Made by a program: the position numbers and the translations under genes. 64,000 nt of DNA, from the IMG/VR virus record IMGVR_UViG_3300024520_000050, positions 1 through 64,000 of that record; one strand, 5' to 3'. Numbering within the stretch: position 1 is the stretch's first letter; the number at the start of each line of letters is the position of its first letter. Below are positions 1 to 64,000 of this stretch, piece after piece. The notes beneath the pieces were generated by a model. It made no database searches, was not told the DNA's origin, and saw only the letters and a list, made by a program, of their open reading frames with translations. Origin of the DNA: a virus.

Positions 1-15
1 ATGATTCTCCATGAT

Positions 16-306
16 TCAACAATCATCACATTCGATATTTAATTCTTCATGTTTAATCCACATTGAACCATGAAAATCTAATAATTGTGCTGATAATTCT
101 TTCATTGATTCAAGCTTTTCAAGAACTGGTATTAACCAATTCCAATCAGTACTGTAATTGAGAGTATAATTATGAACATCAGGATCTCGAGGATCAACTC
201 CTGTCCAAGTTGTAGCACTACCGTACTCACCTTTTCCAGTACCTTTCTTTTCTTTTCCTCCCATGAATAAAGCAAGAGCTCTATCTTTTTTTTCTTCTTC
301 TACCAT
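16..306 (-). CDS. hypothetical phage protein
   Basis: ORF track 16..339; the internal Met at 306 is the likelier start; contains a YSTDWNWLIPVLEKLE motif. Confidence 0.7.
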   Translation of the reverse strand: MVEEEKKDRALALFMGGKEKKGTGKGEYGSATTWTGVDPRDPDVHNYTLNYSTDWNWLIPVLEKLESMKELSAQLLDFHGSMWIKHEELNIECDDC

Positions 307-379
307 TGTTATATGCGGTTTAAATTTGATTAAAAACAAAATAATAGAATGAATCTATAATTATCTGATTAGTTATAAC

Positions 380-399
380 ATGGCGCGGACTATGTATTT
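380..399. repeat. GC-rich 20-mer ATGGCGCGGACTATGTATTT, copy 1
   Basis: Identical 20-mer at 18959-18978; both copies are intergenic. Confidence 0.9.
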
Positions 400-418
400 C
401 TCGCACACACTTCGCATT

Positions 419-622
419 CTACGGATTCTCATACAATTCAGAATGAAGATCGAATACATACTTACGCAATCTTTTATACTGTTCCTTTGCTCTCTTTAAT
501 AAAGTTTTATTCTCTCTAGCTGTCCTTTTAGATGCTTTAAGTTTATGTTTTAATGAAGTATTTTCCTTCTTAAGAGAGTTATTCTCATCAATTAATCGCT
601 TCATTAATTCGTTCTTCATCAT
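419..622 (-). CDS. small coiled-coil protein
   Basis: ORF with heptad-like K/E/L pattern. Confidence 0.7.
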   Translation of the reverse strand: MMKNELMKRLIDENNSLKKENTSLKHKLKASKRTARENKTLLKRAKEQYKRLRKYVFDLHSELYENP

Positions 623-644
623 ATTTATGATTTAAGTTATAAAA

Positions 645-736
645 TACATGTGCAATCCTCCATAGAATCTAGCTACCAGTTTCGACTTATATGACCTTGA
701 CATCACCTTACACATGCTATGAGGATTCGAACCTCT
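645..736 (-). ncRNA. T-arm-containing structured element (not a full tRNA)
   Basis: Minus strand GAGG-TTCGAAT-CCTC T-arm (721-735) followed by a stem ATAGCATGTGT/GCACATGTAT; no D or anticodon arm upstream. Confidence 0.35.
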
Positions 737-751
737 TTCTTCTTATATATC

Positions 752-1411
752 TTAATCTAATATCTTCCATTCACTAGGTATATCAATCCACTTCTTCTTA
801 TTAGTATTAGGATTCTCATATAATTGCTGTAACACCGCAATACATTCCCATTGACCGGCAACCATTGTACCAGGTCCAGTTTGTTCAAATGTACTACGTA
901 ATGTAGTAATATTACGTATTTCACTTTGACATACATAATCCTTTTTATTACCATTATTAAGTGTTAATGGACCAAATCCATTAATAACTTCTAATGCATT
1001 TTTAGGATCATTTAATACTTCAAGAATAGCTGGAATATGACTTGATTTAAGTTCTTTAAACTCAGCTAATTCTCTATACGTTAACCATTTATGATCACTG
1101 AATTCTCTATCACAAATAATCATACTAGCTTTCTCTTCATCACTAACTTCAACAAAATAATAATCAATACTATCTAATCCTAATTCTTTTATTCCTGATG
1201 AAAGTGATATAAGATGTATTATCTTTCTACATCCTATTTTTAGATTTAATTCTTCTTCAGTTTCTCTATGTAATGCATCAAGTAAAGTTTCACTTTCATC
1301 TTGTTTTCCACCAGCAAATACCCAATAATCAAACATTGGATGTGGTTTACCTATTTTACAGACTAACACTCTACGATATTTATCACAAGGAATTATACAT
1401 GCTACTTTCAT
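752..1411 (-). CDS. Nudix hydrolase with C-terminal extra domain
   Basis: Nudix box GGKQDESETLLDALHRETEEELNL; C-terminal VLQQLYE...WIDIP resembles ORF 3191-3406. Confidence 0.9.
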   Translation of the reverse strand: MKVACIIPCDKYRRVLVCKIGKPHPMFDYWVFAGGKQDESETLLDALHRETEEELNLKIGCRKIIHLISLSSGIKELGLDSIDYYFVEVSDEEKASMIICDREFSDHKWLTYRELAEFKELKSSHIPAILEVLNDPKNALEVINGFGPLTLNNGNKKDYVCQSEIRNITTLRSTFEQTGPGTMVAGQWECIAVLQQLYENPNTNKKKWIDIPSEWKILD

Positions 1412-1444
1412 ATTATTTTTATTTAGTTAAAAATACACCTTAAA

Positions 1445-1518
1445 ACCATTGCGATGGTAACTTCAATTGTGTTGTGTACGACAATGAGAGTCATAGCGGT
1501 CCGCTGATACTATCTCAT
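1445..1518. other. intergenic hairpin cluster
   Basis: ACCAT/ATGGT and ATGAGA...TCTCAT stems with an inner AGCGG/CCGCT stem. Confidence 0.45.
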
Positions 1519-1537
1519 CTGTACAAGTTTTTTCTCT

Positions 1538-2179
1538 TTATTTATCTTCTTCAATTTTATCTGCCCAAAAAGTTCCCCCTTCCATATTTTCTTTTTCACA
1601 TTCAATTAAGTGTCCTGCAATATCATCAATAACACTATTCCAATTCCTTAATTCTATAAAATCTAATTCATCTTCACCTCCTTCAGCTGCGGGAATACTA
1701 TAAGGCTCTTGAATCATACCATACATAGATATTGAATACAATATAGATCTAGCTCGATCTTTACAGTTTTTATAATTCTCTGCAATTAATTCTTCTTCGG
1801 TTTTAATTCGCCATACTCTTGTATAACATCCTTGCCCGCTATAGAGTGTGACAGCATAATTACCAAGTCTCCATGATTCACTAGCAAACATGTTATCTAA
1901 TCCTGGCTTATATTCTCCACCATATTTACGTGCATAACTTAAAAAGAAATCAAATAATCTTTCTTGTGGTTCTCTACCAGCTTTGCGTTCACGATCTTGA
2001 TATTCATCAGATTCATACTTTGCAATGATCTTATCAATTATTGAATCAATTTTAACTCCCCATTTCTCCCAATAATCTGTAATTCTATTATCATAAATCT
2101 TTTTACGTTTTGCATGAGATATGCTCCATTCTTCAGCATGTTTATCAATGTGTGCTTTCCAATCTTCTAGTTTCATCAT
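1538..2179 (-). CDS. hypothetical protein
   Basis: 213-aa ORF in co-oriented gene run. Confidence 0.8.
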   Translation of the reverse strand: MMKLEDWKAHIDKHAEEWSISHAKRKKIYDNRITDYWEKWGVKIDSIIDKIIAKYESDEYQDRERKAGREPQERLFDFFLSYARKYGGEYKPGLDNMFASESWRLGNYAVTLYSGQGCYTRVWRIKTEEELIAENYKNCKDRARSILYSISMYGMIQEPYSIPAAEGGEDELDFIELRNWNSVIDDIAGHLIECEKENMEGGTFWADKIEEDK

Positions 2180-2429
2180 CTTTAATTTCTTTTATCAATC
2201 CTTCCAATCGAGGAATATCCTCTTTTTTAAATATGACACAATCCCAGTGACCATAATCGGTACGATATCCACATATATATTTGATAGCATAAAATATTCG
2301 TTTAAATACACCAAAGTATCCATTTAAATGAACATGACAAATTAATTCATTCTCATCTTCGTCATATTGAAATATAACTTGATGTGATCTACAGTGACAC
2401 TCACATATAAATAATTCTTCTTTATTCAT
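2145..2429 (-). CDS. hypothetical protein (CxCxxH motif)
   Basis: ELFICECHCRSHQV; tight overlap with neighbours. Confidence 0.75.
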   Translation of the reverse strand: MNKEELFICECHCRSHQVIFQYDEDENELICHVHLNGYFGVFKRIFYAIKYICGYRTDYGHWDCVIFKKEDIPRLEGLIKEIKDDETRRLESTH

Positions 2430-2643
2430 CTCTAAATAATTTTAATGGTACTATGATTTCTCCTGCTTCATTAATGGTATTATCAAATTTATCCGCGTCA
2501 GTTTCTACATATGCTATGTCAGTTGATTCAATCATTGCATCTCCTGCAGATTGTTCTCCACCTCCAGCAAACCAATTTGTAAATGCATAAGCTTGCTTAA
2601 CAGTTTCAAAACCAGTAAATATTACTTTAATCTTTTTTTTCAT
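2422..2643 (-). CDS. hypothetical protein
   Basis: ORF in coupled operon. Confidence 0.7.
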   Translation of the reverse strand: MKKKIKVIFTGFETVKQAYAFTNWFAGGGEQSAGDAMIESTDIAYVETDADKFDNTINEAGEIIVPLKLFRDE

Positions 2644-2845
2644 CTTCTCTATATTTTAAATAAGTTTTAATAGAATTAATTGTAAAAAGAAAATTATCAT
2701 AAATTAAATCACTTTGTTCAGCAATAACTTCACTATCATCATTTCCTTTTTCATCCCATACTTCCATCATCTTTTTAAGCATTTGAATATGATCTACTGA
2801 AACGTGTCCCATGAAATCAACTTCTTTCTTCTTTTTCTTTGCCAT
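2627..2845 (-). CDS. hypothetical protein
   Basis: ORF in coupled operon. Confidence 0.7.
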   Translation of the reverse strand: MAKKKKKEVDFMGHVSVDHIQMLKKMMEVWDEKGNDDSEVIAEQSDLIYDNFLFTINSIKTYLKYREDEKKD

Positions 2846-2847
2846 AA

Positions 2848-3198
2848 TTAAGGTATCGTATTATATCCATCAATAAATAATTTATAGTGATTAAATTCAC
2901 TTTCAGTTATTACTTTAATTGTAACCCATGTTCTAGTGCAATTATAACCATCTTGCTCATGCATTTCATCTTCATTATGATACCAATCATACTCATCTAT
3001 ATCATAATCATCATTATTTTCAAAATATGATCTTGGTCCTAAAAACCCTTCAGCATATTCTTCACCTTCTACAAGTTGACTGTACTTTCCATCATCTTCA
3101 TCAATTACTACTTCTTTTATTATTTGCCCAGTATCTGGACTCCCATGACCATCATAAAATTCTTCTATAGTAGTCACAAGTAAACATCTTCTACTCAT
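2848..3198 (-). CDS. acidic hypothetical protein
   Basis: D/E-rich ORF in coupled operon. Confidence 0.75.
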   Translation of the reverse strand: MSRRCLLVTTIEEFYDGHGSPDTGQIIKEVVIDEDDGKYSQLVEGEEYAEGFLGPRSYFENNDDYDIDEYDWYHNEDEMHEQDGYNCTRTWVTIKVITESEFNHYKLFIDGYNTIP

Positions 3199-3406
3199 TT
3201 TTTTCTTCTTTTATCTCTTCAAATCCTGGTTCTTCTATTACTGGTACATCTTTCCATATAATCTTTCCTGTAACTACATCTTTCCATGCTTGTTGTAATA
3301 CTTGTACTTCTTGAGACCCAACAATCTTATGATTATGATATTTAGGTTCTTCACGTATTAACCAACGTACTGCAGTTTGACATTCCCATATATTTGATTC
3401 ATTCAT
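3191..3406 (-). CDS. small protein with VLQQ-W...W-DVP motif
   Basis: Similar to the C-terminal domain of the Nudix ORF. Confidence 0.75.
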   Translation of the reverse strand: MNESNIWECQTAVRWLIREEPKYHNHKIVGSQEVQVLQQAWKDVVTGKIIWKDVPVIEEPGFEEIKEEKNE

Positions 3407-3828
3407 ATCTCTTCAATTATTTTTAAATTAGTATTATCTAAACAATTATATTTTATATTTCGTTTTTTACAAAATAGTATAATCATTTCTTTGATTGCTG
3501 TAAATTTATATTCTAATCTATGCATTTCATTTCTAACATTTAAATTCTTTGTATAAGTAAAGTCAAAATTAGTTTTAACAATAGTTTCGGAATTTGGCCC
3601 GTCACCTTTCATTGTTCCTTGATTTTGCCATTCATGTTGTCTACCAATAAGTACTATATTACCATCTAATTCATATCTCCAATCTTGTACATTATACAAC
3701 CATAGTTTAGATGTACAGTTATGAGCTAATTTATCAACTGTCATTCCTTGACCAATAGCTGTAACAACTCCTAATTCATCATAAGGTCCAAACAATTGAT
3801 CTAGATTAGCTAACATTTTATCATTCAT
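3403..3828 (-). CDS. paralog family member (subgroup B)
   Basis: N-terminus NLDQLF..ELGVVTAIGQGM shared with 18523-18888 and 4117-4527. Confidence 0.75.
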   Translation of the reverse strand: MNDKMLANLDQLFGPYDELGVVTAIGQGMTVDKLAHNCTSKLWLYNVQDWRYELDGNIVLIGRQHEWQNQGTMKGDGPNSETIVKTNFDFTYTKNLNVRNEMHRLEYKFTAIKEMIILFCKKRNIKYNCLDNTNLKIIEEI

Positions 3829-4144
3829 CTGTTCTTTCTTTTATAAATTTAGTTATCATTTCTTCTATTCTATCAACAACCCAATCAACTCTTTCTTTAC
3901 TTCCTTCAGTTTTCCAAAAATAATGTGTTTTAGTAAAGTTAGTCACAAATGGTTTTTGAAATGTAACATAATAGTCACCTAATTCCCATTGCTTCTCATC
4001 CTCACTAATCAACCAATTATGTCGTAATACTAATATTAAAATAGCAGTCACCGTCAATCCTTGACCATGACACATCATTATAACTAAATCACTATGTCCA
4101 TGTTGACATAATTGTGTTAACTTAAGTTCATCTTCTGGGGCCAT
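3821..4144 (-). CDS. paralog family member (subgroup B, divergent)
   Basis: KLTQLCQHGHSDLVIMMCHGQGL N-terminus. Confidence 0.65.
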   Translation of the reverse strand: MAPEDELKLTQLCQHGHSDLVIMMCHGQGLTVTAILILVLRHNWLISEDEKQWELGDYYVTFQKPFVTNFTKTHYFWKTEGSKERVDWVVDRIEEMITKFIKERTDE

Positions 4145-4527
4145 GTGTTATATTTTATGTTACGATCATCTAAAAATCTTTCAATCATTAATGCGAACAT
4201 TTTACGTCTATGATATTTCATAGTTTTCTTTGATATCCTCCAATGATCAAGTATATTGATATCCTTTCGAAAGATTAAAGATTTATGCGATTTGTATATA
4301 TTATAATCACCTAATGAATAAGTTATAAAAACTGTTTTATTAACAAATCCAATTACATTATAATTATAAGAATGGTTATAATACCATCCTTCATTCATAC
4401 ATTTCTGAGCTAATTGGCTTGGTGTATATCCTTGACTAATTGCCATAATTATACCTAAAGCTCGTATTTCATCACATTCACTACCAAGAAACTGTTTTAA
4501 CTTCTTGGTTCTTTCTCCTTTATTCAT
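4117..4527 (-). CDS. paralog family member (subgroup B)
   Basis: KLKQFLGSECDEIRALGIIMAISQGY N-terminus. Confidence 0.75.
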   Translation of the reverse strand: MNKGERTKKLKQFLGSECDEIRALGIIMAISQGYTPSQLAQKCMNEGWYYNHSYNYNVIGFVNKTVFITYSLGDYNIYKSHKSLIFRKDINILDHWRISKKTMKYHRRKMFALMIERFLDDRNIKYNTWPQKMNLS

Positions 4528-5258
4528 CTTCCATCTTTAATTATTCCAAAATATCTATATTTAAGTAAATCTAAATAAATATCATTTGGTACGCCATAGT
4601 TTCCTATAGCCCACATATCATTTAATTCAATGATTTCTTGTGATTTATCAACCATTATAGCAATATCAATTGTATAACATTTATTCCATGATTCTTTATT
4701 ATAAAGTAAATTATAATCTCCAATAGTTTCTCCAATATAATCCATATTAGGAAACGCGTCAAATTCACCACTGTAATGCTTACAATCGATTATCTCATTA
4801 CCTTGTACATAAATCCTCCACTCACTTATAATCTCCTTCTTAAACGGCTTATAAGTCAATAATTCTGTATCACCTGGTACATCATCTAAACACTTATAAT
4901 GTGATTCATCCAATACAAAACCTGTGAATAATTTCAATTCTTTAGGTTTGATGAATAAGTTCTTTGTTGGTGTAATTTTTGCTTTAGCTTCATCAAGAGT
5001 CATTAATTTATGACTTCTACTTGGATTATTTGGAATCCATGGATCTACACCACGAATCTTCCATACTTCCTTCATGAATTCAACAGTACCTACGAATAAA
5101 CAATGAACAGTTCTCCAATCCCATAAGCCACTATCATCAGCAAGTTCATCATAAGTAATAAGTTTAAACTCTTGTTTAGTTTCAATAGCACCAAACATAG
5201 TACATGCTGCCTCATGATGATGAGGTCTTCCTTGTTTATCTGCTTGTATGTATATCAT
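4524..5258 (-). CDS. ATP-grasp protein (DUF4343/R2K-like)
   Basis: LFIKP, SEWRIYV, YTIDIA, IIELND motifs typical of ATP-grasp ligases. Confidence 0.75.
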   Translation of the reverse strand: MIYIQADKQGRPHHHEAACTMFGAIETKQEFKLITYDELADDSGLWDWRTVHCLFVGTVEFMKEVWKIRGVDPWIPNNPSRSHKLMTLDEAKAKITPTKNLFIKPKELKLFTGFVLDESHYKCLDDVPGDTELLTYKPFKKEIISEWRIYVQGNEIIDCKHYSGEFDAFPNMDYIGETIGDYNLLYNKESWNKCYTIDIAIMVDKSQEIIELNDMWAIGNYGVPNDIYLDLLKYRYFGIIKDGR

Positions 5259-5261
5259 AGT

Positions 5262-5576
5262 TTATTCTTTTAAGTATTTTATAAATGTTTCGATTGTATT
5301 GGATTTACTTACTGACCAATTTATATAGTTGGCTGAATCAGATCCACAACGATAACGAGCGATTAAGTTATGGGTATTTTTTGCAAAGCTCCATTTACCT
5401 AACGTCATAGTTTTAATCTCGTCGTATAAATAATGTTTTACACCAATGCAATCAAATAACTTTTCAATAATATCAACTTCATCATAACCATAATTCTCTG
5501 CTAATTTAAATCCAACTAATGCAGTATGTGGTGATGATAGAAGTTGATGAATACTATCTAATTCTTTATCTGTCAT
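5262..5576 (-). CDS. paralog family member (subgroup A)
   Basis: MTDKELDSIHQLLSS..GFKLAENYGY. Confidence 0.8.
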   Translation of the reverse strand: MTDKELDSIHQLLSSPHTALVGFKLAENYGYDEVDIIEKLFDCIGVKHYLYDEIKTMTLGKWSFAKNTHNLIARYRCGSDSANYINWSVSKSNTIETFIKYLKE

Positions 5577-5890
5577 AATTTTAATTTAAGCATTAACCAT
5601 TTAAATGCTGTTTCTTCAAATCTCCATGGTCCTTTTTGATGTTGATATGGATCACTTATAACAGTAATAGACCATTTATTCAATAAGGCCCTATTTCTCT
5701 TAATTAATGTCATATTATTAAATTTAAGTTTCCATGTATCTTCACAATTACATCTACTCTTCTTATCCCACAATAGTCTAATAAGATCCAGAGCATCATA
5801 CCCAAATCCTTCTGCTAATTTAAAACCTAGCTTAGAAGTATTTGGGTATGATATCAATTGGTGTATATTATCTAATTCTTTATCATTCAT
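5573..5890 (-). CDS. paralog family member (subgroup A)
   Basis: MNDKELDNIHQLISY..GFKLAEGFGY. Confidence 0.8.
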   Translation of the reverse strand: MNDKELDNIHQLISYPNTSKLGFKLAEGFGYDALDLIRLLWDKKSRCNCEDTWKLKFNNMTLIKRNRALLNKWSITVISDPYQHQKGPWRFEETAFKWLMLKLKL

Positions 5891-6383
5891 CTTCCCAAGT
5901 TATTAATGGACAAGCTTTATCTTTAATAGCTTTAAATCCTTCATATATAAATTCAGCAACAGAATTATCAGTAGATATTTTTGATATTCCAATTATTAAT
6001 CCGAATACTACTACAAATATACTCATTATAAGTCCTATTATAGTAAATAAAGACGTAATTCCTATTGTATATATTAATAATGCAAGACATGAAACAACTA
6101 TTAATATTATCAATGCAGGTAATATCTTCAACATTATAATATCCATAGTCTTTGTAGGTATTTTACTAAATAATTTACCTATTAATCTAAATATAGGAAG
6201 TATAGTATACTTTAAAATAGCTCCAATAGGAAGTGATATTGTAAATACCAACACCATCCAAAATAAAGGACAAAGTGATTTAAAATCGACTAATTTATCT
6301 TCATCTTTATTCTCAGGTGTTGTATAAAATTTATCAAGCCATTGTATATAACGACCCATAAATGATTTCTTATTAATTATCAT
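5883..6383 (-). CDS. membrane protein
   Basis: Three hydrophobic stretches; SLCPLFW and KACPLITW motifs. Confidence 0.8.
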   Translation of the reverse strand: MIINKKSFMGRYIQWLDKFYTTPENKDEDKLVDFKSLCPLFWMVLVFTISLPIGAILKYTILPIFRLIGKLFSKIPTKTMDIIMLKILPALIILIVVSCLALLIYTIGITSLFTIIGLIMSIFVVVFGLIIGISKISTDNSVAEFIYEGFKAIKDKACPLITWEDE

Positions 6384-6385
6384 AA

Positions 6386-6901
6386 TTATTTTGTTAATGT
6401 TCCAACTAATTGAGGAACAGGTAATTTAATAGTTTTATCAAATACATCATTGCATTCAAGAACATCTCTTTGAAACTCTTTTAATTTATGAAACATTGCT
6501 ACAAGTGCTTGTTGCCCAAGATTATTGATATCATCATATGTTACAGCGTGACCTGATTCAATATGAATAATTTGATATAATCTCATTGGTCCAGTCCAAA
6601 ATCTAACCCTCCACTTATCAGATACCATGTCATCACTTTTAACCGACCAATCATAAGGTGTTAATCTTATAGACCATAATATCTCAGCAACATCTGTTGA
6701 TAGTTCCATTTCAAAATCATGTTTCAAATTCTCTTCATCAAGAATGTCACCTACAATAATAGGTTGAACACTTTTAGTTGTATACATTACTTCAAAGCGA
6801 TCACGTTCTTTTGTAAGTAGTTCAATCTTACCTTTCATATAATCGTAAGTATAATACCAAGTTATTGCAGCAATGATTATACATGTTATTAATGGAATCA
6901 T
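6386..6901 (-). CDS. N-terminally anchored protein
   Basis: Hydrophobic N-terminal helix then soluble domain. Confidence 0.75.
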   Translation of the reverse strand: MIPLITCIIIAAITWYYTYDYMKGKIELLTKERDRFEVMYTTKSVQPIIVGDILDEENLKHDFEMELSTDVAEILWSIRLTPYDWSVKSDDMVSDKWRVRFWTGPMRLYQIIHIESGHAVTYDDINNLGQQALVAMFHKLKEFQRDVLECNDVFDKTIKLPVPQLVGTLTK

Positions 6902-7056
6902 ATCATTAAGTTTAAATTTTTATGATGAACTAAGCACATTTCTGCTTGTTCTTTATTCCAACATCTCCCAATAACTTTCTTTTTACAGAATGGACACTCC
7001 TTCTTAGGTGGGCCTGCTATTGGTAGTTTGGGTGGTTTAGTATCTTTAGGTGACAT
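6898..7056 (-). CDS. 52-aa Cys-rich peptide (not in ORF track)
   Basis: Manual translation MSPKDTKPPKLPIAGPPKKECPFCKKKVIGRCWNKEQAEMCLVHHKNLNLMI; stop overlaps next start. Confidence 0.55.
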   Translation of the reverse strand: MSPKDTKPPKLPIAGPPKKECPFCKKKVIGRCWNKEQAEMCLVHHKNLNLMI

Positions 7057-7073
7057 AATTAAGTTTTAAAATA

Positions 7074-7188
7074 ACAAAGCTTAGTAGGATTTGAACCTAC
7101 AGTAATCTCGGACCAGTACTCCTGCTAACTAAATCAGGTAGACGTCTAGATACATACCCGCAATCAGTCTAATTGCTATAAGCTTTGT
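7074..7188 (-). tRNA. tRNA-like RNA with expanded central domain (115 nt)
   Basis: ACAAAGCTTA/TAAGCTTTGT closing stem, GCAATT/GATTGC D-like stem, GTAGG-TTCAAAT-CCTAC T-arm; about 59-nt insert in place of a normal anticodon/variable arm. Confidence 0.55.
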
Positions 7189-7223
7189 CAATGAAAGATT
7201 CATATTGATCTCACATGTTTATA

Positions 7224-8282
7224 TTATTTAAATTTTCTAAAGAACATGTCTTTAACTTTCAAAGAAATACTCTTATTTACTTGCTTTGGTTCTAATCCAT
7301 TATCAGCCATGACATCACCTTCTTCAAGTGTAATATCACTAATCATCCAACGAATAAATTCACCAAATTCTTTTCCCATGAATGGTTGTTCGGCACCGAA
7401 GATTTCTTTGATACCTTGATCAAATCTATTCTGTGTTACAGCATATGTTACGAACTTATTAATGCTTTCTAATACTTCTGTATCAACTGCAGCAATTGTC
7501 TTCACATTACTTACACTGTGCTTCTCGCCTTTCGTTTTGAAACGATACACTTGATTATTATAACTTACAGTCCATACTAAACCTTCACCTAATCCACCAT
7601 CAATACCTTGTTGTTTACACACAGGACACTCATCTTCAACCTGTTGAGTTAATTCTACAAACTTATTCTGTGCATATTCAGGTTGGGCAAAGTCAACTGT
7701 TACTTTAAAAGTAGGAAAGTCAAAGATATTAAATAATCTTTTACTTTCATTACCTGGAATCTTAGCAACATCTTCATCACTTAACCAGTAAGACTCACCT
7801 GTTGAATTATCCTCTGATGCTTTAGTTGGATCTGTTACTTTCACACTAAACATGTAGAAAGACTTCGGTAATCCTTGAAGACCAACGTTCTTTTGTATGT
7901 TCCCGCCAGCCCACTCGCCATAAATAGAAATAACCCAATAATCTGGAATGTTATATGCTTCACGAATAAAGAAGAATCTTTTATTCCATTCTTCTTTAAC
8001 AGAATCAGCCCAAAATGCAAATCCAGCATTATCTTTAAGTGGTGTTACAATATTCTTACGTGATTGAAAGTAAATATTACCTTCTCCATCTTGACATACA
8101 GCACCATTAGTACCATGTAATTTAATAGTTCCAGTAAATTCAAGTACTGGTTTTGGAAGTGAACCATCATAAATAGGATCACCATTTTCATCCAAGCCCA
8201 CGAATGTAGCTTGCATACAAATATCACGGATAATGTTCCGGAATTGTGGGATTTTAGGATATGCTGAATGTTTACTTTTCAT
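7224..8282 (-). CDS. rnl2: RNA ligase, Rnl2 family
   Basis: Nucleotidyltransferase motifs KLHGTN (I), IYGEWAG (III), FYMFSV (IIIa), EGLV (IV), FKTKG (V). Confidence 0.85.
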   Translation of the reverse strand: MKSKHSAYPKIPQFRNIIRDICMQATFVGLDENGDPIYDGSLPKPVLEFTGTIKLHGTNGAVCQDGEGNIYFQSRKNIVTPLKDNAGFAFWADSVKEEWNKRFFFIREAYNIPDYWVISIYGEWAGGNIQKNVGLQGLPKSFYMFSVKVTDPTKASEDNSTGESYWLSDEDVAKIPGNESKRLFNIFDFPTFKVTVDFAQPEYAQNKFVELTQQVEDECPVCKQQGIDGGLGEGLVWTVSYNNQVYRFKTKGEKHSVSNVKTIAAVDTEVLESINKFVTYAVTQNRFDQGIKEIFGAEQPFMGKEFGEFIRWMISDITLEEGDVMADNGLEPKQVNKSISLKVKDMFFRKFK

Positions 8283-8404
8283 GTTAATTTGTTTTTAATT
8301 AAAAATAAGTTTATAATTTAATTATCTTCTAATGGACAATTATCAGGTCTTTCAATTGATTCTCCTTCTCTTGTCCATTCTATAAAATTTACATTCTGTA
8401 CAAT

Positions 8405-8725
8405 TCATAATTTATCTTTAAGTTTTAAAATAGAATCTTTACTTACATGAACATTAACTCCTTTATCATGGCGGTTAACACCCATAAAGTTCATTAATTC
8501 TCCTCTTATACCATCGCCTGTTACAGAAACTTTAGCTTGAGTAGCAGTACCTTCTAATACATGTTCTGCATATAATTTCATGATATTTACCATATCATCT
8601 GGATGCATTCTCTCTCCATGTTCAACTACATCATTAATGAAATCATCCTTATTATCATAACCTCTCATTTCTAATAAGAATTGTTCAGCTGATTTAATCT
8701 CTTTTATTTTCCATTTCATAATCAA
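8405..8725 (-). CDS. hypothetical protein
   Basis: ORF; MKLYAEHV..VSKDSILKLKD. Confidence 0.7.
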   Translation of the reverse strand: MIMKWKIKEIKSAEQFLLEMRGYDNKDDFINDVVEHGERMHPDDMVNIMKLYAEHVLEGTATQAKVSVTGDGIRGELMNFMGVNRHDKGVNVHVSKDSILKLKDKL

Positions 8726-9042
8726 TTATTTATTAAGTGTTTAGAATTATCAATTTCTTCTTCCTCTTCTACTTTTGGTGGTTTCATTTGCCATTCAATG
8801 AACTTCTTGAAACACCAATTTACAAAAAAGAAAGGAATTAAAAGTTCCCATAATAATATTAAAAAGAATAATTGAAATCCTTCTTCTGCAGAAGATGTAC
8901 TATTTCTCTTGGTATCAAACCAAAAATTTGCCTTATACTTCATTTCACTAGCAACTGATAAATACCAAGCTCTTAATAATCCGCTTATAATAGCAGTAAA
9001 AAGCTGTGTAATTATCACTAGTATGATTGTAACTGTATTCAT
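8722..9042 (-). CDS. membrane protein
   Basis: Two hydrophobic helices; Met at 9042 likely the true start (ORF track extension runs into the ncRNA closing stem). Confidence 0.7.
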   Translation of the reverse strand: MNTVTIILVIITQLFTAIISGLLRAWYLSVASEMKYKANFWFDTKRNSTSSAEEGFQLFFLILLWELLIPFFFVNWCFKKFIEWQMKPPKVEEEEEIDNSKHLINN

Positions 9043-9068
9043 AATAATTAAATTTAATTTGTTAAAAA

Positions 9069-9322
9069 ATGTAGGTCTATGAGTCACTCTGGACAATAAC
9101 TATAACAATAACTATAACGATAACCACCTTCTCCTCCAATAACAATAACAATAACAATGCACATTGCGCCGCTCCGCGACGTCTTACTTGTAACTTTTGG
9201 TTGTTTAATTGTGGAGATGGTGCGATTATTTGGCTTGACCCTTCACGGGCCTTCCAAATATTTTAGTTATTTTTTCTTTAAAGAGAAATTTTATAGTTTT
9301 GGGTGTGACTCATAGCCTACAT
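9069..9322 (-). ncRNA. candidate 254-nt structured ncRNA with internal simple repeats
   Basis: Closing inverted repeat ATGTAGGTCTATGAGTCAC (9069-9087) / GTGACTCATAGCCTACAT (9305-9322); internal hairpins; (ACAATA/ACTATA)n tracts. Confidence 0.6.
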
Positions 9323-9327
9323 GAATA

Positions 9328-10287
9328 CTACGCTTTCCGAATAACGTAAGACGCTAACTCTTTGAGTAACGTACTACGCATTGCTTCAATTGCAGCATTA
9401 TATTGTAAAGTATGTGCATTATGCTCTTTGACCGCTGCCGACCAAGTAGATAATTCATTTTGATATTCTTCATCATTCTTACGCTGTAGTTCTTCAGCTG
9501 TATCTTTAATCAATTTAAATTGACTGTTTCTATTCTTTTGATAAACAGTATATTTTGATGTTATACTTTCATCAACTTCTAACAAATTAACACATTCATC
9601 TAAATCATATACTAATTTATCATGAACTAAGATAAGTTTAGTATGAGTAGATGAAGTACCACGATCTACAATTTCTTCAGCCATAGAAAGTTTACGTAAG
9701 AATGAAGCTTTCTCTTGATTACATTGTTTTCCATAAACAGATGCTCTAGCTTCCATTTGAAGTAACGATTTGATACGTTTATAACCAATAGCTTCAATTA
9801 ATACTGGACCCATAGCTTGAATCATTGATTCAGCTTTATCCATAGCACAAAACTGGTGAATACTACCTTTAATTAAAGCAGATTTAAGTTGAGGTTGTAC
9901 TGGATACTCTCCTCCTTCAAACTTAATATCATAAGCTTGACTAATCTCATCAATAGATAAAGCTTTGATTTCTTTCTTTAAAGTATCACGATAATTAATA
10001 GCCATTCCATACCATGCTGATTCTTCATTACGATTAGCAATATCAGGTAGAACATCAAAATCTCCAGGCTCTAATTTATATGCTATAGGACGCGATGTAG
10101 ACCCTTTTGCCCCAACGGGTTGATAGATAGTCTCATACAATGATGCATTGTTAATACGTTGCAACAAAGGTTGATTCTTATTCTTGTGTGCTTCTTTAAT
10201 ACGTTGTACTTCAGATGAAGATAAACCTTTAGATTTATCTGTTGAATAAATGTCTACTACAAGTGGACGAATTTTAGCTAATTTCAT
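9328..10287 (-). CDS. hypothetical protein with C-terminal coiled coil
   Basis: 319-aa ORF. Confidence 0.85.
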   Translation of the reverse strand: MKLAKIRPLVVDIYSTDKSKGLSSSEVQRIKEAHKNKNQPLLQRINNASLYETIYQPVGAKGSTSRPIAYKLEPGDFDVLPDIANRNEESAWYGMAINYRDTLKKEIKALSIDEISQAYDIKFEGGEYPVQPQLKSALIKGSIHQFCAMDKAESMIQAMGPVLIEAIGYKRIKSLLQMEARASVYGKQCNQEKASFLRKLSMAEEIVDRGTSSTHTKLILVHDKLVYDLDECVNLLEVDESITSKYTVYQKNRNSQFKLIKDTAEELQRKNDEEYQNELSTWSAAVKEHNAHTLQYNAAIEAMRSTLLKELASYVIRKA

Positions 10288-10328
10288 TGTTTCTTTTTTA
10301 ATTGTTAATAATAAATTTGTATAAATAG

Positions 10329-10420
10329 TGATTCTGGTAGGATTTGCACCTACATCTTCTGCTTACTCATAACCTTCTTCGAGCGGGCGGGGCTAGTGCT
10401 CTACTTGAGCTACAGAATCA
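10329..10420 (-). tRNA. tRNA-like RNA with aberrant anticodon arm (92 nt)
   Basis: TGATTCTG/CAGAATCA acceptor-like stem, GCTC-AAGTA-GAGC D-arm, GTAGG-TGCAAAT-CCTAC T-arm; loop CCCGCCC lacks U33 and purine 37. Confidence 0.6.
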
Positions 10421-10456
10421 TGTAGTCAGAAATTAATTCCTGACTACTTTATATTT

Positions 10457-10732
10457 TTAGAAGTATTTCTTCAATAACGCTTTCAATCCTGACAATCCTT
10501 TTTCAAGACCTTCAATTTTATCATTTATATCCAATACACTAAAAGCATCGAACACTTTGTTTGATAATGCACGTTTCTCCTCTTGTTTTTTGGATGCGAG
10601 AGCTTTTTGCGTAGCCAATATATGACTTTCCAGCTGTAACTTGTCTTGAGCTACTTGATATTCTAACTCTTCCTTGTCCGTTTTCTCCTGACTTTGAGTC
10701 AGTAATTCCATTCTTTTTGTTACTTTTGTCAT
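10457..10732 (-). CDS. coiled-coil protein
   Basis: Heptad pattern; overlaps the upstream ORF in another frame by 194 nt. Confidence 0.7.
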   Translation of the reverse strand: MTKVTKRMELLTQSQEKTDKEELEYQVAQDKLQLESHILATQKALASKKQEEKRALSNKVFDAFSVLDINDKIEGLEKGLSGLKALLKKYF

Positions 10733-10976
10733 CTTGTTTTGTTTTTAAATGTTTAATAATATAATTAGGATACTTTTTATAGAATATACTAAAGTCTTTA
10801 TCATGAATACTATTCCAGAAATTAAAACTTTCTTTTTGTTCACCCCAATCGAATTGTCTTCCTTCTTCAAGTTTTTTTAAACTTTCATTATAAGGTGTTC
10901 CTTCTTCATTAGAATATCTAAAAACCATCAAATCAACTATTTCATCTGGAAATCCTTTTAATTCTTCTTTATACAT
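10539..10976 (-). CDS. hypothetical protein (GFPxEIVxxM...FW...FY.KYP domain)
   Basis: Aromatic-rich N-terminal domain; S/G/R-rich tail is the overlapped part. Confidence 0.7.
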   Translation of the reverse strand: MYKEELKGFPDEIVDLMVFRYSNEEGTPYNESLKKLEEGRQFDWGEQKESFNFWNSIHDKDFSIFYKKYPNYIIKHLKTKQDDKSNKKNGITDSKSGENGQGRVRISSSSRQVTAGKSYIGYAKSSRIQKTRGETCIIKQSVRCF

Positions 10977-10997
10977 AATAATATTTTTAATTAAAAT

Positions 10998-11024
10998 AAG
11001 TGGAGCAGACTAACTACTCCACTT
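10998..11024 (-). terminator. probable intrinsic terminator
   Basis: AAGTGGAG/CTCCACTT stem followed by ATTTT on minus strand. Confidence 0.55.
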
Positions 11025-11031
11025 AATAATA

Positions 11032-11436
11032 TTACTTCTTCAACAATCTCTCAAGTTCTTTCACACTCATTTCTTTCATTTCTTCGTTCTTCTTATCTTC
11101 AATAAGACCTAAGATATTCTGATTGTAAGTCTTCTTATCTTTAGCATTATCTGCAGTTTCTTTCTCATCAACTTTAGTTTCCAGAATGTCAATTACAATA
11201 TCCATTTGTAATTTCAACGTTTTATCCTTCTTACTCTTTTTGACTAAACGTGATCTATTACCAGATGCTTTGTACTTGTCTTCTAAATCATAAGATAATC
11301 GATCTAATACAGGAATTGGTAACTCCCATAATTGTTCTAATGACATTGAACCTGTAGCTATTTTACTAGCATAAGTTCCTAAAATTGCAATTGTAATCGC
11401 AAAACGTAATTTTAATTTACTTGCTGATTTGTACAT
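11032..11436 (-). CDS. conserved phage protein (KLRF...L-EQLWELP motif)
   Basis: Motif recalled as commonly adjacent to the large YfaP-like gene in phages. Confidence 0.8.
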   Translation of the reverse strand: MYKSASKLKLRFAITIAILGTYASKIATGSMSLEQLWELPIPVLDRLSYDLEDKYKASGNRSRLVKKSKKDKTLKLQMDIVIDILETKVDEKETADNAKDKKTYNQNILGLIEDKKNEEMKEMSVKELERLLKK

Positions 11437-11483
11437 AATAATTTGTTTTTAATAATTAAAAAATGGTTTATAAATAGTTTATT

Positions 11484-13628
11484 TTAAAATTTGACTTTGA
11501 TCATACTTTTATGACTTCCCTTAAGTCGTAAGACAAGTTCATCTTTTACTGTTGCATTAAATCCTAATCCAGATAATTGCTTACCATTATTAGGTTCTAA
11601 CATATTAACAGCACCAAGTACTTCTAATACTTTTCTATGTTTAGCCAATTCAGGCTCTAAGTCTTCACTATGAAAGCTTCTCAAAGATGTATCAACTTTA
11701 CAATTTTCAAGCATAAACAAGTAATGTTTGTTACCAGCATGATTGTTTCCCCAATGATTAGGAGAAAGACACATAAGATTAACTTTGTGGAACTGCATTG
11801 TATCTAGACCATATAGTTCTTTACTAGAAGAAGTAGATGGTAGAATATGTTTAATACTGAATTGTCCATCTTTCAATGTTACTTCAGCTACTTGTACGTT
11901 CTGATTAGTTTTTAATGGCTGATTATAAGTATATTGAAATAATTCTCCGTCAAATTCAATTTCAGCAGTGAAACCTTTTGAGCTTCTTTGAGCATATTGA
12001 TTAACATAGAATTTATACGTACCATCAATCATTTTACCCAAAGATGGATAAGTAATATTTTCAACTACTTTCTTTGGTTTATGACTATTAGGATTAGTAA
12101 TATCAATATCCAGATTACCACCTGTTTTACTACTTCTATTATGAGAGTAATAAATATGTTGACCACCAGAAGGCTCTTTACAATGAGCGTCTAAATCAGA
12201 ATTATCACCATCACCTTCTGACCACATAATACTGAATCTACATACACCATCAACCTTTCCACCTTGAGACTTTACAGCCTCTTTAATTTCAGATTTACCA
12301 GCAAGATTACCTTTGTATGTTTTAGAATAAGAATTATCCCATTTGAACATTTGTTTAGATTCTTCATGTTTAGAAGTAGTCATAGTAACTAAGTTACCCT
12401 CTAATCTATTTTCTAAATACGCTTCTATGCTTGTACAAGTAGGTAAAATCTTCTCCATGAATTTTTCAATAGTCACTTCCTGAATACCTTCAAATTCACT
12501 TCTTTTATGACGAGTACTTTTTGTTGGTTTAACAGAATCAAACATTGAAACAGATTTAATCTTACCATCTCCAACATTTATATGTTTGATTTCATTAGCT
12601 TTGATATCATCAATAGTCGCAAAACGTCTATCAAATGATTCAACATAACCATTTTCCTCAACAAATTTCTTAGCCATTCTCTTTTGATTCTCAGTAATAG
12701 GAGCAACTGCTTTCATATAATTAGCAGGATCTACACGCTTATTCCAAGATTGACAAGCTTTATTCAACTCTTCTCCTTCAGCTAGTTCTTTACACAATTG
12801 CCCCATCAATTCATTTCTGAATTTAGCAAATGGAAAGTTATTAGATTTAACCCAACACCAATTCTCACGTTGATTAGCAGGAAGAGCATCAAATTCTATT
12901 TTACATTCTAAGAATACTTCTAACTTACTCAAATGAGCATCACCATTCAATAAAGAACCTTGATTAATCAAATCTCTTACTAATTCCAGAGTATCACGAG
13001 GGATTGTTTCTAATCCTCTGTAAAATACATCTTTACTACTTCTATGAACAGCAGAGATAGATTCAATGGAACTACCAGTAAAGTCTACAAAAGCTTTAGG
13101 TAAGTCTAAATGAAAGTGACGAAATGTTCTAGTTTCATTAGCTTTCACTACACCAAATATTTCTGCTTCTTCTTTAGTATAACGTTTATGATTCTTTGCA
13201 ATACCTAAACGGAATACTTTATTGTTCTTCTTACATTCCTCATAAGGTAATGCTTTCAACTCATTGAAAGTTTCCAGGAATATATTACCAACTTTAGCGC
13301 TTTTGATAAGTTTAGATAAAGCATCAAAGCTATCACTATATTCATCAAAATTATCAATACTCATTTTATCAACAATATCAAATAAAGTTATAATATTATT
13401 GTTTTTATCGATAGCAACAACGTTGCCATAACGACGTACAAAGTTATTACAACAATTGCAATTGTGAACACTTGAATCAGGATCTCTGAATTGTGGGTCA
13501 GTTTCTCCATTAAATGAAGATAAATACATATCCCATACTTCTCTACCTGTAATAGTAGATCTGAATAGGATGCCTTGTGAACACATTACTTTAAAATGTT
13601 CTTGGAATAATTCCATTAATTCTTTCAT
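11484..13628 (-). CDS. 714-aa protein with HNCNCC motif and C-terminal YfaP/DUF2135-like domain
   Basis: HNCNCCNNFVRRYG; SDLDAHCKEP..HIYY..GGNLDIDI..VENITY. Confidence 0.7.
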   Translation of the reverse strand: MKELMELFQEHFKVMCSQGILFRSTITGREVWDMYLSSFNGETDPQFRDPDSSVHNCNCCNNFVRRYGNVVAIDKNNNIITLFDIVDKMSIDNFDEYSDSFDALSKLIKSAKVGNIFLETFNELKALPYEECKKNNKVFRLGIAKNHKRYTKEEAEIFGVVKANETRTFRHFHLDLPKAFVDFTGSSIESISAVHRSSKDVFYRGLETIPRDTLELVRDLINQGSLLNGDAHLSKLEVFLECKIEFDALPANQRENWCWVKSNNFPFAKFRNELMGQLCKELAEGEELNKACQSWNKRVDPANYMKAVAPITENQKRMAKKFVEENGYVESFDRRFATIDDIKANEIKHINVGDGKIKSVSMFDSVKPTKSTRHKRSEFEGIQEVTIEKFMEKILPTCTSIEAYLENRLEGNLVTMTTSKHEESKQMFKWDNSYSKTYKGNLAGKSEIKEAVKSQGGKVDGVCRFSIMWSEGDGDNSDLDAHCKEPSGGQHIYYSHNRSSKTGGNLDIDITNPNSHKPKKVVENITYPSLGKMIDGTYKFYVNQYAQRSSKGFTAEIEFDGELFQYTYNQPLKTNQNVQVAEVTLKDGQFSIKHILPSTSSSKELYGLDTMQFHKVNLMCLSPNHWGNNHAGNKHYLFMLENCKVDTSLRSFHSEDLEPELAKHRKVLEVLGAVNMLEPNNGKQLSGLGFNATVKDELVLRLKGSHKSMIKVKF

Positions 13629-13656
13629 AGTTTGTTTATTTATACTTGTTTAAAAA

Positions 13657-14037
13657 TTAGATTTCTAGTTTATTATATTCAATAAGTATCCTCTCAGCTC
13701 CTTCAGGATTGTCTTCTTTAAAACTTATAACAGCTTGATTAAGTAAGTCAATCTTTCTTAATTTAATTGCTTTATTAGCTTTATATTGTACATAGTATTT
13801 ATAAAATGGTATTCGTATTTGATATTCGAATGTTATTTCATTATTAAAACATCGTACGCAAGCTACTACAATTATAAAAAAATTTACAAAACCTGTTATT
13901 GTTGCACAAATCCCAGCAAGAGTTCCTAATCTTATATTTCCTTCCATATAAGTCAAATCATAATATCCAGAAAAGATAAAACAATTCCAAATGAACCATA
14001 CTATATACCATATATTTCTTTGATTAATTGTTATCAT
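13657..14037 (-). CDS. membrane protein
   Basis: Two TM-like stretches. Confidence 0.7.
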   Translation of the reverse strand: MITINQRNIWYIVWFIWNCFIFSGYYDLTYMEGNIRLGTLAGICATITGFVNFFIIVVACVRCFNNEITFEYQIRIPFYKYYVQYKANKAIKLRKIDLLNQAVISFKEDNPEGAERILIEYNKLEI

Positions 14038-14324
14038 AATTCTTCACCGTTTAATTCAGACTTACTCATTTGCATATCATTAATATATGGTGTAAAACCA
14101 GCAAGAAGATTATTACTAATTAATTCACCTAATGTGGGATAATGAATTCCCATATCTTCATCAGTATCAATATTATAATAACAAATTCCTTTATTACTAA
14201 AATGTACACCACATTTTATTCCTGAATGTTCGTGAATAGCACTAACATTAACATCATCTTCTTTAAGATTACAAATTTTACCGTTTTTTAATACTAACAT
14301 AGTTTTATTTATTAAAGTGTTCAT
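14034..14324 (-). CDS. hypothetical protein
   Basis: ORF in coupled operon. Confidence 0.65.
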   Translation of the reverse strand: MNTLINKTMLVLKNGKICNLKEDDVNVSAIHEHSGIKCGVHFSNKGICYYNIDTDEDMGIHYPTLGELISNNLLAGFTPYINDMQMSKSELNGEEL

Positions 14325-15093
14325 TCAATTCAAATAATATCATACTAACATCAGCTCCATAAAATCCAGAACAGTTAATACAATTTAACTCTACAATCTT
14401 CCATCCATCACTAGTTAAACATACATCCATTACAAATGCTTCTGCTATTGTTGAATGTGTATCAACCATTTCTTGTGCAAACTTCTCTGCATCATATTCA
14501 TGTGGACCTAAATCCATCCCTTTATATCTTGCTGAAGTAATTACTTTACCATCAATAATCCAACATCGTACTTCACGATAGATAGTTTTAACAGATGCTA
14601 CTTGAATTTCCGTCCATCTACGTATTCTTGATCTACTTTCATAATGATTAACACTTTTAACAAATTCATTCCATCTATCAAGTGTAAATACTTGTCCAGT
14701 AAATATCTTACTATCTTCGCAAGGTCTAATAAACTTTTCACCAACAAAATCTAATTTATCAGTAAATTTAACAATATCAGAATCCCAATTTAATAGATTA
14801 TCTGTATAATAATCTTTATAAATAGAATAGTCATGTTCACGATTCATCATTGAACCTGGTTTCCAATCATATGAATCTGCATTATCTGCCATTTTATTAG
14901 CACCAAAAGCAAAGATATCTTCTCTTTCTGTTTGAAAGTATGTATTATTTTCATTATCATCTTTGATAAAAAGTGAGCTTGTTCTAGGTCTAGTATGAAC
15001 AATTTGATATTCATATTCTAACTTATTCATAGCATCAACTAATGCATTAAAATTCTCTGTTCTAAATGTATTTTTCTGTATTAAGTATAGCAT
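14305..15093 (-). CDS. ATP-grasp protein (DUF4343/R2K-like), second copy
   Basis: KFIRP, REVRCWII, FVMDVC, KIVELNCINCSGFY. Confidence 0.8.
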   Translation of the reverse strand: MLYLIQKNTFRTENFNALVDAMNKLEYEYQIVHTRPRTSSLFIKDDNENNTYFQTEREDIFAFGANKMADNADSYDWKPGSMMNREHDYSIYKDYYTDNLLNWDSDIVKFTDKLDFVGEKFIRPCEDSKIFTGQVFTLDRWNEFVKSVNHYESRSRIRRWTEIQVASVKTIYREVRCWIIDGKVITSARYKGMDLGPHEYDAEKFAQEMVDTHSTIAEAFVMDVCLTSDGWKIVELNCINCSGFYGADVSMILFELNEHFNK

Positions 15094-15095
15094 AA

Positions 15096-15455
15096 TTATT
15101 TTAAGTTTATAAATTCATTAAATGCATTAAGATAATCTTTATTTCCAGCTATGAATTTAGCTACTAACATCATATTGTAATGATAATTATCCATTTCTTC
15201 GTCAAGCCTATCGCCTGTTTCTTCATTATAATAAGGTTTGATTTCATACAATTCAGTATGTTCTGAAAATGGGCTTTGTTCTGTTAAAGATTCTTTTATA
15301 ACATTGTGCCCTCTTTCCACTAATCCTTCCTTCATTAAGAATTCTCCCCAATCTTGATTTGCTATAGTATCATAAGAAAATCTATCATTAAAACATTCTC
15401 CTGCTTCTGATTCCCAACTACATATCTTATTATATACTTCTTCTTGTTTACTCAT
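15096..15455 (-). CDS. hypothetical protein, tandem paralog 1
   Basis: ICSWE..QDWGEFLMKEGLVERGH..YEIKP matches the next ORF. Confidence 0.8.
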   Translation of the reverse strand: MSKQEEVYNKICSWESEAGECFNDRFSYDTIANQDWGEFLMKEGLVERGHNVIKESLTEQSPFSEHTELYEIKPYYNEETGDRLDEEMDNYHYNMMLVAKFIAGNKDYLNAFNEFINLK

Positions 15456-15469
15456 ACTCTATATGATTT

Positions 15470-15805
15470 TCAATGTGCGTCCATAAATTTATTAAATGTT
15501 TCCATTGTTTCTTCCTCTTCAGAGATATACTTAGCAATTAATTTTATATTAAATTCCCATCTTTTATGAACATAATCGCCATTCTTATCATAAGTAGGTT
15601 TAATTTCAAATCTTTCATGTAATCGAATAAACTTAGTTCCTCCTAATTTCTTAAGGAGCTCATGTCCAAATACTACAAAACCTTCTCTCATAAGGAATTC
15701 TGCCCATTCTTGAGTAGGAATATTTCCACTATAATAATCAGTAAATGATTCTTGTATATTTTCTTCCCAATCACATATTAATTCAAATATTTTTTCTTTT
15801 GTCAT
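15470..15805 (-). CDS. hypothetical protein, tandem paralog 2
   Basis: ICDWE..QEWAEFLMREGFVVFGH..FEIKP. Confidence 0.8.
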   Translation of the reverse strand: MTKEKIFELICDWEENIQESFTDYYSGNIPTQEWAEFLMREGFVVFGHELLKKLGGTKFIRLHERFEIKPTYDKNGDYVHKRWEFNIKLIAKYISEEEETMETFNKFMDAH

Positions 15806-15820
15806 TATAATTTAAGTTTT

Positions 15821-16066
15821 TTAATCCATCTCCATAAAACTTCCTGTCTTACATGTTTTATATTCAACCTCATCGTTTTCTATCCATGATAAAATAGTAT
15901 GCGATTCCCAATTAATGCCATCTACATACATAGTTATATTTTTAAATTCGTATCTATCATTTCCAACATGGATTCCATCTTTAACAGCAAAACCACATTG
16001 AAGTTGTAAATATTTTGATATTCTATTGAATACATCTAAGTTTCCTGTAAATGTTTTTTCTAACAT
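15821..16066 (-). CDS. hypothetical protein
   Basis: ORF preceded by the TACTCAAA-like leader variant AACTCAAA. Confidence 0.7.
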   Translation of the reverse strand: MLEKTFTGNLDVFNRISKYLQLQCGFAVKDGIHVGNDRYEFKNITMYVDGINWESHTILSWIENDEVEYKTCKTGSFMEMD

Positions 16067-16087
16067 AATAATTTGAGTTTAAAAACA

Positions 16088-16118
16088 AAACGAGAAGGGT
16101 AATTAATCCTTCTCGTTT
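16088..16118 (-). terminator. intrinsic terminator
   Basis: 11-bp AAACGAGAAGG/CCTTCTCGTTT stem then TGTTTTT on minus strand. Confidence 0.75.
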
Positions 16119-16143
16119 ATATATTAACAATTTGCAACTACTT

Positions 16144-17064
16144 TTAGCAGTTAGCATAAGGGAACAATTTGCTCCAAAATCCATTACCTTTACCACGACT
16201 ACGACCTTTACCTATTTTACGAGCTTTTCTCTTACGAGGAGCTTTCTTAACTTCAGGTTCAGTACCAGTCATACTTATAGTAATAATACCAATCATTGGA
16301 ACTTCCCAACGACCATCTACAACAGGTACTACAGAACGTACACTATGAGTTAAGTCATAGTTCATTTTCTCTGCATATTTGATGTATCTTCTTAATTTTG
16401 CACGACACGCAGCGTTTATAGCTTTGTTGCTTTGTGCACCTTCATTCTTCCACTCATCTCTCAATAAATCATGTTGTGTCCAAGCATCTTTAACAGATAA
16501 CCCCTCACAATCACAATATTCATGTTCAACAGTGTCAGTAACAATCTGAAGTCTAGTTTCAGTAACGATTCTAGTTAATACAACAGTATCAACAATAGTA
16601 ACAGTATCAACTACATCAATATCAGCCATAGTAGCTTCATCTTGAAAGTAATAATCTGAAACTTCAGCATCGGCATCGGCATCGGCATCAATTCCAACAG
16701 TACGATCTTGTGCATTGTGATTACCACATGTAGAACACGCTTCATCAACTTCAGTAACATCAGCATCTTTCGTCATTACTTCCCAAGAAGTAGTGTAGTG
16801 TAAGATATGAAGATTATTCCCTCCATTCTTAAGGTATAGTCTATAATTTAGACCAATCATTTCTGCGTATTCAGCCATTAAAACACGGCCTTCAGTCATT
16901 CCAATACTACCTGGAACGATATCATTTAACATACATACTGCATCATACAGTGATGTATTTTCTCCAACTCTTTGAGCTAGTGATTCATTCACAGTTTCTA
17001 ACTGTGCTTGTGCTTGTGTAGACATGAATAATGCTACAACTATAATTAATAATAAATTTCTCAT
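16144..17064 (-). CDS. secreted/periplasmic protein, possible LysM-like N-terminal module
   Basis: Sec signal MRNLLLIIVVALFMSTQAQA; SLYDAVCMLNDIVPGSIGMTEGRVL weakly LysM-like; DA repeat; basic C-terminus. Confidence 0.65.
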   Translation of the reverse strand: MRNLLLIIVVALFMSTQAQAQLETVNESLAQRVGENTSLYDAVCMLNDIVPGSIGMTEGRVLMAEYAEMIGLNYRLYLKNGGNNLHILHYTTSWEVMTKDADVTEVDEACSTCGNHNAQDRTVGIDADADADAEVSDYYFQDEATMADIDVVDTVTIVDTVVLTRIVTETRLQIVTDTVEHEYCDCEGLSVKDAWTQHDLLRDEWKNEGAQSNKAINAACRAKLRRYIKYAEKMNYDLTHSVRSVVPVVDGRWEVPMIGIITISMTGTEPEVKKAPRKRKARKIGKGRSRGKGNGFWSKLFPYANC

Positions 17065-17112
17065 GATATGTAAATTAAGTTTTGTTTAAAAATAAGATTC
17101 TAAATAAAAATA

Positions 17113-17300
17113 ATGTTTCACATCACTAACCTGCTACGGCTAACAATAACAAATTGGTATGAATGAGTAGTGTCAATTTATTGCACTATATATCTCATTA
17201 TGATAACGATTTGCGACACGAATTTGTGCCTTGAGCTCCGTTATTATCACTCGTTTAGTGATAACCTAACTACCGTATTGTAGTTAGAGGTCTAAGCCAT
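17113..17300 (-). ncRNA. candidate structured RNA (hairpin array)
   Basis: Stems AATGAG/CTCATT, TTATCAC/GTGATAA, CTAACTAC/GTAGTTAG; no ORF. Confidence 0.4.
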
Positions 17301-17309
17301 TACAGCCAA

Positions 17310-17483
17310 TCATTTATCTTCTTTTACATATGCTGGTATGATACTCCATAATCTATGAGTTCTAGTTTGAACTATATTTTCCATACCTTTCTTTGCATCT
17401 TCTTCTGTTTCAAAAGTGTCGTGTAATTTAGTTCCATTTGGAATGGTGTGTATACTAAATACACCAAATAATTTCTTTAACAT
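17310..17483 (-). CDS. 57-aa protein (not in ORF track)
   Basis: Manual translation MLKKLFGVFSIHTIPNGTKLHDTFETEEDAKKGMENIV... Confidence 0.6.
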   Translation of the reverse strand: MLKKLFGVFSIHTIPNGTKLHDTFETEEDAKKGMENIVQTRTHRLWSIIPAYVKEDK

Positions 17484-17546
17484 AATTTATTTTATTTCAT
17501 TTAATTGTTCTAATTCTTGTTTATCCATAGTTATTAATTTAAAAAT

Positions 17547-17729
17547 AAAGACATCACTTTAGCCGGGAACTCCATCCTATCTGTCACTAAAGTTGTTAAT
17601 AAATTACTCCCGCACTTGGTATGATAGAAGTTGCTTATGGTACAAGCAGTACCACTTCTATACTAGGCATGTCGTTTACGGATGAGAAAGCTTCTTCATC
17701 TTGCCGATAATTTATCAACTGATGTCCTT
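17547..17729 (-). ncRNA. candidate 183-nt multi-stem ncRNA
   Basis: Closing stem AAAGACATCA/TGATGTCCTT (mismatch becomes G-U on minus strand); inner stems ACTTTAG/CTAAAGT, TAGAAGT/ACTTCTA, GATGA/TCATC. Confidence 0.55.
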
Positions 17730-17848
17730 ATGCTAAAATCATCTAACTAAGTTAAATGACTTCGTTTCTCCTTCAACACATGGTTGATGAGATAAAATGT
17801 AAAGCCCACATCAAATGGTACGAACAAAATCTTACTTTACATTAAATA

Positions 17849-17934
17849 AACACGTTCTTCAGATGTATTATTGCTTGGATGTCAGTTCGACTAACACCAC
17901 TCGTTGCCCCATCCTTGGGTAATTCAAACGTGTT
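17849..17934. ncRNA. candidate structured RNA
   Basis: Perfect AACACGTT/AACGTGTT closing stem, GC-richer interior. Confidence 0.4.
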
Positions 17935-17944
17935 ATATCAAAAA

Positions 17945-18037
17945 AATTAAATCAATCACTGCTTTTAGACGCACTTAGTCTTCTCTAGCGACGGTACTCA
18001 GCAATGGTTTGAGTAGACTCCTCTTCATGATTTAATT
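17945..18037. ncRNA. candidate structured RNA
   Basis: Perfect 10-bp AATTAAATCA/TGATTTAATT closure; inner TACTCA/TGAGTA hairpin. Confidence 0.45.
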
Positions 18038-18043
18038 TATATT

Positions 18044-18201
18044 ATTCCCTGTCTTGCAATTGAATGATATTCGGAATTTACTCTAGAATAGTCCTATCAT
18101 CTGAACTCAAGTGGGTAGCGCCCAAGCATTGCTTTCCGCCTGATGAGTAATCTCAATCTCGGTGTCATGATACTTCAAAACTTGTTAGTTCAGCAGGGAA
18201 T
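18044..18201. ncRNA. candidate structured RNA
   Basis: ATTCCCTG/CAGGGAAT closure; GC-richer interior; no ORF. Confidence 0.45.
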
Positions 18202-18205
18202 TATA

Positions 18206-18517
18206 TTATCCACTTACATGGTTTGCTTCAATTGGATTATCCATTTCATAATCTTTTAATAGATTCTTAAACTCTTCTTTCCAACCATAAAATACGTGAA
18301 ATGGAGTATAATTCTCAGGATCTGTCCATTCTTTAATCCATGCTTTAAAATGGTCAAAATCAATACTCTCGTCAATTGAAATAACTTCATTAATAATTGC
18401 ATCCGATTCTGGATTTGAGTCTGTAGGCATGAAGAATAGAGTATCTTTATGTACGAATACAAGTTGATACCAATCTGAGAATCCATTTGAATTCTTTTGT
18501 TTAGCTAGTAATTTCAT
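18206..18517 (-). CDS. hypothetical protein
   Basis: 103-aa ORF with A-rich leader. Confidence 0.7.
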   Translation of the reverse strand: MKLLAKQKNSNGFSDWYQLVFVHKDTLFFMPTDSNPESDAIINEVISIDESIDFDHFKAWIKEWTDPENYTPFHVFYGWKEEFKNLLKDYEMDNPIEANHVSG

Positions 18518-18522
18518 AATAA

Positions 18523-18888
18523 TTAAGTTTTATATTTTATATTTCGTTTATCTAAAAATTCTTTGAATAAATCAGTTAATTGTTTTTTAATGAATTCTAT
18601 TGGTTTAATTATAGTAAGTGTATGATATGTATTTGTTTTATTACAATATACATTATATCTATTAACTTCATAATCGAAATTATATATAATTAGATATCTA
18701 TTATTAATTCTATAAAATCGATGGTAATCTGAATATGATGACGCATAAGAATTATAAAACCATTCATCATCAATACATTTATCAACTAATTCACTCAATA
18801 ACATTCCTTGACCAATTGCCAATACAACACCAAGTTGTCTCATGTTATCATTTTTAGATGATAATAATTGTTTAATATTTTTATTCAT
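18523..18888 (-). CDS. paralog family member (subgroup B)
   Basis: IKQLLSSKNDNMRQLGVVLAIGQGM. Confidence 0.8.
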   Translation of the reverse strand: MNKNIKQLLSSKNDNMRQLGVVLAIGQGMLLSELVDKCIDDEWFYNSYASSYSDYHRFYRINNRYLIIYNFDYEVNRYNVYCNKTNTYHTLTIIKPIEFIKKQLTDLFKEFLDKRNIKYKT

Positions 18889-18958
18889 AATGTTGTGTCG
18901 GCTCTACAGCCTCCGTTTAGTATTAAATTATTAAGAACAATGAAGAGATAGATATACT

Positions 18959-18978
18959 ATGGCGCGGACTATGTATTT
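18959..18978. repeat. GC-rich 20-mer, copy 2
   Basis: Identical to 380-399. Confidence 0.9.
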
Positions 18979-18984
18979 ATACAA

Positions 18985-19401
18985 CTAATCACCATTTATT
19001 TCAGTGTCTGTGTAATTTGCAAATATACATTGTAATACTTCGTTAACTGTTAAATCTCTGAATACACTTCTTGTTCTATGTCCTTTTCTATTTAACATAG
19101 AATGTATTTTATATTTCATGTTACTAAAAATATCTATACGACAATCTTTAATACTAAAACTTAAATGTTTTGGGGAAACCCGACCAAACGCTAACCGTTT
19201 ACTTTCACTCCATATATACATCTCTTGTCTATTTGATAATGTTATTGTTATTGTAGGCCAATAAGTTTTGGAATTCAACATACTCAACAAATCAACTTTA
19301 GTATAATCAAATACATTACCATCTTTCTCATATCCTTTAATCAATTGATAAGCCAATAAATAATGACCATTTTCAAATAATTGTATTATATTTTCTTGCA
19401 T
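18985..19401 (-). CDS. paralog family member (divergent)
   Basis: NIIQLFENGHYLLAYQLIKG. Confidence 0.6.
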   Translation of the reverse strand: MQENIIQLFENGHYLLAYQLIKGYEKDGNVFDYTKVDLLSMLNSKTYWPTITITLSNRQEMYIWSESKRLAFGRVSPKHLSFSIKDCRIDIFSNMKYKIHSMLNRKGHRTRSVFRDLTVNEVLQCIFANYTDTEINGD

Positions 19402-19420
19402 TGTTTGTTTATAATTTATA

Positions 19421-19738
19421 TTACATGAAAGGATTCTTTAATTCATCTATCATGTGATCGAACGCTTCTAATTTACCTACTCCATCTACACCCCAAAATA
19501 CTCCACTATAGATTATCCAAACTTCAGATTTACTCATCTTTATTTTATATTCTCCTAAATTTAAAATAAAGATGAAATGTTTCCCAATTATATTAAACTT
19601 AAACTCATTCCACAACAATTCCATTAATTCTACATCAATTAATCCACGTCCCTCACTAATTTTAAACGCTAATCTACGTGTTGCTACGTCTGGCGAACAA
19701 AGTAGGCTATATAAATTCTTTAATTCTAATTTAGTCAT
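19421..19738 (-). CDS. paralog family member (subgroup A)
   Basis: MTKLELKNLYSLLCS..LAFKISEGRGL. Confidence 0.8.
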   Translation of the reverse strand: MTKLELKNLYSLLCSPDVATRRLAFKISEGRGLIDVELMELLWNEFKFNIIGKHFIFILNLGEYKIKMSKSEVWIIYSGVFWGVDGVGKLEAFDHMIDELKNPFM

Positions 19739-19939
19739 GTTTCATCTCTTTAGGAGGATATGATGCAAATACATTTCGTGATGGTACAGTCAATCTTATT
19801 AAACCAAAACCTAAATGTTTAAATTCTAACGGACATCTTCTATTTTTCATATTTTATTATTTACAATCACATTTCCACCAAATTAATTTACATCTTTGAC
19901 AGTATTTACCTGTCCACGTTTTTAATCTTTTAAGTAATT

Positions 19940-20242
19940 TCATTTGTTTAATATTTTTATTAATGCTTTAATACGACTTTTCTTTGTACCACAATGACCT
20001 ATATTATTCCACATTAGTGACCAATGAGTAGAACCAATATGTATATTTTGTTTTAATTTACAATATCCAAAATCTAATTGAGGTGTATCAAAGTAATCAG
20101 TCTTAATAGCAAAATTATCCCACATTAATTCAATCAATTCTTTATCTGTATATCCAAACCCTTCTGCTATTTTAAATGCTAATTTAGCTGTATTTTGACC
20201 ACATAATAAATCATGTAAACCATTTAATTCTTTGTCTGTCAT
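19940..20242 (-). CDS. paralog family member (subgroup A)
   Basis: MTDKELNGLHDLLC..LAFKIAEGFGY. Confidence 0.8.
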   Translation of the reverse strand: MTDKELNGLHDLLCGQNTAKLAFKIAEGFGYTDKELIELMWDNFAIKTDYFDTPQLDFGYCKLKQNIHIGSTHWSLMWNNIGHCGTKKSRIKALIKILNK

Positions 20243-20574
20243 TATTTCATTTTTGCAATACTATGTAATCTACCATGTCGTAGCCATTTGATTACTATTT
20301 TAAACACTCTTTCATTATTTAAGTAATAACATATTGGATAATTCTGTGTATTGTGATATTCAAGCTTCCAACAATGCTCATCATTAGTAAATAATCTAAT
20401 CATCTTTAATTTTCCAAACTCTAAGATATAATTACTAGGTCGCATCTTACACCAAAGTAACTTAATAAGTTGTTCATCAGTTAATTCATGAGCTTCTATT
20501 ATTTTAAGTGCTAATTTGAATGTTGTAGATGAACATAGTAATTGATGCAAATTATTTAATTCTTTCTTTGTCAT
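20242..20574 (-). CDS. paralog family member (subgroup A)
   Basis: MTKKELNNLHQLLCS..LALKIIEAHEL. Confidence 0.8.
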   Translation of the reverse strand: MTKKELNNLHQLLCSSTTFKLALKIIEAHELTDEQLIKLLWCKMRPSNYILEFGKLKMIRLFTNDEHCWKLEYHNTQNYPICYYLNNERVFKIVIKWLRHGRLHSIAKMK

Positions 20575-20941
20575 CTTTTAATGCTTTTACTAAATATTTA
20601 ATTAATTTTCTAACAACTTTATCAAATTGATATTGTTCACTTTTATTACCTTTGTAAGTATTTGTATCAATCCAATCTCCATTCATGTGAATTTCATATA
20701 CTATGAAACTATAATTAATACGCCAAGTAATACTCATATCTAAACCTAAAAAATATACATGAAGTAAATGAACACCATTATTGGGAATCTCATTTCTAAC
20801 AACCAAATTAGCTATATCACATAATTCCCAACCATGTTGTTGAGCTAGTAATATACCTAATCTATTTGCATCACCATTGTTCGCCAGCAGTAATTGCTTG
20901 ATGGAATCTGTTGTTTCTTGTGGTATCTTACTAGTTTTCAT
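20552..20941 (-). CDS. paralog family member (subgroup B)
   Basis: SIKQLLLANNGDANRLGILLAQQHG. Confidence 0.75.
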   Translation of the reverse strand: MKTSKIPQETTDSIKQLLLANNGDANRLGILLAQQHGWELCDIANLVVRNEIPNNGVHLLHVYFLGLDMSITWRINYSFIVYEIHMNGDWIDTNTYKGNKSEQYQFDKVVRKLIKYLVKALKDDKERIK

Positions 20942-20987
20942 ATCTTTATGTTGTTAAAATGTCCGTCGCCGAACAAAGTTAAACCAA

Positions 20988-21365
20988 TTATTTATGTTTC
21001 ATGCAACGAGTTGACATCCAACCTGAAGTATTTAGTTCTCCCTCATCTCCACATTCATCACATATTTTATAACTATCTTCTTCTGCTTTAGATATTAACT
21101 CATGTACTTCATCAGTAGCTGAATTAATATAAAATCTAAGTCCACCAAACTTCTCTTTACATTGACATAATTGTTTATCCCAATCTAATTTGATTAACTC
21201 TTCGATTAATTCTTTGACTAATCCTAACCATCCGTTACCGATTTCGAAGTAGTATCTGGACATTATTAGGTCTCTATCCGGATAAAATCCGTTGACTAGA
21301 CCGTTTATTGACTGAAGGAATGTGTTAAACTCATCATCAGTCATGTAGTATTTATTTGTATTCAT
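20988..21365 (-). CDS. conserved phage protein (KEKFGGLRFY family)
   Basis: GWLGLV..QCKEKFGGLRFYI..ICDECG motif, widespread in phages. Confidence 0.85.
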   Translation of the reverse strand: MNTNKYYMTDDEFNTFLQSINGLVNGFYPDRDLIMSRYYFEIGNGWLGLVKELIEELIKLDWDKQLCQCKEKFGGLRFYINSATDEVHELISKAEEDSYKICDECGDEGELNTSGWMSTRCMKHK

Positions 21366-21421
21366 ATCTCTTATTTGTTAGTATTCATTTCAACCAAAGC
21401 ATAACGAAGTTAAACCTAAAA

Positions 21422-21742
21422 TTATAAAATGCTATCTCTTATTAAATATCTTACAAGAGCTTCAAACACATGACTTTGCGGCCATGGAATATCTTCAGTA
21501 CCATCTCTATAACCTATAGGCCAAATTTTCCAAGCGTGCCCATTAATATATTTATGTCGTAGTTTCATTAAAGTGTACCTCTTAAAATTAATATGGCGTC
21601 CTCTTACATTTAACTTACACCAAATCAACTTAAGTAATTCTACATTAGTTAAGCCATGTCCTTCTGCAATCTTAAATGCTACAGATGATGTATGTTGATA
21701 ACATAATAACTGATGTAGATTTATAAGTTCTTGTTTAGTCAT
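21422..21742 (-). CDS. paralog family member (subgroup A)
   Basis: MTKQELINLHQLLCY..VAFKIAEGHGL; start reset to Met at 21742 by paralog alignment. Confidence 0.8.
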   Translation of the reverse strand: MTKQELINLHQLLCYQHTSSVAFKIAEGHGLTNVELLKLIWCKLNVRGRHINFKRYTLMKLRHKYINGHAWKIWPIGYRDGTEDIPWPQSHVFEALVRYLIRDSIL

Positions 21743-21814
21743 AGTAATTAATTTTAATGTTAAACCTATATAAAAACGGCAGTAGGTCTCCACCTACCAC
21801 CTATACTCAAACTA

Positions 21815-22351
21815 TTATATTCTTATTACAGATATACATTGCATAACAAGTCCATTTCGGAATGTCACATCATGATATGTAATTATTGTTTCACCTGGTT
21901 CATAATGTACTCCACAACCTCGAAGTATATTAATAAATCTTTGTTCTGGAACTTCTTGACAATGAGCTTCATCAATCATTATTCCTTCTAATGTTGTCAT
22001 ATCAAACCAATTATCACCATAAACTAAACTCATATCATCAGGACGAGTGATCCCAAAGTTATTCATGACACGATATTTCTTATCTTGCATGATAATATCT
22101 GCTAATTCAGCTTTATCTTCACTTAATAATGAACTTATGAATCGTGTATTAGTACCATTTGTAATAGAAGGAATATAACTTTCGTTAATCCAAGCAGTCA
22201 ATTTAATAGCATATACTTCCATATCATTAATAACTCCTTCCTTCCACATAAATTCATACACTCTATTCTCTTCATTCAATTGACTAGTAATACCATGTAT
22301 AACAGCATCAGCTTCTGCATTTGCTTGTTTTATTTTATCTTGGTAGTTCAT
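21815..22351 (-). CDS. hypothetical protein
   Basis: 178-aa ORF with TACTCAAA-type leader. Confidence 0.75.
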   Translation of the reverse strand: MNYQDKIKQANAEADAVIHGITSQLNEENRVYEFMWKEGVINDMEVYAIKLTAWINESYIPSITNGTNTRFISSLLSEDKAELADIIMQDKKYRVMNNFGITRPDDMSLVYGDNWFDMTTLEGIMIDEAHCQEVPEQRFINILRGCGVHYEPGETIITYHDVTFRNGLVMQCISVIRI

Positions 22352-22384
22352 TTTGATTAAGTTTTGAGTTTAAGTTAATAAAAA

Positions 22385-22530
22385 ATGCCTCGAAGATTTC
22401 TCTCTTTTATTCACAAGTTCCAGATCAACGGACTCAATGCGGAGGCATACCTATCCTTGTCAAGGAATACAATTAAGTATATGACTAGATTCGTTACGAG
22501 TGTTGACTTACTCTTGAGTAGTTAGTAGAT
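22385..22530. ncRNA. candidate structured intergenic RNA
   Basis: ATGCCTC/GAGGCAT stem plus TTCCTTG-like, CTCGT-like and TACTC/GAGTA hairpins. Confidence 0.35.
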
Positions 22531-22536
22531 ATTATA

Positions 22537-23367
22537 TTAATAACCAATTTGAGGTGGTATTAAATCTGTTGTTTTACCACACTTTGGACAAATATGTCGA
22601 TATCCTTTTCCTTGAGGAATATGAATAAATGCTGGTGGATTATGTTCGATATGAGTACATTTTTGCTTAGTATTAGGTAAATCAAAGAATCCACCGTTAT
22701 TGTTGGCAGTAACATTATCATGTTGGACTCTGACTACATTCTTTACATCAGTTGGTTTCAAATGAGTAAAGTCTAATATTTTATTCAAGTCTACATTATA
22801 TGCTTTCATCTTACGGAACATTATTCCACTTAATGATTCGTTCTCTGGTTGAAATGTATCACCTCCATCTACTAATTTCAATGAGTCTAATATTGATAAC
22901 ATGCATTGACCCATATTGTTTATACTATTCTTTTTCATTTGTATTATTTTACATTCTAGATTCGTCAAGACTTCATTATTTCTTATAGATGAATAAAGAA
23001 CCATATCAGAATCAATTTCTCCTTTACAATATTCTTTAAGAAAACCTTCTGGTATTGTTGGTAAGCCACATGACTCATCAGTTGTTGCAATCACTTTACT
23101 CAAATGATGCCAACTACCCATTAAATCAGATACACATACAACAATATTACGAGATTCATCATGATAACAATAATCTCCTTTTTTAATCTTACCTTCAGAT
23201 AATACATACAAATGTTGAGGTGTAGCTTCATTTGCATAAGTATTCTCTTGCAATGTTTCTATTACGTTCCACAAGCCAATAAATCCTCTTGCTGACTTGA
23301 ATAAATTACCAGATTTCAATGCTTCATTACTTGGAAGCATAACTATTTTACATTTTTTAAGTTTCAT
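22537..23367 (-). CDS. multi-domain hypothetical protein
   Basis: N-terminal IVMLP..QHLYVLS..IKKGD..KVIATTD domain; C-terminal CxH..CPKC zinc-like motif. Confidence 0.8.
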   Translation of the reverse strand: MKLKKCKIVMLPSNEALKSGNLFKSARGFIGLWNVIETLQENTYANEATPQHLYVLSEGKIKKGDYCYHDESRNIVVCVSDLMGSWHHLSKVIATTDESCGLPTIPEGFLKEYCKGEIDSDMVLYSSIRNNEVLTNLECKIIQMKKNSINNMGQCMLSILDSLKLVDGGDTFQPENESLSGIMFRKMKAYNVDLNKILDFTHLKPTDVKNVVRVQHDNVTANNNGGFFDLPNTKQKCTHIEHNPPAFIHIPQGKGYRHICPKCGKTTDLIPPQIGY

Positions 23368-23393
23368 AATTTAAGTTTTGAGTATTATTTAAA

Positions 23394-23489
23394 AAACACG
23401 CTAATTACTTTCCTATCTTAAGCCAAAGCTTCAAGTTCCATAATTATTAGTTTGACATCACAGGTTACCCTCCATCAAATTACGTGTTT
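23394..23489. ncRNA. candidate structured intergenic RNA
   Basis: AAACACG-C-TAATT / AATTA-CGTGTTT closure spanning the whole intergenic gap. Confidence 0.35.
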
Positions 23490-23492
23490 ATG

Positions 23493-23930
23493 TTATTTAG
23501 TCCATATTCCAACAGGATATGTGATCCCTGAAGAAACATGTTCTGTTGTTTTCTTAGGTGAATTATTAATAAAATCAGTATTACTAATATAATTAATAAA
23601 TTCATCTTCATTATCAAAGTTGAATCCATCCATAGAATGAACTCTAAATGACATATTACAACCAATACTATAATGTTGAACACTAAATCCATTAGATTTT
23701 TCTTCTCCGTGTCTTACATAATATGCTTGATATGGTAAACAATTATTATATTTTGGTATACATACTTTAAATTCAATATTACCTTCATAATTTCTACCAC
23801 CTAATTCGAATAAACAATCGTGCTCATTCTTTACTGGAATGAAAATATATCCTTGTTCTTCATTACTTTTGATTAATTCAACAGCTTCCAAAATGGATAT
23901 ATTTTCATTTAATAATTTAAGTAATTTCAT
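23493..23930 (-). CDS. hypothetical protein
   Basis: 145-aa ORF. Confidence 0.7.
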   Translation of the reverse strand: MKLLKLLNENISILEAVELIKSNEEQGYIFIPVKNEHDCLFELGGRNYEGNIEFKVCIPKYNNCLPYQAYYVRHGEEKSNGFSVQHYSIGCNMSFRVHSMDGFNFDNEDEFINYISNTDFINNSPKKTTEHVSSGITYPVGIWTK

Positions 23931-23942
23931 AATTTAAGTATT

Positions 23943-24086
23943 TTAATCATTATCATTCCAATCAACTTGTCGTGCTCCATTAAGAAGTACAACAGCAATA
24001 ACAACAATGACAATCACAGCTGCTATGTTATTATAGTAACTGACTGTGTCGTAAATAGCCGAATTGGCTAATAATATCTTATTCAT
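23943..24086 (-). CDS. 47-aa single-TM peptide (not in ORF track)
   Basis: MNKILLANSAIYDTVSYYNIAAVIVIVVIAVVLLNGARQVDWNDND; TACTCAAA leader. Confidence 0.6.
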   Translation of the reverse strand: MNKILLANSAIYDTVSYYNNIAAVIVIVVIAVVLLNGARQVDWNDND

Positions 24087-24106
24087 AATAATTTAATTTT
24101 TGAGTA

Positions 24107-24409
24107 TTAATTAATTTTTATTTTATGACCTTTTTCTGGATTAGGATGGTCCGTCTTGTAAACAGTACGAACCCATACTTTTCCATCAATTTCTTCAACA
24201 TAAGTATCAAGACTCATTTCAAAACAAGCCCAATTTACTTCAATATCAGATTCTGGTAAATAACCATACAACACATAAAATGCAAGGTATAAATGATTAT
24301 TTCCTTCCATTGTACATGGAATAGGAAAGTATCTACGCGGACCATTTTTATAGTCACGTATTTCTGATAGACTTAGTAAAGCGTCTATATATTCTGTATC
24401 TATAATCAT
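24107..24409 (-). CDS. hypothetical protein
   Basis: ORF with TACTCAAA leader. Confidence 0.7.
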   Translation of the reverse strand: MIIDTEYIDALLSLSEIRDYKNGPRRYFPIPCTMEGNNHLYLAFYVLYGYLPESDIEVNWACFEMSLDTYVEEIDGKVWVRTVYKTDHPNPEKGHKIKIN

Positions 24410-24590
24410 AATGTTTAATTTTAAGTTTGAGTAAATAAAAATAAGAGGAATAGAACCATCACCTCTTTATAACGTACTCAAGCTAGTTATTCATGCACCA
24501 TGCCTTACGTCTTTATCATCAATGAAAATTACACTGATTAATGTAATTGGACGTCATTGGAGTCAAGATAGTGACAGTTTCTTAATTTTG

Positions 24591-24663
24591 TGAACAGGTG
24601 CGGATTCGAACCGCAGTCTGATGGTTAGCCAACCATTCCTCTGACCAACTGAGGTACCTGTTT
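24591..24663 (-). tRNA. tRNA with 6-nt anticodon loop (UGGCUA); identity undetermined
   Basis: Cloverleaf AAACAGG/CCTGTTC, CCTC-AGTTGGTCA-GAGG, ATGGT-TGGCTA-ACCAT, TGCGG-TTCGAAT-CCGCA; A1-C72 mismatch; no encoded CCA. Confidence 0.8.
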
Positions 24664-24710
24664 CCATATAATACACGGTTGAAATGAGACCTCGTGTTAT
24701 TCTCATTACC

Positions 24711-24902
24711 TTATCTATAATGATTAGGTTTGTATTTGCTTCTACGACCAGAATTGAAATAATGTGTCGTAATTTGCTTTGTATAATTCCAGCTAGGGAT
24801 TTCAGCTCTATCACTTAATGATTGATTAGAACCACTAAATAATGAAGCAAATGAAGTTAATAATGCAAATAAAAATACGAATATTCTTTTGATATTTTTC
24901 AT
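24711..24902 (-). CDS. small protein with hydrophobic N-terminus
   Basis: MKNIKRIFVFLFALLTSFA signal-like. Confidence 0.55.
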   Translation of the reverse strand: MKNIKRIFVFLFALLTSFASLFSGSNQSLSDRAEIPSWNYTKQITTHYFNSGRRSKYKPNHYR

Positions 24903-24962
24903 TTTAATAAAGTTTTGGTATTATATTTAATTAATAAAGTTTCTTAATAAAATAAATGTATT

Positions 24963-25127
24963 CTAACTTCCTGCATCAGCACCAACCAGAACCTCTTGAT
25001 TTAATACAGCTCTATTCTGCACTGCAGGTTGGCTATAATCATTAAGTTCAAATTTGTTAGCGAGTTGACTTCTTACTTTTTTGTCTTCAACATATTGAAG
25101 ACGTTGTTTTTTTCCTGTAAATTTCAT
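24963..25127 (-). CDS. 54-aa protein (not in ORF track)
   Basis: MKFTGKKQRLQYVEDKKVRSQLANKFELNDYSQPAVQNRAVLNQEVLVGADAGS with A-rich leader. Confidence 0.5.
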   Translation of the reverse strand: MKFTGKKQRLQYVEDKKVRSQLANKFELNDYSQPAVQNRAVLNQEVLVGADAGS

Positions 25128-25168
25128 AATAATTAATTTAAGTGGTTTAAAATAATAAAGTTATAAGA

Positions 25169-25618
25169 TTAGAATCGTACATTATTTGATGCACGATGTA
25201 CTTTGACTGCCTTACGTTTAATCTCATTACGTAAAACATTTACTGCCTGATCAAAATCATTAGTTGAATATACATATCCATGCTGAGCACGAATTCTTAT
25301 GTAATCCAATTTGTTTGATTCTACATTAACATATCTGTTAACCATGGCAATCTTACCTACATAAGTAGTTAATTGAAGACCATCTTCAACATTGTCAGCC
25401 ATGAAGACTTCAGATTCATCAGTAATCAATCCCCATTCCCAATCAGTTGTGGCATCAGCATACAGTATATAATCACCATCATATTTGACAGCCATTAGAC
25501 CTTTTTCCATGTGAGGAGCACCATTATCAGGTACAATCACATGATATTCAGTTGTATCAATTTGTGCAGATACATTTAATGATAATAATACGAATAAAAA
25601 TAATAATAAAGTTTTCAT
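25169..25618 (-). CDS. secreted protein
   Basis: Signal peptide MKTLLLFLFVLLSLNVSAQ. Confidence 0.8.
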   Translation of the reverse strand: MKTLLLFLFVLLSLNVSAQIDTTEYHVIVPDNGAPHMEKGLMAVKYDGDYILYADATTDWEWGLITDESEVFMADNVEDGLQLTTYVGKIAMVNRYVNVESNKLDYIRIRAQHGYVYSTNDFDQAVNVLRNEIKRKAVKVHRASNNVRF

Positions 25619-25661
25619 TGTTTAATAAGTTTAAAGTGTTAATAATAAAGTTCTTTGAATA

Positions 25662-26005
25662 AATAAATTGAACGCTGCTGCATAGCCACTATGGACTAGT
25701 CAATTATTATAATGCTACGGAGTTACCATCTACACATACAACCTAATTAAGGTTTACGCTGACTGTCATCACGGCTTCAATTTATTAACTGTTATACAAA
25801 GAAGTGCTTGAGTTTTAGGAACATTAGCCTCTCTTCTTTGGTAAATATAATGGTTGTCGTTACCAACGGTAGCTCTCCACTATTATGCGTCTTCACGAGG
25901 CATAATAATTTCAATTACTAGAGTACTACAGTAGCTCCATACATTCGGCTTTCATCTATATCCGAAGGAGGTGATGCTCAAGCTATCCACGTGCTGTAAT
26001 AATTA
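25662..26005 (-). ncRNA. cluster of 2-3 candidate structured RNAs
   Basis: 11-bp AATAAATTGAA/TTCAATTTATT closure (25662-25786); CAAAGAAG/CTTCTTTG, ATTATGC/GCATAAT, TTCGG/CCGAA, TACAG/CTGTA stems; no ORF. Confidence 0.45.
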
Positions 26006-26030
26006 AAACATGATTATTAGTCTTATTGAC

Positions 26031-26211
26031 GTTGCTAATTTGGGATTCGAACCCTGCCCGATCCATTTCTGGTAGGAACATTCCAATCATCTAATGTTGG
26101 TAAAGCACTAATCTTACATTAGTCTCGTGGTCTTTTTGATCTATATCCCACTGTACTGATTGTTTTAATTATTCATCAATGATGTTTCAAGGCTATTATA
26201 GCACTGACAAC
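26031..26211 (-). ncRNA. tRNA-like-domain RNA (181 nt) with large insertion
   Basis: GGG-TTCGAAT-CCC T-arm at 3' end; imperfect GTTGTCAGT/ATTAGCAAC closure; GCTA-TAA-TAGC D-like hairpin. Confidence 0.45.
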
Positions 26212-26565
26212 TTATCTCTCTTCATTGATGTTAATCTTTAATATCTGACCAATAGGTAGTATAATACCTTTCTTCTTTCTTTCCTGATAATCTAAATGTT
26301 GATATCGTTCACTAATTCCAACTAGCCATTCATTAGCATTTTTAATTGATTTTTTTAAGTTTATACCTTGAATTTTACACTCACCATATTCTATAGAAAA
26401 TATAGGAGTCCAATTAAATTCATGCTCACACCATTTCCAAACCCAATTATCATCTGAATTAATGTTAGAACATAATAAATAATATTCTGATTCAGTATTA
26501 AGCTCTACTTCGTCTATCCACTTGAATGATTTATAATCATCAGTATTTAATTTGATTTGAGACAT
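26212..26565 (-). CDS. hypothetical protein
   Basis: 117-aa ORF. Confidence 0.7.
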   Translation of the reverse strand: MSQIKLNTDDYKSFKWIDEVELNTESEYYLLCSNINSDDNWVWKWCEHEFNWTPIFSIEYGECKIQGINLKKSIKNANEWLVGISERYQHLDYQERKKKGIILPIGQILKININEER

Positions 26566-26784
26566 AATTTTAATTTTACATGAAATAAATAACAGACATT
26601 AACTCAAAGTCAAGTCCGCGCCACATCTATACAACTCTACAAATAGAGTCTAAATCACTTTTCCCGTAATTACTGGAGGGAAAAGTGTAAATTACCATGC
26701 TATATAATACAGTATCTGTATTATACTATATTCAACCCATTACTAGAGTTCCTCTAATATAGGTAATACCATACTATATATTAA

Positions 26785-27480
26785 TTACTCTTCATCAAGA
26801 GTAATTTTAACCTTTATTCTTTTACCTTCTAGTTGGCAACCACAAGACCATATATGATATGGAAATGTTAATTCTGTAAAAGAACTGTTACCTCGCATTA
26901 ACCAGCCACCATAATGATCACCGTTACTAACAATTTCCATTACTTCACCTACTTTTAACTCATTACAAGAAATAACTGGATTAGCATCATAATTAGGAAA
27001 CAATTCATCTAATAATTTCATTTGAGTTCCATTAGCATCACAATACATGTCTGTGATCGTTTTATGTGCTACATCAACTTTACCATCAAATAATAAATTA
27101 TTACCTAATTCTTTACTTAATCTTTGCGTCCAATCGCCACAAATATCAGCATTGCTCATTGCATCTCTGAATTGTTGTAATGTAATAATATTACTAGTAA
27201 CATCTTGATTACTTAATCTTTGTAATTTTTCAACCACTTTAGTTAAATCTTCTAATGTTCTAACAAATGGAAAAGATCTACCTGATTCTGGGCGATGTAA
27301 TGGATAACCTAGAATGTCTGATGCAAATTTATATCCATCTTTTATATTCAAATCATCGAATATAGCACCATTAAGTTTCATACTACAATTAAATAGAAAA
27401 TATTTACCTCCAGATGTTTCATCAATTTGATAAATATGTCTACCAATTTCAATTTTTTGATTTACTTTTAATTCTTTCAT
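26785..27480 (-). CDS. multi-domain hypothetical protein
   Basis: Met at 27480 likely the true start; ORF track extension overlaps the next gene. Confidence 0.75.
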   Translation of the reverse strand: MKELKVNQKIEIGRHIYQIDETSGGKYFLFNCSMKLNGAIFDDLNIKDGYKFASDILGYPLHRPESGRSFPFVRTLEDLTKVVEKLQRLSNQDVTSNIITLQQFRDAMSNADICGDWTQRLSKELGNNLLFDGKVDVAHKTITDMYCDANGTQMKLLDELFPNYDANPVISCNELKVGEVMEIVSNGDHYGGWLMRGNSSFTELTFPYHIWSCGCQLEGKRIKVKITLDEE

Positions 27481-27490
27481 AATAATTAAT

Positions 27491-27739
27491 TTATAGGTCA
27501 CTTGATGGACCATTTGGATTTTTATAATATTGATTAAGATTAGATTGACATGTTTCAACAACAACAATAGCCATATTAACTTTATTATTAAGTATAGTAA
27601 CTTTCATTGTTTGTTTATCAGTCCAATCTAATCCTATTTCTTCTAACTTACTAATATATAAATTATACTTATCTATACGTTGCTTTAACTTATTCTTAGC
27701 TTTAGTTAATTTATTCTTTAACTTATCTTCTTTCTTCAT
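27491..27739 (-). CDS. basic coiled-coil protein
   Basis: Likely start MKKEDK at 27739. Confidence 0.65.
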   Translation of the reverse strand: MKKEDKLKNKLTKAKNKLKQRIDKYNLYISKLEEIGLDWTDKQTMKVTILNNKVNMAIVVVETCQSNLNQYYKNPNGPSSDL

Positions 27740-28055
27740 CTTTAATCTCTTTACGAAGATGTTCAATCAATCTAGCTTTATCCATTGGTTGTAATTCACC
27801 AATATATTTATTTTGTTCATTATCAAGTAAAAGTTGATATTGATAATTATGATTATTACTTGTTACTTTATAACGAGTAATACCAACTATATCACCTATA
27901 CTAACACAAATCATTTCAAATATAAATGGATATGTGGGAAGAGATCCAATAATCTCTAACAATTCTTCACCTAATGCTAAATTATGTGCTTGAGTAGCAG
28001 CAACTGGATTAGCTTTAATCCTTTCTATAACTGTTGAATTTTCTTTTGTTAACAT
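27723..28055 (-). CDS. hypothetical protein
   Basis: Leader with doubled TACTCAAACTCAAA. Confidence 0.7.
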   Translation of the reverse strand: MLTKENSTVIERIKANPVAATQAHNLALGEELLEIIGSLPTYPFIFEMICVSIGDIVGITRYKVTSNNHNYQYQLLLDNEQNKYIGELQPMDKARLIEHLRKEIKDEERR

Positions 28056-28213
28056 GATTTATATTTTTGAGTTTGAGTAAATAATATTACATTACTATTA
28101 ATTGTAAGTGCATAGACAAAGTGCAATGTATTAACTTTGTTATGCTTGTTACTATGGTGTTTAAAAACAAATAATAGAATGTAATTTATATAGTAGTTGT
28201 TCGCCAGCGAGGT

Positions 28214-28483
28214 TTAACTTACTAAATGATTATATGGTTCATCTTCTTCAGATTCTACATCTCCACAAAATGGCCACAATAGACAAAAGTATCGTTTATA
28301 TTTAATAATTAAGCCAGCACATATTCTAAGTATAATGACTACTACCATACTACCTATTGCAACTGTCTTAAATGGTATGTTATACTTGACAAATACAGGT
28401 ACTAAAACAAGTTCAGTAAATGCTGTTATAATTAAACATATTGATATAATCATGAATTCTGTATACCATTTAAAACTATTCAT
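28214..28483 (-). CDS. membrane protein
   Basis: Two TM helices. Confidence 0.7.
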   Translation of the reverse strand: MNSFKWYTEFMIISICLIITAFTELVLVPVFVKYNIPFKTVAIGSMVVVIILRICAGLIIKYKRYFCLLWPFCGDVESEEDEPYNHLVS

Positions 28484-28599
28484 AATATAATTTTTAAGTT
28501 AATAAATTGAAGTGTACGATGCTCCACCCGCTTGGAAATTGTATATACTGTCGTTTTTAGTTTTTGGTAGGAAGGAAGTATATAATAGGCCAAGATTAA

Positions 28600-28968
28600 T
28601 TAGGCAGTGTAATTCCATACGGAATAATCACCAACCCAATTTTTAGTATTGAATCGTGCACTAAGTGTACATGATATTAATACAGGAACTAATGTAGCTC
28701 TGTATGTTTTTAATTTCTTTAATTCCTCTATCTCACCATCTTTAGCTTTATTTATTTTAATAGACTCATCTAATTCTTTTATTTCAGCATCAGTAGCTAT
28801 AATTTCATTTTCAATTAATGAATCCATAACTACATTGTGAGCAACAACATCTTTACCGATATCTGGATGTTGTTCTACTAATTCTTTAATAGAAGCTGGC
28901 ATAGGTTTTTTATCAGCCCATGCATCCATTGTATCTCTTGCGTCTGCTTTATGCGAATAAGTTATCAT
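28600..28968 (-). CDS. hypothetical protein
   Basis: 122-aa ORF. Confidence 0.7.
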   Translation of the reverse strand: MITYSHKADARDTMDAWADKKPMPASIKELVEQHPDIGKDVVAHNVVMDSLIENEIIATDAEIKELDESIKINKAKDGEIEELKKLKTYRATLVPVLISCTLSARFNTKNWVGDYSVWNYTA

Positions 28969-28987
28969 AATTTATAGTTTAAGTTTG

Positions 28988-29350
28988 TTAAATTAATTTA
29001 ATTAATATAGCATCAATTACTCTTATTATAAAAGCGATAGCTGGTATTTTTAATCTTTCTGATGCATTACGGTTCTTTCCTCGTATTTTAAGAGGAACAC
29101 TAATTTTATGTTCGTCAATATCAAGTGCTAAATATTTACGATTCTTAATTATTTCTTCATAAATAATTACATCAACACCCCATAATTTAGAACACTTTTC
29201 ATCTACTAAATCATCAACAATTAAATGCGTGATATCATATGAAGACATATTCATTCCTTTAGCTAATTGAACTCCAAGTTTTATGTGAGTTTCATGTTCA
29301 CTAAATAAGAATTGTTTCAGATTATTTATCTTCTTTTCTGATTGATTCAT
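28988..29350 (-). CDS. paralog family member (subgroup B)
   Basis: NLKQFLFSEHETHIKLGVQLAKGM. Confidence 0.75.
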   Translation of the reverse strand: MNQSEKKINNLKQFLFSEHETHIKLGVQLAKGMNMSSYDITHLIVDDLVDEKCSKLWGVDVIIYEEIIKNRKYLALDIDEHKISVPLKIRGKNRNASERLKIPAIAFIIRVIDAILIKLI

Positions 29351-29366
29351 AATTTAGATTAAATAG

Positions 29367-29582
29367 TTAAAATTCATTTCTTAATAATTCTTTACAAAAT
29401 TTTTCACTTATATCATCACAAGTACCTGTTTCATGATGTCCTTTATAAGGCATATAATAAGTCCCTTTTGATGTATCATAAGTAGTACAATGAACTGAAT
29501 ATTTTTTACCGTATTCTTCGATTGTTAATGCAATTCGTCCAACTGCTTCAACTTGTACAGCTTCAATAGGTCTAGTATACAT
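29367..29582 (-). CDS. hypothetical protein
   Basis: 71-aa ORF. Confidence 0.55.
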   Translation of the reverse strand: MYTRPIEAVQVEAVGRIALTIEEYGKKYSVHCTTYDTSKGTYYMPYKGHHETGTCDDISEKFCKELLRNEF

Positions 29583-29830
29583 GTTAAGAACAGCTTGTGC
29601 TAATTCTGTATCACTATTATTAATTATGGCTACAACTATTTTGAGTTAACTTCAACTAATGCAGTTATGAATTTTATGTTGTTTTATTTAAGTGTGAGTA
29701 ATATTACTATCATATCCATGTTATCATGGTGTTATCTTTCGATATCCGCTTCCCACCGCGTGGAGGTTATAGTATAAGGAGGCAATTTCATGGGAGATAA
29801 CACTGTGCAGGCATTATCTCCCATTACTAA

Positions 29831-30202
29831 CTAAAGCTTCTCATTTGCACGATGAGCGGCTTCTTCATGAACAATGCCTACACAACATTCTTCATGGATA
29901 AACTGTAGATCTTGTTTTAATTCTTTACGACCAACTAATTCTATAGCTTCAATTATATCATCATCAAGTACATTGTCATAACGTGCATCATGTTCTTGAA
30001 TGAATAATTCCCAACGTCTCATTGCTATTTTAGTGTATAGTAATCCTGCACAACAACTAACAAAAATAAGCAATCCACCATACCAATACATGAATGTTGA
30101 TGGTTCACGTGTGATAGAGCAGAATACAGCTATACTAAATACCATTAAGAATAATGCGCAAATAGTAAATATTATTGCGAGTATTAAATTTAAATATTTC
30201 AT
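29831..30202 (-). CDS. membrane protein
   Basis: Two TM helices; 21-nt leader identical to that of 21815-22351. Confidence 0.75.
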   Translation of the reverse strand: MKYLNLILAIIFTICALFLMVFSIAVFCSITREPSTFMYWYGGLLIFVSCCAGLLYTKIAMRRWELFIQEHDARYDNVLDDDIIEAIELVGRKELKQDLQFIHEECCVGIVHEEAAHRANEKL

Positions 30203-30229
30203 TTTGATTAAGTTTTGAGTATTAAGAAA

Positions 30230-30431
30230 AACATTCTCTGTTCCATACAGTTGGAAATAGAATTTAAAATGCTTATTTATCTACACCTTGGTGCGAAATT
30301 GATAAACATCGTGGCTACATACCAGTAACTATCTGAATTAGATTTAGAATTAGGTGTCTGTCATACCAGTAAGAGTAGGTTTCGACCCTACAATCCAGTT
30401 CTTACTTTATTCTTCATCAGCAGAGAATGTT
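30230..30431. ncRNA. candidate 202-nt structured RNA
   Basis: Perfect 11-bp AACATTCTCTG/CAGAGAATGTT closure; inner AGTAAGA/TCTTACT enclosing GTAGGT-TTCG-ACCTAC. Confidence 0.55.
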
Positions 30432-30441
30432 ATATTTATAT

Positions 30442-30858
30442 TTATTCAAAGTAATGTTGATAATCAACCCATTCTTTGGATAGTTCTTCTTTATCCCACT
30501 TTACAGATAAACATGTATCTCCTGCTTTTAAATCTTGACATTGTATTGGACGTTTATCAAATGATAATGAACAGCCTGTCTTATCATTGTGATTAACACA
30601 AGTTCCGCCCCAAGATAAATCACGATCTCCAGAAGGAGAATTAGTATGTGTTGGTCTTAGTACACAGATTTCTGGCCAACCATCATATGCATCAATTTTA
30701 ATGTTACTTGGTAGTTTTTTAGTATCTTTATATTCTTTAAGTATATCTAATACTTGCTCTGGGTGATACCAACCAGCCATTCCTTTGCAACATTTACCAC
30801 CACATTCACCACAAAGTGAAGGGGTTTCATTGTTGTTTAATATAGGTAATTCTTGCAT
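30442..30858 (-). CDS. YkgJ-like cysteine-cluster protein
   Basis: CGECGGKCCK..CV..GCSLSFDKRPIQC; likely start Met at 30858. Confidence 0.7.
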   Translation of the reverse strand: MQELPILNNNETPSLCGECGGKCCKGMAGWYHPEQVLDILKEYKDTKKLPSNIKIDAYDGWPEICVLRPTHTNSPSGDRDLSWGGTCVNHNDKTGCSLSFDKRPIQCQDLKAGDTCLSVKWDKEELSKEWVDYQHYFE

Positions 30859-30956
30859 AATAATTAAGTTTAAAATCAACACACCACAACATACCTGTTT
30901 CACTATAGAAATAGTGTTGTATATTGCAGTGTATTGAATATTTGAGTTTGAGTAAT

Positions 30957-31307
30957 TTATTCCCAGAAACAATAATTTTCATTTTTCATACGAAGATCAT
31001 TAGTTTCCATATAGTCATTAAATCTATTAATATTTCCTTGCAACCATTTCGAAGGATTACTATAATCAATGATGACTTCATTGATTATTTCCTTATATAA
31101 ATAAGTAAGTTTCTTATAATGGAAACGTTTATACTCATCAATATCAGTATTCACAGATCTATCAATAAGATATTGAAGATGATCATATGATGCAAGAATG
31201 GTATTAGCTTTATGTGCTTTGGCTTCTACTACATCTTTATCATAATGAGCACGAGATATAAGTTGATGACCTAAAGAACCATTACGAATTGCTATTAATT
31301 TTAACAT
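30957..31307 (-). CDS. hypothetical protein
   Basis: TACTCAAA leader. Confidence 0.7.
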   Translation of the reverse strand: MLKLIAIRNGSLGHQLISRAHYDKDVVEAKAHKANTILASYDHLQYLIDRSVNTDIDEYKRFHYKKLTYLYKEIINEVIIDYSNPSKWLQGNINRFNDYMETNDLRMKNENYCFWE

Positions 31308-31457
31308 ATTTTGAGTATTTAAGAATGAGTAATAAGATTACTTAACAGCTACTATAGTTACAATAGCTTTTACGATTGCACCTCCAAAGGAGATGGCTAG
31401 AATCATTTCTAACATAATATTGAGTTTGAGTATTGTGAGTATTAAATGATTTGAGTA

Positions 31458-31841
31458 TTATAATAAGTTATTTAAATCAAAGAATGCATCTTCATCAACT
31501 TTATCTTGCATCATATCTGAAATGGAATGAATTTGAACTGACCAATAACCTTCATCTCCATCGAAATCACATTGAGGGTCTCCTGATCTATCTTTATCAT
31601 GAAACCAAATATGATTAACTATTCCACTTACTTCTTCTACATTAAATGGAGAAGAATCATATCCCATAAACTTCCAAGCCTCAGTACCTGAATCATGTTC
31701 TTTAGCAAAATTAGATGTATTGAGAAACTTTGCAATAGCATCATAACTATTACATATACCTTGATGGCTACCACTAGGGCCATTTGTTCCTGTTATGATA
31801 ACAAGGTATGGTGGTAAGAATGTGTTTGTTGTATCCGACAT
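31458..31841 (-). CDS. hypothetical protein
   Basis: 127-aa ORF with leader motif. Confidence 0.75.
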   Translation of the reverse strand: MSDTTNTFLPPYLVIITGTNGPSGSHQGICNSYDAIAKFLNTSNFAKEHDSGTEAWKFMGYDSSPFNVEEVSGIVNHIWFHDKDRSGDPQCDFDGDEGYWSVQIHSISDMMQDKVDEDAFFDLNNLL

Positions 31842-31854
31842 AATATTTTGAGTT

Positions 31855-32190
31855 TTAATAATTTAATATGAATAAATCAAGTTTCATTAATTCTTTATAA
31901 CTAGGTAATTTAGTGGATTTTCTTCCACCTTCAAACATGACAACTTTTTCTTCATGAACGAAATATTCATTATATAAATGATTTACTTCAGTGTTACCTG
32001 TTGAATTTAACCAAAAACTTTTATGAAATTCAAACTTGAGTCCATTACATGTTTTAGTCATTCTACCTTTAGTGATGAATAATATTCTATCATCAATAAA
32101 TATACCATGAGTAATTACAAGAGCAACCATAGGTTTATTTTCTTGTTTGAATAATTTAGAAACTCTTTTAATTTCTTCTAAGAAGTTCAT
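31855..32190 (-). CDS. hypothetical protein
   Basis: TACTCAAA leader. Confidence 0.7.
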   Translation of the reverse strand: MNFLEEIKRVSKLFKQENKPMVALVITHGIFIDDRILFITKGRMTKTCNGLKFEFHKSFWLNSTGNTEVNHLYNEYFVHEEKVVMFEGGRKSTKLPSYKELMKLDLFILNY

Positions 32191-32313
32191 AATGATTAAA
32201 TTTGAGTATAAAAGAAAACATCCTCACGTTAATAAGGATGTTATATTTGCAAATTATAGTTTAATCCTACAAACGTCCGTAGACTTGGAATGGTAACTAT
32301 TAACCAAATATTT

Positions 32314-32610
32314 TTATGCTGACATAGCGTAACGATCAAAAGTAATTACTTCTACGCGTTCGCTAAAATTATATTTATTTTTAGCAGATTCTAATTGACA
32401 AGGTGAATTATATAAATCAATAAATAACTGACAGTGCCAATCATACATGTTCATACCACAATTTTGAAAGAATGACATCATTTGATCTGCATTCAAACCA
32501 GTCTTGAGAAGACTTATAATGATGGTATATGTATCAGTTAATATATTAGCATTATGAATCCAACCAGTTGCAGATATAGGTTGATTCTTATTTTTCCATT
32601 CGAAAGCCAT
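32314..32610 (-). CDS. hypothetical protein
   Basis: Doubled TACTCAAACTCAAA leader. Confidence 0.7.
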   Translation of the reverse strand: MAFEWKNKNQPISATGWIHNANILTDTYTIIISLLKTGLNADQMMSFFQNCGMNMYDWHCQLFIDLYNSPCQLESAKNKYNFSERVEVITFDRYAMSA

Positions 32611-32639
32611 GATTTTATATTTTGAGTTTGAGTATTAAA

Positions 32640-33340
32640 TAATTAGAACTTACTTTTCATCGAAGAACACGTCGTACATAGTACACGAAAGTTTATAAAA
32701 ATACCACTACTATGAATTATAGTAGCGGTATAGTTTCTGTTATTTATGACCTTAGTCAATTGCCTGAATTGGCAACACAGTACTCCTACTGCAACCGTAT
32801 CCTTTTATTTACGAGGTTGTTTGTTTCGCCGACACTGGTCGATCCTTCCTCGGATAGTTTCATCCTACTAGCGTACATAAATGCACTTGGCGCGGTTAAC
32901 TATCAAACTAATAACTGTTCGAATACCTTGACAGTCAAAAAGCCGACATAATACCATATCACTTAGTCTGGTATAAATAACTCTGTAACTCTACAGTAGT
33001 TAATATGTCTTTAAATTATGGGAACGCTGGTGTGAATGCCATAGGCAAGCGTTGTAGTCTTCCGAGATACATCCTCGTACTACTACTGTCCCTTAGTTGG
33101 TGTGCCCTATAGCATGCTGACGTATAGCATGCGTAGCTGTTTAAAACTGGAGATTTCCTCCTCAAGTTGTTGTTCATATCGAAGAGATATAATCTCTCCT
33201 TTATAAAATCTAGTATGCGTGAATAAAAAATAACCACTCTCCTTCCATATATTGCTCCAACTCGATGGATTGACTCAATGGCTTTTCTGGTGGTTGTGAA
33301 ATATGATTAATAAAATAAGGTTTACGATACCTCAAAACGT
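32640..33340 (-). ncRNA. candidate large (about 700 nt) structured noncoding region
   Basis: GC-richer, no convincing ORF, many stems (ATACCACTACTAT/ATAGTAGCGGTAT, TTGCC/GGCAA, AACGCT/AGCGTT, GCATGCT/AGCATGC, AACCAC/GTGGTT). Confidence 0.5.
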
Positions 33341-33349
33341 AGTTCAGTA

Positions 33350-33889
33350 TTATACTGCTTCATTAAAAACAGGACCTTTATGCCAATCAACTTTATATTC
33401 ATCTTTATTGAGAGTATTCCAATCATCTAAACTCATTTCGTTACTACGTGTTCTATAAGATGCAGTATACATTGATTCACTTTCAGTGCCAGTTTGGCTA
33501 GATGCTAATTTCTTAGCGGATTCTGTATCTAATTCAGAAACTTGTTCGCGTAGTAATTGAAGTTCATCAGCATACTTACTATCAAAAGAATGACTAACTT
33601 GAATACTTTCATATTCATAACAATCATATTCAATCATATCTGTTAATGGATTATAATTGAGATTGTAGAAATACTTAAGTTCACCATATCTTTTAGACTT
33701 CAATGGATATAACTCCATTGTTGTTGGTCTACCTAAAAGAATGAGTATTGCATTCTTTCTTTGATAAATAGGCATGAATAATATCAAATCTTTTATATTA
33801 TCTGATACATTATGTGTACTAAGTAAAGCCATAAAAATGATTAAATCTTTTTCTGCTTCTAATGCGTTATTTTTGTTTGAACGTGCCAT
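33350..33889 (-). CDS. hypothetical protein
   Basis: 179-aa ORF with TACTCAAA leader. Confidence 0.75.
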   Translation of the reverse strand: MARSNKNNALEAEKDLIIFMALLSTHNVSDNIKDLILFMPIYQRKNAILILLGRPTTMELYPLKSKRYGELKYFYNLNYNPLTDMIEYDCYEYESIQVSHSFDSKYADELQLLREQVSELDTESAKKLASSQTGTESESMYTASYRTRSNEMSLDDWNTLNKDEYKVDWHKGPVFNEAV

Positions 33890-34019
33890 AATATTATATA
33901 TTTTAAGTTTGAGTATTAAATTGATAACTGTGTTACTTAAGCCCAGTATAGCCCTCGTCTTACGACTGATAAAATCATAACCGACTACAATGGAGTATTG
34001 TAGCCGTATTATGATTTCC

Positions 34020-34505
34020 TTATATTTTTACAACTTCAAATGTGTAAGAGTAATGCTTTAATCTACTTACTAAATAAAGCATATCACGAACACATAGTAA
34101 ATCTAAACGTACTGTATTATTTTCTTCTAGTTCATCAACGCAATAGAAATTTCTTCCGTTTTCATTACTGATATTCTCTATCTCACGAAATGTACTTCTA
34201 TCTCCACTAAATACAATGTTTACACGTCTATTAGATTTACCAAAATGGTCTTCCATTTCAGCTATAAGTTGAAATAACTTATTACGTAATCTCATTCGAA
34301 GATTCATATTATCAAACTTACTGATAATCTTTTCAACTTCAACAATAAAATCAGCTACGTTTGGTGAAAGTTGAATGTCATAAATAAAATGACTCACTAT
34401 AGCTAATAATTTGGCAAGATTATGAAAGTCCTGTAGTTCTGTATCCTGCATAGCAGTTGTAATTATTGATGTTACACTTGCTATTAATTTTTGTATGTTT
34501 AGCAT
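34020..34505 (-). CDS. hypothetical protein
   Basis: 161-aa ORF with TACTCAAA leader. Confidence 0.75.
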   Translation of the reverse strand: MLNIQKLIASVTSIITTAMQDTELQDFHNLAKLLAIVSHFIYDIQLSPNVADFIVEVEKIISKFDNMNLRMRLRNKLFQLIAEMEDHFGKSNRRVNIVFSGDRSTFREIENISNENGRNFYCVDELEENNTVRLDLLCVRDMLYLVSRLKHYSYTFEVVKI

Positions 34506-34567
34506 AATATTTTGAGTATTAGTATAAGTTGAGTAAATACCCGCAACGAGTGTTACGGGCTTATTAT

Positions 34568-34894
34568 TTAAATTCCTTTAAGTCTTTTCCATATATTAAC
34601 AATACCACTTATTCTATCCTCATCTATTATCTTCTGTAAAGATGGAACAGGAATATGTGCTGTTGTTTCAGCATAATTGTGATAAGCTGTATGAATTTCA
34701 CTTAAAGGTAATGACCAATTAACTTTCTCACCTTTTGAGTTGGTGATATCTTTAAGTACTACATATCTTCCTTCATGTGTCAATGGCTCAGAAAAAGTTC
34801 CTTCAGCACATTCTAACCAACCACATAAGTGTTGGTTAATATCTTCAATCATTCTATCTACTGATATTTCTAGGGATACTGTTTGATTAGGCAT
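34568..34894 (-). CDS. hypothetical protein
   Basis: 108-aa ORF with TACTCAAA upstream. Confidence 0.7.
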   Translation of the reverse strand: MPNQTVSLEISVDRMIEDINQHLCGWLECAEGTFSEPLTHEGRYVVLKDITNSKGEKVNWSLPLSEIHTAYHNYAETTAHIPVPSLQKIIDEDRISGIVNIWKRLKGI

Positions 34895-34948
34895 AATATA
34901 TATGTTTTAAGTATTAATTTGAGTAAATGAGATGTGAATATAAACAAA

Positions 34949-35022
34949 AATAGTACTATTAAGCTGTGTTATAACTATAGATTAATTCTATCAATTATTA
35001 ATATAGGCTTAATAGTACTATT
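34949..35022. repeat. 16-bp perfect inverted repeat with palindromic arms
   Basis: AATAGTACTATTAAGC (34949-34964) / GCTTAATAGTACTATT (35007-35022). Confidence 0.85.
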
Positions 35023-35230
35023 GTTATTGTAAAACGGTAATGGGTTAATGTGGGTTTATATATGGGTATGTTGTGTGTTAAATGTATACTAATACAAACA
35101 ACTTTATATGCACTTGAACTATGTCTTATAGGAGAACTAGCCCGCCACCTGCCCAAGGTACAAAAAATATTTGACACTAAATACCACTTTTTGACAAAAA
35201 CAGTGAAATAGTTTAAAATAAATGTAAAAC

Positions 35231-35271
35231 TTAACATTAAATTAACATTAAATTAACATTGGGTTAACATT
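35231..35271. repeat. four TTAACATT direct repeats at 11-bp period (iteron-like)
   Basis: Copies at 35231, 35242, 35253, 35264. Confidence 0.85.
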
Positions 35272-35367
35272 AGTTGATTATATAGACTTGAACTACATGC
35301 AGGCATTTAACCTGAAATCAATGTTATTATAATTATATAAGGTTATTGGTTTATATCATATATATAA

Positions 35368-35400
35368 ACAAACTAACTACCCTTGTGGTAGTTAGTTTGT
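35368..35400 (-). terminator. strong hairpin after the first leftward gene
   Basis: 14-bp ACAAACTAACTACC/GGTAGTTAGTTTGT stem. Confidence 0.7.
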
Positions 35401-35405
35401 AATGA

Positions 35406-35981
35406 TTACGGTCCAGCAACAACTGCAGGCGCTTCAGCCGTAGCAGTTGGTGCAGTAATCATGGCAGCAGCAGTCTCCGCAAGGAGCAATTCTACCATAC
35501 CTTTAGGAGCTCCGACGAAGGAGGAATCCGTAAGGGATTTAAGGCAAGTCATTGCCGTCTCAGAAACAACCCCGTCTTTCCATTCTCTCTGTAAAGCAAC
35601 ATGACCTTTGGGAATGTTGATTGCAGGGAATGAACGGTGACTGCCGACGATAGGAGCAGGATCCGTTTTTAATACATAAACCCAAGACACCAATGGTGCG
35701 TTGGTTAAGAGGTCTCTACCTCTTAACATGTATCCGTCTTTTAACGGATTAGAGCATACCGTTTTGGTAGGCTCAACAGAAGTGATGGCCACAGCACGAT
35801 AAGAGACACCGTCTCGTTCGACTTTGTCGATTTCGATTAATGTGTTGGCAGCGTGAGCAGCCATGAACATTACCTCATGTCCAGCTTCGTTGGACTTGAT
35901 GATTTGAAAAGAAGTCTCCTTCTTTGCTGCCGCTTTTGTGGCATCGATGGCTTTTTGAGCCATGATTTCTTGATATGTCAT
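35406..35981 (-). CDS. first leftward gene, GC-richer, hypothetical
   Basis: 191-aa Ala-rich ORF; GC visibly higher than neighbours. Confidence 0.8.
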   Translation of the reverse strand: MTYQEIMAQKAIDATKAAAKKETSFQIIKSNEAGHEVMFMAAHAANTLIEIDKVERDGVSYRAVAITSVEPTKTVCSNPLKDGYMLRGRDLLTNAPLVSWVYVLKTDPAPIVGSHRSFPAINIPKGHVALQREWKDGVVSETAMTCLKSLTDSSFVGAPKGMVELLLAETAAAMITAPTATAEAPAVVAGP

Positions 35982-36167
35982 ATCAAAGTGGTTTAAGAGT
36001 TAATTGTCAATACGACCTAGGGGCTCCATCCCCCGTAAAACTTAACGGGGGTTCAAAGGATATGTGCTATCACCCGTTTCACACACATATTCTAGAAAAA
36101 ATAAAAAAAAAATAAAAAAAATTAACAGTTTTTCACTTTTTTGTGCACTTTATCAATATATTTACTG

Positions 36168-36175
36168 TATATTTG
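36168..36175 (+). promoter_or_regulatory. Bacteroidota sigma-A type -7 box (TAnnTTTG)
   Basis: TATATTTG about 47 nt upstream of the first rightward ORF; TTG 24 nt further upstream. Confidence 0.5.
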
Positions 36176-36222
36176 TAATAACATAACACAAAAATGTTAA
36201 ACATAATACAATTTAAACAATA

Positions 36223-36513
36223 ATGTTATTATTAGAACTAACTACTTTGACATCCTCAGCACGATCTCGTAAACTCGGAATCAACATAGATGAAGATGAC
36301 CTTATTGAAGTAAGAACATCCATTAATATAGATGCTATTACTCATTTAAGTGAGCATCCTGAGAATGACAGACTAACTAACATTTATTTAACTAGTGGAG
36401 GATATGTAACTAGCCCTGCATCATTTGATGACATACGTAACTTACTTGATCCAGAGCAATCTGACCTACCTGACCTTCCATTTAACACAGATCATGTCCA
36501 ATATAAACTATAG
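36223..36513 (+). CDS. hypothetical protein
   Basis: First rightward ORF; A-rich leader. Confidence 0.7.
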   Translation: MLLLELTTLTSSARSRKLGINIDEDDLIEVRTSINIDAITHLSEHPENDRLTNIYLTSGGYVTSPASFDDIRNLLDPEQSDLPDLPFNTDHVQYKL

Positions 36514-37018
36514 TAAGAATAACGAAAATATTAACACTTCATGTAAGATCGTACGTTACGGTAAATACCAGGAAACCTACAATGGTCCTGGAGATATAAC
36601 AACAAAGGTAATCAAATCAATATCAATTGAAGCATTTTTTAGATTATATCTAGAATTAAATAATGTAATTGGATATCGTAGAATGGGTTCGGAAATAGTC
36701 GACATGCGACTAGCTAAGACGCCAATCGACTTGTTAATTCATTTAATGATGAAAGATAGAGACTACACGATTGTATTTAGAAATAAAGATGCAACACTAG
36801 TTAAATTAGGAAAAGAATTAGGTAAGAGTGCCTCGTCAATTTATGCTACATTAAGTAAATTACGTCATGCAGGATATGTCATCAAGGATGAAGATAATCT
36901 ATTAGTATTAAATCAAGAATTAACTGATTTAATAACAGATGCGCGTAAATATACTGATACGGACGAACCACTCAAATTTGATTTTCTATTTAAATTCTGT
37001 GTACTAGATCCACAATAA
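36494..37018 (+). CDS. winged-helix DNA-binding protein
   Basis: LVKLGKELGKSASSIYATLSKLRHAGYVIK HTH-wing; likely start Met at 36494. Confidence 0.7.
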   Translation: MSNINYSKNNENINTSCKIVRYGKYQETYNGPGDITTKVIKSISIEAFFRLYLELNNVIGYRRMGSEIVDMRLAKTPIDLLIHLMMKDRDYTIVFRNKDATLVKLGKELGKSASSIYATLSKLRHAGYVIKDEDNLLVLNQELTDLITDARKYTDTDEPLKFDFLFKFCVLDPQ

Positions 37019-37021
37019 TAT

Positions 37022-37333
37022 ATGTCACGTAGATTAAAGCAAGATGATTCATTAGTACCACGTGTAATGAAAGAAATAGCAAAGGAATTAAATATAAGTG
37101 AAGACCTAACCAGACATGCAATACAGCACTTCTTTCAATGGCAACGAGATGCATTTAATAATTTAAAATATACTAAATTCTTATGGAATTACTTTGGTAC
37201 ATTTTCTATATTACCTAAAAGGTATGAAAAATGGATTCAATCAGACAAATATAAAAAACAACAACTGGACTTAAGGAAGAAATTAAAAGCTTTAAAAGAG
37301 TCTGAACAACAATTAACTAACAAAGATAAATAA
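37022..37333 (+). CDS. HU/IHF-like DNA-binding protein
   Basis: MKEIAKELNISEDL..FF..FGTFSI pattern; IHF-like genes precede the head module in crAss-like phages. Confidence 0.65.
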   Translation: MSRRLKQDDSLVPRVMKEIAKELNISEDLTRHAIQHFFQWQRDAFNNLKYTKFLWNYFGTFSILPKRYEKWIQSDKYKKQQLDLRKKLKALKESEQQLTNKDK

Positions 37334-37340
37334 TAAAACA

Positions 37341-38141
37341 ATGAGTAAAAAGAGTAGACCAACCAAGACACGAATTAAAAAAGCAAGTTCATACGTTGAC
37401 AATAGAAAACGTCAAGAAAATGATGAAACGCGTGAGAAACAAATTAACGCTATTCTACAAGGTCAAGAGGCTATTGATAAATGGAATACTGAATTAGTAG
37501 GTACAACCGGTTGGAAGAAAGATGTAAACCTAGTAGAACATTTCAAAAATGTACAATTAGAAACAGGTTTAATCGTTCAAATGTACATGGAAAACCCAAT
37601 TAAGAATATCGCACGTAATACAGAAACTGGTAAAGTAGTACAGTTAGAATGGAGTTTACGTCAAATAGATGCACGTGTACGTAGTACAGATAAAAACAAA
37701 TGGGTTAATACACCATTCCCTGTCATTGATAAAGGTATGATTATGGCTATCTCACCGTCTACATTAATTTGGTATCATGAACAAAAAGAAAAACTAGCCA
37801 AGTACGATTCTGTTGCTGCAGAAGCTTTCATTGTACCTAAAGTAGGTGATATCGTATATACCAAGTTATTTAGGTTTAAAGATAACAGATATTACGTTAA
37901 CAAACAAGAAAAGTGTGAAGACTTTATTATGAATCAAGAAGAGATTCGTTTGAAGCATTTTCAGAACTTATTCTTAATTGAGAACTTTGATATTGAATCA
38001 ATTGTACGTCCTGGTAAACAAAATGATATGAGCGATAAACAAATCTTAATTGATGATAGATATGTTGATATCGATCCAGATCCAGAAGAAATTGTAGCCA
38101 ACCCAGATGTAGATAACAGTGATCACCTAATCGAAAACTAA
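37341..38141 (+). CDS. hypothetical protein with possible GroES-like domain
   Basis: KGMIMAISP...PKVGDIVY resembles GroES G-V-AVG...KVGD-V. Confidence 0.4.
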   Translation: MSKKSRPTKTRIKKASSYVDNRKRQENDETREKQINAILQGQEAIDKWNTELVGTTGWKKDVNLVEHFKNVQLETGLIVQMYMENPIKNIARNTETGKVVQLEWSLRQIDARVRSTDKNKWVNTPFPVIDKGMIMAISPSTLIWYHEQKEKLAKYDSVAAEAFIVPKVGDIVYTKLFRFKDNRYYVNKQEKCEDFIMNQEEIRLKHFQNLFLIENFDIESIVRPGKQNDMSDKQILIDDRYVDIDPDPEEIVANPDVDNSDHLIEN

Positions 38142-38229
38142 TTGAACGAAGAAACAATAAAAGGAATAATAGCATGGATATTACTATTAGGATTAATAGT
38201 GATATTCATTGCTCTTTAAAACTTAACAT

Positions 38230-38601
38230 ATGAATATAGATAAAAAATACATAATAGTAATTGCATCAGCAGCATCATTGATTATTTTAATGAACATTAT
38301 AATGCTAGTTATAGCTTTCAGACCTAATGAAGCAATAGAATATAATAAACAAGGTTTCCAAATGATTCAGTCTAGATTAGATAAAATTGACAGTACCTTC
38401 ATTGCTGAGCAAACACGTATAGACATTAAACTAGACTCATTAAATATGGATCAGTCATCACTATTTGCGGACATAGATAAATATAACGACAACCTAACAA
38501 ATTCTGTAAATAAGATAAAACGTTACAAGAATGAAATTATCAAACATAATTATCGTGATAGTTCTTCTACTGCAATCATTAACGGCCTTAACGCAAGATA
38601 G
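38230..38601 (+). CDS. spanin-like protein (N-terminal TM plus coiled coil)
   Basis: TM anchor then periplasmic coiled coil; overlaps next gene. Confidence 0.55.
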   Translation: MNIDKKYIIVIASAASLIILMNIIMLVIAFRPNEAIEYNKQGFQMIQSRLDKIDSTFIAEQTRIDIKLDSLNMDQSSLFADIDKYNDNLTNSVNKIKRYKNEIIKHNYRDSSSTAIINGLNAR

Positions 38602-39022
38602 TACTAGTTCAATAGTACAAGCATGGCAAGGACCTGACGGAAGTATATGTATGACCATGGGTAGAGCAGCTAAACTATTAAATGCAGAAGATAGTCTACA
38701 GATACTGTATATCCAGAATACAATGCTAGAGAATGTTATACTAGACGCTAATTTAGTTATATCCTTATCAGAAGAAGCAATGGATAACTTAATGATACAG
38801 AAAATGGTACTTCAATCTAAAATCAAGGTATTAGAGGATAGACTCAACTTAAAGAGTGATAAGATCATGTTATACCTAGAAGAGATAGATGAATGCTCAA
38901 TTAAGCTAACTAAAGCAAACAAGAAGTTAAAACGACAGAAGACCGCCACAACCATTACATCAGTAATAGGTAGTTCTGCTATCGTGGCAGTTATAGTAAC
39001 AGTACTAATAATTGTATTATAA
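38531..39022 (+). CDS. spanin-like protein (signal, coiled coil, C-terminal TM)
   Basis: Signal-like N-terminus, coiled coil, hydrophobic C-terminus. Confidence 0.55.
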   Translation: MKLSNIIIVIVLLLQSLTALTQDSTSSIVQAWQGPDGSICMTMGRAAKLLNAEDSLQILYIQNTMLENVILDANLVISLSEEAMDNLMIQKMVLQSKIKVLEDRLNLKSDKIMLYLEEIDECSIKLTKANKKLKRQKTATTITSVIGSSAIVAVIVTVLIIVL

Positions 39023-39166
39023 TTAAACATATAGTAAGATACTAACGTATTTTGCAGGAAAGGAGGGGCGGACCAGTCCGACGAGGTACACCCTTATACT
39101 GCATCATATATAGTACCAATACGATTTAACCAATAAAGATTTAAACACGTTAAAACCATATAATAA

Positions 39167-39865
39167 ATGAAGATTAACGGCTATGATATAACAGCTAAGA
39201 ATGTGTGGGCATACATACAAGGAACTGGGCGCAAAGCACTCAGTGAAAGATATTCAGATATATTTCAATCACCACAACATATCCAAGAGCAGATAGTCTG
39301 GCGCGAAGTGATAGCAAATAAGGAATGTTACACATCAGGAAAGTGTATACATTGTAAATGTAAAATGCCAGACAAGTTATATTCAGATAAAGGATGTGAT
39401 GATGGGTGTTACCCGGAAATAATGAATAGAGATGCATGGAATAACTTCAAACAGTTGTGTGCGCGTAATAAGAGTGATATGTATAATCGTAAGTTCGACT
39501 GGGAAACAGCTCTGGCGGACATGACTAGCTTAGGCCCTGTATCATTTCTATCTCTTATTAGTTCTGATAAAGCAAGCGTGCACCTCGGCGTGGGCCGAGA
39601 AGGTGATATACTCAATCATACATTCGAATTATTCAATCCACATCAAAAGAAACTAACTATAAATCATATACAACCTAGTTGTCATTGTACAACTGCAGTA
39701 CCAAAGTCATATGATATAGAACCTAATGAACATGGTGATATAGATATATTTGTTAATACAAAAGATCTAGAGATAAGAGATCATGAAGTGTGGTTAACAA
39801 TTAGATATAATGATATAGAACGAATTAGCTTACAAATAATTTATACTCTTAAAGAAAAATTATAA
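39167..39865 (+). CDS. Cys-rich N-terminus plus DUF1573-like Ig domain
   Basis: CIHCKC..GCDDGCYP; LTINHIQPSCHCTTA typical of DUF1573. Confidence 0.7.
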   Translation: MKINGYDITAKNVWAYIQGTGRKALSERYSDIFQSPQHIQEQIVWREVIANKECYTSGKCIHCKCKMPDKLYSDKGCDDGCYPEIMNRDAWNNFKQLCARNKSDMYNRKFDWETALADMTSLGPVSFLSLISSDKASVHLGVGREGDILNHTFELFNPHQKKLTINHIQPSCHCTTAVPKSYDIEPNEHGDIDIFVNTKDLEIRDHEVWLTIRYNDIERISLQIIYTLKEKL

Positions 39866-39887
39866 CTAACAACTAACAACTAACTAA

Positions 39888-40631
39888 ATGAAAAAGAAAT
39901 TTTACATGGATACTGAGTTCCATGAATATCAAAAAGATACTACATTACTAAAGGATGCAATTAATTCATCAAGTGTACATCAAACATTAATTGATACAAT
40001 TGAATTAATATCAATTGGTATTATAGATGAAGACGGAAATGAATACTATGCAATATCTAATGAATTTGATATAGATGATGCATGGAATAATGAATGGTTA
40101 AGAGATAATGTACTTAAGAATTTATTTGATAGTAAGATATCAGGTAATAAAACAAGTAGAGAATCAATGACTATTAAGAACTTTAAATCTTATATACTTT
40201 GTTGTGGTAAATCTAAATATCAAATAAGAGAAGAAATTAAATCATTTTGTGTAAATGGAGATTATACTGATGTGAAAAAGAGAATGGATGAAGGTTTAGA
40301 AACTATAGAACCTATTCCAGTTAATGATTACGAATTCTATGCCTACTATGGTGATTACGATTGGGTTGTATTCTGTTGGTTATTCGGAAGAATGATTGAC
40401 TTACCTAAAGGATTCCCAATGTATTGTAAAGATCTCAAGCAATTATTAGATGGTAAAGCAGAACTATTAAAAAAGAAAATATCTAATAGATTCTCTAAAG
40501 GTTTAGATTTTGATGAAGTATTATTTATTAAATCATTACATAATTATCCAACACAAGATAATCTCCATAATGCATTAGATGATGCTAAATGGAATAAAAA
40601 ATTACATGAATTTTTAAATGAATTGCAATGA
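39888..40631 (+). CDS. DEDDh 3'-5' exo(ribo)nuclease (Rv2179c/RNase AS-like)
   Basis: MDTEF, LISIGI, YYGDYDWV, HNALDDAKWN. Confidence 0.85.
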   Translation: MKKKFYMDTEFHEYQKDTTLLKDAINSSSVHQTLIDTIELISIGIIDEDGNEYYAISNEFDIDDAWNNEWLRDNVLKNLFDSKISGNKTSRESMTIKNFKSYILCCGKSKYQIREEIKSFCVNGDYTDVKKRMDEGLETIEPIPVNDYEFYAYYGDYDWVVFCWLFGRMIDLPKGFPMYCKDLKQLLDGKAELLKKKISNRFSKGLDFDEVLFIKSLHNYPTQDNLHNALDDAKWNKKLHEFLNELQ

Positions 40632-40789
40632 TGAAATGGATCAAACAATTATTCTGTAAACACAATTATGAGAAAACATATAGTATTCATGGAGATATGA
40701 TTATTATGACAGGATATAAAAGAAGTGTATGGAGATGCACTAAATGTAAAAAACATAAATTTAGTAACTATTTAAATAAATTAAAATGA
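40628..40789 (+). CDS. 53-aa zinc-ribbon-like protein (not in ORF track)
   Basis: LFCKHNY...WRCTKCKK; start and stop overlap neighbours. Confidence 0.65.
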   Translation: MMKWIKQLFCKHNYEKTYSIHGDMIIMTGYKRSVWRCTKCKKHKFSNYLNKLK

Positions 40790-41133
40790 AACAAGTAAAA
40801 GAAAATGCAGTAGTAGCAAATAACTCACATTCATATTCAGTTAATACATATACAGTTGGCCCTAATGGATTAGAAATAACTGGTGCTCAACCTATTAATT
40901 TAGTACGTGGATCTAAAGTAGATGGTGAAAATATACTTTCTAAACAAGATGGATTCTTAACTGAACAATTACTATGGATTGCACAAAATTATCTATCAGA
41001 AGTAAATGTAGGTGATATGAAGACTAGAGAAACATCAATTGCTATTACTAAGATACAAGAGGCATTAATGTGGATTAATAAGCGTCATGATGATAGAGTA
41101 GAACGTAAGGTGTTAAATACTTATAATAAATAA
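40786..41133 (+). CDS. tad1: Tad1-like anti-Thoeris/anti-CBASS sponge protein
   Basis: C-terminal QDG..EQLL.I..YL....G...RETSIAITKIQEALMWINKRHDDRVERKVLNT matches the Tad1 signature as recalled (QHG..SDLLEIV.DRL..FQAG...[32 protein letters not shown]). Confidence 0.8.
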   Translation: MKQVKENAVVANNSHSYSVNTYTVGPNGLEITGAQPINLVRGSKVDGENILSKQDGFLTEQLLWIAQNYLSEVNVGDMKTRETSIAITKIQEALMWINKRHDDRVERKVLNTYNK

Positions 41134-41579
41134 TGATAAATAAGAAACATAAGCAAAGCATTCGTAAGTTATTAAGTGGTACTAATCTTGATCACTGGAG
41201 TTTAGCATTACAGATATTAACTGGTCAACTTAGTCGAGATAACGCTGAATCAATGATACTACAGTATATTATTAATATACATAATTATAAGATTGAGAGT
41301 AAAATGACAAGTAGTATTAGAACTTGGATTAAAGAGAAAATAATTAATGAGAAATTAATTAATTATTTCAATAGAACCTTTAAATACATAACTGGATTAC
41401 GTGAGCAATTAACAAATGGTCATACTGTACAACATAACGGAGTTCTTACATTATGTCAACTTGAAGACTGGTTTGACTCTATTATTACATCACGCAAACA
41501 AAAAAGTATTACATTGTCATGTGGAAAAGAAATAGCAGAACTATTTGATGAACTAATAAAAGAAGAAATAAATGTATAA
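41133..41579 (+). CDS. chimeric protein: paralog-family-like N-terminus plus major-capsid-derived C-terminal segment
   Basis: Residues 87-118 are 20/32 identical to MCP residues 313-344. Confidence 0.75.
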   Translation: MINKKHKQSIRKLLSGTNLDHWSLALQILTGQLSRDNAESMILQYIINIHNYKIESKMTSSIRTWIKEKIINEKLINYFNRTFKYITGLREQLTNGHTVQHNGVLTLCQLEDWFDSIITSRKQKSITLSCGKEIAELFDELIKEEINV

Positions 41580-41620
41580 TTGTCCACCTGGCGAACCATT
41601 AACATGGAAAACACAAAGAT

Positions 41621-42538
41621 ATGAAGAAAGGAGAGACTGGATCGAACGTAAAGGATCTACAATATAAATTAAAGAAAGTATTAAATCGTAATATATCAAT
41701 TGATGGTGATTATGGTAATACAACAAAACAAGCAGTTTGGGATTTTCAAGGATTATATAATCTATATGTAGATGGTGTAGCAGGAGAGAAAACAATGGCT
41801 GTATTAAATAGAGCATATAATGCCTTACATAAAGAAAATAGTAACTTACTTAATCTTGGAAAGAAACGATTTGTTATCTTTGTTGATGCTGGTCATGGCG
41901 GTATTAATGATAATGGCAACTATACAACATCCGGAAAACGTGCATACCATAATGGACGTGAACTACATGAACGTGGACACTACTATGAAGGTTATGAGAA
42001 TAGAATAGTTGCAGAAGCATTTATAGAAGCTTGCATGAATAAAGGAATCATGTGTATTCGCACATATCATCCATCCAAAGATACATCTCTTTCGTATCGT
42101 ACTGATTTAATTAGATCATATCTACGTAGAGGATATTATGGATATATGCATTCATTTCATTCTAATGCTATTGCATCATCTAACTCACAAAGTAAAATGG
42201 AAGCAACCAAAGGTTATATGGTATTTAATACTAGAGGAGATACATTTTCAGATGATATAGCTACTATACATTATAATAATGTTAAGGATGAAATAGGAGA
42301 AGGTAACTGGAATTTTAGAGTACAAAAACAAGATGATGGAGATATCGATTTTGAAGTCAATTTCCAAATGTTAAGGGAAACAGATTTAAATGAATTCGAA
42401 AACTTTGGTGCAATACTAGATGAATGGGGATTTCATACATCTGGTGAAGACTGTCAATTTATATTAGACAGTAGAGAACAACGAATAAACGCATGTCTTA
42501 AGACAGCACAATGGGTAAAACAAAAATTAAATAACTAA
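41621..42538 (+). CDS. endolysin: PG_binding_1 plus N-acetylmuramoyl-L-alanine amidase (Amidase_3)
   Basis: DGDYGNTT..DGVAGEKT; VDAGHGG, EGYENR, SFHSNA, E-x-GF motifs. Confidence 0.9.
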   Translation: MKKGETGSNVKDLQYKLKKVLNRNISIDGDYGNTTKQAVWDFQGLYNLYVDGVAGEKTMAVLNRAYNALHKENSNLLNLGKKRFVIFVDAGHGGINDNGNYTTSGKRAYHNGRELHERGHYYEGYENRIVAEAFIEACMNKGIMCIRTYHPSKDTSLSYRTDLIRSYLRRGYYGYMHSFHSNAIASSNSQSKMEATKGYMVFNTRGDTFSDDIATIHYNNVKDEIGEGNWNFRVQKQDDGDIDFEVNFQMLRETDLNEFENFGAILDEWGFHTSGEDCQFILDSREQRINACLKTAQWVKQKLNN

Positions 42539-43116
42539 TGCCGAATTTTATTGCACAAACAGAAGCTCAGATTACTAGTGATCTGGCTACATATGGATAT
42601 GTTCATACGGAAACAACTAATGGGATAACTCCATTAGTTATGTATTTTACTGATTCATTAGGATCAATATTAAAACTTAGTGTAGATACAAGTATTCCAT
42701 TATCTACAGCAATGGTTTATACTAACAATGTAACCAATTGTCATCGAGAGCAAGTTGCTGTACTTGCCAGTTCAGTAGTTACAGATCTAGCATCATTAGA
42801 TGCTTTATTAATTGCCGTATATCCTGTTGTGGACCCTATGGTAATTAAAGTAGAAGAACTAGCAAGTGTCGAAGAAAGAGAAGTATTAGTACCCACAGGA
42901 ACCACATATTATACAGTAACTGAATTTACAGATGATGATTTAATTGTTTATAATGTAGGTGGTGTACAATCTCCATATCGAGATCGTACTTTATCTTGGG
43001 TACCAGTTACTCTCGTAGGACCAAGTTGGTTCTTAAATAATGATCTTACAGTACAAGTAAATACAGCAGATGTATTTAATATTGCTCTTGGTAACTATAT
43101 AGTAGTAAAACCATAA
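42538..43116 (+). CDS. hypothetical protein, probably virion-associated
   Basis: T/V-rich ORF in late operon. Confidence 0.7.
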   Translation: MPNFIAQTEAQITSDLATYGYVHTETTNGITPLVMYFTDSLGSILKLSVDTSIPLSTAMVYTNNVTNCHREQVAVLASSVVTDLASLDALLIAVYPVVDPMVIKVEELASVEEREVLVPTGTTYYTVTEFTDDDLIVYNVGGVQSPYRDRTLSWVPVTLVGPSWFLNNDLTVQVNTADVFNIALGNYIVVKP

Positions 43117-43140
43117 TAACTAATAACTAACTAAAATAAT

Positions 43141-43809
43141 ATGAACTTATCAAATCGTTTATTTCAGATAATAGATGAAGAACCCGTATATTGTGTAATA
43201 CTTATAAATATTAAGTGTTACAAAGAATTGTATATGTTGGATAAAAGTGATGATAAACATAAATATGCACAACACTTAGTATATATATGGTATACTTGCG
43301 ATCCATCATCACCTTACTTTAATTCAGAAGAAAGAGAACTAGATGCAGCCATGGAAGTTTATGGACGTAAAAAAGTAATGACAAAGCAATTAAAGAAATG
43401 TATGACGGAATATAATAAACGTCAGTCAACCCCAATGATCCGTGCGTATAAACGTGCAATGAAAATAGCAGATCAACAGGAATCACTACTTAAAAAGAAT
43501 GCTAGTCAAGTACAAGAATTCGAAAGACTTATTGATGATGCAACAACATTAATGCGTACACTAGGATGTAATCCAGATGATATATTAACTCGTATTGAGT
43601 TAATGGAACGTTTAGAAGATCTACAAACTAAGAAGATTAAACGTGAATCTGATATGGCAGCATTAATACCAAAAATAAATAAACAGGTTAAAGATCTGTT
43701 AGAACTTAAAAAAGAAGTGGATAAAGATAGAATGCAAATAGATAGTGACGATAATAAAGATGCTATATCTAATTTTATTGTTGATGCATTCATAGAGAAA
43801 TATATGTAA
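43141..43809 (+). CDS. conserved protein upstream of terL (possible small terminase)
   Basis: Position directly before terL; coiled-coil C-terminus. Confidence 0.5.
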   Translation: MNLSNRLFQIIDEEPVYCVILINIKCYKELYMLDKSDDKHKYAQHLVYIWYTCDPSSPYFNSEERELDAAMEVYGRKKVMTKQLKKCMTEYNKRQSTPMIRAYKRAMKIADQQESLLKKNASQVQEFERLIDDATTLMRTLGCNPDDILTRIELMERLEDLQTKKIKRESDMAALIPKINKQVKDLLELKKEVDKDRMQIDSDDNKDAISNFIVDAFIEKYM

Positions 43810-43818
43810 TAACTAACT

Positions 43819-46284
43819 ATGTATAAAACCAAACAAGACTTAAAGAATATACAATTAGAATATGATAAAGGTGTTTTACTTCCAACAGCAAAAGAGAAGT
43901 TGATAATTAATCCTAAGATAGCATATGAGGTAACTAATATTGATGTTAAACAATCAATACCTGAACATGCTATATTAAAAAGGATTGAACCTGTATATGG
44001 TATAATCAGTGACTTCTCTAAAGAATATACTCCGGTAGATAATCTATTGTGGGACTATTTATATTTTACTGATTCTAAATTATTCGCACCTGCAGGAGAA
44101 GCATTCATGAAAAGTCTTAATGCTACTAAAGGTAAGACTGGGTTAAAACCAACATATACTAAACACTTACCCGGAACAACAGCATACAACAGATTCTGGG
44201 AAGAAGAGTTCCTTCGTATAACAAAAGGATATGAACCAGAAATAGATGGTAAACCTTGTGGTATTAAGATACCTGGTGAGTTTTATTTTTATCTGAATTA
44301 TGGTTGGATGCAAAAAGTAGAGTTCAATGATAAAGGAGAAGTAATAAGTGATAAGTCAGGTGTTCCTGATTTTCTATCGATGGATTATTACTTCTATAAA
44401 GAATTAGAAGCTAGAGAAAATCCTGCTAAATATAATCTACCTTTTGAATATAAACAATCTATGTCAATTACTAAGTCTCGTCGTAAAGGATTTAGTTATA
44501 AAGCAGGGTCAGGAGCAGTATGGTGTACAGCATTTAGAGACAAAGCAAAAGTCCTTATTGCGTCAGCTCAAGGAAAAGATGCTACCTTGTGCTTTCAGAA
44601 AGCAATGGATATTATTGATCATATAACATTATATACTCCTTTTGGTAGAAAGAATCCAGGACATCCAAGTTCTAATGGAGGTTGGAAGCATATGACAATG
44701 AGTCAAACTAAGGATCATGGCGAGTTTGTTTTCGGGTTAATTAATACTCGTACAAGAATGAAGAAAGGAAGACGTAGTGAAATAGTTACAGCGTCTTTAT
44801 TTAATAAACCAGATGCTGCTTCTGGTGAAGGTCTTACAAGACTATATATAGAGGAAGCAGGAAAGATATCTAATTTAGCTGATGCATGGGTATTCTCATT
44901 AGAATCAATGCGTGTAGGTTCTGTATATCGTTCAGGGATTGCAGTAATATTTGGAACTGGTGGATCTATGGTATCTGCTTCAGGGAAGAAAGGTTCATCG
45001 CAAGATTTTGCTAATATGAATGATAGACCTGAATCAGTAGGATTAGCTGCATTTAAAAACATATATGAATATAAACCTACACAACGTAAATGTGGTTTCT
45101 TTGTATCTGATATGTGGGCTAACTTTGGTTCTAAGATAACCATAGATGGTAAAGTGCATTATGGTTTAGATAAAAATGGTAATGCATGTTTTTGGGTTGC
45201 TGAATTAGCATTAAATAAAGAACGTGCAGGTAAACGACCACCATTAGGTAAGAAAAGAATATTTGATAAATTCCTTACACAACGTTGTAAAACCCCAGCA
45301 GAAGCATTTCTTATTACAACTGGTAGTCGATTTCAAACTGAAGATCTTGTTGAACGTAAGACTAAAATAGCTATATCACGAGGAGGATTTGAATCATTAC
45401 GGATGCCAGGTGAATTAGTAGACATAGATGGTCGAGTAGAGTTTATACCTAAACCTCATGAAGAACCATTATTAAATACATATAATGAAGCAGAAAGAGA
45501 AGGTTGCTTCTTAAGATATGAACCACCATTAAAATTAGGTGGATCAATACCAGATGATGCATATATTATTTCAGTGGATCCAATTGGTATTAATACAGAT
45601 ACAGGTGGATCATTGACGGCTATTATTGTATTTAAGACAAGAAAGTATGAATCATGGTTAGGTCCTGAAAAGATTGTAGGTATTTACTTTGGTCGTAAGA
45701 AACTTAATCCACAAGGATATGTACATAGATTATTACTTAAATTATCTAAATATTATAATGCTAAGATAACTATAGAGAATGATAGAGATGGTGGTATACC
45801 TCAATACTTTATTCGTAAAGGAGAAGCTGCTAGATTAATGGGACCTCCTATTACTACAATGGAGAAGATTATGCCAGGTAGTAAAACATCACGTAGACCG
45901 TATGGTCATTCAATGTCAACAGTTCGACATAAACAAATTGGAGAAGATTTATTATATGAATGGTTAGATTTACGTGGATCTAATATAACTTATTATGATG
46001 AAGAAGATGGTGAAAAGACTATTGAATCAGGATTACGTAATATAGATAGATTAGAAGATCAACTACTAATTGAACAATTAATTAAGTACGAACGTGGTGG
46101 TAACTACGATTTAGTTATGGCAATGATGGGAATTGTAGTTCAATTAAAAGAATGGTACGATCCAGAAGATACAGATCCATATGAAGAAAATAGTATATCA
46201 GATCAACTTAATAAATGGAAAGTAAAACGATTTGGCTCATATGAAGACAAATTAAAATATAACAAAAGAAAATTTAAACGATAA
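43819..46284 (+). CDS. terL: terminase large subunit
   Basis: Walker A KSRRKGFSY, Walker B YIEEAG, nuclease ISVDP, C-terminal NYDLVMA. Confidence 0.92.
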   Translation: MYKTKQDLKNIQLEYDKGVLLPTAKEKLIINPKIAYEVTNIDVKQSIPEHAILKRIEPVYGIISDFSKEYTPVDNLLWDYLYFTDSKLFAPAGEAFMKSLNATKGKTGLKPTYTKHLPGTTAYNRFWEEEFLRITKGYEPEIDGKPCGIKIPGEFYFYLNYGWMQKVEFNDKGEVISDKSGVPDFLSMDYYFYKELEARENPAKYNLPFEYKQSMSITKSRRKGFSYKAGSGAVWCTAFRDKAKVLIASAQGKDATLCFQKAMDIIDHITLYTPFGRKNPGHPSSNGGWKHMTMSQTKDHGEFVFGLINTRTRMKKGRRSEIVTASLFNKPDAASGEGLTRLYIEEAGKISNLADAWVFSLESMRVGSVYRSGIAVIFGTGGSMVSASGKKGSSQDFANMNDRPESVGLAAFKNIYEYKPTQRKCGFFVSDMWANFGSKITIDGKVHYGLDKNGNACFWVAELALNKERAGKRPPLGKKRIFDKFLTQRCKTPAEAFLITTGSRFQTEDLVERKTKIAISRGGFESLRMPGELVDIDGRVEFIPKPHEEPLLNTYNEAEREGCFLRYEPPLKLGGSIPDDAYIISVDPIGINTDTGGSLTAIIVFKTRKYESWLGPEKIVGIYFGRKKLNPQGYVHRLLLKLSKYYNAKITIENDRDGGIPQYFIRKGEAARLMGPPITTMEKIMPGSKTSRRPYGHSMSTVRHKQIGEDLLYEWLDLRGSNITYYDEEDGEKTIESGLRNIDRLEDQLLIEQLIKYERGGNYDLVMAMMGIVVQLKEWYDPEDTDPYEENSISDQLNKWKVKRFGSYEDKLKYNKRKFKR

Positions 46285-46295
46285 AATTATTATTA

Positions 46296-49028
46296 ATGAA
46301 ATACTTTTTAAATCAACGTATCTCTGCCAAGAAGAAGAATAAAGCATGGAGAGAGAAAATGGTTGATCATTACGTTGAACTATCTTATACTTGGTATGAT
46401 GATTGGGATAGAATTCAAGAGAATTATGCTCTTAAAAACAATCAACTAGATCGTAAAGAAATAGCAAGTATATGCAAAGGTCTTGGTTCGGAAGAACATG
46501 CTGATGTATTTATTAATGCATATAATAAGACACACAATGTTATTGATGCTTTGCAAGGAGAAGAATGGAATCGTCCGTTTTCATATGGTATTATTAATAA
46601 TTCCAAGCAAGCAATAGATAAGATTGATAGAGACAAAAGACGTGAAATAGATGAGTCTGCAGATGCAATCTTCCAATTAGAAATGCAACGTCAACAAGAA
46701 CTTTATGGAATAGAAGAAAAGAAATTAGGAGAAGGAGGAGACGAACAGCAAACTCAAAAAGCTATTCAAGAATTACAAGAACGATATGATAAATTATATG
46801 GAAATATTGTTGATCCTAAGACAATATTTGACAAGTATAAAAATATAACTACCGCAGAAGAAATAGCCATACATAGAATTATGACTATGCAAGCAGCCAA
46901 ACTTAACCTTAAGTTTGTAAAGAATCAAACCTTTGAAGATGCTATAATTGCAGGTAGAGAAGCTGTAGAAATTTACTCACTACACGAAGATGACTTACCT
47001 AGAGTAAAACAAATTAACCCATTAAATTTATTTTTTCAGAAATCTCCTGATGTAATGTGGATTCAAGATTCAGATTATGCAGGGTATCGTGAATTGATGA
47101 CTATAGATAAGGTACTAGAAGACTATGGTGAATTCCTCACCAAAGCTGAATTCAAAAAACTAACTGAAACAGGTGCTTATGGTGGTGCAGTAAAAGGACT
47201 TCATCATCCATTCACAGTTAAACCTGGACACAAACAACCTTCTGAAGATACAGAAGTACGTGGGTTTCGTGATATTCCTCGTGGTAGAAATGGATTAACT
47301 AGTGAAGATTATTTTGCATTAAGTGAAGAATATGGTGGACCGGACAATGGTTACATGAGTAGTGATTATGTTAGTCGTATAGGATTAAGTGCTACTAATA
47401 ATAGAATAAGTAATCTACGTGAATTTATTGATGTGTATACTATTTATTGGAAGTCACAACGTAAGATAGGACACTACAAATTTATCAATGATTACGGCGA
47501 ACAAGACGAAACATATGTCTCAGAGTCGTTCTCAATTCCTAAGCGCGCCACGAAAGAAACAATACCAGATGGTTATACTAAATCTAAAGTTATACATTAT
47601 TGGACAGATTCTAATGATGATACGCAAAAGTTCTCATTAGAATGGATCTGGGTGCCAGAAGTATGGAAGGGGGTTAGAATTGGTAAAGACATATATTGTC
47701 AGACAGCGCCAGTACAACATGCCTATCAATCATTATTAAATCCCTATGAAGTTAAATTACCCATTTATGGTTATGTATACAATAATAGAAATGCATACAG
47801 TGTTTCTATCATGGACAGAATGAAACCGTGGCAGAAGATTTATTATGTCATTATGGCTAGACTACTTAAATTAATTAGTCAAGATAGAGGTGTTCTTACT
47901 TTTATTAACATACATATGTTAGATAAGAATTTAGGATTTGAAGAAGCATTGCGAGTTGCAGACGATGGTGGTATTGTACCATATAATCCATTAAGTAATT
48001 CTAAAGGAGCTGGTGGTTTTGGTAATATGAATACTATGAAAGTAGCTGAACGCATTGATGCTACTAACTCTCAAGCTATTCAACATTATATCACTATATT
48101 AGAATTTATTGAGAATAGTATTAAACTAGCAGCAGGTATGTCAGATCAACGTATGGCTCAAACAAATGCTCGTATGACTGCTACAGATAACTATAGAGAT
48201 ACAATGCATTCAATTAATATTACAGAGACCTTACATGCCGCACATGATTTATTGTGGGAAGACGTGTTACAGGGAATGATGGAAATGACCCTAAAAGTTC
48301 TTAGTGAAAGTACGGGGAAGATACGAGGCTTTCTAAACGATGAAGAAAAAGTATTAGTGGATCTAGATATGTTAAGTTTGGAAGACAACTTCCGATTACG
48401 TGTAGCAGATAATTCTAAAGCGTTTAAAATACTTGAACAATCTAAACAACTTGCTCATGCACTTGTACAGAATGATAAAGCTAGTCTTGATACATTAATT
48501 GAATTAATGGAGACAGAAAACTTAAGTGAATTCAAACACTTAGTTAGAGAAGCTGAGGAGAAACATCAAGAACGTCAAGAGCAACAACAACAATCTCAAC
48601 AAGATCATGAGAAAGAGATGGCTGAAATGCAACGTAAACAGAATGAAGATAACCAAATTGCTAAATTAGATGAGATTTACTTAAAAGGTAAATTAGACTT
48701 TGAAAAAGAAGAAATGAAAGCTGATAAACAAGCTGCTTCATTTGATCCTGAAAAAGATTATAATAGAGATGGTATTGCTGATTACTTGCAACAAGATCAA
48801 TTGCAGCAGAAAATAGATAATGAATCTCGTAAAATAGATCTTGATGAGTTTAAAGCAGGAATGGAAGAACGTAAAAATGAACAAGATCAACAAATTAAAT
48901 TAGATGAATCTTTAAGACAAACTGAAAAGGACAACGCAGATCGAGAAGTTACATCTTCTGCAAATGCACAGAAAAGTAAACTAGAGGCCATGAAAATAAA
49001 GGCAATGAAAGATAAAAAGTCTACATAA
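46296..49028 (+). CDS. portal protein
   Basis: 910 aa after terL; FEDAIIAGRE, WVPEVWKG, SIMDRMKPWQ motifs and coiled-coil tail typical of crAss-like portals. Confidence 0.88.
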   Translation: MKYFLNQRISAKKKNKAWREKMVDHYVELSYTWYDDWDRIQENYALKNNQLDRKEIASICKGLGSEEHADVFINAYNKTHNVIDALQGEEWNRPFSYGIINNSKQAIDKIDRDKRREIDESADAIFQLEMQRQQELYGIEEKKLGEGGDEQQTQKAIQELQERYDKLYGNIVDPKTIFDKYKNITTAEEIAIHRIMTMQAAKLNLKFVKNQTFEDAIIAGREAVEIYSLHEDDLPRVKQINPLNLFFQKSPDVMWIQDSDYAGYRELMTIDKVLEDYGEFLTKAEFKKLTETGAYGGAVKGLHHPFTVKPGHKQPSEDTEVRGFRDIPRGRNGLTSEDYFALSEEYGGPDNGYMSSDYVSRIGLSATNNRISNLREFIDVYTIYWKSQRKIGHYKFINDYGEQDETYVSESFSIPKRATKETIPDGYTKSKVIHYWTDSNDDTQKFSLEWIWVPEVWKGVRIGKDIYCQTAPVQHAYQSLLNPYEVKLPIYGYVYNNRNAYSVSIMDRMKPWQKIYYVIMARLLKLISQDRGVLTFINIHMLDKNLGFEEALRVADDGGIVPYNPLSNSKGAGGFGNMNTMKVAERIDATNSQAIQHYITILEFIENSIKLAAGMSDQRMAQTNARMTATDNYRDTMHSINITETLHAAHDLLWEDVLQGMMEMTLKVLSESTGKIRGFLNDEEKVLVDLDMLSLEDNFRLRVADNSKAFKILEQSKQLAHALVQNDKASLDTLIELMETENLSEFKHLVREAEEKHQERQEQQQQSQQDHEKEMAEMQRKQNEDNQIAKLDEIYLKGKLDFEKEEMKADKQAASFDPEKDYNRDGIADYLQQDQLQQKIDNESRKIDLDEFKAGMEERKNEQDQQIKLDESLRQTEKDNADREVTSSANAQKSKLEAMKIKAMKDKKST

Positions 49029-49033
49029 TAAAT

Positions 49034-49053
49034 AACTAACTAACTAACTAACT
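49034..49053 (+). repeat. (AACT)5 leader of groEL
   Basis: Similar AACT-type tracts precede several late genes (39864, about 43120, about 43810, about 53595). Confidence 0.85.
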
Positions 49054-49062
49054 AAATAAATT

Positions 49063-50625
49063 ATGCATAAAACAACAAGTACAATATTAACTGGAGTTAA
49101 TCTTCTGGTTGATACTGTTAAACAAACACTAGGAACAAAAGGTCGTACTATTTTATTTAATGATGAGAACAATAGAACTCACATTACTAAAGATGGTGTG
49201 ACTGTTGCTCGTCATATCTTTTCAGAAGATGATTATGAGAATATGATAATTACTGTATTACGTGAAGCATCACTTAAGACTATGAAGTCAAGTGGAGACG
49301 GCACTACAACAACAATGATACTTGCTCAATATATTATTAATGAAGGACTTAAATTACTTGATGAAGGATTAAGTTTTTATGAAATGAGTCGTCAAGTTGA
49401 TGAAGCTGTCAAAGATGTAGTAGATTATATTAATAATACTTCAATTAAAATAGAAGATAATCAAGAATTACTTCGTGAAATTGCAGCTATTTCTTCTAAC
49501 GATGAAAAGCTTGGAGATTACATTTATTCAATCATAGAAGAGATTGGATTATATGGAGATATTGAAGTTAAAGAATCTCAATACTCTGAAACTCGTAAGA
49601 TTCAAACTAAAGGAATGAAGTTACATAAAGGTTGGATGGAGAACTTTATGATGAATGATCCACGTGAATTAAAATTTAAAGCAAATGATTGCCATATTCT
49701 TATTATTGATGATATCATTCAAGCTATTACTGATATTGATCAGTATATTAGACACCTTAATGGAAAACCGTTGGTAGTATTCTGTGATGAGGTTACAGAT
49801 ATTACATTATCCCAAATTCAAAAATGGATGAGTACTACAGGTTATCCTGCATGTTTCGTCCACAATGATGGACACGGAGAACGTAAACAAATATTAATGA
49901 ATGATCTTGCTGCATTAACATCAGCATATGTTATTTCTGCACAAGATCCATTTGATCCTGATAATTTAGGATTCACTGGACAGATACAAGTTGGTGAATG
50001 GCATACATCTATATTAGATGGTGAAAGTGATACGGATATGATTGAAGCTATTACATATGATATTCAAGAAATATTAAATGATGATGCAAATGATGATGAA
50101 ACATTAATTACTAATGTAGATCGTAAGTTTCATAAAAAACGCTTAGCTAATTTAACAGGTGGATTAGCAGTAATTCATGTGGGTGGACGTACACAAATGG
50201 AGATGAAAGAATTGAAGGATAGATTTGATGATGCTGTATTGGCTGTAGGAAGTGCTATTAAACAAGGAGTTAATGTTGGGGGTGGTTCTACTTATATTAA
50301 CTGTCAGAAGATACTAAATAAAAGATATAAGGAATCTAAAGGTAGAGGATATAAATTAATTATAGATTCACTTGATTCCCCATTCAAACAATTATTAACT
50401 AATGCTGATCTATCTAGTCAATTTGGATTTTATAAGAATCAACTTACTAAAGGTAAAGCATTAGATCTTCGTGATAATAAATTATATAACCTTGCAACAA
50501 CAAAATATACAGTGTATGATCCATCATCTGTATTGATTGATTCGTTAATTAATGCAACTGCTGTAGCAAAATCATTACTATCTATAAAAGATGTACTTTT
50601 TGATGGAAAGAAACTAGGCGGTTAG
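49063..50625 (+). CDS. groEL: phage chaperonin GroEL-like
   Basis: TLGTKG, ITKDGVTVA, GDGTTT, KDRFDDA, GGG, DP motifs; no GGM tail. Confidence 0.95.
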   Translation: MHKTTSTILTGVNLLVDTVKQTLGTKGRTILFNDENNRTHITKDGVTVARHIFSEDDYENMIITVLREASLKTMKSSGDGTTTTMILAQYIINEGLKLLDEGLSFYEMSRQVDEAVKDVVDYINNTSIKIEDNQELLREIAAISSNDEKLGDYIYSIIEEIGLYGDIEVKESQYSETRKIQTKGMKLHKGWMENFMMNDPRELKFKANDCHILIIDDIIQAITDIDQYIRHLNGKPLVVFCDEVTDITLSQIQKWMSTTGYPACFVHNDGHGERKQILMNDLAALTSAYVISAQDPFDPDNLGFTGQIQVGEWHTSILDGESDTDMIEAITYDIQEILNDDANDDETLITNVDRKFHKKRLANLTGGLAVIHVGGRTQMEMKELKDRFDDAVLAVGSAIKQGVNVGGGSTYINCQKILNKRYKESKGRGYKLIIDSLDSPFKQLLTNADLSSQFGFYKNQLTKGKALDLRDNKLYNLATTKYTVYDPSSVLIDSLINATAVAKSLLSIKDVLFDGKKLGG

Positions 50626-50700
50626 GCTTAGTATTAATGATTAAAGAACAATTATTTAAATAAAACAGATTATATTAACAACTAAATTATTAAATTACAA

Positions 50701-51912
50701 ATGAGTGATTATAACATTCCCGAAGCGGAATTAAACTTTAGTAGCTTTACTATTGATGATATTTCAAAAACAGTAAATGCTGCCCAGGCAGATGTTACAA
50801 AAGATAACACACCTGAAGAGGAAGAAGAAACAGTAGAAACGAATCAACCTATAAATGTTCTTACACAAGACGATATACGTACTGTCACTAAAAGTGAAGA
50901 AGATGAAACAATAGAAACAGAAGTTACACCAGAATCAGAAACTACTACTGAAAATGCAGAAGTAGAACCAGAAGGTAAAGCATCTTATGCAGATGAAGTA
51001 TATTCTGCAGCAATTCAATTAGCTAAAGAGAATGGTTTATTGAATATTCCAGAAGAAATGGAAGGTGAAATGACTGATGAAGTTTGGCAAGATCTTTTAC
51101 AAAAGAATGAAGTAGAACGTCAACAACGAACTATAAATAATATTCGCAATAATGCCAAAGATCCTAAAATTGTTGAACTCCTTGATTATGTTATGAACGG
51201 AGGTGGATGGTATGGATTTAATGAAATGCAAGATACTATTCAAGAAGAGATTGACATTACATCATTAGATGAAAGTAAAGAAGAAGATCAACGTTATTTA
51301 ATTGAGTTATATTTAAGTGATGGTTTGGATGCAACAAATCCAGCTCATATACGTAGATTACAAAATATCGATAACGAAGTTAATACTGCTTTTGATAGAC
51401 TTGAAAATGATGCATTATCCAAAGAAGCTAAAAATTATCTATTAGATAAAAATACAAAAGCTAAACAATATATTGCAGACCAACAACAATTACATCAAGC
51501 TCAACAACAAGAGGAAGTCAATCGTCAAGCAGCAGCTAGACAGAATTGGAATAATCAATTCAAAACTACTCTAAATGATCGTAACTGGTCACAGGATAAA
51601 AAGAATAATATTGTAAGTCAATTTGATATTGTTCAATTGGATAACGGAGCAGAGATGGAAATGTGGCAATATAAGTTTGATGCTATTTGGAGAGATCCTG
51701 CAGCAACTCAAATATTCATGGATTTCTTATCAGACTTTGATCCTAGCGCATTACAATTTAAAAAACAAGGACAAACTATTAATAAGCAAGTTACTTCAAC
51801 CATAAAGAACTTGATTAATAAAAAAGCTCAGACCAGCTCAAAAGGTCAACATGTTTCGAAACGTAGAGTCGCTGGAAAGCAATTACCAAAGATCGATCCA
51901 AACAACTTTTAA
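50701..51912 (+). CDS. acidic scaffold-like head protein
   Basis: E/T-rich N-terminus; lies between portal/groEL and MCP. Confidence 0.6.
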   Translation: MSDYNIPEAELNFSSFTIDDISKTVNAAQADVTKDNTPEEEEETVETNQPINVLTQDDIRTVTKSEEDETIETEVTPESETTTENAEVEPEGKASYADEVYSAAIQLAKENGLLNIPEEMEGEMTDEVWQDLLQKNEVERQQRTINNIRNNAKDPKIVELLDYVMNGGGWYGFNEMQDTIQEEIDITSLDESKEEDQRYLIELYLSDGLDATNPAHIRRLQNIDNEVNTAFDRLENDALSKEAKNYLLDKNTKAKQYIADQQQLHQAQQQEEVNRQAAARQNWNNQFKTTLNDRNWSQDKKNNIVSQFDIVQLDNGAEMEMWQYKFDAIWRDPAATQIFMDFLSDFDPSALQFKKQGQTINKQVTSTIKNLINKKAQTSSKGQHVSKRRVAGKQLPKIDPNNF

Positions 51913-51959
51913 AAAAATTTAATTTTTTATATTAACAATCAACAAAACATTTAAAACAA

Positions 51960-53561
51960 ATGTCAGTAAAAAACTTTGAGAATGCTAAAGCGATCCATAA
52001 TGGACAACTTCGTCCAACTGTATTAACAGATGGCCTTTTAGCAACTGGTGAGATTACTGGTCTACACTTAAGCCAAGCTTTCGGTAGTACTGAAAATCTT
52101 GCGACAATTAATATGGGTTATGCACAAATCTTTAGTGCAACTAACCGATATCACAGCAAGCCTATCCTTGGAATGACTGAGGCTAAAGGTAAAGTAAAAA
52201 CAATTAATCGTAGAGGTTTCCGTTGGGAACTATCTGGAGGTAACACACAAAAAGCTCGTATTACACGTGTTGTTTGTACTGATGCTCGTCCAGGTCTACA
52301 TTTACAAACTTTTGATATCGTAGTTGATAAGCCATGGTTTAACGTATCTGATATTATTATTCCTCAGAATAATAAACGTCAATGTCGTGTAAGTACTTTT
52401 GGTAACGGTCAATCACGTAGACATCATCAAGTAGGACCTAACGCTTATCGTTATACTATTCAATACATTACTAATAACGGTAATGAATTCTTACCCGCCA
52501 AGTATATCCAAGAAGGACAAGAATGGTGTAAAGTTTCTAGTGCTGTAGGTGATGAAGATAACATCGATGCTGGTGGATTCCAATTCTACTCAATCTTCGA
52601 AAGTGAAGGTCAAATCCAACAACATGCAATTAAGGTAGAAGTATCTGATAAAGCTGCTCGTCGTGCGAAACAAGCACAAAAAGATGGTAGTGATACAGAT
52701 GAATTCGGTAAATATCTTAAGATGTTATGGGTTAAGTATGAAGACAAAGTAACAGGTGAACCAATGCACCGTTTCATGGCTTTATTAGATGCAGAAGCAT
52801 ATAATGAGTTATACCAAAACGTTGAATGGACATTAATCTTCGGTAAGACATCTAATAACATGGTGACACCAGAAGGACATCAAATCTTAACTGCTTCAGG
52901 ATTACGTCAACAATTAGAATCAGGTTATACACTTGAGCATAATGGTACATTATCTTTAGAAGAATTAGAAGACTGGTTTGATTCAATTATGAAAGACAAA
53001 CTTTCAGAAGGTGAGCAAAAAATCGTTTTATCTGCCGGTCGTGAATTCCGTAAGATGTTCGATAAGATGATCAAAGTAGATGCTAGAGCATTTACAACTA
53101 TTGATACATTATTCCTTCGTAAAGGAGACAACTTCCGTCATATGGATTTTGGTTCTTACTTTGCATCTTATAAAGGTTTCACAGTTGATATTTCTGTAAT
53201 GGAAAATCCAGCTTACGATAATCAATACTACTGCCCACAAATGCACCCAGTGCGTACAGAGGTTTGTATCGATTCATGGAGAGCTGATATCTTGGACTTC
53301 GGATCAAGTAAACAACAAGGAACTGGAGGAGAAACAGATAATATCTGTATGATTCAAGAGTCATACTGTGACTACAATATCACTTACAACGGTAAATGGT
53401 ATGGAGCACATGATGGTAAATCAGGTCAACCAATCACAGATGGTGGTTTAGGACAAGGTGGTGGAGTCTCAGGATATTCTATCCTAAGAGAGAAATCAGC
53501 TGGACTTATGGTTGCTGATGTAACTCGTTGTGGATCAATCTTCTTATCTTTTGACGATTAA
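51960..53561 (+). CDS. major capsid protein
   Basis: 533 aa at the canonical position; FRWEL, AAIA-type head order as in crAss-like phages. Confidence 0.85.
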   Translation: MSVKNFENAKAIHNGQLRPTVLTDGLLATGEITGLHLSQAFGSTENLATINMGYAQIFSATNRYHSKPILGMTEAKGKVKTINRRGFRWELSGGNTQKARITRVVCTDARPGLHLQTFDIVVDKPWFNVSDIIIPQNNKRQCRVSTFGNGQSRRHHQVGPNAYRYTIQYITNNGNEFLPAKYIQEGQEWCKVSSAVGDEDNIDAGGFQFYSIFESEGQIQQHAIKVEVSDKAARRAKQAQKDGSDTDEFGKYLKMLWVKYEDKVTGEPMHRFMALLDAEAYNELYQNVEWTLIFGKTSNNMVTPEGHQILTASGLRQQLESGYTLEHNGTLSLEELEDWFDSIMKDKLSEGEQKIVLSAGREFRKMFDKMIKVDARAFTTIDTLFLRKGDNFRHMDFGSYFASYKGFTVDISVMENPAYDNQYYCPQMHPVRTEVCIDSWRADILDFGSSKQQGTGGETDNICMIQESYCDYNITYNGKWYGAHDGKSGQPITDGGLGQGGGVSGYSILREKSAGLMVADVTRCGSIFLSFDD

Positions 53562-53606
53562 TCAAAAGAAATAAATACATTTTTATAACTTATTAACTAA
53601 CTTAAA

Positions 53607-54692
53607 ATGACTACATATATTCAAAACGATACTAGAAAAATTAGAATCGAACCAAATCCTTTTAGAAGTCAAGGTAACAAATTTAAAATGAAGACTAGGA
53701 AACTCAGTGGCGGACAGCCAGTTGTAAACATACATGGTAAACCTGTGTATACGGATACAACTCCTGAAGCATTATATAGAGTTCCTGGTACGAGTAAAAG
53801 ATTAGCTGCCGCAAGATCAAGTACAAATTCTTTGAGAACTGGCTTAGATCATCTTGTAGATAATCCGTATAAAAACTTAACGACTTATACACAAGAATGG
53901 GAAACTATATTAAAGGGAAAAGACGAAGTTTTACTGCAACACCTATTAGAATATGAATGTGATTATGAAATTAATTTCTTAACACACCGTGTTCAACCAG
54001 GAGCAATTGAATCTGATAAGGTTGATAGAAAATTCTTTGAATCTGTTGAATCAAAACCGAGATTAGATGGAGGTGTGAGCTTCTTAAATATGTCTAATCC
54101 AATACATAGAGTAAATTATTATACTCTATTAGCTCACAAGGCCGTAGCTAATACTTATGAGGAACTTCTTGATGGAGGGAATCTAGATGCTGAATGGTAC
54201 ATCGTAGACGAACAAGCTAAACACGTACGTGAAAAGTCTAAATCTATGAGAGTTGTAGAAGCAGGAGCCGCATTGAAAGAATTATCAGATAGTAATTCTG
54301 ATGCAATGCTTCAAATGGCTAAAGCTTTAGAACTATCAGAAGCAACTGATCGTAATCTTACAGTCGATAGAGCATGGAATGCAATATATACTTATTATAA
54401 TAAAAGTGCATCAAATTTTGATCAATTCATAGTTGTTTATAAATTATGGAAAGATCCAAATAACGGTAGAGATAAATTCGTCGCAATGGCTGATTTATTC
54501 AATTACCAACACCAAGGGTTAGTAAGTTATAAAAATGGAAAATACACATGGTTTAAAACTATTCCAGGAGAACCTACACAAACTTTCATGTTTACTGGTA
54601 AAATGGCGTTCATTACTGAATTCCTATTAGCACCACAACAACAAGAGAATGTAGAATTTCTTCAGGATGAATATGAAAACAAAATTAAATAA
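53607..54692 (+). CDS. conserved protein following MCP (crAss gene 75-like)
   Basis: Synteny; LNMSNPIHRVNYY. Confidence 0.6.
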   Translation: MTTYIQNDTRKIRIEPNPFRSQGNKFKMKTRKLSGGQPVVNIHGKPVYTDTTPEALYRVPGTSKRLAAARSSTNSLRTGLDHLVDNPYKNLTTYTQEWETILKGKDEVLLQHLLEYECDYEINFLTHRVQPGAIESDKVDRKFFESVESKPRLDGGVSFLNMSNPIHRVNYYTLLAHKAVANTYEELLDGGNLDAEWYIVDEQAKHVREKSKSMRVVEAGAALKELSDSNSDAMLQMAKALELSEATDRNLTVDRAWNAIYTYYNKSASNFDQFIVVYKLWKDPNNGRDKFVAMADLFNYQHQGLVSYKNGKYTWFKTIPGEPTQTFMFTGKMAFITEFLLAPQQQENVEFLQDEYENKIK

Positions 54693-54694
54693 CA

Positions 54695-55537
54695 ATGCGA
54701 ATAGAACAGGCGCATTATCAATTTGAACTCTTATGGGATCGGGTCGCATCAAATGATCGGCCCGACTTCATGCCTTGGGAAAAGGATGAGTTCTTGAATA
54801 ATGCACAATGGATATTTTTGGAAGAAAGATATGAGTTAAGTAAACTTCGAAAAGGTTTTGAAGTAGATCAACTTACTATATCTGAATTAGCCAACTTACA
54901 CATTAAGTCTCCTGAGCTACAACCCGCTGTTACTCCTACAGATTTAACTGGAGGAAGATACGAAGTAAGACTTGATAATTTAGGTAATAATATTAATGGT
55001 CAATACTTTAGATATTTATTTTTAACAAAAGCTGAGATTACAATTGTAAAAGATAGTTGTACAAAGAAAGTCAGGCTTAAGATTCATCAAACAGATGATT
55101 TAAAAACTACTTTTAATCAACCTGATTGGGATTGGAATACAATACATGGTCAATTTGGAAAGTCAACATTTATAGCAACACCTACTACATCAATTGTAAT
55201 AGATGATACATTAGATAGATTGATGGACTTAGTGGCTGTTCCTGTACTTGCAACCGGACGATTTAATAATGATCAGTTGCAATCTTTATATCTTGATACA
55301 ACCGATATAGATGATGTTTCACAATACACTGTAACTAGTGCATGCATTAGTTATATTAAGTATCCTAATAGGGTATTCATTGGGGGATATGATCATATAG
55401 ATGGACAATCAACTTCAACTACACCTCAAATTCAATTTGATATAGACGAAGCGTTTCATCCTAAAATTGTTAAAATAGCAGTAGATCTTGCTATGATGGC
55501 AAATGGAGAAAAACAACAAGCTAAAACACAAAAATAA
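54695..55537 (+). CDS. head-tail adaptor/ring protein (crAss gene 74-like)
   Basis: EKDEFLNNAQ, YIKYP, FHPKIVKIAV motifs typical of ring proteins. Confidence 0.7.
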   Translation: MRIEQAHYQFELLWDRVASNDRPDFMPWEKDEFLNNAQWIFLEERYELSKLRKGFEVDQLTISELANLHIKSPELQPAVTPTDLTGGRYEVRLDNLGNNINGQYFRYLFLTKAEITIVKDSCTKKVRLKIHQTDDLKTTFNQPDWDWNTIHGQFGKSTFIATPTTSIVIDDTLDRLMDLVAVPVLATGRFNNDQLQSLYLDTTDIDDVSQYTVTSACISYIKYPNRVFIGGYDHIDGQSTSTTPQIQFDIDEAFHPKIVKIAVDLAMMANGEKQQAKTQK

Positions 55538-55572
55538 TATTAAACAATTTAATAATTAAATTTACTTAAACA

Positions 55573-56967
55573 ATGATAACAAAACACAGTCAAACAAAGT
55601 ACTTCGTATTGCACCCAAATGCAGTAGGTCCTACAGGAGTAGGTACTCTTTATAGTACAGCTACATTTTTACCTACAATGCCAGTTAATGCACTTGGATT
55701 TTATTCTCCAGTTGCAGGAAGTGGTAATCACAATCACTCTAATGGTGCGCCAGGAACAGCTTTTAAAGTAATCCAACGCAGAGATACTAGTGGTGATAAC
55801 TCACCTCTTTATAATCGTCCATGGGATGATTCAAGTTGGATTAACGCAAGTTGTTCAATAGGAGTTGTAATGAATCAAGTTAATGCTGCTTTAGGTAGTA
55901 ATGACTGTCACTTAGTAGGTAACCCTGCAGTTACTGCAGATGATATTGTTCCTGCTGATTTAACAACTTTTAGCTTACAAGCTTCAGGTCATGGTGATCG
56001 TACAGAATTATATAATAGTAATTATAGTACACCAACAACTTTTGGTACTTACACAACTCCTGATTTCTCATTGGGAACGTTGACAGTAGCACAACAAACA
56101 GATATGATCGTAGCTAATTTAGCTATGGATTTCAATAACAAATCTAAAGATATGTCATTCGTAATGGCATTATCTTCTGCAGGTGGAGCAGGAACAGGAG
56201 CAACTCCTATTCTTAATTTAAGCAATGGAACTGTTGCAGTTGGAACAGAAGTTATACTTGGATTTGATTCTAGTGGTAATACGCATTCTTTCATACTTAC
56301 ATCTGAAATGGTTACATCATTTGCTGCTTTAGAAGCTGCATTAGTAGCAGCACCATACTCTTTTGGAGCTGGAGCAGTTGACCTTGTACCTTATGTAATT
56401 CCTGGAACTACTGGCCCAGCCGCTGGATATGTTCGTGCAGGTCTTACTAATACAATGGACATGTTTGCGTTCATGGCTTTAGATGAAGGAAAAGCAATGT
56501 ATGACTACAGAATGGCTACTAAACGTAGAATTGAAATTGGTCTTACAGCTGGTCTAGACAACGTACCTCAAGTAAGAGTTGCAACTGGTGACGAAGGCGA
56601 AGGATATGCACATCAATTACAAATTGCATATAGAGAACATAACATGTATGAGCAGCATCACGTATCACGTATGCCTTATAACTCTTACAATGTTGAATTC
56701 CCTAATACTATCTTAGCTGATGGATTTTATGATTACTTCATTATAGAGCATTGTGATCAACGTACTGCAACTAGTGGAATGCCAACAGTTAATTTTGAAA
56801 CAACTGTAATAGCAGTAATCAATACAACTATTGGAGATGCTACAACTAATCCTTACTTTACAGGCCACGCATGGGCAGCAAACGCTGTTACACAACGTGC
56901 TTATTTAGTAACTGCATTACAATCATTCAATGCAACTAATTCATTAGGACAACCTACAATAACATAA
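55573..56967 (+). CDS. structural protein (crAss gene 73-like/auxiliary capsid)
   Basis: Synteny; GEGYA..E, YDYFIIEH motifs. Confidence 0.6.
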   Translation: MITKHSQTKYFVLHPNAVGPTGVGTLYSTATFLPTMPVNALGFYSPVAGSGNHNHSNGAPGTAFKVIQRRDTSGDNSPLYNRPWDDSSWINASCSIGVVMNQVNAALGSNDCHLVGNPAVTADDIVPADLTTFSLQASGHGDRTELYNSNYSTPTTFGTYTTPDFSLGTLTVAQQTDMIVANLAMDFNNKSKDMSFVMALSSAGGAGTGATPILNLSNGTVAVGTEVILGFDSSGNTHSFILTSEMVTSFAALEAALVAAPYSFGAGAVDLVPYVIPGTTGPAAGYVRAGLTNTMDMFAFMALDEGKAMYDYRMATKRRIEIGLTAGLDNVPQVRVATGDEGEGYAHQLQIAYREHNMYEQHHVSRMPYNSYNVEFPNTILADGFYDYFIIEHCDQRTATSGMPTVNFETTVIAVINTTIGDATTNPYFTGHAWAANAVTQRAYLVTALQSFNATNSLGQPTIT

Positions 56968-56979
56968 ACACATTAAATA

Positions 56980-58194
56980 ATGGCAGATCTCAATTTTTTA
57001 AATATAACAGATTGTGATGCTATAACATTTAATACTCCTACAACCCCAGGTCTACAGTATATCGAGTATATACTGGGATCTGAGGTTAAGGATTTTACAA
57101 ATGTTGATAAGTACACAATTACACATTCTACGAATTGTTGTTCGCCAGGTGTAACTACTAATGTTGCGCCACGCTATCAATTTGTACCTACAAAGGACTC
57201 ATGTGTAGCTGGACCTCCTTCTGGATCATATACTTTCCAGATAGCCGGAATGAATGGATTACTTATTCAGTCATTTACGATATCAACAGGGGGCCCACAA
57301 GCGCCATGGCCTTATGTTGTTACTGCTGCAGGGTTTACTTTTGTCGTACCAATTAATGATGCGCCAGGAGTTACTACAATAACAGTGGTAATAACTACAA
57401 TTTCTGGGTTTGAATATACAGTTGCTTTTGATGTTACACAATCAGGTGTATCATGTGATGGTACAATAGGTAATATAGTTATTACTTATCCAACATTACC
57501 TACTAATATAGTTAGTTCAATAGGGGAATTTGCAACTAGTGGGTTAGTCGCACCAGCAATAGGTATATCATTTACAATAACAGCTGATGTTAGAGGTACG
57601 GCAGGGAACAGCATATTAATTACATTGGATAATGTTAATACCATGGAGCAACTTGTTGCAAATTGGAATGCTACTTATCCAGCTAATACCTGTAGTATAG
57701 TTTATACATTAGGTTCAGGATACATATCTAATACACCAGTAAGTGTACAATTATCAGGTGGAGTTGCAGTACCTACAGCAGGAGCTGAATTATCACTTAA
57801 TTCTCTATTAGTTAAAACAACTTTGAGCGCAGGTACATACGAAGTTATCTTTTGCGAGGTACTTCAAAACGCAACTTCAACATGTATACAAAATCATATA
57901 TTTATTGATTGTGGGCCACTTAAGTGTGAAGTAGTTAATAAATTAGTACTATGTGTAGATTCTAACATAATGGATATATACAATGCGCTATCATGGGGAA
58001 ACTCTTGTACTGATACAGTTACTTATACTGAATTCTGTGCACTATATGAAATATTAACAATCATATTAGAAACAGATGGATGTTACGGTAGCCTGGATGA
58101 ATGTAACTGCTCAAGTGCAGTAACAATAGCAAATAGTCTTAGCCCAATAGCATACCCAACTCAATCAAACGGTAATCCGTGTTCAACATGTTAA
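56980..58194 (+). CDS. structural protein with Ig-like repeats and Cys-rich C-terminus
   Basis: Beta-rich T/S/G composition; CGPLKCEV..CNCS. Confidence 0.65.
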   Translation: MADLNFLNITDCDAITFNTPTTPGLQYIEYILGSEVKDFTNVDKYTITHSTNCCSPGVTTNVAPRYQFVPTKDSCVAGPPSGSYTFQIAGMNGLLIQSFTISTGGPQAPWPYVVTAAGFTFVVPINDAPGVTTITVVITTISGFEYTVAFDVTQSGVSCDGTIGNIVITYPTLPTNIVSSIGEFATSGLVAPAIGISFTITADVRGTAGNSILITLDNVNTMEQLVANWNATYPANTCSIVYTLGSGYISNTPVSVQLSGGVAVPTAGAELSLNSLLVKTTLSAGTYEVIFCEVLQNATSTCIQNHIFIDCGPLKCEVVNKLVLCVDSNIMDIYNALSWGNSCTDTVTYTEFCALYEILTIILETDGCYGSLDECNCSSAVTIANSLSPIAYPTQSNGNPCSTC

Positions 58195-58197
58195 AAT

Positions 58198-58437
58198 ATG
58201 AACCCAAACTTAAAATGCCACTTTGTATCACAATTAGCTAAATTCTCACAACGAGTATTATATGGCTATAGATGTGAAATGGAATCATTATTTGCCGACG
58301 TTAAAACTGTTAGAAGATTCATTACAATTGAAGATAATATTGTAGAATGTGCAGTAAGTGGTACAGTAATTAATGATCTTAATAAATATAGAAAGACGTT
58401 GACAACTAATTATACAAGTGCCTGTAGAGGTTGCTAA
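58198..58437 (+). CDS. small structural protein
   Basis: Late operon; YGYRC motif. Confidence 0.6.
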   Translation: MNPNLKCHFVSQLAKFSQRVLYGYRCEMESLFADVKTVRRFITIEDNIVECAVSGTVINDLNKYRKTLTTNYTSACRGC

Positions 58438-58486
58438 ATGAATAATATAACAATAATAATAATAATAATATAAAATATAAAATAAA

Positions 58487-60283
58487 ATGGCAATACCTAA
58501 ATTTTATTTAGATAATAGGTTTGATAATGCTCGTAGTAGTTCTCATATCGGTATGACTAAAAATACAGAGCTAGGATGGTTCATTAATAAATACATGAAC
58601 ACAGCAGGACCGACCGTACTTTTTGGTGATGGTACTGTACTATTACCATCTGTATCTAACCTTGGTGATACAAATACAGGTCTATACTTTACAACAGCTG
58701 ATGAGGTTTCTATCTCAACAGGTGGAGTTAAAGCAGCAGGATTTGGAACAACAGGACTTGAATTAGCATTAGACTTATTCTTCACAGAAGAAGTAAATCA
58801 TGTAGCGCAAGTACTTACATCAACTACAGCTACAACAGCAGGTGGTAATTTAACTATTTCATCTGGTATCGGTGCAACTACTGGCGCAGGTGGAATTACA
58901 ACAGTAATCTCAGGAGCTGGTGGTCTTACTGGAACAGGAGGAGCATTAACAATGTCTTCTGGAGCAGGAGGAGCAACTTCAGGTGATTCTGGAGTAGTAA
59001 CAATACAATCAGCAGATGAAACTAGTACTGATCTTTCTGGAACAGTATCAATTACATCAGGAACAACAGTAAGTGCTGATTCTGGAGCATTAACAATCGA
59101 TTCTGGAGCAGTAGCTACTCTTGGGGGATCAGGAGCAGTTACAGTAGCATCTGGTGCTTCATCAACTTCTGGATTATCAGGAGTAGTATTAATTACATCA
59201 GGAACAACAGTAGACACAGCATCTGGAACTATGACTTCTACTACAGGAGCTGTAGCAACATCAGGTAACTCTGGAGCAAATACAGTGTCAACAGGAGCCT
59301 CTACTACAGCAGGTGATTCAGGAATTATGAGTGTTTTATCTGGAGCTGCTACAACTGGAGATACAGGAAATGTAGAAGTTAAATCTGGTGATGTAGCTAC
59401 TTTAGGTGCATCTGGAACATTAACAGTTTCTACAGGAGTTTCTAGTACATCTGGTGCTTCTGGAGCATTAGTTGTATCTACTGGTGATACAGTTGATACA
59501 ACATCGGGTATAGCATCTATTTTTACAGGTGATGTATCTACTTCAGGTAACTCTGGAGCAGTTAGTATTAAATCTGGAGATTCTGCAGTAGCAGGAGATT
59601 CTGGTACATCAACTATTGATACAGGAGAAGTAGTAACTGGCGATTCAGGAGCTAGTACTCTTACTACAGGAGATGTAACAACATTAGGGGCTTCGGGATT
59701 AGCTGAAGTTTCAACTGGAGATTCAACTACTTCTGGAGCAACAGGAGCAATTAATATAGTTTCTGGTGACGCTACAATAGGTAGTTCTGGGGTAATTAGT
59801 ATAACATCAGGAAATACCGCGTCAGGTTTAGCAGGAGATATTATCTTAACAACAGGAACACATACATCTGCAACAGTTGTACCAATCGTACAATTGACTA
59901 AAGGTGTAGCACAAAAACCTACATCAACAGCAGTAGCAACTGGAGCAACAGCAACAGTTAGTGGTGTTATTAGTGGATGTTTAGGAGTTACAGGAACTAC
60001 AGGTAATGTTACACTTCCAACTGGTACTGAAATTAGTACTGCATTGGGATCACCAACACCAGGTATGTCTTTCGACTTTGTAGTTAATACAATAGCAATG
60101 ACAGCAGCTAACGTTGCAACAATTGTAGTTGCAGCAGGAATCGTAACACAGAAAATGATTTCAGCAGGTGATGTAGCCACAGACCAACTTTTAACTGTAA
60201 CAAATACTGCTAACGTAAATGTTGGTATATTTAGAATGGTTAATATTGGAGCTAACTCTTGGTCATTACATAGATTAGCATAA
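58487..60283 (+). CDS. G/T/S-rich repetitive fibre/spike protein (beta-solenoid-like)
   Basis: About 17-aa repeat SG-(A/V)-x-I-x-SG/TG-x-S/A-TT across residues about 110-480. Confidence 0.75.
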   Translation: MAIPKFYLDNRFDNARSSSHIGMTKNTELGWFINKYMNTAGPTVLFGDGTVLLPSVSNLGDTNTGLYFTTADEVSISTGGVKAAGFGTTGLELALDLFFTEEVNHVAQVLTSTTATTAGGNLTISSGIGATTGAGGITTVISGAGGLTGTGGALTMSSGAGGATSGDSGVVTIQSADETSTDLSGTVSITSGTTVSADSGALTIDSGAVATLGGSGAVTVASGASSTSGLSGVVLITSGTTVDTASGTMTSTTGAVATSGNSGANTVSTGASTTAGDSGIMSVLSGAATTGDTGNVEVKSGDVATLGASGTLTVSTGVSSTSGASGALVVSTGDTVDTTSGIASIFTGDVSTSGNSGAVSIKSGDSAVAGDSGTSTIDTGEVVTGDSGASTLTTGDVTTLGASGLAEVSTGDSTTSGATGAINIVSGDATIGSSGVISITSGNTASGLAGDIILTTGTHTSATVVPIVQLTKGVAQKPTSTAVATGATATVSGVISGCLGVTGTTGNVTLPTGTEISTALGSPTPGMSFDFVVNTIAMTAANVATIVVAAGIVTQKMISAGDVATDQLLTVTNTANVNVGIFRMVNIGANSWSLHRLA

Positions 60284-60349
60284 TAAGACAGGATAATAAA
60301 TAATTAATAATGGCAGACTTAGTTCTGCCATTATTTTAAATAAAATATA

Positions 60350-60751
60350 ATGAATCCAGGAAAACATGCTGCACGTCAGCAAACTTCAGTGTCTGCATTA
60401 AATAAGATAATCTTAAGATTGCAGGAACTTAAAGCACAAACAGTAGCAACTGCTGCAGGATTGGCATCATTAGCAGAGCAACAAACCCAAACAGCATTAC
60501 TTACTACTATTGATACTAATATAGCTGATATAGAAGTATTATTAGCAAAAGGTAATTTGCAGATATTAGAACAAGAAGCTACCGATTTAGTTAAAACGTT
60601 TGCTTATTTAGATGCTGGAGCAGCTGATGAAAGAGTAAGTACTATTATATATACAAGTCCTGTAGATTTTCCAGCAATTACTGTAACTAAAACATTTGTT
60701 TATGCAGGTATAGCTGGAGCATATAGAGTAAGTACTATCACATTATCTTAA
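60350..60751 (+). CDS. tail-associated protein
   Basis: Coiled coil then YLDAG..ERVSTIIY motif. Confidence 0.6.
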   Translation: MNPGKHAARQQTSVSALNKIILRLQELKAQTVATAAGLASLAEQQTQTALLTTIDTNIADIEVLLAKGNLQILEQEATDLVKTFAYLDAGAADERVSTIIYTSPVDFPAITVTKTFVYAGIAGAYRVSTITLS

Positions 60752-60763
60752 TACTAAAAACTA

Positions 60764-61192
60764 ATGGCTATAAAAACAATACATAATCCTTTACTAGAAG
60801 AAGGATTTCAGAAACTAAATGATGTTAGTAATAGTTCTTTCGTACAAGAAATTACTTTAAGTGATGCCACTCAAAATACTATAACAGGTTCTAAAGGTAT
60901 TACTGATGATTCAGTACAATCTTTTATTTCTAGAGTGACTGCAATTAAAACATCAACAGGAGATGTATGGTGTCATGAATTTCGTGGTGCTATTAAACGT
61001 ATCAGTACTGTAACTTCTTTAGTTGATACAGTAGTAGATGTATACATAGCAGAAGACACTGCTACAGCAGCTTATGCTGTTGCATTTGTAGCTAATGCGG
61101 GTACAGATGAATTAGATATTAAAGTTACATCAGGTGATGCTAACGAAATTAAATGGAAATCAGAAACAGTATTTAGTGAAATAACATTTTAA
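60764..61192 (+). CDS. tail-associated protein
   Basis: Beta-rich; LDIKVTSG..IKWK. Confidence 0.6.
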   Translation: MAIKTIHNPLLEEGFQKLNDVSNSSFVQEITLSDATQNTITGSKGITDDSVQSFISRVTAIKTSTGDVWCHEFRGAIKRISTVTSLVDTVVDVYIAEDTATAAYAVAFVANAGTDELDIKVTSGDANEIKWKSETVFSEITF

Positions 61193-61194
61193 TT

Positions 61195-61914
61195 ATGATA
61201 ATAAAAGAATTAACTAGCATAAAAGAAATAAGTAAGATGCGACATATTCCTTCTTATTATACAACATTTGATGCTATTAATGAAGATATAGATATGGGGG
61301 ATGCTGCAACATTACGTTTTGATAGAACAGATCCATTTAGTATATCATTCTGGGTGAATAATTCAGATTGGAATGCCGGCTTCATGGTATCTAAACGTGA
61401 AACTTCAGTTAATTACGCGGGATATATGATAATAAGTAGTGCAAATAAATTAAGAGTTATATTGCGTTCTACTCTCTCCAAAGCATTAGATGTAATTACT
61501 AATGCAACTCTCACTAATGGTCAAGATTACTTTATTACAGTGACTTATGATGGCTTATCTTTGTCATCAAGTTTAAAAGTATATGTAGATTCAATTTCCT
61601 CAGCATTAACAGTTACAACATCAACTTTAACTTCAAGTATAGCTAATAGTCAACCATTTAAAATTGGTAGTGCAAATGTTGGTGGATACTTCAATGGAAG
61701 TTTAGATGAAGTAGCAGTATTTAGTTCAACACTAACACAAGTAGAAATTGATTTATTATATGGTTTGGGTAAAACTGTTATGAGTAGTTACTCAGTAATA
61801 CCTACTTTAGTATCACATTGGAAGATGGATACATTAAATCCAGTTGATGAAACAGGAACTAATAATGGTACATCAGCCAACATGGACAGCACTAATATTA
61901 TAGAATTTTATTAA
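61195..61914 (+). CDS. LamG/concanavalin A-like domain protein
   Basis: FSISFWV, FITVTYDG, LKVYVD, FNGSLDEVAVF, LVSHWKMD. Confidence 0.85.
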   Translation: MIIKELTSIKEISKMRHIPSYYTTFDAINEDIDMGDAATLRFDRTDPFSISFWVNNSDWNAGFMVSKRETSVNYAGYMIISSANKLRVILRSTLSKALDVITNATLTNGQDYFITVTYDGLSLSSSLKVYVDSISSALTVTTSTLTSSIANSQPFKIGSANVGGYFNGSLDEVAVFSSTLTQVEIDLLYGLGKTVMSSYSVIPTLVSHWKMDTLNPVDETGTNNGTSANMDSTNIIEFY

Positions 61915-61920
61915 ATAATA

Positions 61921-62226
61921 ATGATGAGTAGAGAATATTATAAAATAAAAATACCTAATCCTCAAAGTCAAATTCAACATACAATAGATGTTAGTATTGG
62001 TGTAGATGATACACAAAGGTACTCATTAGATGGTAAATATGTTATTATTAAAACTACACCATCAATCATCAATATAAAAATTAATACAGGAGTTAGTAGA
62101 GATACGATATTCCCGCCAGGACTTACTACTCAATTAACATATGAAGAAGCTCGTATTCTCATGACAACAGAGGATTGGCAAACAGATTTGAAAGTTTATA
62201 AAAAGATAAACAATGGCAAAGAATAA
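61921..62226 (+). CDS. small tail-associated protein
   Basis: TQRYSLDG..VIIK..LTYEEA..TEDW. Confidence 0.65.
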   Translation: MMSREYYKIKIPNPQSQIQHTIDVSIGVDDTQRYSLDGKYVIIKTTPSIINIKINTGVSRDTIFPPGLTTQLTYEEARILMTTEDWQTDLKVYKKINNGKE

Positions 62227-62767
62227 AATAGAAAAATCAGATGGGCATTATCTTGCAGGAACTGAAGTAACAGTAGATACTGAAATTAATTTTGTTAATA
62301 CTTCAAATCCTGAAATAGATACAACTGGTGGAAGCTTTATATGGAAACTAATAACAGCCGTAGCTTCTGCATGGAAACTTAGAGATGATACAAAAGGACA
62401 AGACATAATTACTATTGACAGTAGTACTGATACAGTAACAGCTAATGCTACTGATTATACTTTTGTAGGATTTGGTGCTGCAAGCGCCGCAACAGCTATT
62501 GTATTTACAATTGAATCAACTAGTTATAATGCAGTCGCATTTGATTGGGTTGATATGACTACAGCTGGGACAGGTAAAACAGTTACATTCCCAGCTTCTC
62601 CAGTTGCTGATGATATTATAAAAGTATCTAAAGCAGATAGCGGAGTAGGAGTAATTACCGTAGATGGTAATGGTAAAAATATAAATGGTGCTGCAAATGA
62701 CACGATCAATAGTCAATACACAATTGTTTCGTATCAATATAATGGTACTGAATGGCGTAAATTTTAA
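62213..62767 (+). CDS. tail fibre-associated protein
   Basis: TVTFPASP..IIKVSKAD..ITVDGNGKNING..YNGTEW. Confidence 0.7.
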   Translation: MAKNKIEKSDGHYLAGTEVTVDTEINFVNTSNPEIDTTGGSFIWKLITAVASAWKLRDDTKGQDIITIDSSTDTVTANATDYTFVGFGAASAATAIVFTIESTSYNAVAFDWVDMTTAGTGKTVTFPASPVADDIIKVSKADSGVGVITVDGNGKNINGAANDTINSQYTIVSYQYNGTEWRKF

Positions 62768-62780
62768 AACAGTAATTTAA

Positions 62781-63551
62781 ATGGCATATACAGAAATATC
62801 AAGAGATTTTTTAATCGAAGTAGCAAGAGGCAATGTACCAGGTCATTCTTTAGTACATAAGTTTGGACGAAACGCAAATGTACCTAATGGGACGTTTGAA
62901 GGAGTAACTCAATTATCTGAATCATTTAATTTTCTAACAGCAGCAAGTACTGTAAGAATTAAAGCAGGAGGAGATGCTGCAGATACAGCTGCAGGTGCAG
63001 GTGCACAAAGTATTACAATAGAAGGTTTAGATAATACTGGAGCTTTTGCAACTGAAACAATTGCAACAGCAGGAGTTTCAGCAAGTTCAGTTACATCTAC
63101 AAGTTTTTGGAGAGTATTCAGAGCATATGTAGGAGATGGAGGATGTGGTACTTATGGTGCTGCAAATACTGCTAATATAGTAATTGAAAATGGTACAGGA
63201 GGTACTAATTTAATAATGATAGCTATCGAAGAAGGACAAAGTCAATATGGAGCATATGCTATTCCTCTCGGTAAAACAGGTTATTTATTAAGTGTGAAAG
63301 TTCAAGCAGATGGAAGTAAAGCTGCAGATTTTAAATTATGTACACGAAATAATCTAACAGATTTCACTACACCTTTTAGTCCTAATAGAATTAAATTTTA
63401 TTGGGATGGAGTTCTAGGATCTGATACTTTAAATCCAAATTCACCGTTACTATCAATGTCAGCTCTGACTGATATATGGGTAGAAGCCGCAGGTGGTGGA
63501 GCCCAAACAGAAGTTAGTATAGATTTTGAGATTTTATTAGTAGACGATTAA
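62781..63551 (+). CDS. structural protein
   Basis: VHKFGRN, FWRVFRAYV, YAIPLGKTGYL motifs. Confidence 0.65.
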   Translation: MAYTEISRDFLIEVARGNVPGHSLVHKFGRNANVPNGTFEGVTQLSESFNFLTAASTVRIKAGGDAADTAAGAGAQSITIEGLDNTGAFATETIATAGVSASSVTSTSFWRVFRAYVGDGGCGTYGAANTANIVIENGTGGTNLIMIAIEEGQSQYGAYAIPLGKTGYLLSVKVQADGSKAADFKLCTRNNLTDFTTPFSPNRIKFYWDGVLGSDTLNPNSPLLSMSALTDIWVEAAGGGAQTEVSIDFEILLVDD

Positions 63552-63561
63552 AATAAATAAT

Positions 63562-63843
63562 ATGTATAGGATAGATAAAACACAAGCTTTAACAATAGCA
63601 GGTACAGATACTTATACTGTTACAGCTACTACAACAATGAGTTCTTACATTACAGGTGAGGCTATATTATGTATATTTACTAATGCTAATACTGGCGCTG
63701 CAACTCTAAATGTAAACAGTTTAGGTGCTAAAGCTATTCAAAAGAATGGTGGTACTGCATTAGCAGCAAGTGATATTAACGCAGGTCAACCTTTTTGGTT
63801 AGTATATGACGGAACTGATTATCAATTAGTAGGAACTGTTTAA
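63562..63843 (+). CDS. tail fibre domain protein
   Basis: FTNANTGAATLNVNSLGAKAI..AGQ..LVYDGT. Confidence 0.7.
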   Translation: MYRIDKTQALTIAGTDTYTVTATTTMSSYITGEAILCIFTNANTGAATLNVNSLGAKAIQKNGGTALAASDINAGQPFWLVYDGTDYQLVGTV

Positions 63844-63885
63844 ACTAATATAAATAAAAATTAAATAAAAATTAAATAAATAATA

Positions 63886-64000
63886 ATGAGTAGTTTATCA
63901 GTACAAGACGTTGACCTTATAGGAAGACTAAATGAATTTAGAGGAGCAGATATACCTTCTGCAGCTACAACAGATATAGCGATTGCTGATGGTAATCTTG
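63886..64000 (+). CDS. partial CDS truncated by window end
   Basis: MSSLSVQDVDLIGRLNEFRGADIPSAATTDIAIADGNL... Confidence 0.6.
   Translation, partial: MSSLSVQDVDLIGRLNEFRGADIPSAATTDIAIADGNL

Follow-up and report, generated by a model that had tools for sequence, protein, structure and literature searches.

The closest described counterparts of the RNAs considered here are species 1 (rnaC) and species 2 (rnaD) of phage T4, two stable phage RNAs whose function is still unknown (PMC9697503). In rnaC, a canonical T arm (CCGGG-UUCGAAU-CCCGG) precedes a 3' strand that resembles an acceptor strand and is paired with the 5' end. The YrlA Y RNAs of bacteria and phages (RF02553; PMC4201824) are non-decoding mimics of the acceptor, T and D arms that act by binding proteins, and the 'enigmatic introns' of Lak megaphages, large phages of Bacteroidota, are non-decoding tRNA-like modules (Devoto et al. 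2019, PMC6784885). Phage tRNAs that resist cleavage include tRNA-Lys/Thr/Asn of T5, which withstand PARIS, and a phage tRNA-Thr that withstands P2 OLD (PMC11464382, PMC12409363, PMC12445682); P2 OLD acts on features of the anticodon stem-loop (PMC12445682). Integration and recombination leave tRNA gene fragments and pseudo-tRNAs, often made up of the T arm and 3' end (van der Gulik et al. 2023, PMC9897764).

We analyzed a 64-kb stretch (the window) of the 178-kb genome of a marine phage that carries 23 ordinary tRNA genes. An earlier note on this DNA had named five T-arm sites in the window and treated them as one system. All five sites are real, with exact coordinates, and the ORF list places every one of them between ORFs on the minus strand. 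The motif GGTTCRAATCC (at most one mismatch) occurs eight times in the window compared to 1.13 expected, an approximately 7-fold enrichment, and none of 100 shuffles had eight or more occurrences. The motif is restricted to intergenic sites on the transcribed strand. The five elements are not of one kind, however. Beside the ordinary tRNAs there are three small, tRNA-shaped, non-decoding genes (E2, E3 and E4) and two isolated T-arm hairpins (E1 and E5), which are T-loop hairpins only. The three genes lie among leftward-oriented tRNA genes and small ORFs, in a region of approximately 55 kb that runs from about 150 kb in the genome through the end of the record to 1-27 kb of the window. Small orphan genes are abundant around the elements, as is typical of host-takeover regions.

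Acceptor- and D-like stems, previously attributed to four of the elements, were found in E2, E3 and E4, and were absent from E1 and E5. In these three RNAs, all acceptor, D and T pairs are formed except A1.C72 in E4, and the damage is confined to the anticodon domain. The anomalies described for that domain are present as a 6-nt loop in E4, a C-rich loop in E3 and an insert of ~58 nt in E2. The insert of ~130 nt assigned to E5 was not confirmed; to draw a cloverleaf there, one has to accept a T stem of only 3 bp, a spacer of 4 nt and an acceptor stem that is mismatched. When scored with the Rfam tRNA covariance model (RF00005, gathering score 29 bits) and ARAGORN, as the earlier note had suggested, E3 and E4 passed and E2, E1 and E5 failed. 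It is true that none of the elements encodes CCA, but this is uninformative because all 23 normal tRNAs of the genome (23/23) also lack it. E3 and E4 do share with every regular tRNA (23/23) a C74 after the discriminator, on a C-poor strand.

E4 (24591..24663, minus strand) is a 73-nt cloverleaf with a canonical core, evident from sequence and fold and recognized by both programs. It scored 47.3 bits against the Rfam tRNA model (E 5.6e-07), above threshold, and was called by ARAGORN as 'tRNA-???' with a 2-nt anticodon. The tertiary core is complete (U8, A14, G15:C48, G18G19, G53, U54U55C56, A58 and C61), and there is an A1.C72 mismatch, followed by A73 and C74. The anticodon arm can be drawn as a 5-bp stem with the 6-nt loop UGGCUA or as a 6-bp stem with a GGCU tetraloop, and in neither form does it have the 7-nt loop with U33 and purine 37 that a decoding arm carries on its 5-bp stem. 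More than a single slip separates E4 from a normal tRNA, since inserting any one base into UGGCUA never gives a canonical loop in which U33 and purine 37 are both present.

E3 (10329..10419, minus strand) is a 91-nt tRNA-shaped RNA that scored 44.7 bits (E 2.9e-06), also above threshold, and was called by ARAGORN. There is no mismatch in its acceptor, D and T stems, the D loop has only 5 nt with one G, the T loop is UGCAAAU, and position 55 in the tertiary core is G. The 43-nt middle domain has a C-rich loop, CCCGCCC (or, alternatively, a 29-nt loop), without U33, and contains no usable anticodon. The phage has a split tRNA-Lys(UUU) of its own, to which E3 is paralogous (genome 166531-166612; E 9e-9), and this homology allowed the helices to be compared. 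Among the 16 acceptor, D and T pairs there are three compensatory double changes, no single changes and no unpaired positions; 6 of 32 stem bases differ and all pairs are kept. Were six changes placed at random over the 32 stem bases, they would form three complementary pairs with a probability of ~2e-5. Over the same comparison, three of the five anticodon stem pairs are lost and the loops have diverged. With these stems kept paired by compensatory double changes and its anticodon stem broken, E3 bears the signature of a maintained tRNA body whose helices are probably under selection. Judged from the sequences, these changes show constraint on the helices and are not proof of function in trans.

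E2 (7075..7187, minus strand) is a tRNA-like RNA of ~113 nt, identified from sequence and fold, and its layout was recovered by a stem scan. A perfect 7-bp acceptor stem (AAGCTTA/TAAGCTT; 9 bp including flanks) is followed by UA, a D hairpin of 7 bp whose loop has 3 nt, an irregular hairpin of ~58 nt where an anticodon arm and a variable loop would be expected, and a T arm that is perfect (GTAGG-TTCAAAT-CCTAC). E2 has neither C74 nor G18G19, the 3-nt D loop being without GG. As a whole it failed the Rfam tRNA model, with the T arm alone matching at 14.3 bits, and it folds no more stably than shuffled sequences (z -0.46).

The two remaining elements are much simpler. E1 (721..735, minus strand) is the T-loop hairpin GAGG-TTCGAAT-CCTC, an exact match to the motif, immediately past the stop codon of a NUDIX gene. 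Downstream of it (644..720, minus strand), a 9-bp stem with one bulge, ATAGCATGTG / CACATGTAT, encloses 58 nt (fold z -1.18), and neither sequence nor fold showed a D arm after this hairpin. E5 (26042..26054, minus strand) is the T-loop hairpin GGG-TTCGAAT-CCC, again an exact match. The ORF list places it in a 593-nt ORF-free stretch (25619..26211, minus strand) that is moderately structured (fold z -1.68), had no Rfam match and had no similar phage DNA. With short stretches and lax filters, there was no match to the tRNA model at E1 and no tRNA or group I intron match at 25550-26300 around E5. Both hairpins keep the exact 11-mer GGTTCGAATCC, with nothing else tRNA-like nearby, and no tRNA in the genome matches their stems as a donor. 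The proposal that the elements are not ordinary tRNAs but mimics without a decoding role fits E2, E3 and E4. It does not fit these bare hairpins, which are either what is left of tRNA-like genes or parts of longer non-coding RNAs.

All five elements could instead be decaying pseudo-tRNAs, that is, functionless leftovers of duplicated or disrupted tRNA genes whose intact stems merely reflect young age. The bare hairpins E1 and E5 are what such decay would leave, E2 is rejected by the tRNA model and shows no unusual stability, and the source gene of E3, tRNA-Lys, is itself interrupted. There is also a decayed duplicate of the E3 3' end at genome 176551-176615, indicating that tRNA-like sequences duplicate and decay in this phage genome. 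None of the five elements is conserved in other public sequences: no orthologues were found there that could supply between-genome covariation. We nevertheless consider this explanation rather unlikely. In E3 every pair survived six base changes as the loops and anticodon stem diverged, E4, with its 73 nt, is altered in just 6-7 loop bases and has a core that is otherwise perfect, C74 is kept in both E3 and E4, and the 11-mer is exact in E1 and E5 with no matching donor tRNA.

The duplicated sequence bears on another possibility. A common AT-rich motif follows E3, the tRNA-Lys gene and the 176.6-kb remnant, in each case just upstream of the next gene, which indicates that a tRNA-like end and its downstream leader duplicate as one module. 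Such modules could serve in cis, the folds being RNase P or RNase Z cleavage sites or 3'-end stabilizers that divide the long leftward transcripts into mRNAs under separate regulation, with any small RNA a by-product. The elements are solitary between co-directional ORFs, outside the tRNA array, and an acceptor/T minihelix, exactly the part that is conserved, would suffice for this role. However, the full D/T elbow and variable-loop core of E4 exceed what RNase P needs, and elements of this kind are missing from the majority of the ~50 other gaps between genes in 1-28 kb. A role confined to punctuating transcripts therefore seems unlikely to us.

Upstream of E2 is a gene for a 352-aa protein (7224..8282, minus strand), and the distance from the end of this gene to E2 is 36 nt, as noted earlier. 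The protein matches PF09414 (E 2.5e-13) and, over its full length, PHROG 548 'RNA ligase' (E 6e-59). Its best NCBIfam match is TIGR02307 (Rnl2), over positions 26-316 of 326 but at 27.5 bits compared to a cut-off of 197, and its best PDB match is T4 Rnl2 (2hvq, E 0.003). The product is thus predicted to be a distant Rnl2-like ligase. The functional link that had been drawn between this ligase and the elements is not supported: among 160 loci encoding homologues of the ligase, none (0/160) has such an element beside it.

The ligase had been part of a proposal that these RNAs, as decoys or as substrates that cannot be cleaved, tie up host anticodon nucleases (PrrC, RloC, PARIS AriB), with repair by Rnl2. 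The classic target of PrrC is tRNA-Lys(UUU), and PrrC recognizes the anticodon arm. E3 descends from tRNA-Lys(UUU), which is also a target of PARIS (PMC11464382, PMC12409363). The genome encodes two tRNA-repair-type proteins, the Rnl2-like ligase and a Thg1-like enzyme, and the abundance of small orphan genes resembles that of host-takeover regions. A decoy role is mechanistically awkward, though, because the anticodon stem-loop used by PrrC and P2 OLD is the part that is gone from these RNAs. Against PARIS and P2 OLD, the phage counter-measures on record are resistant decoding tRNAs, not decoys (PMC11464382, PMC12409363, PMC12445682). In addition, the adjacency to the ligase gene is not conserved, and we found no AAA_33-type kinase/phosphatase in the genome that would prepare nuclease-cut ends for an Rnl2-type ligase. 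On balance, we regard the decoy proposal as very doubtful.

It had also been suggested that the RNAs are matured by splicing or ligation. The elements would then be interrupted real tRNAs, with the insert an intron that is self-spliced, or cut out and the ends joined by the Rnl2-like ligase, to yield decoding tRNAs. Interrupted tRNAs do occur in this genome. The tRNA-Leu(UAA) gene has a true group I intron (59.1 bits), and outside the window tRNA-Lys (genome 166572-166800) is split by a tRNA-like insert of 155 nt (35 bits), removal of which would restore the loop CUUUUAA; tRNA-shaped 'enigmatic introns' are reported from Lak megaphages (PMC6784885). For the elements themselves, no excision from E2 or E3 yields a 7-nt loop that carries U33 on a 5-bp stem, U is missing from the first 10 loop bases of E3, and E4 lacks an insert altogether. 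With 22-58 nt, the inserts do not reach the length of a group I intron, and the E2, E3 and E5 regions had no group I match under conditions in which the tRNA-Leu control was detected. Splicing to decoding tRNAs is thus highly improbable.

We tentatively favor a different explanation, to which we give somewhat less than an even chance: E2, E3 and E4 would be genes for tRNA-shaped small RNAs that are unable to decode and act in trans, and E1 and E5 would be fragments. This reading starts from the anatomy of the three RNAs, the model scores, the paralogy of E3 and tRNA-Lys with its compensatory changes, and the shared C74. More RNAs of this sort lie elsewhere in the genome, outside the window: a tRNA-like RNA whose anticodon helix has 12 bp and is interrupted (167390-167486; 33 bits), the tRNA-like insert of tRNA-Lys, and a weak YrlA-like match with a permuted layout (167542-167661; 29 bits compared to a gathering score of 69). 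Similar RNAs are present in LR756500.1, the nearest relative found, and in two unrelated phage contigs. All three keep the acceptor/T minihelix, and E4 keeps the D/T elbow as well; these are the parts gripped by tRNA-handling proteins. Where the anticodon arm should be, they have a closed hairpin or a longer domain that is structured. If the three genes are transcribed, host RNase P and 3'-end processing enzymes would excise the RNAs from polycistronic transcripts, and the host CCA-adding enzyme would complete them, as is required for the 23 real tRNAs of the phage. The products may then persist as stable tRNA look-alikes that occupy at least one tRNA-binding protein in trans. A search of the genome for a phage-encoded partner found no Ro60/TROVE, RtcB or CCA-adding enzyme.

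Among the known systems, several share some of these properties. The resistant phage tRNAs have an anticodon arm unlike that of the host, in the setting of tRNA-cleaving immunity, but they decode and replace the cleaved host tRNA, whereas E2, E3 and E4 have no usable anticodon. Pseudo-tRNA fragments resemble E1, E5 and the 176.6-kb remnant. Unlike such fragments, neither E1 nor E5 has a matching donor tRNA in the genome, and E3 and E4 are complete bodies with signs of constraint. A Lak-type insert is present in the phage's tRNA-Lys, the paralogue of E3. The Lak modules lie inside the anticodon loop of an outer tRNA, whereas E2, E3 and E4 are flanked by ORF ends or leaders, without outer tRNA halves. 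YrlA RNAs are permuted (T arm, closed acceptor, D arm), have a Ro60-binding helix, for which we tested the motif GNCGAAN(0-1)G, and are usually encoded beside a Ro60 gene. In contrast, E2, E3 and E4 have the standard order and open acceptor ends, and E1, in which a T arm precedes a closed stem, has no D arm. The genome-wide RF02553 search gave no match in the window, its only good match being the one at 167542-167661, and the 178-kb genome has no Ro60/TROVE gene (PF05731), which was detected in control genomes.

By analogy, E2, E3 and E4 are best read as non-decoding tRNA mimics akin to T4 rnaC. Like them, rnaC and rnaD are phage-encoded and occur with tRNA genes. The likeness to E2, which is at the level of architecture, is that rnaC combines a T arm and an acceptor-like closing stem with long hairpins in place of the decoding part. 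There are also differences. The T4 genes abut the tRNA array, whereas E2, E3 and E4 are solitary among ORFs, and E3 and E4, in which the D arm is complete, come much nearer to a true cloverleaf.

The motif GGTTCRAATCC, with at most one mismatch allowed, occurred eight times where 1.13 occurrences were expected, and no shuffle out of 100 contained as many. The five T-arm elements of the window, referred to here as E1 to E5, were confirmed at the coordinates given in the earlier note, and all lie on the minus strand and between genes. Two of them, E4 (24591-24663) and E3 (10329-10419), matched the Rfam tRNA model at 47.3 and 44.7 bits, respectively, above its gathering score of 29, and were the only ones of the five called by ARAGORN. 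Only the T arm of E2 (7075-7187) matched this model (14.3 bits), and there was no Rfam tRNA match for E1 (T hairpin at 721-735) or E5 (T hairpin at 26042-26054). Short stretches were also searched with laxer Infernal filters. Because this setting recovered a positive control that a 33-kb scan had missed, the group I intron of the phage tRNA-Leu (Intron_gpI, 59.1 bits), the blanks for E1, E2 and E5 carry weight.

E4 comes close to a textbook cloverleaf, with U8, A14, the G15:C48 pair, G18G19, a variable loop of 5 nt that includes G46, and UUCGAAU as its T loop; its D, anticodon and T stems are perfect. Pair 1:72 is an A.C mismatch. The anticodon arm reads AUGGU-UGGCUA-ACCAU, which RNAfold closes to a 6-bp stem with a GGCU tetraloop, and no single-base insertion in the loop gives U33 together with a purine at position 37. 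An 8-nt loop would form if the U31-A39 pair opened, and we consider it very improbable that E4 is a quadruplet decoder of this kind. There was no clear paralogue of E4 in the genome. Among 185,579 genomes, its D arm had a single match, in the tRNA-Ile(UAU) of a member of the Firmicutes, which offers no useful clue to ancestry. No G-rich fold that might lead to a theta (HDV-like) ribozyme (PMC10879173) was visible 3' of E4.

The origin of E3 can be traced. Its stems pair perfectly (acceptor, 7 bp; D, 4 bp; T, 5 bp), its D loop is short at 5 nt and UGCAAAU forms the T loop; the middle of the element is 43 nt long, begins with CCCGCCC and has no U33. The body and both flanks align (E 9e-9) with the phage tRNA-Lys(UUU) gene at genome positions 166572-166800, the sole lysine tRNA called in the genome. 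The anticodon loop of that gene is split by a 155-nt insert, which starts with a tRNA-like body of its own (Rfam, 35.4 bits) and whose excision would restore the loop CUUUUAA. E3 and tRNA-Lys differ at three of the 16 acceptor, D and T pairs, each time through a double compensatory change (C3:G70 to U:A, G6:C67 to U:A and U13:A22 to C:G); no pair shows a single change or is left unpaired. In the tRNA-Lys register, three of the five anticodon-stem pairs of E3 are unpaired, and the D, T and variable loops all differ. If six changes were scattered at random over the 32 stem bases, the chance of their making three complementary pairs would be about 2e-5. The alternative, in which all six changes fell on the tRNA-Lys lineage, is also improbable, as the 32 stem bases of E3 would have stayed unchanged while its loops diverged. 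In both cases, the acceptor, D and T helices of E3 have been constrained and the anticodon arm has not. This argument for selection draws on a single pair of paralogues (E3 with tRNA-Lys) and on the placement of the damage in E4.

Real decay has an example in this genome: a third copy of the 3' end of E3 at genome positions 176551-176615 (outside the window), which retains the acceptor 3' strand and has a destroyed T arm. The AT-rich motif found 3' of E3 and tRNA-Lys accompanies this remnant as well, and the tRNA-like end and downstream leader appear, from these alignments, to duplicate as one module. Cis-acting punctuation of transcripts, which we rank second among the rival explanations, would account for E3, tRNA-Lys and the remnant each duplicating with a downstream leader, and for this role a conserved minihelix alone would suffice.

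In E2, an acceptor stem of 7 bp (9 bp including flanks) and UA precede a 7-bp D hairpin with a 3-nt loop, followed by an irregular hairpin of ~58 nt and a perfect T arm; its fold is no more stable than shuffles (z -0.46). E1 consists of a 4-bp T hairpin and then a bulged 9-bp stem around 58 nt, and E5 of a 3-bp T hairpin within a 593-nt ORF-free stretch. The cloverleaf previously drawn for E5 requires a spacer and a mismatch, and we did not accept it. That some elements are young pseudogenes, the first-ranked rival, is plausible for E1, E5 and perhaps E2; the best-supported reading of E1 and E5 is that they are T-loop fragments or modules. A by-eye check for permuted, split, or 8/4 or 9/3 'allo-tRNA' (PMC5389517) forms of E1 and E5 found no complementary 5' acceptor strand, and the E5 region had no group I intron match. 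The window has three such non-coding islands (17484-18205, 17065-17309 and 25619-26211, the last of which holds E5). The first two have no ORF of at least 50 aa, lie between co-directional genes and had no Rfam match, even in the short-stretch search.

The record, from seawater metagenomes, is 178,400 bp long and rated complete by CheckV, with the window as its first 64 kb. A near-identical contig joins window position 1 to genome positions 177586-178257, indicating that the record is circular or circularly permuted. The 23 regular tRNA genes are all minus-strand genes and lie at 150-174 kb; since the record wraps, this region runs directly into the minus-strand small-ORF array at 1-27 kb of the window. 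A Thg1-like gene lies within the tRNA region (152629-153078 of the genome, outside the window; 94.7 bits); its product, of the tRNA-His guanylyltransferase/3'-5' polymerase family, could act on 5' ends such as that of E4, with its A1.C72 mismatch. Two R2K-clade ATP-grasp paralogues (PF14243/PF18299), at 4524-5258 and 14305-15093 of the window, occupy the same leftward region. The absence of an encoded CCA had been listed among the oddities of the elements. It is true of them, and no anomaly, because CCA is likewise not encoded in any of the 23 regular tRNA genes. The 25 tRNAs called by ARAGORN in the genome, E3 and E4 included, uniformly carry C at position 74, next to the discriminator and on a C-poor strand; A/T-rich sequence follows, and a full CCA is never present. 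E2 has no C74.

The earlier note had also linked the elements with an RNA ligase, a distant Rnl2-type enzyme whose gene (7224-8282, minus strand) ends 36 nt before E2. We examined 160 loci encoding homologues of this ligase (80 from IMG/VR and 80 from metagenomes, identity ≤51%). No tRNA-like element lay directly downstream of the homologue at any of them, and T-arm-like matches just downstream fell within coding sequence. A long-armed tRNA-like RNA was present within 4 kb of the homologue at only four loci (L057 and L075-077), representing two distinct phages. In a region with about 30 tRNA and tRNA-like genes, one element next to a ligase gene is unremarkable. Maturation of the elements by splicing, the fourth-ranked rival, is rejected for those in the window because there is no excision that would leave a canonical loop and none of the intron models matches. 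The intron-containing tRNA-Leu(UAA) is outside the window (genome 156033-156338; L081:10033-10338); its 220-nt group I intron is in the anticodon, at or beside the U34/A35 site of cyanobacterial and plastid trnL introns.

There was no orthologue of any of the five elements in the collections searched, and between-genome covariation is therefore absent. The E4 and E5 regions had no match among GenBank phages by megablast or blastn, and a neighboring 149-aa protein identified no orthologous locus in IMG/VR. The E4 anticodon hairpin pattern was not found in IMG/VR or JGI metagenomes, nor were the D-arm/T-arm patterns of E3 and E2 in IMG/VR. A 319-aa neighbor matched only itself among 5.8 billion proteins, and the contigs carrying it are the same phage (99.86-100% identity), with no substitutions in E2 or E3. 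No RNA data set was listed as containing this phage, and four DNA runs yielded same-strain contigs only, with no difference at any element among the matches listed. One contig from another sample (L115) has 19 substitutions relative to this phage, all inside 64 nt (window 9415-9478) of the orphan gene for the 319-aa protein (9328-10287), and matches it exactly over the remaining 13.3 kb, which marks these 64 nt as a hypervariable or recombined patch.

The best-supported reading of E2, E3 and E4, judged from sequence and predicted folds, is that they are non-decoding tRNA mimics. RNase P and 3'-end processing enzymes would cut the mimics out, a host CCA-adding enzyme would complete them, and the finished RNAs would act by occupying tRNA-binding proteins. 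It is possible, though unlikely, that E3, with its maintained tRNA-Lys body and destroyed anticodon arm, acts together with E4 and E2 in trans as a decoy or inhibitor that titrates host tRNA-directed immune effectors; candidates for these are nucleases that recognize the tRNA body and toxins with acceptor-end-modifying activity. If so, such RNAs would be an RNA-based class of anti-defense distinct from the known resistant replacement tRNAs. The earlier proposal that the elements are decoys for anticodon nucleases, our third-ranked rival, gains a little from the tRNA-Lys origin of E3 and loses more on two other counts. PrrC recognizes the anticodon arm, as does P2 OLD, and this arm is absent from these RNAs. 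In addition, where phage countermeasures to PARIS and P2 OLD have been documented, they are resistant tRNAs that still decode (PMC11464382, PMC12409363, PMC12445682).

Current interpretations of phage tRNA genes mostly treat them as substitutes for the host tRNAs that immune nucleases destroy, and intact but non-decoding tRNA-shaped RNAs do not fit that reading. The traceable derivation of E3 from tRNA-Lys provides a concrete RNA to test. Should the mimics prove to bind a specific protein of tRNA handling or immunity, the conflict between phage and host would gain a new layer. Should they turn out to be no more than processing signals or pseudogenes of recent origin, the practical lesson would be to leave phage 'tRNAs' with low scores out of any tally of decoders.

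Further non-decoding tRNA-like RNAs are found outside the window, including the insert inside tRNA-Lys. One (genome 167390-167486) has a 12-bp interrupted helix as its anticodon arm. It adjoins a permuted YrlA-like tRNA mimic (167542-167661) whose score of 29 bits falls short of the gathering score (69). The 178-kb genome has no match to Ro60/TROVE, RtcB, a CCA-adding enzyme or an AAA_33-type kinase. The nearest relative found, the uncultured 462-kb phage LR756500.1, is distant (58.6% protein identity for a 714-aa DUF8224 protein, compared with 52-53% for Cellulophaga phages phi17:2 and phi4:1). The Cellulophaga-phage relatives point to a marine member of the Flavobacteriia as the probable host. 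RNAs of comparable design are present in LR756500.1 and in two unrelated contigs. LR756500.1 has odd tRNA-like elements of its own (L117:6241-6381 and L118:7967-8053), two of which have the 5' motif CTCAAAGTNATTACAGAA in common, and a tRNA with a CUA anticodon at positions 110653-110720 of that record is a possible amber suppressor. For about fifty years, the T4 RNAs rnaC and rnaD have presented an unanswered puzzle like that of the intact, non-decoding RNAs described here. The function of rnaC is still unknown (PMC9697503), and its design, a canonical T arm with an acceptor-like closing stem and long hairpins, is the layout also seen in E2.

What the first reader, a model, noticed from the sequence alone, without database searches (positions are those of the whole stretch)
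40786..41133. Tad1-like signalling-molecule sponge in a Bacteroidota/crAss-like phage late operon
Seen: the C-terminal half matches the Tad1 signature (RETSIAITKIQEALMWINKRHDDRVERKVL), compared from memory with Bacillus phage Tad1. Known: Tad1 sequesters gcADPR (Thoeris) and CBASS cyclic nucleotides. Unusual: it sits in the late lysis/head operon, translationally coupled to the capsid-fragment gene and near a DEDD nuclease. Inference: a small anti-defence islet, 39888-41579.
Basis: partly seen in the sequence, partly recalled or inferred. Interest (0 to 1): 0.7.

Follow-up and report, generated by a model that had tools for sequence, protein, structure and literature searches.

The report
Tad1-family immune-signal sponge in marine crAss-like phage
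This small phage gene really does encode a relative of Tad1, a protein phages use to soak up bacterial alarm nucleotides. It is an ordinary new member of a large known family, but part of its ligand pocket differs from the studied examples, so its target signal is uncertain.

Summary
Window 40786-41133 (+) is a 115-aa ORF homologous to solved Tad1 proteins: CbTad1 E 5e-11 over residues 22-114, SBSphiJ7 Tad1 38% over 55-115, and Pfam PF24729 just above cut-off. An AlphaFold model (pLDDT 84) hits only Tad1 structures (TM 0.73).

The host genome is a complete 178-kb uncultivated phage, distantly crAss-like, with a sister phage in Tara Oceans data.

The cyclic-trinucleotide and hexamer residues are all present, as are the phosphate-clamping Arg pair and the lid Leu. 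The adenine-stacking Phe and the Hoogsteen Asn needed for gcADPR/cGAMP binding are Val73 and Thr83. This V/T pocket is conserved across the clade, so the protein is most likely a sponge whose pocket ligand is not established.

The gene carries the leader motif of the structural arm. Tad1-like genes lie upstream of TerL in several lineages, and phiKZ's packaged Tad1 is a precedent.

The "anti-defence islet" is only partly supported. The four genes are tightly coupled and the neighbour does carry a capsid-protein fragment. However, the DEDD RNase and that fragment are not consistently linked to Tad1 in relatives.

This scan has already noted Tad1-like genes in at least 205 other genomes, including crAss-like phages. 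Verdict: new member of a known kind.

The parts
40786..41133 (+). Tad1-family gene (115 aa plus stop)
   Evidence: ORF. phmmer to CbTad1 7UAV/7UAW/8KBE-H E 5e-11 and CmTad1 8KBB E 1e-4. Foldseek top hits are all Tad1, TM 0.73. dN/dS 0.16-0.5 against orthologues.
40813..40938 (+). N-terminal antiparallel beta-sheet (residues 10-51)
   Evidence: AF2 model strands 10-13, 16-25, 28-39, 43-46, 49-51. This matches the Tad1 topology described in bioRxiv 10.1101/2022.05.03.490397. Its presence separates the protein from Acb2.
40960..41106 (+). Two-helix hairpin (alpha1 residues 59-73, loop 74-80, alpha2 residues 81-107)
   Evidence: Carries the pocket and oligomer-interface residues V73, N74, M78, R81, T83, T88, K89, Q91, E92, M95, W96, K99, R100, R104. 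AF2 pLDDT 93-96. Pfam PF24729 maps to 41020-41082. Residue mapping.
41107..41130 (+). C-terminal tail (residues 108-115), equivalent to the Tad1 lid
   Evidence: Aligns to the CbTad1 116-123 lid, L119 to L110. V109, T112 and Y113 are at least 90% conserved in 72 diverse relatives.
39864..39887 (+). Triple AACTAAC leader in front of the four-gene block
   Evidence: The same motif sits just upstream of the starts of TerL, GroEL, p222 and others. It occurs 16 times on the + strand in the right arm and once on its - strand.
39888..40631 (+). DEDD 3'-5' exoribonuclease (Rv2179c/RNase AS-like), first gene of the block
   Evidence: phrog_2259 E 3e-46, NF033638 E 4e-26 (below cut-off), PDB 4OKE/6S0M E 1e-14. 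Its stop overlaps the next start.
40628..40789 (+). 53-aa Cys/His-rich (CxH...CxxC) small protein
   Evidence: ORF. phrog_7696, unknown function, E 5e-8. Not conserved in the sister phage.
41133..41579 (+). 148-aa protein with a copy of MCP residues 313-372 in its C-terminal part
   Evidence: BLASTP to the phage's own MCP: 50% identity over 60 aa, E 5e-18. Not found next to Tad1 in relatives.
41621..42538 (+). Endolysin (PG_binding_1 + Amidase_3)
   Evidence: Pfam and PHROG hits.
43819..46284 (+). Terminase large subunit, crAss-type
   Evidence: phrog_6681 E 3e-64. 27-28% identity to crAss-like phage TerL.

Best explanation
The ORF encodes a genuine Tad1-family protein. It most likely works as a small homo-oligomeric sponge that sequesters host nucleotide immune signals and so blunts signalling defences such as CBASS or Thoeris.

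Shown: homology and predicted fold match solved Tad1 proteins. All residues that form the CmTad1 hexamer interface and the cyclic-trinucleotide site are present. The phosphate-clamping Arg pair and the lid Leu are retained. The gene is under purifying selection and conserved in synteny in sister phages.

Inferred: the protein forms a trimer-of-dimers hexamer that binds cyclic trinucleotides (cA3/cAAG type) at the three-fold sites. Its dimer pocket still binds a phosphate-bearing nucleotide, but with altered specificity. The adenine-stacking Phe and Hoogsteen Asn are replaced by a clade-conserved Val73/Thr83 (with conserved Asn74), and Tyr113 stands where CbTad1 has Asn122, so gcADPR or cGAMP binding cannot be assumed. 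The gene belongs to the structural/packaging arm by position and leader motif, so it is probably expressed with late genes.
For: Sequence: phmmer to CbTad1 E 5e-11 over residues 22-114 and to CmTad1 E 1e-4. SBSphiJ7 Tad1 38% identity over 61 aa. PF24729 above cut-off.

Fold: AF2 pLDDT 84, pTM 0.72, beta-sheet plus two helices. The 15 Foldseek matches at E <= 0.001 shown are all Tad1 (8SMD, 8KBF, 7UAW, 8KBB), probability 1.00, TMq 0.67-0.74 for CbTad1; the next hits are noise.

Sites: CbTad1 R90/T97 map to R81/T88. CmTad1 R88, T95, K96, Q98, E99, M102, W103, K106 map to R81, T88, K89, Q91, E92, M95, W96, K99, all identical at one offset. R109/R113 map to R100/R104 and L119 to L110. R100, R104 and G56 are invariant in 72 diverse relatives and in all 153 anchored rows of the nearest clusters. 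The most conserved positions fall in the four loops that build the Tad1 pocket. The Tara sister phage's orthologue has lost R81/T88/M95/W96 but keeps V73, N74, T83, R100, R104, T112 and Y113, which argues that the pocket is the selected core.

Selection and synteny: dN/dS 0.16-0.5; same position in phages with TerL 78% identical.

Anti-defence context elsewhere: one homologue lies 1.2 kb from a Tad2-like gene.

Plausible targets: type V Thoeris (3'cADPR) is reported as enriched in Bacteroidota (bioRxiv 10.64898/2025.12.03.692087).
Against: No binding, oligomer or in vivo data exist for this protein or, as far as I could find, for any V/T-type homologue. Of the gcADPR-contacting side chains of CbTad1 (F82, N92, R57, R78, F87, H29, N122, R109, R113) only R109 and R113 are identical; F87 to Met is conservative and the rest differ. 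The N-terminal mappings (H29, R57) come from a low-confidence part of the alignment. The Pfam score is marginal (27.8 against 27). The host, and so its defence repertoire, is unknown. Expression timing is inferred from position and a leader motif only. Generic promoter and terminator scans were uninformative.
Confidence: 0.7

Rival explanations
1. Canonical Tad1 function. The dimer pocket binds 1''-3'/1''-2' gcADPR (and cGAMP-type dinucleotides) despite the Val/Thr substitutions, so the protein is primarily an anti-Thoeris sponge.
For: Same family and fold. The Arg pair, lid and Gly56 loop are conserved. Tad1 homologues across the family tree were reported to inhibit type I Thoeris and CBASS (PMC12393519). 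3'cADPR-using type V Thoeris is enriched in Bacteroidota.
Against: F82A/N92A abolishes gcADPR and 2',3'-cGAMP binding in CbTad1, and the equivalent F100A/N110A mutant was built in SBS Tad1 to test the same pocket. Here those columns are V73 and T83. The residues reading the ribose-ribose linkage (R78, N122, H29) are Y69, Y113 and probably N20. About a quarter of the tested sponge homologues inhibited none of seven systems.
Confidence: 0.2
2. The Tad1 fold has been taken over for a job other than counter-defence, for example a virion-associated or assembly-related protein of the packaging module.
For: The gene sits in the structural arm with the arm's leader motif. Tad1-like genes lie just upstream of TerL in several lineages. 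Some Bacillus phage homologues are annotated 'putative structural protein'. phiKZ Tad1 is physically part of the capsid (bioRxiv 10.1101/2025.11.23.690004).
Against: The invariant residues are the ligand-clamping Arg pair and the pocket loops, not a surface typical of a scaffold. phiKZ gp184 is packaged yet still acts as a sponge after injection. The 'structural' labels are unverified annotations. The protein lacks an N-terminal extension like the one that anchors gp184.
Confidence: 0.07
3. It is an Acb2-type (anti-CBASS 2) protein rather than Tad1, because the only Pfam match is the hairpin domain shared by both families.
For: PF24729 is the shared Acb2/Tad1 hairpin and matches only residues 79-99.
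Against: No Acb2 chain appears in the PDB sequence search even at E <= 10, nor among the Foldseek matches listed. The N-terminal beta-sheet that characterises Tad1 is predicted with confidence, and the alignment to CbTad1 spans residues 22-114.
Confidence: 0.02

Closest known systems
CbTad1 (Clostridium botulinum prophage Thoeris anti-defence 1; PDB 7UAV, 7UAW, 8SMD, 8KBE-8KBH)
   Same: About 30% identity over nearly the full length. Same predicted fold (TM 0.73), same length class. Conserved cyclic-trinucleotide site (R90/T97), Arg109/Arg113 phosphate clamp, Leu119 and a C-terminal lid.
   Different: F82 to Val73, N92 to Thr83, R78 to Tyr69, N122 to Tyr113, R57 probably to Glu48. The base-specific and linkage-specific gcADPR contacts are therefore not conserved.
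CmTad1 (Clostridioides mangenotii Tad1; PDB 8KBB-8KBD)
   Same: All eight published hexamer-interface and cA3-site residues (R88, T95, K96, Q98, E99, M102, W103, K106) are identical in the window protein at a single offset.
   Different: Weaker overall similarity (E 1e-4, residues 56-107 only; TM 0.61). I did not see the residue-by-residue alignment and inferred it from the ungapped phmmer ranges and the paper's numbering.
SBSphiJ7 Tad1 (founding member, Bacillus phage, 142 aa)
   Same: 38% identity over the helical hairpin and tail. The R127/R131 equivalents are kept.
   Different: The F100/N110 equivalents are Val/Thr. SBS Tad1 is 27 residues longer at the N-terminus. It is encoded in a Herelleviridae genome, not beside the packaging genes.
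Cellulophaga phage phi17:2 gp072 and phi4:1 homologue (Lightbulbvirus, Bacteroidota host; annotated hypothetical)
   Same: Closest homologue in a cultured phage (36% identity, full length). Also lies upstream of TerL on the same strand. Bacteroidota host.
   Different: It keeps an aromatic residue (Phe) eight positions before the conserved Arg and has Ser at the N92 column. Its TerL is only remotely related. The DEDD RNase of that phage lies 22 kb away.
phiKZ gp184 (Tad1 of a jumbo Pseudomonas phage)
   Same: A Tad1-type sponge expressed with virion genes. This is a precedent for a structural-arm location.
   Different: gp184 is anchored in the capsid by its N-terminus, cleaved and injected. 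The window protein has no such extension, and no sequence or Foldseek match to gp184 was seen here.

Membership tests
Tad1 (Thoeris anti-defence 1) protein family | Significant sequence homology to experimentally validated Tad1 proteins | tested here: met
   CbTad1 E 5e-11 over residues 22-114; CmTad1 E 1e-4. SBSphiJ7 Tad1 38% identity, pairwise E 9e-13.
Tad1 (Thoeris anti-defence 1) protein family | Fold: N-terminal antiparallel beta-sheet followed by two long C-terminal helices | tested here: met
   AF2 model pLDDT 84 with five strands plus helices 59-73 and 81-107. Foldseek top hits are exclusively Tad1, TM 0.67-0.74.
Tad1 (Thoeris anti-defence 1) protein family | Pfam PF24729 Acb2/Tad1 hairpin domain at or above the gathering score | tested here: met
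   27.8 bits against cut-off 27; 28.4 bits in the genome scan. Marginal.
Tad1 (Thoeris anti-defence 1) protein family | Arg pair that clamps the ligand phosphates (CbTad1 R109/R113; SBS R127/R131) | tested here: met
   R100 and R104. Invariant in 72 diverse relatives and in 153 of 153 anchored rows.
Tad1 (Thoeris anti-defence 1) protein family | Adenine-stacking Phe and Hoogsteen-reading Asn of the gcADPR/CDN pocket (CbTad1 F82/N92; SBS F100/N110). This defines the activity, not family membership: 12% of nr homologues are reported to carry substitutions at this site. | tested here: not met
   Val73 and Thr83 in the high-confidence helical part of the alignment. The V/T combination is the most common among the 153 nearest clusters: 65 V/T against 4 F/N.
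Tad1 (Thoeris anti-defence 1) protein family | Cyclic-trinucleotide site and hexamer interface (CbTad1 R90/T97; CmTad1 R88, T95, K96, Q98, E99, M102, W103, K106) | tested here: met
   R81, T88, K89, Q91, E92, M95, W96, K99 are all identical. Sequence level only.
Tad1 (Thoeris anti-defence 1) protein family | C-terminal tail that closes over the ligand | tested here: met
   Residues 108-115 align to CbTad1 116-123. L119 maps to L110; V109/T112/Y113 are at least 90% conserved. N122 is Tyr here.
Tad1 (Thoeris anti-defence 1) protein family | Homo-oligomer (dimer, or trimer of dimers) in solution | not testable with these tools
   Only single-chain prediction is available. Needs SEC-MALS or a multimer prediction.
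Tad1 (Thoeris anti-defence 1) protein family | Sequesters gcADPR or cyclic oligonucleotides without cleaving them, and inhibits Thoeris/CBASS | not testable with these tools
   Biochemical and in vivo assays are required.
Acb2 (anti-CBASS 2) | Small protein homologous to PaMx33/JBD67 Acb2 or T4 Vs.4, without the Tad1 beta-sheet (the Acb2 architecture is from my own knowledge, not tested here) | tested here: not met
   No Acb2 chain at E <= 10 in the PDB sequence search or in the Foldseek list. An N-terminal beta-sheet is predicted.
crAss-like phages (Crassvirales and relatives) - host genome | crAss-type TerL, portal and MCP in the conserved order | tested here: met
   TerL 27-28% identity over 82-84% of its length to cr130_1, cr115_1 and others (best E 1e-43). 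MCP 21-23% identity. Order is TerL, portal, GroEL, MCP. Distant: the genome is 178 kb and other hallmarks, such as the giant RNAP, were not examined.

The most novel reading that the evidence does not exclude
The Val73/Asn74/Thr83 pocket type is the commonest among this protein's 150 nearest sequence clusters. I found no cultured-phage or characterised representative. It may be a Tad1 subfamily re-tuned to an immune signal other than gcADPR, for example the c-di-GMP of Bacteroidota TIR-STING systems or a TIR product not yet described. In addition, the gene may be made late and delivered with the virion as in phiKZ, with the translationally coupled capsid-fragment protein serving as a loader or as a decoy for capsid-sensing immunity.
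Probability: 0.15. Interest if true: 0.6.

Novelty: new member of a known kind. Interest (0 to 1): 0.3.

Why it matters
It extends a well-studied counter-defence family into large marine crAss-related phages of probable Bacteroidota hosts. It also flags a numerous, apparently uncharacterised pocket variant. Tad1 co-crystals were the route by which gcADPR signals were first identified. A divergent but clearly selected pocket is therefore a practical probe for whatever signal the hosts of these phages use. The recurrent placement just upstream of the terminase, together with the phiKZ precedent, also raises the question of whether late or packaged sponges are common. By itself the finding is a routine family assignment.

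Tried and rejected
- PADLOC and NCBIfam gave no hit for the Tad1 ORF. This is uninformative, because those libraries do not model anti-defence proteins.
- A megablast of 8 kb around the gene against INPHARED found nothing.
- The genome-contig scan with alignment A2 found no prophage relatives. A wider alignment (A4) was too diverse to derive patterns. I therefore could not tabulate host taxa for the V/T subfamily.
- Supplementary tables of the 84-sponge screen (PMC12393519) are not held. I could not check whether a V/T-type Tad1 has been tested or whether this protein is in that IMG/VR-derived set.
- Sigma-70-type promoter and terminator scans and the Bacteroides TTTG...TAnnTTTG pattern were at chance level, so they say nothing about timing.
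- The DEDD RNase as an obligate partner of Tad1 is rejected. It is absent in L007, 22 kb away in phi17:2, and sits among genes annotated DnaQ-like or RNase H in actinophages.
- Conservation of the capsid-fragment gene or the 53-aa gene next to Tad1 is rejected.
- Tad2 elsewhere in the genome: none found.
- Searching the records behind L004, L007 and L010 for the 148-aa protein was not possible, because those records are not held.

Full report
**1. The observation**

Window 40786-41133 (+) is an ATG-to-TAA ORF of 115 aa. Its start overlaps the stop of a 53-aa ORF (ATGA). Its stop overlaps the start of a 148-aa ORF (TAATG). The 53-aa ORF in turn overlaps the stop of a 247-aa ORF. So 39888-41579 is four tightly coupled genes.

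The quoted C-terminal stretch is present and matches CbTad1 at 17 of 30 positions within a longer alignment.

**2. Family assignment**

- Pfam gives one hit, PF24729 Acb2_Tad1_hairpin: 27.8 bits against a cut-off of 27, residues 79-99 (repeated).
- phmmer against all PDB chains returns only Tad1 entries. CbTad1 (7UAV, 7UAW, 8SMD, 8KBE-H) scores E 5e-11 over residues 22-114. CmTad1 (8KBB-D) scores E 1e-4.
- tblastn against 50,697 phage records finds 58 records. They include the founding SBSphiJ7 Tad1 (38% identity over residues 55-115) and full-length homologues in Cellulophaga phages phi17:2 and phi4:1 (36%).
- An AlphaFold2 model built on ten close homologues has pLDDT 84 and pTM 0.72. It shows an N-terminal five-stranded sheet followed by helices 59-73 and 81-107. 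This is the topology described for Tad1 (bioRxiv 10.1101/2022.05.03.490397).
- Foldseek against the PDB gives 15 hits at E <= 0.001. Those listed are all Tad1 chains (best 8SMD_B, E 3.6e-8, TMq 0.73). From rank 21 the hits are ribosomal and other noise.
- No Acb2 chain appears in either search, so this is Tad1 and not Acb2.
- A profile search of 1.84 billion cluster representatives finds 1,893 clusters at E <= 1e-3 and 322 at E <= 1e-10. The family is large.

**3. The genome**

The window is part of a 178,400-bp IMG/VR virus record rated 100% complete, with about 30% G+C. It has a leftward arm up to about 36 kb and a rightward arm after that.

The rightward arm holds, in order:
- a weak winged-helix protein and several unknown proteins;
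- a DUF1573 protein;
- the four-gene block;
- an endolysin (PG_binding_1 + Amidase_3);
- TerL (821 aa), portal (910 aa), a GroEL homologue and the MCP.

TerL is 27-28% identical over more than 80% of its length to crAss-like phages (cr130_1, cr115_1 and others) and to Flavobacterium psychrophilum phages. The MCP is 21-23% identical to the same groups. "Distantly crAss-like, probably Bacteroidota-infecting" is therefore reasonable. A Tara Oceans scaffold of 174 kb is a sister phage (TerL 78% identical), which points to a marine origin.

**4. Functional sites**

I mapped published residue numbers onto the phmmer and BLAST alignments. In the helical part, which has high posterior probabilities, CbTad1 numbering equals window numbering plus 9, and SBS Tad1 numbering equals window numbering plus 27.

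(a) *Cyclic-trinucleotide site and hexamer interface.*
- CbTad1 R90 and T97 bind cA3, and their mutation abolishes NucC inhibition. They correspond to R81 and T88.
- The CmTad1 interface residues R88, T95, K96, Q98, E99, M102, W103 and K106 correspond to R81, T88, K89, Q91, E92, M95, W96 and K99.
- All eight are identical at one offset.

(b) *Dimer pocket for gcADPR and cyclic dinucleotides.*
- According to the Tad1 papers, F82 and R109 sandwich the adenine and N92 reads its Hoogsteen edge.
- R57, R109 and R113 hold the phosphates, and F87 buttresses the ribose.
- H29, G55(NH), R78 and N122 read the ribose-ribose linkage.
- F82A/N92A and R109A/R113A each destroy gcADPR and 2',3'-cGAMP binding. 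The SBS Tad1 equivalents are F100/N110 and R127/R131.
- In the window protein R100, R104 and L110 (for L119) are kept, and M78 replaces F87.
- The other equivalents differ: F82 is V73, N92 is T83, R78 is Y69, N122 is Y113, and R57 is probably E48. The alignment is unreliable for R57 and for H29.

**5. Is the altered pocket degenerate or selected?**

In 72 diverse relatives the only invariant columns are G56, R100 and R104. Y17, G28, G42, E60, L70, I87, V109, T112 and Y113 are at least 90% conserved. These fall largely in the beta2-beta3 and beta4-alpha1 loops, helix alpha2 and the tail, the elements that build the Tad1 pocket.

I anchored the 153 nearest cluster rows on R100:
- Val/Thr at the F82/N92 columns: 65.
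- Tyr or Phe with Thr: 18.
- The canonical Phe/Asn: 4.
- Asn74 is present in 139 of 166 aligned rows.

The Tara sister phage's orthologue has lost the trinucleotide and hexamer signature (R81N, T88K, M95I, W96L). It keeps V73, N74, T83, R100, R104, T112 and Y113. The pocket therefore looks like the selected core of this clade, with a composition different from the studied Tad1 proteins.

Pairwise dN/dS among four orthologues is 0.16-0.5, with dS near saturation.

A survey of NCBI nr reported substitutions at the CDN/gcADPR site in only 12% of Tad1 homologues. In the metagenomic neighbourhood of this protein they are the rule.

No cultured phage in INPHARED carries a closer homologue than the 36% Cellulophaga protein.

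**6. Context and the "islet"**

The 247-aa neighbour is a DEDD 3'-5' exoribonuclease of the Rv2179c/RNase AS type: PDB 4OKE/6S0M E 1e-14, phrog_2259 E 3e-46, and NF033638 below cut-off. Its linkage to Tad1 is inconsistent:
- It is retained (46% identity) in the same relative position in the Tara sister phage, separated from Tad1 by an unrelated 108-aa gene.
- It is absent between DUF1573 and Tad1 in another relative, L007.
- It lies 22 kb from the Tad1 homologue in phi17:2.
- It is widespread in actinophages, where it is annotated DnaQ-like or RNase H.

The 148-aa neighbour really does carry a copy of MCP residues 313-372 (50% identity, E 5e-18). Neither it nor the 53-aa Cys/His-rich protein is found beside Tad1 in relatives.

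So the tight operon is real. Only Tad1 has an anti-defence assignment, and the partners are lineage-specific. Elsewhere a homologue sits 1.2 kb from a Tad2-like gene, which fits the family's role.

**7. Position and timing**

Tad1-like genes lie on the same strand shortly upstream of the terminase in several lineages:
- the window, L004 and L007 lineage;
- L010 and L011, with TerL only 22-23% identical to the window's. In L011 the TerL match begins about 700 bp after Tad1, and by extrapolation the gene should start about 250 bp after it;
- phi17:2;
- a siphovirus-like contig, L008.

The four-gene block is preceded by a triple AACTAAC leader. This motif sits immediately before the starts of TerL, GroEL, p222, the first gene of the arm and others. 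It occurs 16 times on the + strand of the right arm and once on its - strand.

The left arm uses ACTCAAA instead: 27 of 27 minus-strand copies lie in 1-36000. By this signature the block belongs to the structural arm, but expression timing remains an inference.

Late expression of a sponge has a published precedent. phiKZ gp184/Tad1 is wedged into the capsid, released by the head protease and injected (bioRxiv 10.1101/2025.11.23.690004; PMC13282480). The window protein has no N-terminal extension comparable to that anchor.

**8. Verdict**

The most likely mechanism is sequestration of nucleotide immune signals by a homo-oligomer.
- Cyclic-trinucleotide binding is the best-supported specific prediction.
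- The ligand of the remodelled dimer pocket is open.
- gcADPR or cGAMP binding should not be assumed.

The family is already large and well surveyed: 799 homologues in 2022 and 1,587 non-redundant ones in IMG/VR in 2025. This scan has itself noted Tad1-like genes in at least 205 other genomes, including crAss-like phages with the same RETS-for-RENA change. This is a new member of a known kind, of modest interest. The conserved V/T pocket is the one feature worth a bench test.

Noticed in passing
window 41133-41579 (+), compared with MCP at 51960-53561: The 148-aa ORF translationally coupled to Tad1 contains a diverged copy of the phage's own major capsid protein residues 313-372 (50% identity over 60 aa, E 5e-18). 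It is not present next to Tad1 in the relatives examined. It could be a capsid-interacting adaptor or a decoy; its function is unknown.
   Followed up: partly
window 39888-40631 (+): An Rv2179c/RNase AS-like DEDD 3'-5' exoribonuclease heads the operon. Homologues are common in actinophages and Cellulophaga phages. It is linked to Tad1 only in the immediate sister phage.
   Followed up: partly
window + strand: 36375, 37315, 39864-39884, 43125, 43811, 49034-49052, 53595; - strand ACTCAAA in 1-36000: The two arms use different leader motifs just upstream of start codons: (AACTAAC)n in the rightward structural arm (16 of 18 plus-strand copies) and ACTCAAA in the leftward arm (27 of 27 minus-strand copies). 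They probably mark arm-specific regulatory or initiation signals.
   Followed up: partly
L003 (phi17:2) 3992-4336; L010 29-367; L011 6001-6309; L008 3398-3736; L004 6001-6351: Tad1-like genes recur on the same strand shortly upstream of the large terminase gene in several phage lineages with very different terminases. This suggests a preferred insertion or expression niche.
   Followed up: partly
L004 6001-6351 (Tara Oceans sister phage orthologue, P0005): The orthologue in the closest relative has lost the cyclic-trinucleotide and hexamer signature (R81N, T88K, M95I, W96L) while keeping every conserved residue of the dimer pocket. Within one phage lineage the two Tad1 sites evolve independently.
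   Followed up: partly
contig carrying P0009 (no DNA held): A 113-aa Tad1-like gene and a Tad2-like (PF11195) gene lie 1.2 kb apart behind an HTH gene. This looks like a two-sponge anti-defence cluster.
   Followed up: no
window 49063-50625 (+): A full-length GroEL-type chaperonin (phrog_5725, E 2e-104) is encoded between the portal and the major capsid protein.
   Followed up: no
P0004 / L007 6001-6468, and other representatives of 150-300 aa: Many family members carry N-terminal extensions of 40-190 residues. In P0004 the profile matches in two stretches, which suggests a partial duplication of the N-terminal strands.
   Followed up: no
window 10328-10419 (-) and 24590-24663 (-): ARAGORN reports a 92-nt tRNA-Ala(CGC), unusually long, and a tRNA-like gene with an unassignable two-base anticodon call.
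   Followed up: no

Follow-up and report, generated by a model that had tools for sequence, protein, structure and literature searches.

A capsid-protein fragment on a helical carrier in a marine crAss-like phage, a possible mimic of the surface bound by host capsid sensors

What use could a phage have for a small gene that joins a piece of a major capsid protein (MCP) to an unrelated domain? The locus that raises this question lies within positions 1–64,000 of a contig of 178,400 bases (31% GC); this stretch is the window analysed here, and positions refer to it unless a contig is named. G000 denotes the whole genome of this phage, L numbers denote contigs of relatives (L043 is also used for this genome's paralogue), and P0001 is the fusion protein studied. 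The contig ends share a 142-base overlap, so the contig is probably a complete, circular assembly. The phage is a marine, crAss-like phage of 178 kb. The sequencing runs that contain it are seawater metagenomes, and no RNA dataset was among the runs listed as containing the sequence. Its MCP gene (51960–53561, plus strand) is of the crassvirus type, with a match to PF23898 (E = 3e-38) and similarity to crAss001 gp32; the closest annotated MCPs, about 21% identical, belong to gut crassviruses and Flavobacterium phages, and the host is presumably a member of the Bacteroidota. The window also contains terminase, portal and probable scaffold genes and, between portal and scaffold, a phage GroEL-like gene (49063–50625) that is conserved in the family and interrupted in relatives L010 and L017. 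Relatives L015, L020 and L046–L048 have split MCP genes, flanked in L046–L048 by LAGLIDADG or HNH homing endonucleases. A degenerate direct repeat (about 130 bases, 71%) lies within a 598-aa gene at 58940–59212, and a 6557-aa ORF (G000:92020–111693, minus strand) perhaps encodes a virion RNA polymerase or a cargo protein.

The fusion gene (41133–41579, plus strand; 148 aa) was singled out in a first-pass annotation, and the coordinates and counts given there for its MCP match hold. P0001 residues 87–143 (41391–41561) align with MCP residues 313–372 (52896–53075, plus strand) with 30 of 60 positions identical (E = 5e-18), including 20 of 32 in the first block. This was the sole significant partial match between a small and a large ORF in the genome (the best E-value under a reversed-sequence null was 0.003). 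The two segments share 62 of 92 bases (67%) at the DNA level and, over the first 32 codons, dN is 0.31 and dS about 1.9, with synonymous sites near saturation. The piece amounts to about 11% of the MCP, and residues 313–374 are the only part of the MCP present in P0001. When P0001 residues 1–86 were compared with five head proteins, there was no convincing MCP match (115 of 300 shuffles attained the score), and a reading of residues 51–86 as a continuation of the MCP spine helix was dropped as unsupported. A PHROGs search with P0001 returned only a weak major-head match, Pfam and PADLOC gave nothing significant, and the ESM Atlas gave no usable match. Pattern scans of IMG/VR, JGI metagenome and GTDB sequences and a scan of GenBank phages, all of them insensitive, found no match to the fusion. 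A sigma-70 promoter scan stayed at chance level.

The fusion is not an assembly artefact, a concern already raised in the annotation, because single contigs from two seawater runs (possibly the source samples) cover the gene with zero differences or joints and because orthologues occur in other assemblies. A search of related phages for the same fusion, as the annotation had advised, yielded five relatives that keep it (P0002–P0006; 43–65% identity) in syntenic or near-syntenic positions; those with a known flank lie directly before the amidase gene or in the same slot. The reading frame is intact in all six divergent copies. In a codon model run on five DNA sequences, the MCP-derived piece (residues 87–145; 41391–41567, plus strand) had an omega of 0.32 and the N-terminal part an omega of 0.26 (2ΔlnL against omega = 1 of 24.2 and 50.7, respectively). 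The fusion gene is a functional protein-coding gene under purifying selection. The annotation had named a disrupted frame in relatives or a dN/dS near 1 as outcomes that would refute it, and on both counts the result speaks in its favour. Pairwise NG86 ratios for the piece ranged from 0.34 to 1.08, three of them, all with P0002, being near 1; such counting tends to underestimate dS in AT-rich DNA.

Constraint on the piece is about 7-fold looser than on the same segment in true MCPs, where omega among relatives is 0.047. Column conservation in the fragments nevertheless follows that in the MCPs (rho 0.33, p = 0.009). Retention in the fragments was higher at Gly/His/Asn (0.76) and hydrophobic (0.49) positions than at charged ones (0.34), a pattern consistent with preservation of shape. 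Surface charged residues of the piece are not kept, and P0004 has lost its first third. The gene diverges fast (57% versus 88% for the neighbouring amidase), and it is accessory, since several relatives with 66–77% identical terminases lack it in the slot.

The first-pass annotation had called the piece a duplicate of the phage's own MCP, and here the trees disagreed. Topologies that force the pieces to group with this phage's MCP were rejected (p-AU 0.007, and 0.0005 for P0001 alone, on 66 columns with long branches), and these values, with the dS of about 1.9, exclude a recent duplicate of the phage's own MCP. The pieces of P0001–P0005 form one group (support 95/99), and that of P0001 scores about equally on its own and on foreign or distant MCPs (152–169). 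As judged from sequence comparison, the piece goes back to an old or foreign capture within this MCP family and did not arise by recent self-duplication. Placing all pieces, including that of P0013 (below), in one clade (p-AU 0.29) and giving P0013 a separate origin (p-AU 0.36) are both compatible with the data; because the tree cannot fix their count, the number of independent captures rests on differing architectures.

AlphaFold modelled residues 1–85 (41133–41387, plus strand) as five helices with good confidence (pLDDT about 71–93 per block), and we refer to this domain as the carrier. A fold search with it turned up generic helical solenoids (best Z 7.4) and no specific match; a BFVD fold search found nothing for P0001. 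In the structure prediction, a step that the annotation had proposed, the piece has helices where the MCP has them, at poor confidence (pLDDT 41–56), and the MCP model, itself of low confidence (pLDDT 45), was used just for the order of helices and strands. In that model, the piece comes after the long spine helix (272–292) and the next loop. It reads helix–strand–helix–strand–helix and aligns to approximately residues 285–345 of crAss001 gp32. By the general topology of the HK97 fold, we take this to be the first half of the A-domain; the piece would thus be a captured half A-domain, and it presumably folds.

The annotation had also likened the N-terminal half to a dispersed paralogue family. 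Two families with about 13 paralogues, shared N-termini and variable C-termini do occupy the early region (3403–29350, minus strand), and we detected no virion cargo in their C-termini. Their likeness to P0001 is weak and limited to the first ~28 residues, not the whole N-terminal half (profile–profile probability 69% for one subgroup and 19% for the other), and neither profile matches P0001 directly at E < 0.5. A closer carrier paralogue lies outside the window, behind the DNA polymerase (G000:129573–129929, minus strand; also L043:14574–14930). The genes adjoining it, at 129941 and 129264, begin with related helical hairpins. Most carrier relatives bear unrelated tails without a detectable virion match.

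The gene immediately upstream (40786–41133, plus strand), whose stop overlaps the start of the fusion gene, is by sequence a homologue of the Tad1/Acb2 family and a candidate nucleotide sponge (PF24729, 27.8 bits against a cut-off of 27; E = 5e-11 to solved Tad1 over residues 22–114, across the hairpin). The annotation was therefore right about a Tad1-like neighbour, but orthologous loci do not conserve this arrangement: the gene immediately preceding P0003, P0004 and P0005 is not Tad1-like, and the 6.5-kb contig of P0003 has no Tad1 family match on record. The fusion gene is itself unrelated to these sponges. The slot is hypervariable, with patchy gene presence and Tad1 homologues in three lineages, this one and two others (L063/L064 and L066) that have them in the same variable island; Tad1 and the fusion gene share an island and are not a fixed pair. 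The Tad1-like domain in L063:583–1302 and L066:315–959 forms the C-terminus of longer proteins (214–239 aa). In our window, the slot also holds a 3'-5' exoribonuclease-like gene (39888–40631, plus strand) and a 53-aa Cys/His protein (40628–40789, plus strand), and its downstream anchor is the amidase endolysin gene (41621–42538, plus strand). A 31-aa ORF overlapping the amidase start (41572–41667), open in L002 too, is probably a by-product of the overlap. A gene of about 140 aa, ferritin/Dps-like by eye, sits in the same slot in L044 (4700–5119), L055 (3984–4394) and L014 (877–1293).

P0001 and its orthologues are not the only genes of this kind. Approximately the same MCP segment (312–346) occurs in at least three architectures, namely the P0001 clade, P0013 and a set of fragment-first genes. 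P0013 belongs to a tandem carrier array behind the DNA polymerase (L028:2513–3492) that holds two different MCP pieces: P0013 carries MCP ~306–347 at another junction (E = 2e-8 to a distant MCP lineage, on which it scores 103 versus at most 81 on near lineages), and the next gene but one (L028:3064–3492) carries MCP 54–86 (E = 4e-7), joined at P0001's carrier junction. The fragment-first genes L059:667–897 (E = 8e-4) and L063:2153–2419 (E = 0.002) combine the same A-domain segment with a helical tail in the slot before the amidase. By eye, L093:4857–5087 is another, a 76-aa gene absent from the related L062, and L044:5260–5526 is a borderline third form of the segment (E = 0.03; the best of 290 shuffled controls reached 0.018). 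In this genome, two genes begin with helical hairpins that match the fragment-first tail (E = 1e-4 and 1e-3; null 2.0); between the tail and the carrier itself, the link is weak. A stand-alone mini-gene in the slot before the amidase (L067:3887–4081) corresponds to MCP 181–213 (E = 0.002), and the cargo of G003/G004 scores 56 on the distant MCP lineage versus 32 on its own MCP. The carrier tail in L025:1492–1863 and L093:3849–4220 is weakly more like the distant-lineage MCP (~62–92) than its own (E = 0.18).

Other virion proteins were represented as well. A portal piece lies directly after P0002 (E = 1e-4), with a homologue in L066; mini-genes L003:490–614 and L066:3687–3944 resemble portal residues ~534–564, and L063:2403–2612 weakly resembles 264–295. 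The C-terminus of the paralogue G000:129573–129929 matches the Walker A region of the terminase (residues 204–227; 44428–44499, plus strand) at 8 of 11 positions; none of 1000 shuffles did as well with a cut point chosen post hoc, and the genome-wide E-value was only 0.04–0.2. By sequence, this paralogue probably carries a terminase Walker A motif, and we found no orthologue of it. A similarity of G000:118154–118339 to MCP 76–105 (1 of 1000 shuffles) was discounted, being a genome-wide pick against a null that reached E = 0.003; by eye it resembles a small SH3/KOW-type protein. Conserved glycine-rich genes of 63–68 aa directly upstream of P0003 and P0004 (L001:14–205; L002:318–524) gave no significant virion match. 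Of the roughly 335 large proteins searched, only MCP, portal and terminase were found as cargo, and one 35-residue MCP segment was captured recurrently, in either orientation relative to the helical modules. Because 28% of MCP windows are conserved at least as much as 312–346, detection bias alone is unlikely to explain this recurrence. Some carriers lie behind the DNA polymerase, apart from the assembly genes.

Our favoured reading, to which we give a little less than an even chance, is that the fusion protein is a non-activating mimic of the A-domain surface bound by the capsid sensors Avs7, Avs8 and Avs10. Capsid sensing has been described for these receptors, for Thoeris ThsB and for CapRel-SJ46 (PMC13581612, PMC12578639, review PMC13728456); the three Avs proteins, although unrelated, all bind the A-domain according to its shape, and monomers are their targets (PMC13581612). 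The stable five-helix carrier would display the captured half of the A-domain, the surface gripped by such monomer-sensing receptors. Expressed, presumably late, from a gene block that runs rightward on the late side, some 10 kb before the MCP gene, the mimic would occupy a host sensor (Avs7/8/10-like, TIR or toxin–antitoxin type); lacking the remaining contacts required for activation, it would thereby shield nascent MCP. The idea gains support from the repeated capture of the same A-domain segment, given that three unrelated Avs sensors bind this domain (PMC13581612). We also count in its favour that the cargo classes (MCP, portal and terminase) are classes of protein that Avs receptors sense; Avs2, for example, recognises its target via the ATP that the Walker A of the terminase holds (bioRxiv 10.64898/2026.08.25.746987). 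The MCP is sensed by Thoeris, too (PMC12578639). The purifying selection on the piece, its MCP-like pattern of conserved columns, the hypervariable slot with patchy gene presence and Tad1 homologues, and the carriers placed behind the DNA polymerase likewise speak for the mimic. Against it we count the weak model of the piece, the charges not kept, the loss in P0004, the three NG86 ratios near 1, the unconserved Tad1 adjacency and the absence of the gene from the slot in several relatives. The interfaces of known sensors are very large (3,700 square angstroms buried by Avs7), so a stretch of 60 residues may fail to bind; as Avs18 shows, activation instead of blocking can follow from a minimal segment (PMC13581612).

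A wider proposal, which we regard as rather doubtful, is that the phage family keeps a modular library of self-antigen mimics, with helical carriers or hairpins fused at either end to capsid, portal and terminase pieces. The shared module might in addition serve as a handle, bringing a phage or host factor to the trapped sensor, and the captured segments would map the epitopes watched by hosts. Escape from receptors for conserved virion folds is considered difficult, as their targets cannot mutate easily; if the proposal were true, grafting pieces of the target onto small carriers would be a general way round them. Since the pieces are readable from sequence, they could predict sensed epitopes (the A-domain segment, at least three times) and supply candidate inhibitors of Avs7/8/10. 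Even if the decoy reading fails, the genes record how proteins under selection arose repeatedly from pieces of essential phage genes. In the literature searched for decoy or fragment-type inhibitors, which covered few subscription journals, homologous virion fragments on swappable carriers were not described; nor did a fragment-type inhibitor of Avs7/8/10 turn up in the passages covered. The gene architecture is apparently undescribed.

Known systems resemble P0001 in part. Ebola secreted GP is a truncated self-antigen decoy proposed to distract immunity; it derives from the same gene and is directed at antibodies, whereas the P0001 type consists of separate modular genes in a phage. T4 gp24 is a capsid homologue encoded apart from the main capsid gene, with a near-complete HK97 fold in the shell. 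We rejected a capsid paralogue of this or the Ccm type for P0001, which has only MCP 313–374 and not a near-complete HK97 fold. SaPI Ccm (PMC8569155) is likewise a capsid homologue encoded apart from the main capsid gene, and its near-complete HK97 fold is built into the shell, whereas P0001 has a small part of the MCP on an unrelated domain. The parallel for our favoured reading is DSAD1, the anti-DSR2 protein of SPbeta-like phages, a small protein proposed as a structural mimic of the trigger that occupies the sensor pocket without activation, for which binding has been shown (PMC10973363). By analogy, P0001 might work likewise, as a partial trigger mimic occupying a sensor. We do not assign P0001 to the DSAD1 family. 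DSAD1 has a fold of its own, for which structural homologues have not been reported, and is a mimic of the tail tube, whereas P0001 has a capsid-homologous piece on a swappable carrier; our P0001 model is mainly helical, DSAD1 is by its published description beta-rich with one helix, and it was absent among the fold matches listed. Avs7/8/10, Thoeris ThsB and CapRel-SJ46 are host sensors, and so candidate targets and not phage inhibitors. The three Avs proteins bind the A-domain, where the piece would map; escape from Thoeris has been traced to the E-loop and P-loop and not to the A-domain (PMC12578639).

Could the piece be aimed at other phages instead? As a dominant-negative fragment, it might cap or misfold the capsid subunits of co-infecting relatives, or soak up a satellite's capsid-hijacking protein. 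The failure of the piece to nest with its own MCP fits this idea, as do the preferences of P0013 and of the G003/G004 cargo for a distant MCP lineage and the capsomer-centre contacts made by the A-domain (PMC10172136, PMC13581612). Yet horizontal transfer of mini-genes or long-branch effects would explain the tree equally well, and a piece as close to its own as to foreign MCPs risks self-poisoning; we consider such a weapon against competitors or satellites unlikely.

We judge equally unlikely that the piece is filler, gained when a paralogue family with variable C-termini picks up parts of strongly expressed genes through illegitimate recombination, with the function residing in the carrier and the piece kept only because it folds or stabilises. 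The unrelated tails of most carrier relatives, the 7-fold higher omega, the mostly core-type retained residues and the partial loss in P0004 would all be expected of filler. Filler would not be expected to involve the same 35-residue segment again and again, in both orientations, nor to be limited to three classes of virion protein.

More improbable still is a regulator of the phage's own head assembly, which would bind MCP, scaffold, phage GroEL or an auxiliary capsid protein and tune timing or capsid size. The gene lies upstream of the head genes, among them that for the GroEL-like protein, and shares their orientation; an auxiliary protein of crAss001 binds the A-domain (PMC10172136), and capsid homologues such as SaPI Ccm redirect assembly (PMC8569155). 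But the slot lacks the gene in relatives with very similar head genes, the protein evolves fast without following its own MCP, and nothing in this analysis connects it to GroEL, for which the first-pass annotation had envisaged a role. A neutral duplication remnant or an assembly artefact has next to no probability: the three pairwise dN/dS values near 1, all involving P0002, are what a remnant might show, but the likelihood test rejects neutrality, six divergent copies have kept their frame, and contigs span the gene without joints.
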